DNA from: Haliotis rubra
Lineage: Eukaryota
Direction: 5' to 3'
DNA: 61,103 nucleotides
NCBI RefSeq assembly: GCF_003918875.1
Contig: NW_025767597.1
Location: 372,001-433,103 of the forward strand
Position numbers and translations under genes: made by a program. Of the stretch, positions 1-61,103 are shown in pieces. The notes under the pieces are model-generated. The model had not been told where the DNA came from. It saw only the letters and a program-made list of their open reading frames with translations, and made no database searches. Each line of letters starts with the position of its first letter. Position 1 is the first letter of the stretch.

Positions 1-256
1 TAAAAGAACTAGTTTACTCTAACGTGATGATGGAAAATTTTGAAAAATAGTGTCACGCCTATATGAACCTTAATATACACAAACAAATAAACCCATGTAG
101 TAGGCTAATTGTAGAAGTTTAACAGGCTTGACACTGTACAATTATATTTCCTGGACAAGTGTAGCGAAGACAAAGCAGTGTCCTCAAAATTGAAATGACT
201 AAAGTTTCCATGTATGGCAATACGACCACTGATGCATCATTGTAGATACATCATTC

Positions 257-260
<4 letters not shown>

Positions 261-300
<40 letters not shown>
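261..300. repeat. (AC)n microsatellite
   Basis: About 20 perfect AC units. Confidence 0.98.
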
Positions 301-304
<4 letters not shown>

Positions 305-1472
305 CTACAGCACACCTAATGGTCAGTATTGAAATGTAACAGTCAGTATAAACAGCACTTAGTCAATGCTACGACTTGTCATAATGTTTCTTGTGAAATC
401 TTTCATGAGGCTCTCAACTACGCTCCCCGGTCCGGGTTCCTGTGATTTTCCAAGCAAGCTGTGACGGTCAGAGATGAACGTATGGATCGTGCGGTATATC
501 GGTATATATTGTTCACTGGATCACATTGAACCCAACTGCTTTGATCGTTGTTTTGTATCAATCACTGGATGATGTGTTCAAAGCTGCTCTATTTACAGGT
601 AGTCGGTATATTGGCGGAGTGCTTTTGAGTGCTGTGTTACACAAACGAATCAGTAAGAGTTACACACATATTCTCCAATATTCGACTCCTTTGCATCGAC
701 GTAGATGCAACTGTATATACTGTCTCTTACTGAATACAGCTAGTAACAATCATCATCATTACTTACGAGTAGATGCATCATTACATTATCGCCTTCTGAT
801 AATTGTAGTATATTTTCATAATGGGAAGTGTAAAAAAACAATAAGTACACGTCGAATGGTTAAGTGGCACTTGCCTCATCACAATGTATCAATGATTTAT
901 CCATGACTATTTTGTTAATTTGCTCAATTAAAAAAAAAACAGTTTAATTTTAATGTGAGATCACAGTTCTAAATACTATCACATTCTCTGGAAACAATGA
1001 GTGTGACTCAAATGATAATGTTAAAGAGAAGTCGGTATGGTTATGCGCAGACAGGGTAATATGTCATTAAAATTCTTTTCACAGCCACAAGCAAGAGAAT
1101 ATTTTTCCACATTGTATCTATCTGGGGATCTGAACTCAGTCCTTCAGACTGACGAAGGGATGTTTATTCCAGTAGGCTGCCCCTTATTCCTCGACAGCAG
1201 TTTCAAGTACTAGTGGTTATTAGTATATACCTCCAATGAACTACATATTGGTTCACATCTAAGTCATCCACCATTCCGAACAATTCTTGTCCACGGCATA
1301 CTTTATTCATGTGAATGTAATACAAAATACTCATGTTAATAGTGACATCATTTCAGAAAAAAGAACCTTTCATTTTGCCATTTTGATTCGGATTGGAAAC
1401 TGTGTGCATGCAAGGATTCAGCTTGACTACTATCAGAGAAACACATGACTGAATGAAGAATAAATATTCAGA

Positions 1473-1478
1473 TTTATT
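1473..1478 (-). promoter_or_regulatory. Probable polyadenylation signal of copy A
   Basis: AATAAA about 55 nt past the stop, conserved in the same cagatttattt context in B (about 16428), C (about 24448) and D (about 34361). Confidence 0.6.
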
Positions 1479-4400
1479 TTCATAGCAAGTGCAGATTGTA
1501 CAGATTCTTCTGAATCATTCTGTGAACATCCTCACTGGCTACTGCAGGCAACCACATCAGCCTCAGGGAAGACGAGGAACCCGAATGACTTCCCGGGGAA
1601 GGTAACAGTGTTTCCTTCCGTCCTGTAAGGTTTCAGCTCCGGCAGGGTATTATTGACAAGCTTTAGCGGGTTGTTGTTCAAGGCCACGGTTCTGATATGG
1701 TGAAGATGGAACAAGTGCTTTGCATGTTACTTATATTATTTTGTGTACTCCCACATGATATCTGCATGTATATATAATAGTGTTGGTTTGGCCGGCCACT
1801 CACATAACGTGGTTTTCTGTGGTTTTCTAGAAGAAACTTAGTTTAATTTACCACCTGTAACATCAATCGAAACTCTCGATTTGTAAATTCCCTGTTGCTG
1901 AGTCGACCGATTGATGTGAACCAGAAAGCATCTATAGGTTGACAAGTGGAATTATTTGCCAGTGTGTCTATTGAATAGTGTAAACTAGAAAACGTTTAGG
2001 TTGAAGGAGGACTTACTTGCTTGTGAGTTCATCGACTGGCGTCAGCCAGAACACATCTACAGGTTGGTCGGGAAATTGTGGAAACGTAATGGAGGTAGTG
2101 TTATTCGTGGGCAGCAGGAAGTACATCGTCACACTTCCGGGCGCGTAGCCATAGGAACTAAAACACAACACTAAATATTAGAGGACCGTTCCCTTGACAT
2201 GAACATGAATCTGAACCCATTATATTTTACTCCATATTCTGTATTGATTATGTTTGATTTTCAATGGCGCACGGAAGAAGACCTATGTCGACACGTACTT
2301 TATTATTTGATTAAAATGTGAACAAACGGTTGGCAAAAGTGTCTGGGCATCCAATTCTGTTCCCGGGCAGGTCATATCAGAAAACATCAATATATAGTAC
2401 ATGCTATGTACATCAACCTCATCTATTGTACAGACATTCATCTGACGTCCAATCTGGTTATTCTCTAATTCATTCTTTGTACGTACCTAACTGGCTTCAA
2501 ATAAACTTACTTACTCGCAAATCAACTTACTTACTCTCTCTTACACAAGATCCGTACATCAGCCTATCAACCTATATATATACTGTATCTACTGTATATA
2601 CAACTCATCCCCAATCTATTGCAATAGCAGCTCACGTATATATTCCCTCACATTTTTTCTCATGTATCACTTGCTTGACAATGACATTAGAATCTATGTC
2701 GACACGTCGCCTTTCACAGAATAAAGAAGTTGTTTATCCATGGAATTATCATCATTGTTCATGACATATCTCAGTGAGCTAGAAGGTTATCATAGGTCCA
2801 TAATATCCAACGACTATATCAATCCCTGTGAACTTATTCAACATACCAACTGCCAGGACAAGTCCCTTCATACTTTCGTGGTACCTAACCTCACATCGCA
2901 TCCGTTCATTCAACAGATTTTTCTTACTTTGAATTTACGTCTTAGCAGGCTAATGCTTTAAAATATCTGGCTGCATTTTGAAATTACATGGATGGCTTTG
3001 TGCAGTGGGCGTAGGCTCTGATGGTGCTGTTGTCCACGCTTGCCGTTACTGAAAGCACGGAACCTCCGACCAGTCTCTTATACAGGACAGTTAACCAGTA
3101 GTCCTGCAGAGGAACGCATGAACAAAACAAACTCACTAGCTTACATCAATATAAATAGAATATAGGAATGATTGACTTCTCTACAACCATATTTTGTTGA
3201 GTTAAATGTTCAGTGATATTTATTGCTCCAAGAATTTTATCATGTGAAATAATGAATTAGACTAACTATTTGTCATTGTAACATCTATTCAATATCTCAA
3301 TGAACTCAGTGCGGTAAGTTTCCATTCTGTTACGCAACATCATCTGCAGTCGTCTTTGGCAACGAAAACATAAATATGTTTCATCGTTATCGCAGAAACT
3401 GCTTTTCCAAATGAAGTGATTTAATCAAATTCATTGCATGATGGGTAATTTTCTCATTCCTTGATAAAAATGCACAGCATTCATCCAACTTTGGCTTTTT
3501 TCACCGCCTGCTTTAATAACCACAGTCGTGATTAATACAACATCATCCCAACTGACTCGTACATAAAATATCAAACATAATTAGGTTGAGATTAACCATG
3601 CTTGAATTTTCAATGAAACACTTACACCACTAGGTTTAAAGGCAACATTGCGGTACAGTCTATATAATAATAGAGGGTCACTGACACTCGGTGATTTATT
3701 GTTGTAGGTGCTACATGTGTCTATCATTCCCAGTTATTCGTTATCCTAGCAGGAAGATGCCACCATGCCCATCCCTACACGCACCAGCCACATCGCCTGA
3801 GAAAGGTTTGATTTACAGGGCTGGACTTTTTTGTAAACTAAAACACTATCCTTGAAAACATTTGATCCAGCAGCAAGGAACGTTTAAAACCAGAGAAGCG
3901 TGCGCCGTGTACATGCACACTATATACATATATATGAACAAACTTCCAGTTTCATTCATACGGGCAGTGGGTCAATGGTCGTCTCTATACTTACAGGCAA
4001 TGGATCAAAGGTATCAGTGTCAATCAGTGGATAGTTGTCAACGTAGAAATCCTGTCTGAGAACTGCTTTCAAGCCCATCCTGGCAGCAATACCAAGCTTG
4101 TCCAGCCACCTGGACAGTGTACACTTTCAAAAGGTGGTGTAGAAGTTGCAATAGAATGTACGTGTGTTGTGACTTCAGCCCATTTCTACATTTAAGGTCA
4201 CAACATACGTGTCTGTTGTTTTACTAAACGATTTACGAATGAAGGCAAATGTTATCTTGGGCTACTGATTTTGTAAATATCACTTGAAAAAGCATTATCA
4301 TGAACTACCATCAGTCATCATTACGCGAGTATAGTTGACTAAAGTACAATTAGTTGACTAAAGTACAATGTGTATGTGTGAAGTTTTGTGCTGATTTTTT

Positions 4401-4611
4401 TACGCACAGAAACCCAGCGACATATCTATCGGAGATTCCCGGAGCTCCGCCGTGATAACAGGAGGAAGTCTCTCCCAGCCAGACTGGAGTCAGAGGGTTG
4501 GTGCGTCTTGACACATCCAGCGCTGTCTTTATGGCACTGACTAGTGTGTCCATCAACTTGGAATCGGTGAAATTGGGGAGTTGTGCGGTATCGCCGTTGG
4601 TGTAGTAACTG

Positions 4612-5030
4612 TCGATAGATTGGTAGATTGTAATTGTTTAGTCTCCGATAGCAATTAATCGATGGAAGAAACGAAAAACTATCGACGCATCGATAGTATG
4701 TGTGACTTTTGATAGTTTACTAAATGACTTCCGTTGGTACATGCGCAGCGCAAAATACAGGGTGTTTGGGTGCAGACTTAGTAGCTTCAATGAGATTATG
4801 TTTTAACTGTTTACTTGACCTGGGTTTCAAGTTTCTTGTCAGTTATTAAAAGATACTGAAACTACTTCAACTTGTGTTTATTTCATATAAACTATACATT
4901 CATTTGGAAAATGACTTCAAATAGTTTTGCAATAGTTGCTCTATAGACTATCGCTATCGCAATAGTATGTTGCAATAGACTATCGCTTTCGCAATAAATG
5001 TAGTTGTTTCCCCTTCAATAGTCACCCTTA
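4612..5030. mobile_element. Truncated MITE-like insertion with ATCG/CGAT sub-repeats beside the exon 6 acceptor of copy A
   Basis: Absent from copy C intron 5; repeated actatcg/cgatag motifs; ends in agtcaccctta. Confidence 0.45.
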
Positions 5031-6006
5031 GTATTTTTCATATTTCTTGTCAAGTTGGAAGTATAGCTAACAAGTAAAACGTGATAATTTACTCAGTAGC
5101 ATGCCTTTTTTATACCAGCAGCCACGCCTGCTATGATGAACTTCCACGACAGATGATAAAAGACTATACATCAGAAAGTCAGTTCAAGTCATTTTCATGT
5201 AATAAATGTGGACCCTAGTATTATATATGAACTGACTGATCTTTCAGTAAGCCAAGGATGTATTGATGGAACTGTGTCAAAGAATGTTAGAAATAAGATT
5301 AGAAGAGGTATTTGAGCATTGTAGAACATAAATATCAAAATCATTTGCACCTACTGGTGAAAAGTTATTCTGTCAACAGCCCTGTCTCCTCCTGCTGCGA
5401 GGAAACTGAAAAAACAAAACTGAATGATCATGGAAGTCTGCGTGGTTTACTGAAAAATAATATGTGTTCCTGGGTCGATAGCCGAGCATCATCTTCATAA
5501 ATGACAGCAACGCATATCAATGCAACACTTGAGGCCACTGTGGTCAAGATTCCAACAGAGGCAGGATACCCTACGTGAAAATAATATAGCTGATCGCGAT
5601 GTAATAGAACGCGACAAATCATGCTAGATTAGACCCTAGATGGTTGAGAAGATGTATTGTAACTTCCAAACCACTGATTAGATTACATGGTAATACATTC
5701 CTTACAACTAATTACTGTTACAACATGTGAACGTCTACTAAGTCCTAACAGAATGGAATAAAAATTCCCACAACATTGTTTAACAATACATTCCTCCGCA
5801 GTGTAACAACGAAAGGGTCCTGTTATTGAGAAGAAGATACCTTTCATGCCTGGGTATTAGCTTTGCGACCATGTGCACGACATGCGTATTTCTGAATTGT
5901 GTCATCGACTGAGCAGGATACCGAGTGTCATCACTGGTTTTGGTGATTCATAAACGCATGTATATTGTATTGTTTACGGTTGGACATGCTTACACCCACA
6001 TGTGGC

Positions 6007-6268
6007 GCATTTGTTTGATAGTCCAGACTTGGTAGTTTCGCATTTGTTTGATAGTCAAGACTTGGTAGTTTCGCATTTGTTTGATAGTCCAGACTTGGTA
6101 GTTTCGCATTTGTTTGATAGTCAAGACTTGGTAGTTTCGCATTTGTTTGATAGTCAAGACTTGGTAGTTTCGCATTTGTTTGATAGTCCAGACTTGGTAG
6201 TTTCGCATTTGTTTGATAGTCCAGACTTGGTAGTTTCGCATTTGTTTGATAGTCAAGACTTGGTAGTT
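6007..6268. repeat. 33-bp minisatellite, about 8 copies
   Basis: CGCATTTGTTTGATAGTC(C/A)AGACTTGGTAGTTT, directly adjacent units with no spacers. Confidence 0.95.
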
Positions 6269-7056
6269 TATGCCAACTATCACTTTTATGTGAGCTGGGT
6301 CTATGTTTCTGTTGTTGGACTGAAGTCCCAGAATTGTATCAATGCCGAGTCAAGTACAAAGCAAATGGCTGGTCCACTACATCAAAGCTGACGTCCACTG
6401 TGTTGTCAAACAAATCAATTTCCACAACGGTTTTCCTCCTTGTAAGCCCCCGAATCCTTGTATTCCTGCACGGTGGTTGTAATTATAATTAACGAAAGGA
6501 ACGTCTGCGTCATAGACCACTGTCATTACAGTTCTGCCGTGTTGCGCCGGGTTGTATACTTCCTTCTCCAGGCAAATTGTGGGAGTGGCTGGTGCCACCG
6601 ACACTGTATATATCGTCATAGTTCAAGTTTCAGTGGTCACTGTTATTTTGCCCCTTTCCCCTGGGGATTCTGTTTTTGGGGAAAGGCAAGATTACATATT
6701 CATTTGGACTGACGGGAGCCATGTAGTAAACGTGGTGAGCAGTGAGAAAACACTATGTGGAATGCTGGTCTACCTCACTGATGACATCTAGGAAATATGT
6801 TTGGGAAAAACAGTTAGAAATTAAATAAGCATCCCCATGATAACCAGTTGTGCTCTCCTTCTTCCACATTAGTTTCTTTCAATACATACGAATCGGAATT
6901 TCTGCTGGGATGGGTAAAATCCAAACAAAGTGACATGATTTGGTCGTGGGAAAAACATGATTTAGCCAATACCCTCTGAGTTGTTGACATACCTAAATTA
7001 GTAAAAGATGATGAGTTAGCTTCATTTGTTTCATAATTAGGTCTCAGCATACAGAC

Positions 7057-7860
7057 TCAGACAGATTATCAACTCACCTAAAGGTTTTGTGACAAGAGGA
7101 ATGTCTACAGCCTTCCGACAGTCAGATTATCAACTCTCCTAAAGGCTGTGTGACAAGAGGGATGTCTTCAGCCTTCCGACAGTCAGATTATCAACTATCC
7201 TAAAGGTTGTGTGACAAGAGGGATGTCTTCAACCTTCCGACAGTAAGATTATCAACTCTCCTAAAGGTTGTGTGACAAGAGGGATGTCTTCAGCCTTCCG
7301 ACAGTCAGATTATCAACTCTCCTAAAGGTTGTGTGACAAGAGGGATGTCTTCAGCCTTCCGACAGTCAGATTATCAACTCTCCTAAAGGTTGTGTGACAA
7401 GAGGGATGTCTTCAGCCTTCCGACAGTCAGATTATCAACTCTCCTAAAGGTTGTGTGACAAGAGGGATGTCTTCAACCTTCCGACAGTCAGATTATCAAC
7501 TCTCCTAAAGGTTGTGTGACAAGAGGAATATCTTCAGTCTTCCGACAGTCAGATTATCAACTCTCCTAAAGACTGTGTGACAAGAGGGATGTCTTCAGCC
7601 TTCCGACAGTCAGATTATCAACTCTCCTAAAGGTTGTGTGACAAGAGAGATGTCTTCAACCTTCCGACAGTCAGATTATCAACTCTCCTAAAGACTGTGT
7701 GACAAGAGGGATGTCTTCAGCCTTCCGACAGTCAGATTATCAACTCTCCTAAAGGTTGTGTGACAAGAGGGATGTCTTCAGCCTTCCGACAGTCAGATTA
7801 TCAACTCTCCTAAAGACTGTGTGACTAGAGGGATGTCTTCAGTCTTCCGTTGGTCAGATT
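7057..7860. repeat. 61-bp minisatellite, about 13 copies
   Basis: CAGTCAGATTATCAACTCTCCTAAAGGTTGTGTGACAAGAGGGATGTCTTCAGCCTTCCGA. Confidence 0.95.
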
Positions 7861-10228
7861 TCAAGCCCCTCCTTTGGTGTTTATATTTCAGAACGTTTGA
7901 GGCAGAATCGAACATGGCCTGTTTGCCACTAGTGTCAGACGACGTTTGGATGGCAAATGTTCATGGAATATACGGAGTCGCACAATCAACTTTGGTCATG
8001 AGCGAGGTTTTCTGTGAACATGTATTGCGGTCAGTGAACCCCCTACGTATCAGTTATCCTCGTTCGTATATTATTCTCATAAATGATAACAAAGCGTTCC
8101 TCGATCGTGATGTGTTGTGGGGAAGTTTTGAATAGGAGAGGTCCAACGCTATATGTATATTCACATTGCTCACACACAGAACACTCTGTAGAAGCGAGGA
8201 AAATATACAAACTATTTGTTGACTGGGTACAATGTATTTTGTTATGTAAGCATATTTTTCCGGCTACCTGATTGGTCTAGAGGCGGTCACCTGACCGTCG
8301 ACAGAAAAGCATATTGACTCCAACCCAGGTCCGACCAAAAGTCTTATTGACTAGAGTTACTAAAAATATGACGTCATTCTATTGTTTGCATGTCACAGTT
8401 TTGTTGACATCACGTTATTGGTTTGTAAATCGCTGAAATATCTTCGAGCCAATTCACTTGAATGAAATTTTCATAAAATTTCGGTAAGACTTTGGAAGTT
8501 GGTTAGGTTTACTTTTTTCTCACGCAAATTCTACTTTTAGTACAGATCACATCCAATCTGCCTGCCTTGCCGAGTCTAGGCTCATCAGTATAAGACTAGT
8601 CTCCAATTTCAAAGATCTTTCTGTTGGCATGAAAATATTACATTCATTAAAAAACCACGACGCATTACGTACACTATAGTTTTGTCCCGATAAGTCATGT
8701 GTGTATTTATCAGTCAGGTATCCCGACTGCATGGTCGACCGCGAGCAGGATTTTGCCGCTCGCTGGAAACGTCCAATAATTTGTTTGTACGAGCTGGACA
8801 GCCGCTTACCTGTAATTTTGGTTAACAGCTGGAATCTCTACTCACCTGTGTTTTGTGTGTACACGTCAGAAATTCCGTTGAACTTGTTATTGTTGTTTCG
8901 CCTGCCCAATGTTGACAATTCGATTTATGTGTTACCTTGACGTTCCAGTATATCTTACATAATGCCATTACGATAATTTGACTTATGATCCATGCCTGTA
9001 CCAAATATTTGCCAACACGAACGCTCTTGGTCACTTATATTAAGGATGAAGCAAAGAAAGTACAGTATAATTTGGTTGGGCTCATATAAACTGTATGGCC
9101 ACGGCTCTGGCGATGTACTTACTCAGCAAAGAACTGTGTACTTGATCCAGTTACAGAGGCCACGTCAGGTCCAATTACTGGTGTTGTCTCATACCCGGGT
9201 GTCGATCGGAGCAGCTTCTTGAAGTTGTAGAAGTCCATACCTATCTGTCTGCCACTCACAGTGATGTTATATTGCTCAGGAAATATGTCAGGTTCTGTAA
9301 AAAATAACACTTTTCTGAGAACATAAGAGGAATGTTATTTTCAAGTCATTCATAATAGTAGGACCTGTACCCTGATTTTGAAGAGAAGTGGCACAATTCT
9401 CGAATTCAGCCCCCCCCCCCCAAAGTTATCAGATTTGCACAATTTTGCACATTGTAATTTGGTATGTTAAAGTCGAATCATTTAACATGGTAACTTTCAG
9501 TCACATCTTTCCATGCATACGGTTATGTCAATACCATTTCCGAGTTCCAGGCCTGCCAGTTGGTACCCCTTCGCACTGTTGTATTGCAGCAGTTCTTTTG
9601 CTTTGGTAGGATCCCACTTCCCCTCCTTCCTCTTCAGGGCGTTCAGACCAAATATTAACTTCCAGTTGACATCCTGGACAAATGTATTAAGAGCATCCCA
9701 GGAAGCTCCTGCAGACACAACAGACTGTGGGATGACAAATACCTAAAATGTTGGAATATTCGGAGCGTCTGTTATCGTGAGCCCCCAAGAGGACTGCACT
9801 GGCCTCCTGGATATACATATATGTGCAATACCATAGCTCAACAAACTATAAATATAATAAGGAGATATACGCACCTGTAAAAGTATGATTGACATCTGTT
9901 GTGCCATGACCTGTAGGGTCAAAGGTCAGGTTGTCACCCCCAGTTCCTCCAATCCTCAGATAGCATGGAGACAAACCTTTAGCCAGGGCCTGAACTTTCG
10001 GAGACCTGGAGGTAAACAACATTGTGGCACTAGGAGAATCTTGGTACTAAGTTACCACCTGTTTACATAATCGCGTCGCGGCAGGAACAAAGAGTTCAAA
10101 TACATATCACACATCTACAATGTATTAACGGATAAAACACCAAAACAGAAATGGCAAAGGCATTTACATACATTCCGTTTCTGCGCTCAACGGTTTGGAT
10201 ACAATGTTCTTACAGACATCTGCTAAAA

Positions 10229-10390
10229 CATTGGCGGATCCAGAGGGGGGTTCACGGGACCGACCCTCCCCTTTGAAAATGACTTAAGACCACATTGAAG
10301 ATTTGTTTTGCGTTGGTGGAACCCTGAAAACACACACACCCCACACCCCATCCCCCACCCCACCCTTTAAAATTCCTTGATCCGTTCATG
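10229..10390. mobile_element. Small MITE-like element
   Basis: Imperfect inverted ends CATTGGCGGATCCAG / CTTGATCCGTTCATG with G/C-run interior; absent from paralogous intron 1. Confidence 0.5.
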
Positions 10391-11020
10391 TAATATAACC
10401 TAGTTTAGTTTCTTAGTGGTTACCCCTTATCAGGACCTTTGGTCTATATTTTTCACTGATTTGCCCGAATGAAGATTTGAAATATGACGTGCCCAAAAGT
10501 TCAGATACAATAAACTATGTTTTTTTATCAGAGGGACCACAAATTTGAGTTTGATATGTCTGTCGTTCCTTATGTGTCGTTCTAAAATATTCAGCACCTA
10601 GTTGGGACATATAAACAACAACAAACAAGCACTTCGTTGTGTTCGTTATAGTTCTTTATGAACGTAGCGTACTGCATGAGTGTGCCCCGAATACAATTTA
10701 ATAACTTCAAATGGAAGGAATCTTCAATAACATGATAGCTGCTGACCTCTATGCCGATCACCTTGACCTACTTACTTGAAGTCTAATCCTCCCCATTTCG
10801 CTGAGGCAGGCAGGAGATGGGAGTCCAGAGTGACACCAATAAATAATTCATCAATAAATGAAACTACTTGTGTTGTTAAAACTGTGACGCTGACATTGAC
10901 TCCTGCCGTTGCTGTGTGGGATATAAAGGTGGTGACCAGGAGAAGCTGGCAGTGTTCGCTTCATTGTGTCAGGCCTTTCTTATCGGAATGTTTGTCCCAT
11001 GTAATCTGCATTTATATGTA

Positions 11021-11540
11021 CAGCGGAAGCCGTTTAAACCAGTACTCGTCGCGACTGAAGAAATAATCTGGTTTAGACAGCCGAATTGTAGAGCTGACAC
11101 GGTTACCTACGACTAGAACTGAACCAGTTTTGTCACTCCCATATTCACTTTTATTCACTTGTGACAAATCAACGCATTTGGGGTTGCTCCTTTACAGTTG
11201 ATGATTCTCGATGTGGGACAGCAAGCGCGTCACGCAAGAAAAAGCGAAGTCCCTCATTTCTGTGAATATTTTGAGGAAGTCTCTCATTGTCATGGAGGGC
11301 TGCTTCTCCGGAACCTCTGTCTCTTCGTCGGAGGAAGAATGCACGGTGTCTTACTCCTTTGGTGCTCCTACCACTCCCGCGTGTGTGGGCTTTTTGTTGG
11401 GATGCCCAAGTCACTGGCGACGAAATCTGCTGTCGTCATATCAGGGGGGAGAGAATGGAGGTGAGCCTAGCCCAGAATGTCGTCATCTTCGTCATCACTT
11501 TCCTCTCTGATACGACAGGCATGAAAACCACAGAACACAG
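11021..11540 (-). mobile_element. Probable pogo/Tigger-like DNA transposon remnant upstream of copy A
   Basis: TA followed by CAGCGGAAGCCGTTTAAACC end; broken acidic peptide SSSDEETEVPEKQPSMTMRDFLKIFTEMRDF on minus; absent at the matching site of copy B. Confidence 0.5.
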
Positions 11541-12074
11541 TATATAGACAGTGTTAGGTGCTCATGTTTCCTTCACTGACATGTATAATGTTGAGTCGTC
11601 GAGAGCATTTCTTGCTTATATATCATCTTAAATATATAATTTGTTGTGTCGTCATCAATACATGTAGGTAGCCAAGTGGTTAAAACGCGTCACGCCGAAA
11701 GCTCACTCACCATTAATACATGTTGTTTTGTATTGTCGTAGGTACATATTGTGTTGTTTCATTACTGATAAGATATTATGGTGTGTCGGCATTGCTACAC
11801 ATGTTGTCCCGTTATCAATGAACACAACGTTTTTTCTGATAATTATTGTGCCTGTGCCGTTTAAGAGACGTAATGTGTCCGTCTCGGCAAGTCTGTTGTT
11901 GGCTGCGAGTTTCGGGCTTGAACGAGTCAATGTTCTTGTCCTAATAAGGACTAACAGGATTTATCATAATTAGATCATCAAATACTTGATCTTCAATCTA
12001 TCTCCCAACTGTATTGGCCTCCCGGATATGCGCATGTGCAATAGCTCGACAAACTATATTATGAGTAGATTTAA

Positions 12075-12417
12075 GCGCCTGTAAATCTACTGTACCTGTA
12101 GGGTCAAAGGTCAGACTATCACCCTCAGTTCCTCCAATCCAAATAGTACGTGACCCAGAGCGCAAATACAGTAAACTATGGGGGAGAGATACTTTAGTTT
12201 GGTATATCTGTAGGTTTGTTAAATGCATGTCGTCCAGTTCTTTCCAGTGATGTGAGGTGGGGGAGTAGACTGGAGTTCATTGTTACGCCAATAAATAAGT
12301 CATCAATAAATGAAACAGCATGAGTTGTTGAAACAGTGACGTTAGCATTGACTACTCCGTTTATGACTGGGATATGGAGTAAGAGACCAAGAGGAGAGCT
12401 GACAGCATTACCTTCAT
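12075..12417 (-). pseudogene. Collapsed heparanase-like fragment: degenerate exon 1 plus 3' half of exon 2
   Basis: MKVMLSALLLVSYSISQS* followed by VVNANVTVSTTHAVSFIDDLFIGVT-like remnants, then [18 protein letters not shown] about 100 bp later; stop, frameshift and most of intron 1 deleted. Confidence 0.85.
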
Positions 12418-12531
12418 TGTCTCAAGCATTTCTTATAGGAATGTATGTCACGCTTAATCTGCATTTCCTGAGGTCGTCTTGCGTGTATGTAGACTGTGCT
12501 GTGTCGTCTATGTTTCCTTCATATATCACCA

Positions 12532-15472
12532 GGGTAAAGATTTTGTAAGTGAATTTTTCACAGAATTTGAGATGGTTAGATATTCATGTGACAAGACTGT
12601 GAACAGGTTTGGACAAAAATTACTGAATTTGTGCGCAATACTGAATATACATATCGTAAACGGGAGATGTGGAAGTGATTCCGGCATTGGTGATTTTACT
12701 TTCTTAGGTCATTTAGGATGTAGTGTGATTGATTATATTCTTGCGTCCACGGATATGTTGTCTTTAATCGCCAACTTTCACATCGTGTAACGGTCGCAAT
12801 CCCAGCATCTTCCCATCTACCCGACCTCTACCCATATAGACCAGTGCAGGTACATATGGAAGGAGTCGTGTAAACTCAACTTTCTTCATCATATGGAATC
12901 CTCGGAGACTTTAGCATTACTCGAACAAGCAGCCATGTGTTCATTGACTAATGTAGCAGAAGCAGTCTCGATATTCACGGACGCCATCCTTTCAGCTGCC
13001 TCCATGTTTATACGACCAGAAAGTCACAAAAGCAGTACTTCACCATGGTATGATAGTGAATGCCTCTCTAAAAAGCATGAACGATGTCAGTTTCTAAATG
13101 CTTTTAGAAAATCAAAGACAAATCTTTCTTGATGAAATATAAGAGAAAACATGCAGTGAATACAAGTCCTTATGTCGAACAAAGAAAGAAGAATATATTC
13201 AACGTCAGAGAGATGATTTGGAGACCTCGACAACTGACTCGAAACGTTTTTGGGGTATAATAAAACGTTTATCAGGTCGTAAACTGCGCCCAAACCCCAT
13301 AGATGTTGGAGACTGGGTGGATTATTTCTCTACCCCCTACGCAGTCAAGATAATTTAGAATGTATTAATGACGATATACATGATATAGGAGATCCCCCAG
13401 ATTCTATAAGAGAAATCACTGAAGATATTCTGGATTCCCCCTTAACAAGATTGGAGATCATTCGCAGTCTCGAGGCGCTAAAGAACAACAAATCTCCAGG
13501 ACTTGATGACATATTGAGTGAATATCTTAAACATTCCTCCCATGTAATCGTTCCATACCTCGAGATAATATTCAATTGTATGTACCAAAGGGTAAATTCC
13601 CAGAGACCTGGTCTACAGGAATATTAATTCCTTTTCATAAGAAAGGGTGACACTTCTATCCCCGGACAACTACAGAGCAATAAGCCTCCTGAGCAAAGTC
13701 TTCACGTACATCCTGAATCAGCGATTAGTGTGCTGGGCTGATGTGTTGAGTAAATTTCTGAGTGTCAATCAGGTTTTTGAAAAGGTTATTCAGTGGTTGA
13801 CAATTGTTTTGTTCTGAATTCTATTATCGAGCCTAATCTTTCCCGCAAAGGTGGTAAATTCCATGTAGCTTTTGTTGATTTCTCGAAAGCTTTCGATTCT
13901 GTTCAAAAGACATTTTCTTTGGAAATTATTATATAAACCACGGTCTGAGTCGTAAAATGGGTAAAATGTTAGAGTCTATTTATAATAGTGTAAAATCTTG
14001 TGTTCGCTCAAATAGTAGTTTATCTCGTGTATTTGATTGCCCAATGGGAGTCAGACAAGGGTGTATGCTCAGCCCCTTTTGTTTTCAGTTTTATATAAAA
14101 TGAATTAGTTAATGTAACTGAAAGTGAATGTCGGTTTGGTGTCCAGCTACATCCAGATGTTACTCATATTTGCCTTCTTTTATTTGCGGATGACCTTATT
14201 TTGTTTGGGAACAGCGTGAGAAGTCTGCAGTTTAAACTAAATGTTCTTAATAGGTACTGTTCAGAATGGAAATTGTCAGTCAACATGCATAAAACTAAAA
14301 TTGTTGTTTTTTAAGAAAGGAGGTGGTCTATTTCGGTTTGAAAAATGGTTTTATAATGGTAGTGTTGTTGAAGTTGTTTCAGGATATTGTTATCTCGGAT
14401 TGTATTTTAGTAATAGGTTACAGTGGTCGAAAGCGTTTGACAATATTTCTATTCAAGCCAGAAAAATTACTTCTTAGTAGTATACATTGTTTCAAACCAC
14501 ACACTCGCCTCATCTGTACTTCAAATTATTCGATTCTCCTCTATGGGGCTGAAATTTGGGGGTTTAATAAAATGGAAGAACTGGAAAAAGTACATTTATA
14601 TGCCTGCAAACGTTTTCTAAACGTTAAGTTATCAACGTCCAATAACGGAGTACTAGCCGAGTGTGGTAGATATCCTGTCCAACTATCTGCTGTTTTAAAA
14701 TGTATTAAATATTGGTTAAATCTTATTAACATGCCTGGATGCCGTTTGCCTCGAAAATGTTACAATATGATGCGTATGTATGATGATGAGCAAGGCTATG
14801 AGAACTGGGTTACCAAGGTTAGAAATATCATATTTAAATTAGGTTTTGGGGATGTTTGGGTATCACACACTTACGGAGATAAAAACGTTTTTGTTAAAAT
14901 GTTTTTTCAACGACTGAAAGATAATTTTCGGTAAGTTTGCCATAGTGATTTATCTGAGAGCCCCAAAACTGTTAACGTATTGTAATTTTGAATTAACGAT
15001 TTCTTGTGAAACATTTAGCTCATATTACTGTATCCAAATATAGATCTTGTTTATCACGATTTAGGTTACGTTCCCATAGTTTAGAAATTGAAAGAGGCCG
15101 TTACTATAACATTCCCCGAGACAAAGAACATGCAAAATGTGTAACTTATACGTAAATGAAAAAAATGAATATCACTTACTTATCTGTCCAGCCTACATTG
15201 AATTAAGACGTAAATATCTTTTGTCGCAATTCTATGTTTTCCCCAATATACTAAAATTCAATTTGTTGTTATCATCCAAAAATGAAGACATTTCCTTGAA
15301 TACTGCTAAAATATCTGTTTTATGCATTCGAAAAAGGAAATCAATTTTGTCATATTAAGATTGTATATATTATACATGCTTTCATTGTTATCATTTTATT
15401 TCATGTCTGCACCGATGAGTTGTTTTGTACTCATAGGCCCGTGGCCTCATAGGTATCAGAAATAAAGATTTG
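12532..15472 (+). mobile_element. 5'-truncated degenerate non-LTR retrotransposon (CR1/L2 group)
   Basis: Endonuclease end (FTFLGHLGCSVIDYIL), KSPGLDDI, AFVDFSKAFDSV, GVRQGC, LLFADDL, LYGAEIWG. 3' AATAAA-GATTTG. 9-bp TSD ATATCACCA (12523-12531, 15473-15481). Many stops and frameshifts. Confidence 0.9.
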
Positions 15473-17649
15473 ATATCACCATCACTGGTATGTTCAGTGT
15501 TGTGGCTCCAAAGCAAGTTTTCCTTGTGTATCATCTTTATTGTATATTTCATTGTGTCGTCATTAATACAAGTTGTGCGGTGGGTTAGCTCTAAAGTGTT
15601 CGCTCGTCAGGGCCCGAAGGCTCACTCACCATCAATGCTGTTTTGTATTGTCATGGGTACGTGTTGTGTTGTTTCAATACTGGCTCGTTCTTCATCTTTC
15701 ATACATATTGTGTTGTTTCATCATATTATCATGACTGATAACATGTTATCATATACTAATATGTTATTACGTGTCGTCCGTGGTACATATTGCTTCGTTT
15801 CATCATGAACACATATTGTGTTGTCGTCATTGATAAATATCGATGCATACACTTTTGGAAACATAATGTTTCCGTCTCGACAAGTACATTGTAGAAATTG
15901 ATGTCGGGACGAATTGGCAGTGATACATAATCGTTGTTGATACAGTTGCTTAGAAACGCCTGTATAGGTGCATTAGTAGGCACTTTATCCCATTCATTTC
16001 GTATGTGATAGGACTATGAGCTTCCTGCATGAACGAGTCAAAAAGTTAGTGTCTTAATAGCGGAGACTGTTGCTAGTTATATTTACACATGTTACACAAT
16101 GACATATGTAACCACACATACTTCGTGTACAACCGGTAGTGTAGATGAGGATCAGTGTTGTTACCTTCAGGTAACAGGGTAAAGAAGTTCCGGTAATGCC
16201 TTCATGCCTTACTCTTAGTGCAATGCAGATAATATATATATATGTAAGATATTTCAGGACATGTGGATGAAGGTTGCAGTTGGTTTTTAAATCACGCGAA
16301 TCTGCAGCCTGGTTGAAAACCAGTCTGATCGAGTCTGGTATGAGTTTCTTTGAAAACGTGTTAAACCTAATCATAATTGAATTCCATTAAAAATAACAGA
16401 TGACTGAATCCATAATACACATTCAGATTTATTTTTCACAGCAAGTGCAGATTGTACAGATTTTCCTGAATCATTCTGTGAACATCCTCACTGGCTACTG
16501 CAGGCAGCCACGTCAGCCTCAGGAAGACGAGGAACCCGAATGACTTCCCGGGGAAGGTAACACTGTTTCCTTCCGTCCTGTAAGGTTTCCAGCTCTGGCA
16601 GCGTATTATTGACAAGCTTTAGCGGGTTGTTGTTCAGGGCCACGGTTCTGAGATGGTGCAGACTGATTATGAACTTTCCATGATAATTGTATATTGTATG
16701 TTTCCTGAATAATATTTGCATGTAGAAGTAGTAAGTGTTGCAATGGTCACTCATATTATGTTTCAGCTGATTTTCCGTGGTTTTCTAGAAGAAACTGCTT
16801 CATTAAATGTATCGCACGTATATGATCAATCTAAACTCTCGTAGTGGAAACTCACCGATAATTTGTCGACCTATTGGTGTTAACCAGAGAGCGTCTGTAG
16901 GTTGACAGGAGGAACTATTGGCCAGTGTGATGTGAACCAGAAGACGACTTGTCTAGGGGATGACACTTACTTGCTTGTGAGTCCATCGACTGGCGTCAGC
17001 CAGAACACATCTACAGGTTGGTCGGGAAATTGTGGAAACGTAATAGAGGTAGTGTTATCCATGGCAGCAGGAAGTACATCGTCACACTACGGGCATGTAG
17101 CCATAGGAACTAAAACACAACACTATGTATTAGAGAGTATACCTCGACTTTGCATGAACATGAATCAACACTGCCATTATATTTGCTCTTATACTTAGTA
17201 TTGAGAGTATCATTCTAACTAATCCTAAAACGTGCATATAATGAAGGAAAATATGGAATACTTGACAGCTTTATATTTACACATATGTCTCAGTAGTATG
17301 TTCTATATCGACAATTGGTTAAACCCTGGAGATTATTCAATTTACATGGATGGCTTTGTGCAGTGGGCGTAGGCTCTGATGGTGCTGTTGTTCACGCTCG
17401 CCTCCACTGAAAACACGGAACCCGACCAGTCTCTTATACGGGGACCGTTAACCAGTAGTCCTGCAGATGAAGACGTGAATAAAACAAACTCAATATATAC
17501 TGTCATTAACATACATTTTCGTAAAATGTGTATTTGAAATGACCGATCAATCAGTACAGCTCAGTCCGTGTGAGCATTTTGTTTTCTGTTGGACTCTATC
17601 TGCATCTCAGCGGAAACGATTATCTTCTACCGTTTATCATTATCCCTGT

Positions 17650-18038
17650 ACCTAATCGTAGTATATATGTTCTTTTATTTGTGGCTAGATTATCTAAAAT
17701 TGCTAATATCTAAAGGGATGGTGTAAATCCAGCTAGGGGTCCATGCAGGAAGCAATGTACCTTAAGTCCCCATGGTCCCTATTATGGTGATCTACCTTCG
17801 GTTGTTAGTGATCCTATAGCCTGGCTTTATATTGTATTGTTATCTAAAAAATATCGTTTTATGATAACATGCTAGATTTACTTTTAAGATATGTGATACA
17901 CTGGTAGTTTTACTGTTCTTCGTCAACAAGCTTTTAATTTCTACTTTTTATTGTTCTCTAATACGACGAATTAATTGCTCACGTCACGATATGGCTGAAA
18001 TATTGCCAAAGTGACTTTAAATTTTAACTCACTCACTC
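17650..18038 (+). mobile_element. Retroposon 3' fragment, same family as 22437-22917
   Basis: Shared GGGATGGTGTAAATCC...CACGATATGGCTGAAATATTGCC...ACTCACTCACTC. Confidence 0.7.
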
Positions 18039-21000
18039 TACTGTACTTCACTATTACCTGTGGTGAAACTACGTGTGATAGGCAGTATGAAAGTATGACA
18101 GTGTATATGACCAGGAATATATAAGGCGAGGTTAGTGAGTGATTCTTGCTTAACGCAGCATCAGCAATCTTGCACAATCACTACATGGTGGTTCATCGAG
18201 ATACATAGATATCTTGCTTTCACTTGTGTTACTATCTGTTCTGTGTATCAAAGCCAGTCAGGACTAAACCTTTGATCGTGATTTGCGCATAGCTAAATAT
18301 GAAAACGTTAATACTGGAGAATATCTGGGTTTGATTTTCAAACAGATACCATTTGGCGTGAAGGCCACATGGCGGTGGATTCTTCATCAGAGGTTTTAGA
18401 GATGACCAAAATTTTTTGTCTTGTCCAAATAACATAAAATCGCATGAAACTCGTTATGAATTATATTTTCATGTTTCTGGTCACATTCTACAAAGTAAAT
18501 AGGAGTTATGAAATCTCCCAGTCGTCCCCAGTTAAATTCAATAAAGGTAAGAGGGGAATGACAATTATAAAAAATCACGTGTTTCTAGATGAATTCTCCT
18601 GGTCCCACACTGACCAAACAAGAGAATCGTGTTCGATGTGGACCGATATCTTTAACGCGATTTAGGCCACTTTATCGAAGTAACAATTAAAAACAGATTT
18701 AGTGTTATACATATTCAGTGTAAATTATAAACTATTATATCCTTCACAAGCCTAAAGGCACACATTGCAGGATATGAACACACTGATAATGTATGGAAAT
18801 GACATGATATGTCACCGCCAGAACTTATTTTGTTGGTAGGTTTGATGGTAAGTTTTTCATACGCTTGCTTATTCCAACTGCATAGCATACAAAATCAGTT
18901 ACAGAGTTGAGTTCAGTAAGCCAAGACGTGTAACACCAACAGCCACGCCTGCAATGATGACCTTCAACGACTGAGGAATACAGGCTATATTTCAGAAGGT
19001 CATTCTCAAGTCATTTTCATGCAATAAATGTGGACTCTGGTATTATACATGAACTGACTGATCTTTCAGTATGCCAAGGACGTATTGATGGAAGTGCATC
19101 AGAGAATGTAAGAAATCGGATTTGAATATCCAACCATACATGAACAAGTATTTAAGCAGTGTAGAACAATTAATGAATATCAAAATCAATTGCACGTACT
19201 GGTGAAAGGTTATTCTGTCAACGGCCCTGTCTCCTCCTCCTGTGAAGAAACTGAGGAAATAAAGAAGAATGATCATGGAAGTCTGCGGGATTAACTGTAA
19301 AATGTTCATGTGTCGATTATAGAGCATTATGGTCATAAATGATAGGCATGTATTGTAGTGCCTCAGTTGTGGCACTGTAAACTGTGGTCAAGATTCCATC
19401 ACATGCCAAGGCTGGATATGGAGGATGGAAATAGAAAATTCTTGATACAATAAAAAAGTGTCGCATCTTTCTGGATTAGACTGTAGATGTTTAAGAAGAT
19501 TTTAGATTACAATTGATTCCAAAAGCATTAATACATAGTAACCCCACAGCGCTGATTACATTGGATGGTAAAATACATTCCTCATTAGTAATTCGTGTTC
19601 CAACATATGAACGTCTACTGAGTCCTAACAGAAGCAGTTTAATATTCCTACAACATCGTTTAATAGATTACACAGCTGCATTACAACAACAGAAACATGT
19701 CAGTCAGAACATGATAACTTGTAAATACTTACATTTTCAAGCAATTTGTGTGAATAGTTTTCGAGAACACTTGATGTCATCACTAAGTTTCAGTGGTTCA
19801 TTCATAAAGTTGTCACTGTTATTTCGCACTTTTTACCTGAGGGATTATGTTTCTAAGGATAGCCAAGATGGGATATTCCTTTGCACTGACGTTTTCTGTG
19901 CACTGAGAAAATGCTGGCCTAACGCACTGATAACATCTATGAAATACTTTTTGGAAAAATAGTTAGAAAATAAATATGCATCCCCATGATAACCAAGTGT
20001 GCTCCCCTTCTTCCACATTAGTTTCTTCCAATACATGTGAATCGGAATTTCTGCTAGGGTTGGTAAAATCAAAACAAGGTAATATGATTTGGCCAAAAAG
20101 TGACCAAATACGTTTGAGTGGTTGACATGCCGGAAATAGTCATACAAGAGAGGGGTAAGAACGCCTGATTTGTTTCATACTTAGGTCTTTGCATACAAAT
20201 TCAGAGTATAATCAACTCTCCTAAAGGCTGTGTGACAAGAGGGATGTCTTCAACTTTCCCACACTCATTTCCAGCAGGTCCGGACATTGTTTTTGTTTAC
20301 ATTTGGGAACTTTTGAGGCAGAATCGAGCATGCTGTTTTGCCATGATTTCAAAGAGTGATGATGACAAAACAACTATCATGACATAGATGGAATCGTGCA
20401 ATCAACTTTCCTCACGAGAGAGGTATGCTGTGAATCTAGAAAGGGTTTCATTGTTTCTATTTGTAGGTTTTATTTCAGATTATTACGGTCAATGAACCTT
20501 TGTGTTATCCTCGTTAGCGTTGGTATATCATTTTCACAAATAGTGGCAAAAGCGTTCATCATGATGTCTTATGGGGAAGTGAGACCCTGTTTTGAATAGG
20601 AAAGATTCAATGCTACATACATATTCATATGGCTCACCCCGGGTTCTGGGTACTTTTTGTAGATGCAAGGACAATTATACAAATCATAAGTTGACTGGTT
20701 ACAATTTTGTATATAGATATTGTGGTTCACTCTTATCGTTATAATGTGGTTGGGCTCATATAAACTGTATGACCACGGCTCTGGCACCTTTGTCAGATCG
20801 ATATACTCACTCAGCAAAGAATGTTTCAGATCTAGTTACAGTGGCCACGTCAGGTCCAATTACTGGTGTTATCTCATACCCGGGTGTCGACTGAAGCAGC
20901 TTCTTGAAGTTGTAGAAGTCCATACCCAACTGACTGCCACTCACAGTGATGTTATATTGCCCAGGGAATATGTCAGGTTCTGTAACAATTACCATGGAGC

Positions 21001-22264
21001 CAGACATTACAGAAATAAAATGTAGGAATAGTAACCTTTTTCTCACTAGAAGTAGAAAATTATGGACTAAAATTCTAAAATTACAAAAACAACTAAATAA
21101 TTAAAGTTATGAGATTTGCACAGTTTTGCACATTGTTTTTGATTCGGTATGTTGAGTTGGAGTCATTCTATAGAAATACCATGGTAATGTTAAGTCATAT
21201 ATATTCATGCACATGTTTATATTAATACCATTTCCGAGTTCAAGGCCTGCCAGTTGGTACCCCTTGGCACTGGTGTATTGCAGCAGTTCTTTGGCGTTGG
21301 TAGGATCCCAGTGACCATCCTTCCTCTTCAGGGCGTTCAGACCAAATATTAACTTCCAGTCGACATCCTGGACAAATGTATTAACAGCATCCCAGGTAGC
21401 TCCTGCAGACACAACATAGTGAGATCAGAAAATACCCAGCTGTATTGGCCTCCTAGATATCCATATGTACAAAACCATAGTTCCACAACTAACAAGCTAC
21501 AGATATTATAAATAGATTTACGCACCTGTAAATGCACGGTTGATGTCTACTGTGCCATGACCTGTAGGGTCAAAGGTCAGACTATCACCCTCAGTTCCTC
21601 CAATCCTCAGATAGCATGGAGACAAACCTTTAGCCAGGGTCTGAACTTTCTGAGAGCTGGAGGTATACAACAACGTGACACAGGGCAATTTTTACAGTAA
21701 GTTATTTGCATATATAGCATGCATATTTGCGTCAAAGCAGAAACAAAGAGTTCAAATATCACACACCTACAATAAACTAATTGACAACACACCAAAACCG
21801 AAATGGCATAATGCATTGACATGCCTATACGTTTCTTTGCTTAACGATTTGGACACAATGTTTAAGCAGAAACAAAGAATTTAATTATCACGGGCCCATA
21901 ATAACTGACAACACACCAAAACAGAAATGGCATAATGCATTGACATACATAACGTTTCTGTGTTCAACGGTTTGGGTACAATGTTCACACAGTAATCTGC
22001 TAACATGAACTTGTTAGTTTGAAGTGGTTGGTTTTATTAGGATCTTCGGTCTATGTTTGTCAATGATTTTCAAAAAGAAGATGTAAAATATAACGTGCCC
22101 CAAATACAATAAACCATGTGTTTTTTTCTCAGAGAGATCACAAATTTTAGTTCGTTGTATCTGCAGTTTGTTCAAAGCATGTCGTCTAAAATATTCGGCA
22201 AGCGGTCGGGACAGATAGAACAACAAACAGTTCGTTAATTCTTTATGAACGTAGTTTACTGCAT

Positions 22265-22371
22265 GTGTGTGAGTGTGTGTGAGTGAGTATGTGTGAGAGA
22301 GTGTATGAGTGTTTGTGAGTGTGTGTGAGAGAGAGAGTGTGTGTGTGAGAGAGTGTGTGTGTGTGTGTGTG
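22265..22371. repeat. Compound (GT)n/(GA)n microsatellite
   Basis: Direct reading. Confidence 0.9.
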
Positions 22372-22436
22372 GATACAAATTATCAACTGCAAATGAAATT
22401 AATCTTCAGTAACTTGATGTCTGTTGGCCTCCTTGA

Positions 22437-22917
22437 GTGAGTGAGTGAGTTAAAATTTATCGTCACATCGGCAATATTTCAGCCATATCGTGACGAGAAC
22501 ATTTAATTTTATCCATAGTAATTAATGGTAAATTGTAAAAACCTGTCAACGAAGGACAGTAAAATATCTAGATTATCACAAATTCGAATTTAAAACTAAT
22601 AACTAAATCTAAAACAGGGTAACTATAGATGACAATACAATATAAAACAGGCTATAGATCGCCAACAACGGAAGGTAGATCACCATACTAGGGACCATGG
22701 GGACTTACAGTACCTTTGCTACCTGCATGGACCCTAGTTGGATTTACACCATCCCTTCAGCTGCTGGCGACTGTAAGAAATATTAGCCAAAATTAAAATA
22801 ACAAGAATACTACGTTTAAAAATCCTGGTAAGTTTAAAATGACTTTGAAAATTTTGGGACTTACGTACCCTCTCAGGAGGACAATAAATTACAGTACTTT
22901 AACCCCCCTCGCAGAGA
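22437..22917 (-). mobile_element. Retroposon 3' fragment with (ACTC)n tail
   Basis: 13-bp TSD TTGGCCTYCTTGA; homologous copies in the opposite orientation at about 17650-18038 and 25580-25700. Confidence 0.75.
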
Positions 22918-23808
22918 TTGGCCTTCTTGAAGATCACCTTGATCTACTTACTTGAAGTCCAGTCCTTTCCAGTGCTGTGGGGTGGGCAGTAGACTGGAGT
23001 CCAGTGTTACGCCAACAAACAAGTCATCAATATTTGAAACTGCTTGTATTGTTAAAACTGTGATATTAACATTGACTACTCCCGCTGTGTGGGATATGAA
23101 GGTGGTGACCAGTAGGAGAGCTGACAGCGTTACCTTCATTGTCTCAGAAGTTTCCTATCGGAATGTATGTCACAGGTAATCTACATTTATCTAAGGTGGT
23201 CTTTCATGTATATAGACTGTGGTGTGTCGTCTATGTTTCCTTCATATATCTCCAGCACTGACGTGTGTAATGTTGTGTCGTAAAAAGCAAATCTTCATTA
23301 TGAATCCTCTTTAAAAGATATATTGTTTTCGTCATTAATACATGAGATTAGCATAGTGGTTAAAGCGTTCGCTCGTCACGCCAAGGCTCACTCACCATTA
23401 AGACATGCTGTTTTGTATCGTCATAGGTTCATATTGTGTTGTTTCATTACTGAAACGTAAACGTGTTGTATCTTCCATACCTATTGTTTTGTTTCATTAT
23501 TGAAACATATTGTGTTGTGTCATGACTGATAATATATTATCATAGACTGTTGTTTTTTATGTGTCTTCTGTGATATGTAACGTATTGTGCCGTTATAAAT
23601 GCATACATCGGTTTTCGTCATTGATAAATATCGTGCAGTGCCGTTATTGAAACAATATGTGTCCATCACAACACGCATATTGTAGAAATTGATGTCCGAA
23701 CGAATTAGCATTATTTTTGTTAATGCAGCTGCTTGGAATAGCCTGTATAAGTGCATTAGTAGGCACTTGTACCCCATTCATTACAAGTCATAGACTATGA
23801 ACCTTCTG

Positions 23809-24128
23809 CATACTTCCACAAGCAATGTTACACAATGACTTATGTAACGACACATACTTCCACAAGCAATGTTACACAATGACATATGTAACGACACATA
23901 CTTCCACAAGCAATGTTACACAATGACATATGTAACGACAAATACTTCCACAAGCAATGTTACACAATGATATATGTAACGACACATACTTCCACGAGCA
24001 ATGTTACACAGTGACATATGTAACGACACATACCTCCACCAGCAATGTTACACAATGACATATGTAACGACACATACTTCCACCAGCAATGTTACACAAT
24101 GACATATATATGTAACGACACATACTTC
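23809..24128. repeat. 44-bp minisatellite, about 7 copies
   Basis: CATACTTCCACAAGCAATGTTACACAATGACATATGTAACGACA. Confidence 0.95.
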
Positions 24129-24506
24129 GTGTATAACCGGTAGTGTAGATGTGGATTAGTGGATCTTCAGATAGCTTAGGGTAAAGTTCCGGTAATGTCT
24201 TCAGGCCTTACTCTTAGTGTAATGCAGATATTAATATTTATGTAAGATATTCAGGACATATGGACGAAGATACAGTTGCCTGGTTAAAAAATACGAAGAA
24301 GAAGAATACGTCTGATCGACACTGGTATGAGTTCCTTTGAAATCTTGTTGAAAGGCGTACACGCATGTATTTGAAAGGTAAACACCTATTATTATAATTG
24401 AACTCCATTAAAATAACTAATAACTGAATCAAGAATAAACGTTCAGATTTATTTCCATAGCAAGTGCAGATTGTACAGATTCTTCTGAATCATTCTGTGA
24501 ACAGCA

Positions 24507-27500
24507 TCACTGGCTACTGCAGGCAGCCACATCAGCCTCAGGGAAGACGAGGAACCCGAATGACTTCCCGGGGAAGGTAACAGTGTTTCTTTCCGTCCTG
24601 TAAGGTTTCAGCTCCGGCAGCGTATTATTGACAAGCTTTATCGGGTCGTTGTTCAAGGCCACGGTCCTGAAATGGTGAAGACTGATTATGAACTTTGCAT
24701 GATAATTGTATATTGTATTTTTCCTGAATCATATTTGCATGTAGAAATGATAAGTGTTGTCGTGGCAGGTCATTCATCACTTTTCAAGTGATTTTCTGTA
24801 GTTTTCAGAAGAAACTACTTAGTTAAATGTATCACTTATATAATCAATCTAAACTCTCGTTGTGGAAATTAGTCCACCTATTGGTGTTAATCGGGAAGCT
24901 TTTGGAAGTTGCTGGAGGAACTATTTGCCAGTGAGTCTATTGAATGGTGTGAGTCAGAAGACAGCTATGCTGGTGGAGGGACTTACTTGCTAGTGAGTCC
25001 ATCGACTGGCGTCAACCAGAACACATCTACAAATTGGTTGGGAAATTGCGGAAACGTAATGGAGGTATTGTTATCCGTGGGCAGCAGGAAGTACATCGTC
25101 ACACTGCCGGGCACGTAGCCATAGGAACTAAAACACAACACTTAATATTAGAGGACAGCTTCCCTTGGCATGAACATGAATCTGAACTTATTATGTCTTA
25201 CTCCTATGTTCTATATTGCGTATGTTTCATTCTTAATGACGCACGGAAGAAGACCTATGTTGACACATTCTTTACAAATGAAGGAAAATGTAGACAAACG
25301 CTTGGCATAATGGTTCGGGCGGGTCATATAAGGAAACATGTAAAGATGGTACTTTTTGTTTTGCCGCCTGGTGCTCGGTATTAAGGGGATAAGACAACTA
25401 CTGTTTGCCTTGGAGTGTGAGATGTATATGAAATACAGAATATTTTGCGACATGGTCTCTCACTGCGCTGGAAGGGTATTATAGGTCCACATCATCCAAA
25501 GAATATTATATCTAACACTATTTTAAACGTAGAATATTTGTCATCTAAAATTTGGCTCAATTTGCTAACTATGGCAAAGGACTGAAGGGATGGTGTAAAT
25601 CCAGCTGGGATCCATATAGGTAGCAAATGTGCTGCTAGCCTCCATCCTATCTAGTATGGCATATACCTTCAGTTGCCCGTTTTATTTCTTATTGCATTAT
25701 CTTGAATAGAGGTAGAGGTTACCGGCGCTTGTTCAGCCCAGTAACAGCAGCCAGCACAAATACCTCCGCACACCCTTTCATCCACCCCTATCAATAATCT
25801 TGATACCGAACCACATTTCATTGTATCTAACCTCATCTTGCTTCCATGTCTTTCAAAAGAGATTTTTATCTATAGATCAACGTGTAAACAGGCTAATGCA
25901 TTACAATATCTGGCAGCATTTTGGGGGTTGAATTTACTTGGATGGCTTTGTGCAGTGGGCGTAGGCTCTGATGGTGCTGTTGTCCACGCTTGCCTCCACA
26001 GAAAGTACGGGTCCTCCCACCAGTCTCTTGTAGAGGACAGTTAACCAGTAGTCCTGCAGTTGAAGACATGAATCAAACACCATCATTACCTTTCATCAAT
26101 ACAGATAGAAATATCAAATTTGGCTATGTTAAATGTTCACTTTAATTTATTGCTTACAGTGTTTTATGCTGTGAACTGTTTGAGAAAACAACATCACACT
26201 GAATGTGCCTAACTATTTATTATTTTAACATCTTTTCAGTATTTCAATTCCGTCAGTGTCGTTTGTTTTATTCTGTTACGCGCCATCATGTGCACTCATC
26301 TTTGGCAATGATGAGAAATAAATATCTTTCATCGTTATCGCGCAAACTGCTGTTTCCAAATGAGGTGTAACGGAATCTAAATCTCTATTAAGATAGATGT
26401 CCACATGACCAAGAATATATAACATCAATGAAGTGTGTGAGTGATTATATGTTTAACGCCTCATCAGAAATCTTGTACCACTTGGAGCCAAGCATCACAT
26501 TTAATCAAATTCATTGCATGATTGGTGATTGTTTCATTCCTTGATATACATGCATACCATCAATTGCACTTTGAGTTGTTTCGCCACCTTCATTTAATAG
26601 CCTGAGTTATGACTGAAATACATCATCAAAGTAAACGCATACGTAAAATATCAAATGTAATTGGTTTCAGATTAGTCAGTCTTGAATTTTCGGTGAAACA
26701 CACCCCACTGGTCTTAAAATGAAAACAGTGGTACATTCTATCAGATTAGGTCATTGAGATTCGCTGATTGATTGTTTTAGGTGCTACATCCTTATGATAG
26801 TCCCAGTACATCGATATCCCAGCAGGTGGACGCAACCCTTCCCATTTCCTACCTTACACACCCCAGCCACATCCCCTGAGAAAGGTTTCACTTTGTGGCT
26901 TGGTCCGTTTGTAAAAATTAAACACTATCTTTGAAAACTGGACATTTAATCCACACAAGATATATACATAAAGAACTGGTCAGTTTCATACTTACAGGCA
27001 ACGGATCAAAGGTACTATTGCCAATCAGTGAATATCTTTCGGCGTAGAATTCCTGTCTGAGAACTCCTTTCAGCCCCATCCGGGCAGCAATACCAAGTTT
27101 GTCCAGCCACCTGAACAGTGTACACTTTCAAAAGGCGGTGTCGATGTTGCATTTGAATGTAAGTCCCTGTTATTTTATTAAACAAACGTTCTTACAACGG
27201 AAGGCAGATCTTATCTTGGGCTACTTATTTCGTAAATATCATTTACCATCAGTGTTCATTATGCGAGTTCGGGGCAGTGGGGTAGCCTAGTGATTAAAGC
27301 GTTCGCTCGTCACGCAGAAGACCCGGGTTTTATTCCACACATGGGTACAATGTGTGAAACCCATTTCTGGTGTCCCCCGCCGTGATATTGCTGGAATATT
27401 GCTAAAAGCGGCGTTATACAGAACTCACTCACTCACTCACTCACTCATAATGCAAGTATAGTTGACTCGCGTACACAGTGGATACTGGTTATATTCAGCT

Positions 27501-30500
27501 CATGTTTTACGCACAAAAACCCAGCGACGTATCTGTCGGACATCCCCGGGGCACCACCAGGAGAAGAGGAGGACGTCTCTCCCAGCCAGATTGGGGTATG
27601 TGGGTTTGTGCGTCTTGCCACACCCAACCCTGTCTGTATATAACTGACCAGTGTGTCCATCAACTTGGTATCGGTAAAATTAGACAGGTGTGCAGTTCGG
27701 TCACTGGTGTAGTATCTGTAACAAACAAGGATAGGTTTGACAGTGTTTATCATCTTCCTTGTCAAGTTGGAAATATTGCAAACAAATAAAACATGCTATC
27801 GTTCTCAGTAGCATGACTTGTTTATACAAGCAGCCACGCCTGCCATGATGAACTTCAACGATTGATGATAAAAGGCTATATTTCAGAAGGTCATTTTCAT
27901 GTAACAAATGTGGACTCCAGTAATTAGACATTAATTAGTTGATCTTTCAGTAAGTCAAGGACACATTAAATGGAACTGTATAAAAGTATGAAAGTAATAA
28001 GATTAGAATATTTAACCATACACGTATTTGAGCAATATCGAACAATTCATAAATATCAAATATAACTGCACGTACTGGTGAAAGGTTATTCTGTCCACAG
28101 CTCTGTCTCCTCCTGCTGCGAAGTAACTGAGGAAGCAAAGAAGAATGATATATATATATATACATATATAACGTTTTAAACATTGTAAACTGCGGTCAAG
28201 ATTCCCACACAGACCGATGCTGGATGTTCTAAGTAAACATAAACAGTTCACCGCTGGTCCTGATGTAATAGAAAGTGTCATACCTTGGTCCATCAACAGC
28301 CTTAATAATGCAATTGTTAAGGTTAGCACCAACAAGAAAGCCAATATTACCGCTATTTAAAGCGGGAATTCGGGTTGCTTGGACTTGTTTGACCCAGAAT
28401 ATCTGCTAGTCGAAAGCCAATTAATGTCGAATGAACCGTAAGCCCACGCACCCACTTTGACGTCACTGGACAACAGAACTGATAGTGGCCTGTCGTTAAG
28501 GTTGAGCGGTCCAATATCATTTGCAGCGGCCCGCAAATTTCTGATAATGGGAGGGCCGTTTCATGATAATTCCATGTATTTTAGCTATAATGTTTCTTAT
28601 GCACTGACAAAACGATATGCTATAGTGTCATACGTCTCACTGATGTACTCACTCAGCAACGAATGCGCTTGATCGACCTACGTTCACGTCAGGTCCAATT
28701 ACTAGTGTTGACTCATACCCGGGTGTCGATCGGAGCAACTTCTTGAAGTTGTAGACGTCCATACCCAACTGACTGGAACTCACAGTGATGTTATATGTGC
28801 CAGGGAATAAGTCAGCTTCTGTAGTGAGTGAGTGAGTTTAGTTTAGTTTTATGCCGCACTCAGCAATATTCCACCTATATGGCGGCGGTCTGTAAATAAT
28901 CGGATCTGGACCAGACAATTCTTGGATCAACAGCATGAACATCAATCTACACAATTGGGAACCGATGACATGTGTCAACCCAGTCAGCGAGCCTGACCAT
29001 GCGCATCTTCACGGGTTCGGCTTCTGTAATAATTAACACTTTATGAGAACATATGAAGAACTGTCGTTATTAAGTCATACATAATAGTAGGAACTGTACT
29101 TTGATTATAAAATGAAGTGGAACATTAAAAGTTATGAGTCTTGCACATTGTTTTACACATTGTATTTAATTTTGCATGTTAAATTCGAGTCATTTTACGG
29201 AAGTAACATGGTAAATTTCTGTCATATGTTTCCATGCATGGTTATATTGATACCATTTCCGAGTTCAAGGCCTGCCAGTTGGTACCCCTTCGCACTGTTG
29301 TATTGCAGCAGTTCTTTGGCGTTGGTAGGATCCCAGTGACCATCCTTCCTCTTCAGTACGTTCAGACCAAATATAAACTTCCAGTTGACATCCCGGACAA
29401 ATGTATTAACAGCATCCCAGGTAGCTCCTGCAGACACAACATACTTAACTACAGTGAGATCACCAAATATATTTACTGTTCAAATTAAATCCTCGTCCCC
29501 CCAAAACAACTGTATAGGCCTTCTAGATATACACATGTGCAATACCATAGCTGGACAAACTATATAGTATATATGTATTATAAATCGATTAACGCACCTG
29601 TATATACACGGTTGCTATCTACTGTGCCATAATCTGTAGGGACAAAGGTCACGTTGTCACCCTCAGTTCCTCCAATCCTCAGATAGCATGGAGACAAACC
29701 TTTAGCCAGGGCCTGAACTTTTTCAGAGCTGGAGGTAAACAACAACGAGATACAGGGACAATCTTTATAGTAAGTTACCATCTTTATGTATATTGGCATC
29801 GAGGCAGAATCAACGAACTGAAGCACTTACAATGTATTTGCAGACAACATACCAAAACAGAAATGGCATTATGCATTGACATGCATTACGGTTTTGTGCT
29901 AAACGGTTTGCAAACCATTGTTCTTACAGACACCTTCAAATTTGAACTAGTTTGCTTGAAATGATTAGTTTGATTAGGTTTTTCTGTCTGTATTTTATAA
30001 TGATTTAAAAACATGTAAATTTGATACAGACGTGCCCCAGAGCGCAAATAGAGTACACTATGGTTTTGTTCTCAAAATGACTCCCAATTTTAGTTCGTTA
30101 TGACTGTAGTTTGTTACATGCAGTCTGTTACATGCAGTTCGTTACATGCAGTTCGTTACATGTAGTTCGTTTCGACTAGAAAATTCAGGCGGTGGCTGGA
30201 ACAAAAACCAAACACGTCGATGTATTTGTTAGTTCTATATAAACGTAGTTTACTGTACGAGTGTGTTCAGAAAACGCATTATGAAGTTCAAATGAACAGA
30301 ATTTTCAGTAACTTGAAGTCTATTGGTGGCCTACTTACTTGAAGTCTAATCGTCCCCAATGCCGTTGGGTGGGCAGTAGACTGGACTCCAGTGTTACGCC
30401 AACAAACAAGTCATCAATAAATGAAACTGTTTGTGTTGTTGAAACTGTGACATTAACATTGACTACTCCCGCTGTGTGGAATATGAAGGTGGTGACCAGG

Positions 30501-32275
30501 AGGAGAGTATATAACATCACGCACTTATATTACATCACGCACTTACATAACATACCTTACACGTGATTAGACTAGGAGTGCCAACCTTGAACAGGCCCAT
30601 GCTGGTGTATTAATGAAGAAAAAATAGCTTATTTTACACGCACTTTCAGCAACAAGGTGACACAATGGCATATTAACAAAAACTATATCGAGCGTAATCC
30701 GTGTTGTACATGCGGATTATCGTTGTTACCTTCAGATACCTTAGGGTAAAGATGTATTGATGCCTTCAGGTCTTGCTCTCAGAGTAATGCAGATACTGAT
30801 TTGCATACAGCATATTTCAGGTCCTATGGGCCACGATGCAGTTGGTTTTACATTCGTGAGTTAATCACGTAAATTTATAACCCGGTTTATAAGAGAACAA
30901 AAATCAAGATGGTATGACTTTCACTGAAATCTTGGTGACAGGAGCACATTCATGTATACCTAACATGATGTGGAAGGTAAACACCTACGTATAACTGAAT
31001 TTAATAACAAAATAACAAATACCTGAATCAACACAACAGAAATGGAATAATGCATTTACATACATTACGTTTCTTTGCTTAACGATTTGGACAGAACGTT
31101 CTTACAGACATCTGCTGACATGAACTAGTTTGTTTGAAGTGGTTAGCTTGATTAGGTTCCTCTGTCTGTATTTGTCAGTGATATTCAAAAATGAGGATTT
31201 GACATATGACGTGCCCAAGAGCGTAAATAGAGTGCACTATGTTTTTTCTCAAAGAGACCACATATTTAAGTTCGTGACATATAGTTCGTTACATGTAGTT
31301 CGTGACATATAGTTCGTTACATGCAGTTCGTTACATATAGTTCGTTACATGTAGTTCGTTAAATATAGTTCGTTACATATAGTTCGTTACATGTAGTTCG
31401 TTACATGTAGTTCGTTACATGTAGTTCGTTACATATAGTTCGTTACATGCAGTTCGTTACATGTAGTTCGTTACATGTAGTTCGCTACATGTAGTTTGTC
31501 ACATATAGTTCGTTACATATAGTTCGCTACATGTAGTTCGTTACATAGAGTTCGTTACATGGAGTTCGTTACATATAGTTCGTTACATGTAGTTCGTCAC
31601 ATGAAGTTCGTTACATATAGTTCGTTACATGTAGTTCGGTACATGTAGTTCGTTACATGTTGTTCGTCACATGTAGTTCGTTACATGGAGTTCGTTACAT
31701 GTAGTTCGTTACATATAGTTCGTTACATGTAGTTCGTCACATGTAGTTCGCTACATGTAGTTCGTTACATGGAGTTCGTTACATGTAGTTCGTTACATGT
31801 TGTTCGTTACATGTTGTTCGTTACATCTAGTTCGTTACATGTAGTTCGTTACATGTAGTTCGTTACATATAGTTCGTTACATGTAGTTCGTTACATGTAG
31901 TTCGTTACATGTAGTTCGTTTCGGCTAAATAATACAGACGGTGGCTGGAACAAACAACACACAAACACTTCGATGTATTGGTTAGTCCGTTATAAACATA
32001 GTTTACTGTGTGAGCGTTGTGAATACAAATTAAGAACTTCAAATGAACAGAGTTTTCGTCTATTGACGATCACCTTGACCTACTTACTTGAAGTCCAGTC
32101 CTTTCCAGTGCTGTGAGGTGGGCAGTAGACCGGAGTCCAGTGTTACGCCAACAAACAAGTCATCAATAATTGAAACTGCTTGTGTTGTTGAAACTGTGAC
32201 ATTAACATGGACTACTCCCGCTGTGTGGGATATGAAGGTGGTGACCAGGAGGAGAGTTGACAGCGTTACCTTCAT
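24507..32275 (-). CDS. HPSE: Heparanase-like GH79 beta-glucuronidase copy C, 10 exons, about 480 aa, signal peptide; alternative exon 1 at 30517-30339
   Basis: Exons 32275-32088, 29728-29598, 29427-29254, 28818-28653, 28126-28076, 27715-27515, 27110-26996, 26053-25938, 25127-24987, 24666-24507 sum to 1443 nt (481 codons) with no internal stop seen. Motifs LELGN|EAD, IWLGETSS, WLDKLG, YAHC, VAACSSQ*. Confidence 0.88.
27270..27445 (+). mobile_element. tRNA-derived SINE
   Basis: A box TAGCCTAGTG, degenerate B box, GATATTGCTGGAATATTGCT core, (ACTC)n tail, imperfect TSD catwatgcragt. Confidence 0.85.
28824..29019 (-). mobile_element. SINE-like dispersed repeat inserted at the exon 4 acceptor of copy C
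   Basis: CCCGTGAAGAT...GGTCAGGCTCGCTGAC...TGGTCCAGA...GGAATATTGCTGAG...(ACTC)n; 9-bp TSD GCTTCTGTA at 28815-28823 and 29020-29028. Confidence 0.85.
30339..30517 (-). CDS. Duplicated proximal first exon (1a) of copy C
   Basis: [59 protein letters not shown] followed by gtaag; 179 nt, phase 2 like the other exon 1 copies. Confidence 0.65.
31269..31920. repeat. 14-bp minisatellite, about 46 copies
   Basis: AGTTCGTTACATGT; a short version lies at about 30095-30170. Confidence 0.95.
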
Positions 32276-32721
32276 CTTCTCAGATTGCTCTCATGTGAAT
32301 GTATTCCACGATTAATCTGAGATCTGGTGTGGTTTTATATAGACTGTGTTTATCTACAGATTTGAAAAATATCAATAACAATACGCACTTATATAACATC
32401 ACTCACTTATGTAATATCACGCACTTATATAACATACTTTACACGTGATAAGCATGACATTCATTATCTCAGGATTTTCTTATCTGAATGTATGTCACAT
32501 GTACTCTGCACTTATCTGAGGTGGTCTTACATGCATATAGGCTGTGTAGCATCACTAATGTGTATCATGTTGTGTCGTCATAAGCAAATAGTGCTATTTA
32601 TATTAATATATATATATTGTGTTGTGAGGTTATTGATACAAAAGTCACGTTGTTTGTATCGTTATAGGTACATGTTGTCTTGTGTCATTACTGACACTTA
32701 TACGTGGTTTATCTTTCATAT

Positions 32722-33475
32722 ATGTGTTGTGCCATTATTGATACATGTCGTGCTGTATCATCTGTGATACATATTGTGTAGTTATATTATTGAACATATA
32801 GTGTTGTGCCATCATTGATACATGTCGTTCTGTGTCATCTGTGATACATATTGTGTAGTTATATTATTGAACATATAGTGTTGTGCCATCATTGATACAT
32901 GTCGTGCTGTGTCATCTGTGATACATATTGTGTAGTTATATTATTGAACATATAGTGTTGTGCCATCATTGATACATCATCTGTGATAGTTAGTTATATT
33001 ATTGAACATATAGTGTTGTGCCATCATTGATACATGTCGTTCTGTGTCATCTGTGATACATATTGTGTAGTTATATTATTGAACATATAGTGTTGTGCCA
33101 TCATTGATACATGTCGTGCTGTGTCATCTGTGATACATATTGTGTAGTTATATTATTGAACATATAGTGTTGTGCCATCATTGATACATGTCGTGCTGTG
33201 TCATCTGTGATACATATTGTGTACTTATATTATTGAACATATAGTGTTGTGCCATCATTGATACATGTCGTGCTGTGTCATCTGTGATACATATTGTGTA
33301 GTTATATTATTGAACATATTGTGTTGTGCCATCATTGATACATGTCGTGCTCTGTCTTCTGTGATACATATTGTGTTGCTTCTTAATTGAACATATTGTG
33401 TAGTTTTATTATTGAACATATAGTATTGTGCCATCATTGATACATGTCGTGTTGTCTTGTCTATGATACATATTG
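32722..33475. repeat. 77-bp minisatellite, about 9-10 copies
   Basis: ATCATTGATACATGTCGTGCTGTGTCATCTGTGATACATATTGTGTAGTTATATTATTGAACATATAGTGTTGTGCC. Confidence 0.93.
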
Positions 33476-33627
33476 AGTTTTTTCATCACTGAAGATATTA
33501 TGTTGTGTCAAGACTGATCACATTATGGTGTGTCGGCAGAGTTACATAACGTGCTGTGCCGATATAAATGCACACATAGTTTTGTCATCATTGAAACATA
33601 TCCTGCCTGTGCAGTTTTGAATCATAT

Positions 33628-33799
33628 AGGGGGCGGTGGGGTTGCCTAATGGTTAAAGCGTTGGCTCGTCACGCCGAAGACCCGGGTTCGAATCCCCACA
33701 TGGGTACAATGTGTGAAGCCTATTTCTGGTGTCCCCCGCCGTGATGTTGCTGGAATATTGCTAAAAGCGGCGTAAAACCAAACTCAGTCAGTCAGTCAG
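33628..33799 (+). mobile_element. tRNA-derived SINE
   Basis: A box, B box GGTTCGAATCC, (CAGT)n tail, TSD ttgaatcata. Confidence 0.9.
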
Positions 33800-34410
33800 T
33801 TGAATCATAATGTGCCCGTCTCGACTAGTCTATTGAGGTTGGCACTCTTGCTTTATTACGCACTTTTAACCCATACCTTATATGTGATGAGACGGTGAGT
33901 TTCAGGCATGAACGAGTCCGTGTTTGTGTCTTAATGAAGAATAAATTGCTGGTTATATATACACATACTTTCAGCAACAAGGTTACACAATGACATATGT
34001 AACGACACATATTTCGAATGTAATCGGTGGTGTACATGCGGCTTATCATTGTTACCTTCAGATACCTTGTGGTAAAGATGTTTTGAAGCCTTTAGTTCTT
34101 GCTCTCAGTGTAATGCAGATAATGATTTGTATACAACATATTTCAGGCCATATGGGATCCGATGCAGTTAGTTTTACATTCGTGAGTTAATCAATTTAAA
34201 AGCTGGTTTAAAAAAGGAAAAATTCAGGTGGTATGACCTTCATTGAAATCTTGGGTGCACAGTCGTGTACCCCGTGTATATCTGAAATAATGTGAACGGT
34301 AAACATCTAAGTATAAATGTATTCCATTAAAAAATAACAAATCAAGAATACACATTCAGATTTATTTTCATAGCAAGTGCAAATTCTCCTGAATCATTCT
34401 GTGAACATCA

Positions 34411-37400
34411 TCACTGGCTACTGCAGGCAGCCACGTCAGCCTCAGGGAAGACGAGGAACCCGAATGACTTCCCGGGGAAGGTAACAGTGTTTCTTCCCGT
34501 CCTGTAAGGTTTCAGCTCCGGCAGCGTATTATTGACAAGTTTTAGCGGGTTGTTGTTCAAGGCCACGGTCCTGAAATGGTGAAGACTGATTATGAACTTT
34601 ACATGATAATTGTATATTGTATTTTTCCTGAATCATATTTGCATGTAGAAATAATAAGTGTTATTATGGCAGCTCATTCATCACGTTTCAACTGATTTTC
34701 TGTGGTTTTCCAGAAGAAACTTCTCAGTTAAATTTATCACCTGTAACATCAGTCTACACTCTCGTTGTGGAAATTCCCAGGTAATGAGTTTACCAATTGG
34801 TGTGAACCAGAAAGCGTTTGGAGGTTGGCTGGTAGAATTACTTGCTAGTGAGTCCATCGACTGGCGTCAGCCAGAACACATCTACAGGTTGGTTGGGAAA
34901 TTGTGGAAACGTAATGGAGGTAGTGTTATCCGTGGGCAGCAGGAAGTACATCGTCACGCTTCCGGGCCCGTAGCCATAGGAACTAAAACACAACACTTTA
35001 TATTAGAGGACCGTTTCCCTTGACTAAATATGTATCTGAACCTATAACGTTTTACTCCTATATTCTGTATTGATTATGTTCATTCTAACTATCTATAGAC
35101 GTGTATAATAAGGAATGAAAATGGGAACATTAGATTCATATTATAAATATCTCATGAGAAAGATTTATATCGACATATAGTTAAACTTGCGAATTTGCAA
35201 TTTACAAGGATGGCTTTGTGCAGTGGGCGTAGGCTCTGATGGTGCTGTTGTCCACGCTCGCCTCCACAGAAAACACGGCGTCCCCCACCAGTCTCTTGTA
35301 CAGGACAGTTGACCAGTAGTCCTGCAGTAGAAGACATGAATAAAACAAACTCATAAACTGTCATTAACATATATGTAAAGATAAGATAATTCTTTATTGT
35401 CCCAAGGGAAATTTGTTTTGCATCATACGTTCTCCAGTTTTTCATTCATAAAGCAGCCATACATAACACTGCAATTGGTAAAGATACAGCAAAGGTACAA
35501 TTCACTACAACTATGTTTTGCTGCGCTAAATATTCACTTCAACATATCGCTCAAAATGTTGTAACATTTTCCGAAAATGTGTCTTTGAAGAGGCCGATCT
35601 GAAATATCTATATGTATTCAACTCAGTATTACAGCTCAGTCAGTGTGTGGATGTTTCATTTGTTGGATGCCATCTGCATTCTTATTTCCATTTTGAGAAA
35701 AACATTATCTTCTACCGTTACCGTTATCTCATGTACTGCACTGCTAACTGTGGTGCCACTGAGTGCTACCGACGTCTTTATGACCTAGAAGGCCAGGTTG
35801 TATAAGACCAGGTTACATAAGGCCAGGTTATATAAGACCAGGTTACATAAAGCCAGGTTATATAAGATCAGGTTATATATGGCCAGGTTATATAAGATCA
35901 GGCTATATAAGGCCAGGTTATATAAGGCCAGGTTATATAGGGCCAGGTTATATAGGGCCAGGTTATATAATGCCAGGTTATATAATGCCAGGTTATATAA
36001 GTCTAGGTTATATAAGACCAGGTTATATAGGGCCAGGTTATATAAGGCCAGGTTATATAAGACAAGGTTATATAAGGCCAGGTTATATAAGACCAGGTTA
36101 TATAGGGCCAGGTTATATAAGACCAGGTTACATAAAGCCAGGTTATATAAGTTTAGGTTATATATGGCCAGGTTATATAAGACCAGGTTACATAAAGCCA
36201 GGTTATATAAGACCAGGTTACATAAGTTCAGGTTATATAAGACCAGGTTACATAAAGTCAGGTTATATAAGATCAGGTTATATATGGCCAGGTTATATTA
36301 GGCCAGGTTATATACGACCAGGTTATATAAGACAAGGTTATATAAGACGAGGTTATATACGGTCAGGTAATATAAGGCTAGGTTATATAGGGCCAGGTTA
36401 TATAAGACCAGGTTATATATGGTCAGGTTATATAAGATCAGGCTATATAAGGCCAGGTTATATAAGGCCAGGTTATATAGGGCCAGGTTATATAGGGCCA
36501 GGTTATATAATGCCAGGTTATATAATGCCAGGTTATATAAGTCTAGGTTATATAAGACCAGGTTATATAGGGCCAGGTTATATAAGGCCAGGTTATATAA
36601 GGCCAGGTTATATAAGACAAGGTTATATAAGGCCAGGTTATATAAGACCAGGTTATATAGGGCCAGGTTATATAAGACCAGGTTACATAAAGCCAGGTTA
36701 TATAAGTTTAGGTTATATATGGCCAGGTTATATAAGACCAGGTTACATAAAGCCAGGTTATATAAGACCAGGTTACATAAGTTCAGGTTATATAAGACCA
36801 GGTTACATAAAGTCAGGTTATATAAGATCAGGTTATATATGGCCAGGTTATATTAGACCAGGTTATATACGACCAGGTTATATAAGACAAGGTTATATAA
36901 GACGAGGTTATATACGGTCAGGTAATATAAGGCTAGGTTATATAGGGCCAGGTTATATAAGACCAGGTTATATATGGTCAGGTTATATAAGATCAGGCTA
37001 TATAAGGCCAGGTTATATAAGGCTAGGTTATATAAGGCCAGGGTATATACGGCCAGGTTATATAAGACCAGGTTATATAAGATCAGGTTATATAAGACCA
37101 GGTTATATAAGGCTAGGTTATATAAGGCCAGGTTGTATACGGCCAGGTTATATAAGACCAGGTTATATAAGGCAAGGTTATATAAGGCCAGGTTATATAA
37201 GACGAGGTTATATAGGGTCAGGTTATATAAGACCAGGTTATATAAGGCTAGGTTTTATAAGGCCAGATTATATACGACCAGGTTATATATGGCCAGGTTA
37301 TATAAGGCCAGGTTATATAAGGTCAGGTTAGTGAGTGAGTATTGCGAAATGCCGCATCAGGAACCTTGCCACATCAATCACAACATATGTGACTATTACT

Positions 37401-40400
37401 ATATCTGTTTTATTTATGAAGTCAGTCAGGACTATACTTTTGATCGTGAGTCACTCATAACTAACATATTAAAAACGTTCATACTGGAGAATATCTAGGC
37501 TTGATTTTCAAACAGATGTCATTTTGCCTAAAGGCCATAGAGCGATGGATCTTTATCAGGGTAATTTGTTTAGATGACCGAATTATGTTTTGTCTTGTCC
37601 TAATAATAAAAGATCGCAAAATTTATTATGAATTATATTTTCGTGTTTCTGGTCATATTCTACAAAGTAAATAGGAGTTATGAAATCTCCCATTTGCCCC
37701 AGTGAAATTCAATAAACGTAGGAGAATGACAAATATCAGAAAAGCATTAGTTTCCGGTGACTTTTTCTCGTCCCACACTGACCAAGCAAGAGATTAGTGC
37801 TCGATGTGACCCGGCTAGGCTACTTTATCAAGTAACAATTAAATTGGTACAATGCACATTCACAGTAAATTGGAAAATGTAAGAGCATTCACAAGCCTAA
37901 AAGCACATGGCAGGATATGAACACACATACACCTATGGAAATTAAATGAAATGTCAAAGAACCTATTTTGGTAGTAAGTTTAGTAGTAAGTTCTAATATG
38001 CTTGCTTACTCAACTCCATTGTATACAAATCATTGTTACAGAGTTGAGTCATCTAGAAAACTTTCTTTCAGTGCTTAATACATTTCACACAGTTCCACAG
38101 AAAACATATTCAGTGAAGTGGCAACGGAAGAGAGGCAAGGATAATGAGCTGTGAGCAACTTAGCAAATACACTCAGCAACATACTGTAGCCAGAGCTTTT
38201 GTTTATCAAGGGGTTAAAAGCACAGGTGGATGTTATATCTGTGATCTTGGTGCGCTTGACGCTTCCATAACAAATTTCTGTATAACTGAAGCTCAAAATC
38301 AGTAAAATTAGAGAATTGTGCAGTGTGAAAATCAGTAATACAACTGTCCAAAAGATGTCGTGTGACTATTGAATCAAGAAAGAAAGAAAGAAAGGGATCG
38401 TCTCTATACTCACAGGCAATGGATCAAAGGTGCCATGGTCAATCAGTCCATAGTTTCCGGCGTAGAAATCCTGTCTGAGGACTCCTTTCAATCCCATCCG
38501 GGCAGCAATACCAAGTTTGTCCAGCCACCTGAACAGTTTACACTTTCAAAAGATGGTGTAGATGTTCCTTTTGTTGTATTACTAGTACGTTACATAAGTG
38601 CTCACAATTAAGGTCAAATCTTATCTTGGAGTTTTACTTCATAAACATCATTTTAGAAAGAATTATTATGAACAGGCATTGTTCATTATTATGCGAATCC
38701 AATTGACTAATGTACAAAGTGTACGTGGTATATTTTGTGCTGCTGTCTTACGCACAGAAACCCAGCGACGTATCTGTCGGAGATTCCAGTAGCACCGCTA
38801 TCATAACAGGAGGACGTCTCTCCCAGCCACACTGGGGTAAGTGGGTTGGTGCGTCGTGTCACATCCAACGCTGTCTGTATAGTAAAGATCAGGTGGTCCA
38901 TCAACTTGGAATCGGTGAAATTAGAGATTTGTGCAGTATGGCCGTTGGTGTAGTATCTGTACGAAAGGGGAACAGGCCTGATAGTAATGTTTCATCCACC
39001 TTATCTGGTTGGAAATATCACACATGAAACATGTAACATATTGAATAAGTACAAGCAAAAATAATTATTCTATTACATGCTTCATGTTATTCCATCATTT
39101 AACAAATCTGATGATGAACTTTTAAGATAGATAAAATAGGATTATCTCTGGAAACGATTTCATGTGTAAATGAGCAGGTGGATTCGCATAGATAAAAGAA
39201 AGCATTGGTGATGTTTCAGGAGCAACATTCCAAGGTGCAGAGGAACACTTTTATGGATAGACAACTTCGTTATTGCAACAGATGCGACGTTTCTGTGTAG
39301 ATTTATTGCAATAAAGAAGTTCTATCCATAAAAAGTGTTCCTCCTCATCACACCAGCATCTAAATGCCACTTAAAGGAAAAGAAAATTCCAAGGTGTATA
39401 AACAAATTTATCAAAACATTTTAATGCCTACAAATATAATTGGAATGAAATATTTGAACAGGTCAAGTAGACTTGTCATAAAAGTCCACAGCAAACAGTT
39501 GAGCAGTTTAGAACATTTCCTAGATACCAAAATCAACCTACTGGTGGAAGGTTATCCTGTCTACGGCTTTGTCCCCGCCTCCTGTGAAGAAACTGGAAAC
39601 AAGGTGGGGTTAAATTGTGAGTTTGAGGTCTTATGATGTCTCATGTGTTCATGACTATTGTCACTATGATAACCGCTAACATTAAATCAAACTCCACATT
39701 CGAAACACCAATCATCAACTGACGAATCCGTAGGGAACTGTTTACAAATGTATATTGAGGTTAATTCTTGCGTCAACGATTTTAAACGGTATAATGCGAT
39801 ATTGCTGAGGTATGTCCACTTCTCGTTAGTAAGTTCATTGACACAACTGTCGGATAAATACACTCACTCAGCAAAAAAACTGGGTTCTTGATCCCGTTAC
39901 AGACCCCATATCAGGTCCTATTACTGGTGTTTTCTCATACCCTGGCGACGTTTGGAGCAGCTTCTTGAAGTTGTAGAAGTCCATACCCAACTGACTGCCA
40001 CTCACAGTCATGTTATGTTTCTCAGGGAATATGTCAGGTTCTGTAACAATTAACACTTTCCGGATTGCTTTGTGCTAGAAATTGCATGACATGATATTCT
40101 CAAGTCATACGTTATTGTTGGAATTGACAATTGGAACATTTTTCTTTATTGAAGGAAAATGAGTATGAAATAAGGGACAAAAGTGAATTTCTCATTTTTT
40201 TTTTAAATGTTCAAATGCAAGGTCAGGGCACATTTTGTTTAATCCAGTTATTATGTGTCTATTGAATTGTATTGAACAAAATAGGCAGTAGCGTTCAATG
40301 GCTTGTATCCCTGAATATGGCTAGATGAATAAATGTTAGTTTTTAAAAATATTGAAAAAGAACATGATCAGATTTGCAAAGTTTTGGCACATTTCATGCA

Positions 40401-42726
40401 ATTCGTTATTTTGTATTTGAGTCAATCTAACGAAATAAAATGGTTAAGTTATGTATTCAGCACTATGGTTATATTAATACCATTTCCGAGTTCCAGGCCT
40501 GCCAGTTGGTACCCCTTCGCACTGTTGTATTGCAGCAGTTCTTTGGCGTTGGTAGGATCCCAGTGACCACCCTTCCTCTTCAGTACGTTCAGACCAAACA
40601 TTAACTTCCAGTTGACATTACGGACAAATGTAATAACAGCATCCCAGGTAGCTCCTGCAGACACAACAGGCGTAACGATAATGAGGTCCCATTTGCTTAT
40701 GATGCTCCAGTATTCGAAGCACATTTTATCCTGACCCCCCAAACCCAACAGTACTGGCCTTCGAGGTATACACGCGTGCAATACCTTGGCTCCACAAATT
40801 ATATATATACTATTCACACTTTGCTAAGGATCAAATAATTGATTCAACAGAAAACTATGATGTGGGGTTTAAGTTGGTTTAAATATCTAAGCTTCTTGTA
40901 AGCATGAATCCTAGGTTTCAGTATGTCATTGCATCTTGTGGAACCCATTCCCGCTATCGCCAGGTGTTGTTTAGTTGTCAGTGACTCGTTCCATGATGTT
41001 CAAAATGGTTCATTGGTGCTATGAAAACCATTTTTATGGTTACTCATGTATCAAGTGCATAAGGTTAGATTAAAGTGGCTGTTTGCCTAAAGATGTGTTT
41101 CCATATTATTATTTATCCAGTTTCAATTTACAAATCTATGTTTAAGTAAAGTTGGGATTTTTTTTATCCTTAGCAAAGTGTGAGTAGTATATCAATAATA
41201 GATTTAAGCACCTGTAATTGCACGGTTTATGTCAGGTAGCCCCTGCAGACACAACAGGTTTAACGATAGTGAGATCACCAATTAGTTAAGATGTTCGAAT
41301 ATTTGGAGCATCTGATATCCTCTTACCTCAGGGATAATAAAAGTCCGGAATTCTCAGATGGATGTCTATACATGCAAAATACCATAGCATGACAAAATGT
41401 ACAACAGAGAAAAATAGATACACACACCTGTAAATGTATTATTGACATCTGTTGTGCCATGACCTGTAGGGTCAAAGGTCAAACCATCACCTGCAGTTCC
41501 GCCAATCCTCAGGTAGCATGGAGCCAAACCTTTAGCCAGGGCCTGAACTTTCTGAGAGCTGAGGGTAGCACATGGTAACATGATTACATAATATGTACAT
41601 AAATAAGTAAATGAGCACGTTCACCCATCTCCAAGTCGAGGCAGAAACAATGACAAAGTGTTATTTAGTCCAATTTGTCTGAAGGTAGTTGGCTTGACTG
41701 AAGTCATTCTATTTCCTTTTATGAAATACACAATGCCATTTTAGAAAGTGGTCAAATGTAACTTTATGTTATATTTGGGATTACACTTTCTTAGTAAAGT
41801 ACAGATTCTAGTACTTTTTTGGGGTTGAGTCCCATCCGGGATTCGAACCCACACCCTCAGAATCAGGCACCTCATCGCCAGCACGCCTAGTCAGACGCCT
41901 AGACCGCTCAGCCACCGCAGCTTCCACCGGACTAGAATCTGTACTTTACTAAGAAAGTGTAATCCCAAATATAACATAAAGTTATATTTCCTTTTACATT
42001 TACATTTATATAGCGCTAACATCCAGTAGACTGCTCAAGAGCGCTGCTGAACTCCGTATGCAATGCTAAACAAATGAGTTTTTAATCTGGATTTGAAAGT
42101 ACTGAATGTCTCTACTGATCGAAGCGAGGGGTAATTTGTTCCACAAAGCTGGGCCGACAACCTGAAAAGACCTTTCACCAAATGTCTTGGTCCGGCTGAC
42201 TACAGTCTGGCACATGTGTTGTTGTGATCACCTCAGATGGCGTGTTGGTTTATATTCTTGCACAAGGTCTTTTAACAGTGTGCATGAATAAGACAATTAA
42301 TATAATGGGTCCTGAAAGTGATACTAGAATACAACAGTATCATTTTATTGATTTCAATTACTTTGAAGATGATTTACGTGATTAAGATCCAATTTCTGTT
42401 TTTCTCTCGATTATTTGCATCGATAAGATTTGCATAGTATAAGTGTGTCCAAAATACAAATTATAAACAGATGAAAGGAATCTTCAATAATGTGATAGCT
42501 GTCGACCTCTGTGTCGATCACCTTGACCTACTTACTTGAAGTCTAATCCTCCCCAGTGCTGCGGGGCGGGCAGGAGATGGGAGTCCAGAGTGACACCAAT
42601 GAATAATTCATCAATAAATGAAACTGCTTGTGTTGTTAAAACTGTGACACTAACATTGACTGCTCCCGTTGACGTGTGGGATATGAAGGTGGTGACCAAG
42701 AGGAGAGCTGACAGCGTTACCTTCAT
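34411..42726 (-). CDS. HPSE: Heparanase-like GH79 copy D, 10 exons, one +1 frameshift in an A7 run of exon 4 (probable assembly error, otherwise pseudogene)
   Basis: Exons 42726-42536, 41558-41428, 40654-40481, 40040-39868, 39592-39542, 38956-38756, 38528-38414, 35321-35206, 34982-34842, 34570-34411 sum to 1453 nt (1452+1). Plus strand gcaaaaaaac at 39871-39880 versus gcaaagaac in copy A. Motifs ELGN|[20 protein letters not shown]. Confidence 0.8.
35791..37330. repeat. 15-bp minisatellite, about 100 copies, with a higher-order duplication of about 550 bp
   Basis: GRCCAGGTTATATAA units; the variant order in 35879-36418 repeats in 36419-36973. Confidence 0.97.
39240..39343. repeat. Imperfect palindrome (hairpin) in intron 5 of copy D
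   Basis: GAGGAACACTTTTATGGATAGA..CTTC.TTATTGCAA / TTGCAATAA.GAAG..CTATCCATAAAAAGTGTTCCTC. Confidence 0.8.
40810..41187. mobile_element. Tc1/mariner-type MITE in intron 2 of copy D
   Basis: TIRs CTATTCACACTTTGCTAAGGAT / ATCCTTAGCAAAGTGTGAGTAG, TA on both sides. Confidence 0.75.
41722..41984 (-). mobile_element. tRNA(Leu)-like Pol III retroposon enclosed in 59-bp inverted repeats
   Basis: Minus strand GGTGGCTGAGCGGTCTAGGCG (A box) and GGGTTCGAATCCC (B box). Inverted arms 41754-41812 and 41931-41989. 12-bp direct repeat TATTTCCTTTTA at 41710 and 41985. Confidence 0.7.
41992..42290 (-). mobile_element. L2-type LINE 3' end fragment
   Basis: [32 protein letters not shown] peptide and (AATGTA)n tail. 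Confidence 0.7.
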
Positions 42727-44503
42727 TGTCCCAGGCTTTTTTCTAATGTGAATGTATGTCGCACGTAATCTGTATTTATCTGAGATCTGTATTTATCTGA
42801 AGTGATTTCATATAGACTGTGCTGTGTCGCCATTTCAAAATTTTGTGTTTTTAATGAGTAATATCTCGTGAATTGTGACATAACAGCTGACACTCGTCAT
42901 ATTTCGAGTAACCGTACACAGATAGATTGTTGCAAGATAGATCTTACTGTGACACTCCGTCAAATGATCAGCCAAGTTTTAAACCCTGGTCGTACCATTT
43001 CATTTCCGTCCAATCGAACGAAAACGATAAGATTCCAGGGACACGTTCTGACCCAAATCCTCATAGGGTTTATCGTTCATAACATTGGTGCAAATGTCCT
43101 GTCGAGTGATAGGTCTGTTTGCATCAAGGTTCGTTACATTCATGTTACGGAACGCTTCAGCCGTTTTACCAATTAACTGAAGAGAGACTGTGACAAATCT
43201 GCATGACTGTATCTTTCTCAGAAACACAGAAAATGTAATGTCATGGTGTCGACCTTGTAATGTGATGGTGTCGACCTTGTAAGGTTTTGTTTCCTTGACG
43301 TGAATTTCTTCTTAACCGACTCAGTGTTTGAAGATGACTATTCAAATTTATTTGGTTATCACAGGTGTTGAATATTTTGGGCATGGTTAGATTCTAAATG
43401 CCTCCACGTGTCCACCATAAGCGTTTACTGATTCTTTGAATGCTATAACCGTGATCAAACAACTTATGACTCTCTTGGAAATCTTGACAACATGTCCATG
43501 TTCGATTGTACCTTAAACGTTTTGAAATGTAAGTACAAAAGGGTGGAGCTGATGGCAAATTTGTACGGCATGAAGGAAAAGCTGTCTATTGGAAAATGTT
43601 TTCTCGTCTTGAGTTTGTTTGTCACTCTGACACTAAATATATAAACACATGAGGTGGTTTCACTTATCTCAAGTTCAGGTAAATTAGTGCAGGGAATTGG
43701 CTACTTAACCTGAATGGAAACATAACAGATTCGTACATGAAGCTGTCTCCACTGCCACATTACCTTGTTTTGATTTGCCAACCGGAGCAGAAATGAATAT
43801 TATGCAGACCAATTGTGAATGAGGACGCAATCCATAATCAAATGATTAATGAAAGCAATTCCCATGATCTTCCTCAGTATCTTTCAGGCGAGATTTGCGT
43901 TCATATTTGAAACCCTGAATCCAGCCATTGTTCATAAACCATTGTATTGCATTAAGTTGACCAAAGGACTATACTATAATTAACCACTGAATGACCCTTT
44001 ACACGTAACATTAATTCGGCATGTTTCCAAATCCTCCAATTATTCAAACATATATCCTCTGATATATGATACATTTTACCAGTTTTCTCCTGGCTCTTCT
44101 TGTTTAAAAGTGGACCCTTGTTATCATTGTAATTGTACTGCGATTCAAATATGTATGTTTATTATTTTATTTTTTGCTGTTTTATATGCCAAACCATGAA
44201 TTAAATTGATTGCGTGTAAGCTCAAATTAATCACGTCCAAGAAAGAGGCGCCTGTCGAGGTGTATAATATCAAATCATGAAAACCAATCGGTGACAATAA
44301 CATTTTCCCATGTTTGCTCCAGCAGCATCTCAAACAGTCGTATTGGAACCAATGATCGAATGAAGTACTTGATATCTGGACCTATATATAGATAGTTAAG
44401 ATAAGAAATAATTCTTCCTACGTTCATGTCAAGTTTGTTATCTATGCACGCCACAGCCAGTCCTTGACAGTCAGCACCACAGCCACAACAGGCCAAGCTC
44501 GTA

Positions 44504-47500
44504 ATGGTACATACGTTTAGTCCGATTTGGCTCCTAGTGTTACTATGGATACCAGCGTTCACCACGTCACAGCAGCATCAGGTTCATGTGATGATATCTA
44601 CTGACAAAGTTGTGCATCAAGTTGACGAGATGTTTGTTGGAGTGACCATCGACAGTCATATTCTATGGTTAGGGTTTGACCGACATCATTTGTTTCAGTT
44701 AACGTACCTAAATCAGTCTGCTCGGCTGTTGTAAGGGTATTTACATCGTACAGTCATGGCGTCGTAGTGACCTGGGTCATAGGATTGAATCTACTGTGAA
44801 TACATATATCATGTGTGAGTGAGCGAGCTGGTTATACACTGCTTTAAACACTATTCCAGTAAAATCACAGTATAATGTTAGTGGTAAACCCGACATGATG
44901 CAGGCCTAAACCACTGATGCTGACAACATGTATATAATGAAGATAAACTGTGATCGGATCCCAACGTCACAGGATTGTAGAACACCTAAGGGAGGTAACT
45001 GTGTACAGGAAATCGGTGCACCTTGTGTGACTAGGTGAACAGTGTCTCTGAATATACATACATTTACTCAAAAAAAGAAGAAACTTGACATACTGTTTTG
45101 GAGTTTATTTACTGAGTGCATATATCTGATTCAACATTACATCTTGGTTCAATTACAGAAAGGGGTGGTGGGGTAGCCTAGTGGTTAAAGCGTTGGCTCG
45201 TCACGCCGAAGACCCGGGTACGAATCCCCACATGGGCACAATGTGTGAAGCCCATTTCTGGTGTCCCCCGCCGTGATGTTGCTGGAGTATTGCTAAAAGC
45301 GGCGTAAAACCAAACTCAGTCAGTCAATTACAGAAAATCATCACTTTACAAATTTCGAAAACATGATTATCCAGAAAGTGTTTGATTATGAGAAGCCTTT
45401 TACAAACTTCATAGTTGAGTATGTCGTAATACTACTAAGGGTCGCTAATCCAAATTATAGCGGAAAGACGCTTGTACCACTTGGCGACCCAACCAACATC
45501 TAACATAACATTAGGTGTATGTATATTTTACTGTAGCCATGGGCTGTTGGCAAATATATTTGATAATAATTGCATCCCAATTATTAAACAGTTCACCAAA
45601 TCTACAGAAACTCGTGAAAGAACTTGTTCCCTCTTATCTGAGGGTCGGGGGCACCGAGGCTGATCACGTGGTATTTGATCCCCATGCAACACACCACAGT
45701 TCCAACACAACATTACCATTAAACTACTGGGTAAGTATACTGTACCTGTGAAAGACTACTCGCCCTTAACTGTTCTTGAAGAAATCGTTAAGATTTGTAT
45801 CGTTAACTGTATTTCTATGATTGTTATTATTATAGAAATCGCACATAAGATTTGTATGCTCAAGATAATGGTTTCCCTCGATCACTGGATGTCAATCTCA
45901 ACGTCACATCGTATTGTCAATATGAACTCCGATGGGAAGTATACAACTCCCTATTACACGTGTCTTAACTAGGGGGTGAATTTCTGTTTATCCTTTGTTT
46001 GTCATTAAGGCTTTTAGGACATGAGACATGTTGGCCTAAGTCCTTCAATGGCTTGGATTAATGATAAAACTCGAAGGTACATAACGGCGCCCCTATCTGC
46101 ATAGCGTTCGTAGCATTTAGTCATTTATAAAGCCTTTCATAAACTGTACAGTTGAGATAGGTCGTAATACTCCTAACGCTTTGTGGAAAGGGTCGCAAAT
46201 CCAAATTGTAGCGCCAAGACAGGTCTCCAATGCACTTCATATATTATAACGCTGAGGTGGCAACAGTGTGGTTGGTTAGATACCCTGATGTTAGCGTTTG
46301 ATACTTACATACTTAATGACTGATAATTGTTACAACGCTTGAATACAATAAAGTAGCGTGAACTCAATAACTGATACCCCATGAATCAATACCTGTCTAA
46401 GATAGTTAAAGGTAGCCATGAAGATCCGTGATAAAATTGATCTTCAGTAACCCATGCTTATCGTAAGATCGTTGATCGGATGGTCAGGCTTGCTGACTTG
46501 GTTGACACATGTCATCGTGTCCCAATTCCGTAGATTGATGCTGATGCTGTTGATCACTGTTGATCACCGGATTGTGTGGTCCAGACTCGATTATTTACAG
46601 ACCGCTGCCATATACCTGAGACAAGCAGAAATAACAACAACAACCTGGGCCTAGATTTTCGAAGCTCTCTTAGCGCTAAGACAGTCGTAAGTGCCATACA
46701 TTAACATTAACTTACGACAATCTTAGCGCTAAGAGAGCTTCGAAAATCTAGGCCCTGCCAAGGATAGTTGTGGTCCAGTAGTCTGCCTCATTGCCAAAAC
46801 ATAGATTGATATCACTGTGTGCCATTGTGTATCATGCTCTGGTTACGTTCGGGGCTTGTAATGTTCCATTAATGGAATTTCTAAGCTTTGGATAGTTTCA
46901 ATGCATATTTGTGTCTTTGCATTACTTTATGCGTTACACTTTTCAGACGTTTGTAATTTCTCTTTGCAGCTGAAGACTTGGATATACTTAACAAGTTCGT
47001 TCACAGCACAGGGGTGAAACTTATATTCGACCTTAACATTTTGCTGCGGAAACAGGGAAAGTGGGACCCATCGAATGCCGAATTGTTGCTTAAATACTCA
47101 TCACAGAAAGGCTACCATATTGCAGGCTTTGAACTCGGAAATGGTAGGTTATGTCTTTCAAATGCTTAACAAAAGTAACAGCGTGTTTGCCACATCAGGC
47201 ACTTTTACCAGAAGGGATACTGGGGTATCACAGTGGTTAAAGCTTCGACAGGCCGAACACCCATGCATAGTCACTACGTGTTCAACGTGTGAAGGTCAGT
47301 TCTGTTGTATAATGCCTTGATAGTGTTGGAATATTGCGGGAAAATCGTAAAAACAACCTCACTCAGTCTTTGATACACTTTTAATTTTATTTTTTTTCAA
47401 GAACCAAATGCGTTTCATCGCAACGCTAACATCACATTATCGGACGCCCAACTTGTTGGTGACTTTGCACGGCTGAAACGGGTCTTTCAAGGTACATCCT

Positions 47501-48801
47501 ATAAGTCCAGCTTAATCATTGGACCAGATGTGGCTGGACTTCGTGTGGCTCTGGTTGCAGGGTACGTGCCTTTCATTTCCACATACCTGACTGAAGATCT
47601 TTCTGATCCGTGAAAATGCGGGTTAGAATTGGTCTTCAGCATCCTATACTTGCCGTAAGCGGCGACTAACAGAATCGGGTGATCAGACTCAACTTGGTTG
47701 ACACATATCATCGTATCCCAATTGGGTGGATCAGTGTTCATAATGTTGATCCCAGGATTTTCTGGTCCAGACTCCATTATTTACATACTGCCGCCACATA
47801 GGTGGAATATTGCTGAGTGCAGCATTAAGCAACAAACAAATTAACAAACGAACACTTTTCTGTCCATACAAATAATAATTCCTTGTCATGGATATAATTC
47901 GTAGGCTAGGTGCGACATTCTAGGTGTAATCGTCGTCACTTTAAGACCCGGATTCGATTTCCCTCGTGTAGAACGTGGGAAGCCTAAATTCGGGTGTCCC
48001 ACGCCGTGACGGTGCTGCAATATGAAAAGCGGCGTAAAACCACACACACATTTCTTGTATCTACGACCTTTACATTCTCCCGCACAATCCATTACCACCA
48101 TATCAAATAAACCTCGATGACATTTATACATGTATTTCATTTTTGTAAAAATTAAAGAATAGATGAGTTTCATGCATACTGGGATTAGACAAACAGTACC
48201 CTTTGAGTGATCTGTCATCAACTATACACATGAAGCTATGGCGTACCTGGGACGTGGTAACATTCGTCTACCGAATTACAACATTCAAGGCCTCAGTAAA
48301 GCTTTCAAGAAGTTGTATGGTAGACATGTGGAGGACATTTCCAAATCTGATGCATCACTGACAAAAATGATGTCCGATGTAATTCTCTATTATGATTATA
48401 ACAAACGTTCCCGAATTATTTCCGGTGAACAATTGACTAGACTTAGCATATGTTTATGACGGGTGCCGCCGGTGGGGCAGGATACGCCCACCTTAACACA
48501 AACACCCGGTATCATCACTATTTCATAGTGATTCATAAACACATGCTCTGTCACCGTATCGCATGGGGACAATCACTGGACTATGTGGTTCAGACCCGAT
48601 TTGTTTACAAACAACATCATACAGCTGTAATACTGCTGAAACAAATATCTGCTTATGATACAGTCACAACTGTACAATCGACTCTGATTTGGACAGAGAT
48701 TTCTTATGAATAAAAGGGTTTTGTCGCTTCTATCTACTTGTATATTGCAGATTTTTGTCCCATGGTGGAGCAAGTGTCGTAGACGTCGTGAGTTTCCATC
48801 A
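44504..48801 (+). CDS. HPSE: Divergent heparanase-like GH79 paralog E, 5' half (five exons visible), truncated by assembly gap
   Basis: Exons 44504-44703 (or 44730), 45592-45730, 46970-47143, 47402-47561, 48751-48801. Signal peptide, VDEMFVGVTIDSH, PSYLRVGGTEAD, KLIFDLN, FELGN|EPN, IIGPDV, VDVVSFH|gtaagt. The exon 2/3 phase junction is unresolved. Confidence 0.85.
45161..45323 (+). mobile_element. tRNA-derived SINE
   Basis: Near-identical to 33628-33799; TSD tcaattacagaaa. Confidence 0.9.
46415..46643 (+). mobile_element. SINE-like dispersed repeat, same family as 28824-29019
   Basis: GAAGATCCG..TCTTCAGTAACCCATGCTT..GGTCAGGCTTGCTGACTTGGTTGACACATGTC..GGTCCAGACTCG with (AAC)n tail. Confidence 0.75.
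46648..46754. mobile_element. Palindromic Harbinger-group MITE
   Basis: GGCCTAGATTTTCGAAGCTCTCTTAGCGCTAAGA ... TCTTAGCGCTAAGAGAGCTTCGAAAATCTAGGCC with CTG TSD. Confidence 0.8.
47214..47367 (+). mobile_element. Degenerate copy of the tRNA-derived SINE (others near 47905-48045 and 59082-59137)
   Basis: GGGGTATCACAGTGGTTAAAGC...GGAATATTGC...CTCACTCA similarity to the intact copies. Confidence 0.6.
47605..47850 (+). mobile_element. SINE-like dispersed repeat, same family as 28824-29019
   Basis: CCGTGAAAATGCGGGTTAGAATTGGTCTTCAG...GGAATATTGCTGAGTGC with A-rich tail. Confidence 0.75.
48225..48530 (+). mobile_element. Penelope-like retroelement 3' remnant
   Basis: LSKAFKKLYGRHVEDISK..SLTKMMSD resembles a mollusc PLE C-terminal motif, followed by GACGGGTGCC..GGGCAGGA; recognition from memory. 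Confidence 0.55.
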
Positions 48802-48965
48802 GTAAGTAAGAAAGCCGTAACTGACTCTGTTCACTTCTTTTCACACGACGTATAAGTATATAAAGCAACATAGGGTAACCCACACATAAACCGTTAAGCG
48901 ACTCGTAAGCTTTAATCAGGAACTGGTTCTACAAATATTAACTCGTAATTATTCATTTTTCTTTC

Positions 48966-49103
48966 NNNNNNNNNNNNNNNNNNNNNNNNNNNNNNNNNNN
49001 NNNNNNNNNNNNNNNNNNNNNNNNNNNNNNNNNNNNNNNNNNNNNNNNNNNNNNNNNNNNNNNNNNNNNNNNNNNNNNNNNNNNNNNNNNNNNNNNNNNN
49101 NNN
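48966..49103. other. Assembly gap (run of N)
   Basis: 138 N characters. Confidence 1.
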
Positions 49104-49662
49104 TCCTTGGTTTCAGCTTTTGTATCAATTAGCGCTAAGTACTAGTTACATTTAATCAAATTAATTTCATGGTGGGTAATTATTTCATTCCTGAAACACA
49201 TGTATAACATTCATCCGACTTTGACATGTTTCTCCGCCTGTTTTAATAACTTCAGTCATGACTAAAAGCATTATTCAATTTGATTGGTTTCAGATTATTC
49301 AGTCTTGAATTTTCAGTGAAACATACCCCACTGGGCTTAAAGTTATAACTGCAGGCCATTCTGACAGGATGGTTCACTGAAATTCGCTGATTGATTGTTG
49401 TAGGTGCTACATATGTCTGATATTCCCAATGCATCATTATCAAGAGGATGCCACCGTACCAACCCCACCCCTACACAAACCAACCACATCCCCTGAGGAA
49501 GGTTTGGTTTAGTGGGTTGGTCCTTTTTAAAAAATTAAAAACTATCCTTGAAAAATTGACATTTGATCCATCAGCATGGAATGGGTAAAACCAGAGAAGT
49601 GTGCGTCGTGTACATGCACGCAAGATATATATACATGAACAACTGGTCGGTTTCATACTTAC

Positions 49663-50672
49663 AGGCAATGGATCAAAGGTACTATTGTCAATCAGTCCAT
49701 AGGTTGCTGCATAGAAATCCTGTCTGAGAACTGCTTTCAACCCCATCCTGGCAGCAATACCAAGCTTGTCCAGCCACCTGGACAGTTTACACTTTCAAAA
49801 GGTGGTGTAGAAGTTGTATTTGTACCTGTATGTTATTTCACTTAATTGACGCTATCTTAGGCTATCTAAATAGATATCACTTATAAAGAATTATCATGGA
49901 CTACCATCTGTCATCATTATGCGAGTATATTGTATGTTGTATATTTTGTGTTGATGTTTTACTCACAGAAACCCAGCGACATATCTATCGGAGATTCCCG
50001 GAGCCCCGCCATGATAAAAGGAGGATGTCTCTCCCAGCCAGACTGGAGTAAGTGGGTTGGTGCGTTGTGTCACACCATCGCTGTCTGTATCGGCTGATGA
50101 ATAGAGACTATATTTCAGAAGGTCATTTTCAAGTCATGTTCATGTACTAAATGTGGACTCTGGTATTATACATGAACTGATTGATCTTTCAGTATGCCAA
50201 GGACGTATTGATGGAACTCTATCGAAGAGTGTAAGAAATCAGATTAGAATATTTAACCACACATGAACAAGTATTTGAGCAGTGTAGAACAATTAATGAA
50301 TATCAAAATCAATTGCACCTACTGGTGAAACGTTATTCTGTCCACGGCCCTGGATAGTTATTCTATACTAGCTGCCACGCCTGCCATGATGTGATTCAAC
50401 AATTGATTATAACAGGCTATATTTCAGACGGTCATTTTCATGTAACAAATGTGGACTCTAGTAATTAGACATTAATTAGTTGATCTTTCAGTAAGTCAAG
50501 GACACATTATATGAAACTGTATGAAAGTATGAAAGAAATAAGATTGGAATATTTAACCAAACAGAAAACGTATTTAAGTAATAGCAAACAATTCATGAAT
50601 ATCAAATATAACTGCACGTACTGGTGAAAGGTTATTCTGTCCACGGCCTTGTCTCCTCCTCCTGTGAAGAAA
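49663..50672 (-). pseudogene. HPSE: Heparanase-like copy F fragment (exon 5 twice, truncated exon 6, exon 7)
   Basis: Exon 7 49777-49663 ([38 protein letters not shown]). Exon 6 is only about 50090-49967 ([26 protein letters not shown]; 5' part and acceptor deleted). Exon 5 at 50672-50622 with a partial copy at 50351-50323. Its intron 4 (50673-52200) closely matches that of copy B. Confidence 0.85.
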
Positions 50673-52351
50673 CTGAGGAAATAAAGAAGAAGGACCTGGG
50701 AAGTCTGCGTGATTAACTGTAAAATATTAGGTGTTCATGTGTCGATTATCGAGCATTATGGTAATAAATGATAGGCATGTATTGTAGTGCCACAGTTGTG
50801 GCAATGTAAACTGTGGTCAAGATTCCATCACATGCCAAGGCTGGATATGGAGGATGGACATAAAAAACACCGAAACAGACACTCTTGATACAATAGAAAG
50901 TGTCGTATCTCTCTGGATTAGACCGTAGATGTTTGAGAAGATTTTAGATTACAACTGATTCCAAAAGCATTAATACATAGTAACCTCCACACCACTGATT
51001 ACATTAGATGGTAAAATACATTTCCCATTAGTAATTCGTGTTCCAACACATGAACGTCTACTGAAACCTTACAGAAGCAATTTCAAATTCCTACAACATC
51101 GTTTAATAGATTACACAGCTGCATTACAACAACAGAAACTTGTAAATACTTACATTTTCAAGCAATTTGTGTGAATAGTTTTCGAGAACACTTGATGTCA
51201 TCACTAAATTTCAGTGGTTCATTCATAAAGTTGTCACTGTTATTTCGCACTTTTACCTGAGGGATTATGTTTCTAAGGATAGCCAAGATGGGATATTCCT
51301 TTGCACTTACGTTTTCTATGCACTGAGAAAATGCTGGCCTACCGCACTGATAACATCTATGAAATACTTTTGGAAAAATAGTTAGACAATAAATATGCAT
51401 CCCCATGATAAAGTGTGCTCCCCTTCTTCCACATTAGTTTCTTTCAATACATGTGAATCGGAATTTCTGCTAGGGTTGGTAAAATCAAAACAAGGTAATA
51501 TGATTTGGCCAAAAAAAGTGACCAAATACGTTTGAGTGGTTGACATGCCGGAAATAGTCATACAAGAGAGGGGTAAGAACGCCTCATTTGTTTCATACTT
51601 AGGTCTTTGCATACACATTCAGAGTATAATCAACTCTCCTAAAGGCTGTGTGACAAGTGGGATGTCTTCAACTTTCCGACACTCAAATTTCCAGCAGCTC
51701 CAGACATTGTTTTTTGTTTACATTTGGGAACTTTTGAGGCAGAATCGAGCATGCTGTTTTGCCATGATTTCAAAGAGTGTCACAGGACGTTTGGATGACA
51801 AAACAACTATCATGACATGGATGGAATCTTGCAATCAACTTTCCTCACGAGAGAGGTATCCTGTGAATGTAGAAAGGGTTTAATTGTTTCTATTTGTAGG
51901 GTTTATTTCAGATTATTACGGTCAATGAAGCTTTGTGTTATTCTCGTTAGCGTTGGTATATCATTTTCACAAATAATGTCAAAAGCGTTCATCATGATGT
52001 CTTATAGGAAGTGAGACCTGTTTTGAATGGGAGAGATTCAATGCTACATACATATTCATATGGCTCACCCACGGATTCTGGGTACATTCTGTAGATGCAA
52101 GGACAATTATACAAATGATAAGCTGACTGGTTACAATGTATTATATAGATGTTGTGGTTCACTCTTATCGTTATAAGGTGGTTCAGCTCCATATAACCTG
52201 TATGTCATATAGAGGGTTTCAGAGTTATCCCGTGATTCCGTGCGCGCCGCCATGTTGGTTGTCATTCGCGTCCCCAGCAACCATAGCGTCACTAGCAACT
52301 ATCGTCTACGCATACGTCTGTCTGCTTCAGTCCGTCATCTAACCATCTGTC

Positions 52352-55294
52352 ATGGAGAATTATGCAAACTTACTGGATAAAGCATCTCGCATACGATATA
52401 TCGAGAAGACTATTGTGATAGACAACGAAGATCCGTACAGGATTCCCAGATCGGATTGGAGTGACGACCACAAGTATTTGCCGGCAACAAACTATGTCGA
52501 CATCGTGAACTATCTGGTGTTCAGCCCTAGTCCTTTTTATAGTTTATCCGATATGAGAAACTATAGGAGTCTGGAAGCATATGACAGATTTGTGTGTGGT
52601 TGGGTACGAGACATCGTCTCATATGTGCATTTATCCGTCCAAGATGGAAAGGCCATTCATGTCGTGATGTCAAAAGTAAGTAAACAATAGTTTACCTACA
52701 TCAACAAATGTGTTTGCAAATATACAATGATAATATTCTAAATATAACATAGGCTCTGTTTATGTAGCAGGGTTGCCACAGGTCAGGGAAAAGTCAGGGA
52801 AGAAATTATTTTTTCAAGATCAGGGAATTTTGTTACAAAAGTCAGTGAAAATTGAAGTTTTGGAAAAAAGTCAGGGAAAACTAGTTCTTTTCAAACTTCA
52901 CTGAGGCAACGATTGTATGAATTTGAGTTCCATGTCTGTATTAAATGTGTTTTTGTATAGATATTGGTATTATCAACTTTAATTTACTTGTTTTGGCAGT
53001 GTCCATTTGTAGACATATTTTGGAATAACTTCCAAGGATGTTTGACACAGAAATGTGACCAAATATTCAATCTCAAGCTCTCTGCTGAACTTTTTATGTT
53101 TGGGTTTGACTCAAATACTGTCCCAGCTACTGTTTTGACCTCTTACTATCAATGTCTATGTTCTTTGTGTGTTTTTTTTGTTGAAAATGTCAGTATTTCT
53201 ACCAGTAAGATTTCATACTATACAAAGTCACCCTTTTCCTGGAGGTGATCCTCAATCTTGCAACAGGGACTTTAAAATGAAAACATTGAAATTAAAAAAG
53301 AAAATCAAAACTTATGTGTCAGAGTTTGCCAGAGGTAATATTTCTGTGTCATACACTTCATCTTGATGTTAGATTGATCTCTGTGTTTGTTTGATTACTT
53401 TGTCTAAATATTTTACTTTGTCTTAAGTAAAATGGATAGAAAGGTCGGCTGTAGGGGGAGTTTGGAGGCCGAAATTTTATTTGTTTTCTTTTAATTTTGA
53501 TCAGTGAAAAATCAAATTGGTCAGGGATAAGTCAGGGAAAGTATGGAGTTTGAACTTTCGTCATCTGTGGCAAACCTGTGTAGAGTACAGCAATATTTTA
53601 ATTACCTTTACACTGATTTAACAGTAGAGATAATGTTGATACAAAATCCAAAATGTCTTTAGTGTGTTAATAAAATTTTGTACATACTAATTGCCTTCAG
53701 TGTGCTGCGATGAAAAGCCTTGGTTTAGTAAAACTGCCACATTTCAATCAATTTCTTAATATCATATAGCATTATGTCTGAACAAAAATTAATTCCTGCA
53801 CTGTATTTTCACAGGTTATGCATTCCCAGCGCTTGAACGAAGCTCCATTGCAGCCCTGGTTTATCACTGATGACGCTGGCACAGTTTTATCAGCTCATTG
53901 TAACTGTATGGCGGGTTTGGGTGAATCATGCTCACATGTGGCAAGTATGATGTTTGCTGTTGAAGCTATTGTGAGATTAAGAGAAACCGCCACTGTCACA
54001 CAGCAACCTGCATACTGGAAACTTCCAGCTTCTCTTAAAAGGTTAACTATGCATGTCTAAGAAAGATTGATTTCACCTCATCAAAGACTTTGAAAAGAAA
54101 CTTGACCTGTTAATTGAGGGTTCTACGACATGTTCGACTTCATCAAGTGCTAAACATATCAAGGAGTTAAAACCTGCATCTACCGTCAGTTTTGACAATT
54201 TCCTTCGCACTATTAATGCAGATAAACCATCTTGTCTTGCGGTTCATAGTGATTACAGTGATCAGTATGTACCTGTACCATTACAACAACAATTTCCTCA
54301 AGTGATCACTGAACTATTTGATGAAAGTATGGTTGGCATCCCATACAATGATGTTTTACTACACTGTCACAACGTTATAAATCAACTAAACATTACAGCA
54401 GAGGAGGTTTCAGCAGTTGAAGCAGCAACAAGAAACCAAGCGTGTTCCCCAGTTTGGTTTCAGTTCAGGGCTGGCCGTATAACAGCATCAAAGATGAAGA
54501 GTGTCAATCGTACATCACTGTCTGACCCTTCGAGGAGTTTACTTCGCCACATCTGTTACCCGACTGAGGTCAAGTTTTCTAATCCAGCTACGAGATGGGG
54601 ATGTAGCCATGAAGTAACAGCTAGGGACACCTATGAGAAATTGTCTTCTGAGCGTCACCATAACTTCAGTGTTGAGGAATGTGGCTTATTCCTCAGCTGT
54701 GAGTATCCACATCTTGGGGCAACTCCTGATGGTATTGTGGACTGTGGCTGTTGTGGAAGGGGCTGTCTTGAGATTAAGTGTCCATTCTGTGCAAAGGATG
54801 ACTTTGTTGATAGTAACATAGTTTACTTAGAGGAGATTAATGGGTCACTGCAATTAAAAAGGGACAGTCAGTATTATTACCAGGTGCAAACACAGCTATT
54901 TGTAACTAATCATGATTACTGTGACTTTGTTGTTTGGACAAACAATGATATATTTGTGGAAAGAATTACACCTTGTATGGTATTTTGGAAACCAGTAGCT
55001 GATCATGCAATGCAGTTCTTCACATCCATTATTCTACCAGAGATTGTTGCACGTCATTTCTTGAACACATGTACAAGGGTTGCTGAAGAAAGAGTCGACA
55101 AGGAAGTGTTTTGTACATGCCAGAAGCCAGAAGATGGAAGGAGGTATATTGGCTGTGATGGGAAAGAATGTACAGTCAGATGGTTTCACTTCAAGTGTGT
55201 TGGTCTTGTGCGAAAACCGAAAGGGAAATGGTATTGTAAACACTGTTCTACAAATAACACAAGAAAGAAGCGGAAACACAATAGTGAAGAGTGA
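52352..55294 (+). CDS. Transposon accessory protein: SWIM Zn finger + YqaJ (lambda-exonuclease-like) + PHD finger; 2 exons, two 1-nt frameshifts
   Basis: Exon 1 52352-52675 (VMSK|gtaag), exon 2 53815-55294. Motifs HCNCMAGLGESCSHVA; WFQFRAGRITAS, LGATPDGIV, LEIKCP, YYYQVQTQL; FCTC..IGCD..C..WFHFKCVGL..KGKWYCKHC. Frame breaks in A-runs near 54040 and 54100. Confidence 0.85.
52768..53578. mobile_element. MITE nested in the YqaJ gene intron
   Basis: TIRs CAGGGTTGCCACAG / CTGTGGCAAACCTG, internal TCAGGGAA sub-repeats, 5-bp TSD TGTAG. Confidence 0.8.
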
Positions 55295-56479
55295 TGTTTC
55301 ATGAACAATATCTTATCAGTATAACTTTACTTATGTGTCTCAAGCCTCGCTGACACCAAGCAACTTGTTCTGTGTCTGTGATGACACACCACCTCTTTAT
55401 TGAACTTGTTCTCAAAATGATATTGATGTCATATTTTGTTGGCACTACACCAAGGCCAACATAGAACAAAAATAATCACAGATAATGTTTCAGCACATTA
55501 AGAATAGTTTTATTACTATAATTGACAGATTGTACATTTGAGCAGTAACTCATAGACTTGTGTATGAAATATTTTCCATTGGTTTGTGAAATGGTCTATG
55601 ACATCAATAGTTGCTGGGATAATTATGCAGCTGAATTATTGTGTGAAACAAAATATCAGTAAAGTCATTTGAATAAGATGTGACTTCACTTACAAATAAT
55701 TTTGTGACATATGATCTGCTTGAATAATGACAACACATCACAGTGTTTGAAATAGCTACTTGCTGCTGCCTAGCTGATTGTGAATCGGGCCAGTAATATA
55801 CTGTTAAAGCAAAGCTATCCCAACTGGTTCAGTATATCAGATAATTTGTTCTTTGTTTAATGTACATGAATATGATGAAGTCATTTATTAACATGATTAA
55901 GGTGTTAAAAGTCTGTCCTCAAAAGTTTAGTGATATATATTATCTCTTGCCACACGAAGATCACTATATAGAAAATGTTAACAGCATTGCGCAAAAGAAG
56001 TTAGGAACCATTACTACAATACAAATGTATTGTTTCAAAGGGTTGACAATAACCTACCATCTGTAATTACCAAGCATAATACCAGGCCTGACCAATGTGC
56101 ATGCTGATATTGATATTTTGCAGGGCCTGTGAAGTATGATATGGGCAAGCGACAGTTTTACATAACTAGCCCTCCTTGCCAGTGACATTTTAAACTTAAT
56201 TCAATCTGAACACATCTATGATCATTAATGATGAAGTTATCAAATAATACCTTTTTAAAACTTGGAGTGAACAACATTGATCATGGTCATGTTAGAAACA
56301 TAGATTACATAATTTTCAGATAATAGTATATCAGATGCAAACTACAATGTGGTTCTAGTCGCCATTGAACATGTCAAGGTGGGTGTATCACCGAGTGCTA
56401 AATATGCCAACATTAAACACATTTGACCTTTCATTTATGTTTTTCATCTTTTGTAAGTCTCACAAGATATAAGTAGCCT

Positions 56480-58943
56480 TCACTCAAATGGAACAACTGA
56501 TGGACACATGTTGGTAAGTGCACAGCAAACATGGACAAGCTTGTCAAGTAATGGATCAGTTTCATTATTCTTTGTCATTAGGTAATCAATGGGAATAGTG
56601 CTGCTGAGGATCATGTATTTTTGACGGACACTACCAATAACTCTTTCAACATGAATTCTTACATTGGCAATTTTTCTTGTTTCCTCTACTTCAGTGCCAC
56701 TTAACTGTGGTTTACCTCGTGTAAATGCTGGAATCCTTAACTCCGCTCCTACAGAACCAATAATTTCTTGTATATCAAAGCCTCTATCTGCTAATACTAT
56801 ATCACCGTGGAGAAGATGATTGGTGAAATCACTATTATTTGTTAAATACTTATCACTAACACGACCTCCCCATCCCTCAGAAATGTAACTTACAGAACCT
56901 TGGGGAGTGATGCCAATAAGATATTTTACAGTATTATGATGCTTGTACGTTGACCATGTCTGGGTTCTAGCTGTCAAATTGGATGGTCTATCAATAAAAA
57001 TCTCAAAACAGTCTATAATAACAGACACTCTGCGTCCAAAATACCTTCTGAATACCATTGGCATTGTTTTCCATAAATCCTCTCTATCTGGCCAGAACAC
57101 AAGTTGTTTTAAGTTGATGTACAAGACATCCATAACCTGATTAAATGTCCTGAAATTGTAGCTTTGCTGACACCAAACCTGTAACTTAGGTCAAGAGTGG
57201 GTAAATTCAGTCTGAGTCTCATTAATGTAATAATTAACTTTTGAAACTTTGTCAGAGATGAATGTGAAGACTGACAAATTCCATATGATACAAGATTGAA
57301 CAATGCAATTAGTGTTACAAACGAAGGCAGACCAGTATAATATCGTACTTTATCATCATCACCTTCAAAGTCTTCAGTATTATTTGCTTTCATTTTATGA
57401 ACTATCTTCTTAAGTAGATTATTCTCATGTTTTAAAGATTCATTTTCTGACTTAAGAATGTCAATTTCAATTTTGCAACTTTTAAGTTCCTGTTCGGGTG
57501 TAATATCATGCTCTTGATCTACTGGTTCAGTGTCTGATTCTGCCTCACAAAGTTCCTCTTCAACTTCAAGATCAAACCGCAGGTTCCGGAGTCTTGATGC
57601 TTCCTTGCGCTCCTAAATGACAAAGAACACAAGTCCTTACAATAAACCTTATATATATGATGTAAATAATTTTTAAGATTGAGGGGAATATCTGTGTTAC
57701 ATACTACAGCAAAAAATCAATTAACCTTGCACCCCTCAATTTGACTTCTTTTGAATGTTCAAGGAATTTCAAAATGAACAGAAAGACAGAAACATTTCAT
57801 TTAATTAAGTGTCACAAGTCAGTAACATATGAAATATACATACATAAAAAATATTAAACATGTTTAGGGACCCTTCATAAATTATGGCCAGGGGGGTGAT
57901 GATGATTTTTATGGAGAACCATGAACAATGTGACTGGCACCCCTAAAATTTATGCACAAAGTAAGTGACCCCCCTCTGCATGTTGTGTACAAAATCAATT
58001 ACCCCCCTTCCCATATTTTGTAAGCCTAATTATTAAATATTTCCATGTACAAAATTGCTGACCCCCCAAGAAATTTGTGTACAAAATTGCTGACCCCCCT
58101 ACCTCCTCAGAACAAAATCAAAATGGGTGACCCCCCTTAAAATCATCACCATCACCCCCCAGCCATAAATTATGAACGGTCCCCTTACTTTACCTGCAGA
58201 CGGGAGAAACGAGAACCCTTGTTGTCATTGTCAGCCTTGCCATAGCCAAGTTTCAAAGTTGGTATCCAATCGGGATGGGTGTCCTGATACAAGGCCGAAG
58301 GAGAACCTGAGAAGATTATTTGATTATTATCGTCATCATCACAATATTACACAATTATTGTCTTGTGGTGTTAACTGCATAACTGTACTGCAGTATGGAG
58401 GCATGCAGAGTTCAGGCATGTTCCTACTGTTAAATTATCGGTGACAGCCTCAATTTAGCCTGATATGTCACAGATCACCTGGACTATTTCATATATTGTG
58501 GCCTTATATAATTCAGCGAAGCGGGTTAAAATTCGTGTATTGAATTGATCATGTCGACGCAGAAACGAATAATTTCGTCACGCCAGAGCTGGTTTGGAAA
58601 GACAGATAATTCCTTCTATCGGTGTCATACTACTACTGACAGGATAACGAGTTTGATTAGTAAGACAACCGAACCTACTTTCGTATTACGCAGAGTTACC
58701 GGCCATAGCCACATATTGTACTTACCACCAACAAAATGATCGCTGCACACACGCATGTATTTGGTATCCTTGAATGCAAGATCCTCCCGATTGACAGCTG
58801 CAAACCACAAACGGCGCCGTTTCTGACTGAGATCTCTTTGTTTTCTCATCACTATTACTAATAATAGCTGGGAATCTGAAAAATCTCTTCTTGTCTCGGG
58901 TTGCACGATTACTACATTTAAACACCGCGCATGAAACGGGCAT
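56480..58943 (-). CDS. ISL2EU transposase: THAP + HTH + DDE_Tnp_4-type domain; 3 exons, two 1-nt frameshifts
   Basis: Exons 58943-58726 ([25 protein letters not shown]), 58306-58194 (HPDWIPTL) and 57612-56480 ([69 protein letters not shown]). Frame breaks near 58840 and 57150. Confidence 0.9.
57867..58184. mobile_element. Harbinger-like MITE nested in transposase intron 2
   Basis: About 40-bp imperfect TIRs (GGGACCCTTCATAAATTATGGC... / ...GCCATAAATTATGAACGGTCCCC) with TTA TSD. Confidence 0.75.
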
Positions 58944-60723
58944 ATCGGCATCAGGTGGAATATCGCACTTGTTTACTTTTCGCGCTTCCAAGGTTGACAA
59001 CCAACATGGCGGCCGCGCACTGCATCATGGGCACTGAAACCCCTCTATCCCGCATGACACGAGTAGTTACGAATGCTCTTACGCCGTGATATTGCTGGAA
59101 TATTGCTAAAAGCCGCGTAAACCCAAACTCACTCACTGGAATTCGTGGTTCGATCGCAGCACCGCCAATGTCTATTTCGAGCCCCACCTACTGACTAATC
59201 AGATTCCACCTCTCATGTCACATTCAACTGATTCAAATATAACGGCGGTGCTTATTAAGTCAAGACAACCTTATCGATATTCAATGTGTTATTGTAATAG
59301 CACAGGTCTTACCTCTCGAAGTGCATCAAATCACTAAAGCAAGTTGAATAAAAACATAAAACAAGTTGAAAGATATTTGTCGACGCCCGATGTGCAGTAA
59401 ACATATTTTGCAAATCCTTCAAAAGACTCTGAAATCTACACGGCAGCCATCATGTTTACGACCCGGATGTCGATTTCTTGTTACGCAGTAGTTGATGCAT
59501 AGAGTGCATTAATACAGCCAAAATACTATTCAGCAATTTCAGGCTGGTTACGCAAAGGGTGGAAATTGGAATTTTACAGTTAGTGAACTCCCCTTTGCCT
59601 CGAGAAGATGGCTTCATGGGTAAACCTAGATGATCATCGGCTCAGAAGTTGATTCAAACAAACCAAAACGTTCAAGCGCTCAAAGTTAAAAAGATAAGTG
59701 TTAAACTCCCGTTTAAAACACACACTTTATGGCTCACTTTTGGTGTTTTGCTTTTGAAGCACTGTCAACAATAGTTTGCCAAAATATGTTTTATGAATTA
59801 CTTATTAAAACCAACAAAATGCCTGAAGATGCACTTTTCCTGAAACTGTGGCGTTTAAGAGCTTCCACATTAACCGCAGCCCATAAGCAGTTTTATGCTT
59901 CTTGTAATGTTGCATTTTACTAGTCATAGATGTGAAGTAAATACATGTATAATTGTAAACATATTTAAACTGTTAGGCAATTCCCACCCTTTGTCACTTC
60001 TGTGAGTTCACAGATCTTTTACGATTTCTGAAATATTTGCCTTAAAATGTTTCTTCAATTACGTTAAAACAATAAAGATAATGTAGTTGGCTGTCAGTTT
60101 TATTACGCCTGGGGGCCTGTGCTGCTGTTAAATTTAGAGGGGCCGTTCCAAAGATCTAATCCGATATTCCCTGCTGAGTGAGACAGGGAAGCAAAATTGG
60201 GACAGATATATAGCTACAGTGGTGCATATAAAGTTGTGTGGATTAAAATTAACAAAGTTTGGTGGAACTTCTCACAGAAAAAATAATTTCATTTGAATTT
60301 GATACCTGTTTGTTGGGTCAATGTGTAATTGTTCATAGAGTTAAGATAAACGTGCTGTTTGGAGATTGTCCCCATGGTGAAGCTCATGTTGGAAATCTCA
60401 ACAATATGTACCTGAGATGACCCCTACTGTTTTCGACATCTGCTCGGTTAGGTTTCACGTGCATATGTCATCTCTCGTTACATCACGCCTTAAACGTGAT
60501 CTGCGGCTGGTTAGGATGAGCACAAATCATTGGCGCATCATCAAAACTTGTGAAATAAAGTTGTTCGCTGGGACACTAACATAGGACATACCTACTCCCA
60601 ACCCCGTAACACATATGGTGGAACTCAGATTTCAACGTTTCCTTGCTCGATCGGTGTAATATTTGACGTAATGCTTCATAAAGATCACACTACCATTTCT
60701 GCTGCTTCCGCGAAATCCTTCGT

Positions 60724-60803
60724 TAATAACTGTTTCTGTAATTAACGTAATAACTGTTTCTGTAATTAACGTAATAACTGTTTCTGGAATTAACGTAATA
60801 ACT
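60724..60803. repeat. 24-bp tandem repeat, about 3 copies
   Basis: TAATAACTGTTTCTGTAATTAACG. Confidence 0.9.
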
Positions 60804-61103
60804 GCAGTCCTTCTTGACTTGATTTCCTTCACAACGTAAAATTTGGTACGGCTTCTCCGCGAATGTGACCTTGACCCTGACCCACATTAGCGGTGGCGGT
60901 AAGACATCTGCGAGTTGTATCAAGAAGACATTTGGCTCCTCGCAAGTCGAGTTAGTATATTGGTATTGGCGAGGAACGGCATGTGCGCGGTTGTTGGTAA
61001 TGAGGAAATAAAGACCAACACGGTAGAGCCGGTGAACACTCAAAGGGACCTGCAAAATGGCGTTCGTACTCGCAGCCCGTGTGTAGAGAATGATGTGTCT
61101 AAT

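Follow-up and report, generated by a model that had tools for sequence, protein, structure and literature searches.

The window, a stretch of 61,103 nucleotides at the end of a contig of the blacklip abalone Haliotis rubra, contains the final 52 kb of a series of heparanase-like (GH79) genes arranged as a tandem array. A preliminary description of this DNA had proposed a tandem GH79 array of at least six genes, which is confirmed by the six gene units, one relic and one spare first exon found here. All units are built on one 10-exon plan with AG/GT borders, and the product of each is a protein of ~480 residues with a hydrophobic, signal-like segment at the N-terminus, which makes the secretion suggested earlier plausible. 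The exon sizes listed at that time (131/174/51/201/115/116/141/160) can all be found in copies A, C, and D, each exon in the correct phase and bordered by AG..GT; two exons were missing from the list, exon 1 (179–191 nt) and exon 4 (166–173 nt), the latter sitting between the 174-nt and 51-nt exons. An alternative, in-frame exon 4 of 160 nt (A 9135–9294, D 39881–40040) was rejected because its weak donor has no counterpart in C, while a strong donor, GTGAGT/GTAAGT, is kept in all copies. The introns of the minus-strand copies can be aligned at ~65–90% identity, as had been noted.

All units up to and including copy D lie on the minus strand. Copy A (1532..10964) has ten exons, with exons 1–5 at 10776–10964, 9875–10005, 9535–9708, 9123–9294, and 5355–5405 and exons 6–10 at 4408–4608, 3995–4109, 2988–3103, 2017–2157, and 1532–1691. 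The frame stays open and in phase through exons 2–10; exon 1 as assembled carries a 2-nt deletion past the ATG, within the signal peptide, which puts the start codon out of frame with the remainder. In the relic upstream of A (12085..12417), exon 1 is broken by in-frame stops and a frameshift, and a piece of exon 2 is left. Copy B (16491..23139) is a pseudogene: exons 1–5 (22952–23139, 21526–21656, 21229–21402, 20811–20979, and 19200–19250) are open, exons 6 and 7 are deleted and the nucleophile Glu is lost with them, and the remnants are a partial exon 8 (17348–17422) and frameshifted exons 9 and 10 (16973–17088 and 16491–16646). Copy C (24507..30517) has ten fully open exons, exons 1–5 at 30339–30517, 29598–29728, 29254–29427, 28653–28818 (exon 4, 166 nt), and 28076–28126 and exons 6–10 at 27515–27715, 26996–27110, 25938–26053, 24987–25127, and 24507–24666, its exon 1 being truncated at the 5′ end and provided with a new ATG. 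An intact duplicate exon 1, C′ (32088..32275), precedes that of C by 1.7 kb and has a canonical start and a signal peptide in phase; joined to C exons 2–10 it gives an open protein of 480 residues, 477 of them identical to RefSeq XP_046553594.1. C is a gene with two alternative first exons, and the only copy in the window that is open as assembled. Copy D (34411..42726) likewise has ten exons (exons 1–5 at 42536–42726, 41428–41558, 40481–40654, 39868–40040, and 39542–39592; exons 6–10 at 38756–38956, 38414–38528, 35206–35321, 34842–34982, and 34411–34570) and a single defect, one T too many in a T-run at ~39873, where exon 4 ends, making that exon 173 nt instead of 172 nt long. This T is missing from independent read contigs of runs X2 and X3, which differ from the window by ~2% over D and may be the other allele, not a correction.

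The remaining two units are convergent and partial. Copy E (44504..48799, plus strand), a divergent paralog whose ortholog is H. rufescens P0194, has exons 1–5 only (44504–~44690, 45590–45720, ~46970–47143, 47401–47563, and 48752–48799). Copy F (49663..52204, minus strand) is a fragment with exons 5–7 in part: exon 7 at 49663–49776, the 3′ half of exon 6 at 49969–50076, a partial exon 5 duplicate at 50325–50351, and exon 5 at 50622–50672. Its homology to intron 4 of B (89%) extends to 52204, exons 1–4 are absent, and exons 8–10 would fall in or past an assembly gap (N, 48966..49103), which E and F enter from opposite sides, both incomplete as assembled. The gap is placed in intron or intergenic DNA and not within an exon. 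Its left flank is intron 5 of E with dispersed repeats, and on the right it is bordered by intron 7 of F, where the homology to the corresponding intron of A and C ends ~45 nt before the gap; in A and C the intron continues for another 316–444 nt beyond that point to exon 8. From these flank homologies, the sides of the gap come from different, convergent genes and do not form one continuous stretch. Towards the contig end, the array is bordered by two transposon-type ORFs (54302..57133), one encoding a YqaJ-exonuclease plus PHD (54302–55294, plus strand) and the other a Harbinger-type DDE_Tnp_4 transposase (56480–57133, minus strand).

Joined exon models, with the breaks in A and D read as X, were used for translation, alignment, trees, and dN/dS, and full-length comparisons used the database proteins P0282, P0284, and P0285 matching exons of the copies. 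Two of these are identical to our models (P0285 and P0282; 481/481 residues) and the third nearly so (P0284; 477/480), P0284 being a RefSeq protein made from C′ exon 1 and C exons 2–9 with a slightly different last exon. RefSeq treats A, C, and D as one “gene” with nine chimeric “isoforms”: exons 3–10 of C are identical to isoform X6, exon 10 of A appears in isoform X7, and one model of the locus takes in exons about 150 kb off. The annotation is misleading here, and copy counts and expression estimates derived from it will be wrong.

In a six-frame search, PF03662 matched exon 3 of A, B, C, D, and E above the cut-off, and it scored 79.5 bits on P0284 (cut-off 23.1). The top solved match of P0284 is human heparanase (HPSE; PDB: 5E8M, proenzyme 5LA4), with E 9e-80 and 272 bits to the proenzyme over nearly the full length (query residues 101–482). 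This alignment suggests that the array proteins share the family fold, a (beta/alpha)8 barrel followed by a C-terminal beta-sandwich. The acid/base Glu lies in ELGNE (LELGNE in the array), which aligns to heparanase ELGNE and whose GAA codon is split G|AA across exons 3 and 4 in A, B, C, and D. The nucleophile Glu lies in WLGETSS, which aligns in C; the exon 6 motif is present in A, C, D, and F and absent in B. The Asp, Thr, His/Tyr, and Tyr positions of heparanase, which we take to form its glucuronate (−1) site, are kept as well. The catalytic Glu pair is kept, except in B with its missing nucleophile exon, and the array proteins are GH79 members, as first described.

Exon peptides of copy C were used in tblastn for the exon inventory of the window. 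Across the genome, 38 matches to exon 3 and 37 to exon 6 were found, 20–21 of them on the array contig. The array comprises at least about 24 GH79 genes over approximately the last 330 kb of this 433-kb contig. About 14 additional exon series lie at contig positions 100–300 kb, where a gene-plus-relic module, as in A and its relic, is repeated near 188.5 kb and 226.4 kb; for the array contig at 300–372 kb and for contigs C960, C71, C2283, C1089, and C1724 the analysis covered exon matches and 3-kb loci. Part of the 37–38 exon matches may represent allelic contigs, the loci of C960 being 97–98% identical to loci of the array contig (C2707). This near-identity, the chimeric RefSeq models, the gap separating E from F, and a window in which only C is open as assembled and B, F, and the relic are dead would all fit an array that is mostly decaying DNA or an assembly artefact, a set of pseudogenes and haplotigs with only one or two functional genes. 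We regard this as unlikely, since the window copies are 65–90% identical in DNA and therefore true paralogs, not haplotigs of one another, a reading that can be ruled out for them; moreover, none of the 37 exon 6 matches genome-wide has a stop, the defect of D is absent from the read contigs, dN/dS is below 1, and H. asinina, H. cracherodii, and H. rufescens have intact orthologous genes.

The array is better described as a tandem birth-and-death family, as had been proposed: head-to-tail, non-allelic paralogs occur together with pseudogenes and relics, and the window alone runs from one intact copy through near-intact copies to a dead copy and a relic. The family is also greatly expanded, as the 37–38 exon matches compare with 1–4 GH79 genes in each of seven other molluscs (PMC7560691), making the abalone count roughly tenfold that of other molluscs surveyed in print. 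In contrast, the GH2 catalytic domain was found at about 5 loci only in the H. rubra genome. The genes already carry database names, but our literature search found no description of the expansion itself and no papers on abalone GH79 or heparanase genes.

Phylogenetic analysis placed the array genes in a Haliotis-only clade (SH-aLRT 95), in line with the lineage-specific expansion suggested at the outset, which had also been called recent. The latter does not hold: dS among A, C, and D is 0.19–0.25, and A and C have different H. asinina genes as partners, the H. asinina members of the tree being RefSeq models and possibly chimeras themselves. The AU test rejects A–D as a single clade (p 0.002), the clade tested having been chosen after the tree was seen. 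The dS values, the different H. asinina partners, and this rejection together indicate that the array duplicates are old (dS about 0.2) and that the duplications predate the split between H. rubra and H. asinina. dN/dS values of 0.33–0.59 place the coding sequences under relaxed purifying selection. The array genes did not group as orthologs of vertebrate or other-mollusc heparanase; H. rubra P0208 and H. rufescens P0201 instead fall, together with Gigantopelta, into another clade (SH-aLRT 98), whose members are probably the canonical heparanase orthologs, encoded elsewhere in the H. rubra genome.

Two features set the array proteins apart from human heparanase beyond this lack of orthology. 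The first is the linker of ~45 residues (5LA4 residues 82–126), which has no counterpart in the array protein; A, C, and D have no linker, and of 21 aligned GH79 proteins the array proteins have the shortest connection, so they would not undergo the 8 + 50 kDa processing. The second concerns KKFKN and QPRRKTAKMLK, presumably the basic heparan-sulfate-binding clusters (HBD1 and HBD2) of the human enzyme, which are not conserved in the array: C has SNRVY and NVGRSSAFVAD in their place, and A and D are no more basic there. The roles given here to heparanase residues and clusters are assumed from structure papers on the human enzyme. The residues directly after the nucleophile (human YGG) vary among paralogs, and the most variable paralog segments coincide with loops lining the heparanase cleft, although such surface loops vary in most families, which makes this pattern a weak indication. 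The canonical Haliotis ortholog keeps part of the linker and basic residues.

Other members of the family are single-chain enzymes. The leech hyaluronoglucuronidase LHyal (PDB: 7EYO) is a lophotrochozoan GH79 enzyme without a long linker, aligning as one chain like the array proteins, its N-terminus extending only about 17 residues beyond the aligned core. It matches P0284 with E 1e-62 over residues 118–483, and some RefSeq names in the family read “hyaluronoglucuronidase-like”, which suggests strict leech-type, hyaluronidase-like endo-beta-glucuronidases. We consider this very improbable, as heparanase scores above the leech enzyme (272 vs. 216 bits) and the names are automatic transfers. Hyaluronan is, to our knowledge, no established dietary or body component of abalone, and its use as a substrate, like the spreading role in blood feeding, is not obviously applicable there. 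Leeches too keep several GH79 paralogs per genome, five (PMC13368403) against about 37 in abalone. The microbial exo-beta-glucuronidases of the family (Acidobacterium AcGlcA79A, PDB: 3VNY; Burkholderia, PDB: 5BWI) are also single-chain but match only distantly (E 2e-12 to 2e-4).

Both of the nearest solved relatives, heparanase and the leech enzyme, cleave animal glycosaminoglycans, and the tissues in which bivalve GH79 genes are reported to be expressed are haemolymph, gill, eye, and labial palp, as opposed to hepatopancreas (PMC7560691). The paralogs could accordingly be endogenous enzymes that remodel glycosaminoglycans or mucus (heparan-sulfate-like or chondroitin-like; in matrix, mucus, haemocytes, or the reproductive tract) and have no digestive role. 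This is possible but doubtful: the canonical ortholog, with part of the linker and basic residues, is already there for such a role, the array genes lack the basic clusters, about 37 copies are hard to account for by housekeeping turnover, and the bivalve expression data cover the 1–4 canonical genes.

On balance, we favour, with some confidence, the view that the window is the end of an array of at least about 24 old birth-and-death GH79 genes encoding secreted enzymes that most likely act on glucuronic-acid glycans other than heparan sulfate. Judged from sequence, the products would be secreted, single-chain, retaining beta-glucuronidases, endo or exo, and proteolytic activation would be unneeded because the segment excised from vertebrate proheparanase is absent. 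The loss of the linker and both basic clusters and the presence of a separate canonical heparanase fit a role outside heparan sulfate without demonstrating it; with the variable cleft loops, the lost clusters and the canonical ortholog elsewhere make other glucuronic-acid-containing glycans the most likely substrates, and specificity may differ between paralogs.

Digestion of algal polysaccharides is our leading guess for such a role, and H. rubra does graze on algae, as the preliminary description had guessed in calling its source a probable algivorous gastropod. Patellogastropods (Patella caerulea, P. vulgata, and Lottia), alga grazers too, have an independent multi-copy clade of heparanase-like proteins of ~480 residues, with at least 13 in P. 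caerulea on one chromosome-size record under neighbouring locus tags. This clade is separate from that of Haliotis, some members keep a short linker, and it is also uncharacterised. The sequencing runs found were three, all of one sample, and none is recorded as RNA. A word search found no transcript-derived proteins of the array subfamily, and the papers searched were not found to state the sequence family behind the abalone and Patella vulgata beta-glucuronidase preparations. Tentatively, the expanded linker-less GH79 clades, which arose independently in abalones and limpets, could form an animal-encoded digestive battery for glucuronic-acid-bearing algal polysaccharides (ulvan, glucuronans, and fucoglucuronomannans), and maybe also be the source of those preparations as sold.

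If the genes are active, abalone exceeds every mollusc surveyed in print about tenfold in its number of GH79 genes, and its expansion, with the parallel one in limpets, would point to a class of animal glucuronidases that has gone unrecognised and has diversified in specificity. Such a class would matter for the digestion of algae, for feed in aquaculture, and for glycan-tool enzymes.

Comparison of the window with itself revealed a repeated minus-strand unit with approximately 65–90% DNA identity between copies, the similarity continuing through the introns. Full-length abalone GH79 proteins, retrieved using one 57-aa exon as query, served as guides for exon mapping and gave a unit of 10 exons with AG/GT borders throughout and consistent phases: exon 1 (179–191 nt), exon 2 (131 nt), exon 3 (174 nt), exon 4 (166–173 nt), exon 5 (51 nt), exon 6 (201 nt), exon 7 (115 nt), exon 8 (116 nt), exon 9 (141 nt) and exon 10 (160 nt including the stop). 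The eight exon sizes in the preliminary description are all right, as judged by borders and phases, but exons 1 and 4 were missing from its list. The assignment to GH79 made there also stands: the RefSeq protein P0284 (XP_046553594.1), built from copy C exons, matches Pfam PF03662 and aligns with human proheparanase (5LA4, E 9e-80), leech hyaluronoglucuronidase (7EYO, E 1e-62) and, at 2e-12 and weaker, bacterial GH79 enzymes. Both catalytic motifs, ELGNE for the acid/base and WLGETSS for the nucleophile, line up exactly with heparanase, and the GAA codon of the acid/base Glu is split across exons 3 and 4 in copies A–D.

RefSeq models agree with the mapped borders while combining different copies. 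Isoform X6 (P0285) consists of D exons 1–2 and C exons 3–10 (481/481 residues), and X7 (P0282) of D exons 1–2, C exons 3–9 and A exon 10 (481/481); P0284 joins the spare exon 1 upstream of C (C′) to C exons 2–10 (477/480), differing at the last-exon acceptor. All nine isoforms (X1–X9) annotated for this single H. rubra gene are paralog chimeras, drawn from window positions 1532–42726 and from 216.9–225.2 kb of the same contig (C2707); in X8 the spare exon 1 is linked to exons belonging to a gene approximately 150 kb away. Such chimeras represent either real splicing between copies or paralogs stitched together by the annotation pipeline.

The copies differ in their state of preservation. Copy C (24507–30517, minus strand) is open throughout. 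The original start in its own exon 1 is gone, replaced by a new in-frame ATG, and C′, an intact duplicate of this exon, lies at 32088–32275 (minus). Copy D (34411–42726, minus) is disrupted only where exon 4 ends, by one additional T in a T-run. Contigs from two public runs (one sample) that span the site, and that are about 2% divergent from the window, do not carry the extra T; the frameshift is thus an assembly error or one allele, and D is probably open as well. Copy A (1532–10964, minus) is open over exons 2–10; in the assembly, a 2-nt deletion directly behind the ATG shifts the start codon out of frame. Copy B (16491–23139, minus) is dead: it lacks exons 6–7 through deletion, retains only part of exon 8 and has frameshifts in exons 9–10. 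A relic near A (12085–12417) retains a fragment of exon 2 and an exon 1 with stops. An open C, a dead B and this relic side by side bear out the proposed birth and death.

Copy E (plus strand, from 44504) comprises exons 1–5, and copy F (49663–52204, minus) comprises exon 5, half of exon 6 and exon 7. An N run at 48966–49103 separates them, lying in intron 5 of E on its left and in intron 7 of F on its right. On the F side, homology with the seventh introns of A and C ends approximately 45 nt from the gap, where those introns continue for 316–444 nt to exon 8, and the left flank carries no such homology; the flanks are therefore not continuous. The two sides are parts of two convergent genes, and no reading frame spans the gap. 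Because exons 1–4 are missing on the assembled side, F is a fragment whatever the gap holds.

Repeats are frequent within and between these genes. Intron 7 of D contains a 30-nt minisatellite in 51 copies (35789–37330), whose long open frames on both strands (e.g. a 453-aa ORF) have no Pfam match and are therefore a false-ORF trap. Five further minisatellites lie in introns and between the two first exons of C: 6006–6269 (period 33 nt), 7058–7864 (61 nt), 23809–24128 (44 nt), 31269–31920 (14 nt, just upstream of the exon 1 of C that lost its original start) and 32717–33455 (77 nt). Segments in introns 1–2 of D (40764–41225 and 41688–42149) are very high-copy dispersed repeats, their word depth exceeding that of adjacent sequence thousands-fold in each of the three runs, with numerous conflicting joints. 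Beyond copy F and close to the contig end, the array stops at transposon-type ORFs, one encoding a YqaJ-like exonuclease with a PHD finger (54302–55294, plus) and the other a Harbinger-type DDE_Tnp_4 transposase (56480–57133, minus).

The units within the window are 10–35% divergent in DNA and hence not alleles of each other, which settles in favour of real paralogs the question of whether they are haplotigs. A six-frame Pfam search gave 38 exon-3 matches in the whole assembly, 20 of them on C2707 at 116–419 kb; with exon 6 of copy C as query there were 37 matches, 21 on C2707, and none of the 37 contains a stop. A tblastn search over C2707 100–300 kb located approximately 14 more exon series, two of them adjoined by exon 1 and exon 2 relics, as beside A, which suggests that multi-gene or gene-plus-relic blocks were duplicated whole. 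These relics (C2707 188.5–188.8 kb and 226.3–226.7 kb), in which exon 1 carries stops, lie directly upstream of full genes. The window takes up positions 372001–433103 of C2707 and so reaches the end of this 433,103-nt contig. The RefSeq "heparanase-like" protein P0165 (XP_046553587.1) maps with its four best-matching exon segments at 98–100% within C2707 121107–128392, which agrees with the source having been seen as an alga-grazing gastropod, here the blacklip abalone Haliotis rubra. On a second H. rubra contig, C960, two loci (L009 and L030) share 96.9% and 98.4% identity over 3 kb with C2707 loci L010 and L018; other C960 loci reach only 92–95%, in a different order. C960 is either a structurally different haplotype, in which case some loci may be allelic, or a recent block duplicate, and the true locus count is accordingly somewhat under 37. 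Copies on a third contig, C71, share only 74–84% identity with any other fetched locus. One to four GH79 genes per species were found in a survey of seven molluscs (PMC7560691), and leeches have five GH79 hyaluronidase genes (PMC13368403). The catalytic domain of GH2, the other glucuronidase family, occurs at only about five loci in the H. rubra assembly.

Phylogenetic analysis of 84 GH79 proteins placed the array-type abalone proteins in a Haliotis-only clade (SH-aLRT 95), upholding the claim of a lineage-specific expansion. Proteins of Patella and Lottia group in a separate multi-copy clade; the limpet expansion is independent of that in abalone. Of the P. caerulea proteins (within P0205–P0233), at least 13 have neighbouring locus tags on one 65.6-Mb record; the P. 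vulgata proteins fall within P0237–P0251. A third clade (SH-aLRT 98) links H. rubra P0208 and H. rufescens P0201 with Gigantopelta and probably represents the canonical heparanase orthologs. P0208 (532 aa, on a 1,382,158-nt contig) has a short linker with a KK motif, and its model includes a 29-residue insertion, lacking in the H. rufescens counterpart, that may be a retained intron.

The further claim that the expansion is recent does not survive this analysis. Copies A–D belong to one abalone subfamily and E to another, beside H. rufescens P0194. The H. asinina partners of A and C differ: P0182 for A, P0184 and P0189 for C. An AU test rejected A–D as a single clade (p 0.002), for a group named after the tree had been seen and with H. 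asinina models that may be chimeric. Pairwise dS among A, C and D is 0.19–0.25, with dN/dS of 0.33–0.59. Taken together, dS, tree and AU test place the duplications as old relative to abalone speciation, and constraint acted on the copies, A and D among them, through most of their evolution.

At the N-terminus the encoded proteins carry a short hydrophobic stretch resembling a signal peptide, and copy C has nine N-x-S/T sequons. The alignment with proheparanase falls into two blocks that directly follow each other in the abalone protein but are separated by 45 residues in the human one, so the activation linker excised from heparanase is absent. In a 21-protein alignment the connection at this site is shortest in array proteins and intermediate, with a KK motif, in canonical mollusc GH79 proteins. 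In A, C and D the sites that correspond to the two basic heparin-binding clusters of human heparanase are not basic; the residues forming these clusters and the glucuronate site are those we take to be established by human structure work. Within the subfamily, variability is highest where the linker once joined, just behind the acid/base and the nucleophile, in the HBD2-equivalent and G-x-N-Y loops, around the signal-peptide cleavage site and in two C-terminal segments. This pattern would fit diversification of the substrate cleft, although loop variation is common to most families. Immediately behind the nucleophile, in exon 6, the residues differ in each copy: SSCYHGG in A (4408–4608), SSSSPGG in C (27515–27715), SSCYDSG in D (38756–38956) and SSFYHGG in F (49969–50076), with SSAYGGG in human. 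In heparanase this turn contacts the glucuronate carboxylate.

RefSeq already lists the genes under the names "heparanase-like" or "hyaluronoglucuronidase-like", and the sequences themselves are not new. Our literature search found no paper on these abalone GH79 genes, and within the literature searched we found no description of the size and age of the expansion, the architecture lacking linker and basic clusters, the limpet parallel or the chimeric annotation. A database word search found no transcript-derived proteins of the array subfamily, and none of the three public sequencing runs identified, all from one sample, is recorded as RNA.

The array is thus well supported as a real, abalone-specific GH79 expansion shaped by birth and death. 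Heparan sulfate turnover is unlikely as its main role, given that the linker and basic clusters are lost, that a distinct canonical ortholog exists and that copies are so numerous. Judged from sequence, the array proteins are most likely secreted single-chain glucuronidases with diversified specificity, and a dietary role would be attractive because limpets, a second grazing lineage, expanded GH79 independently.
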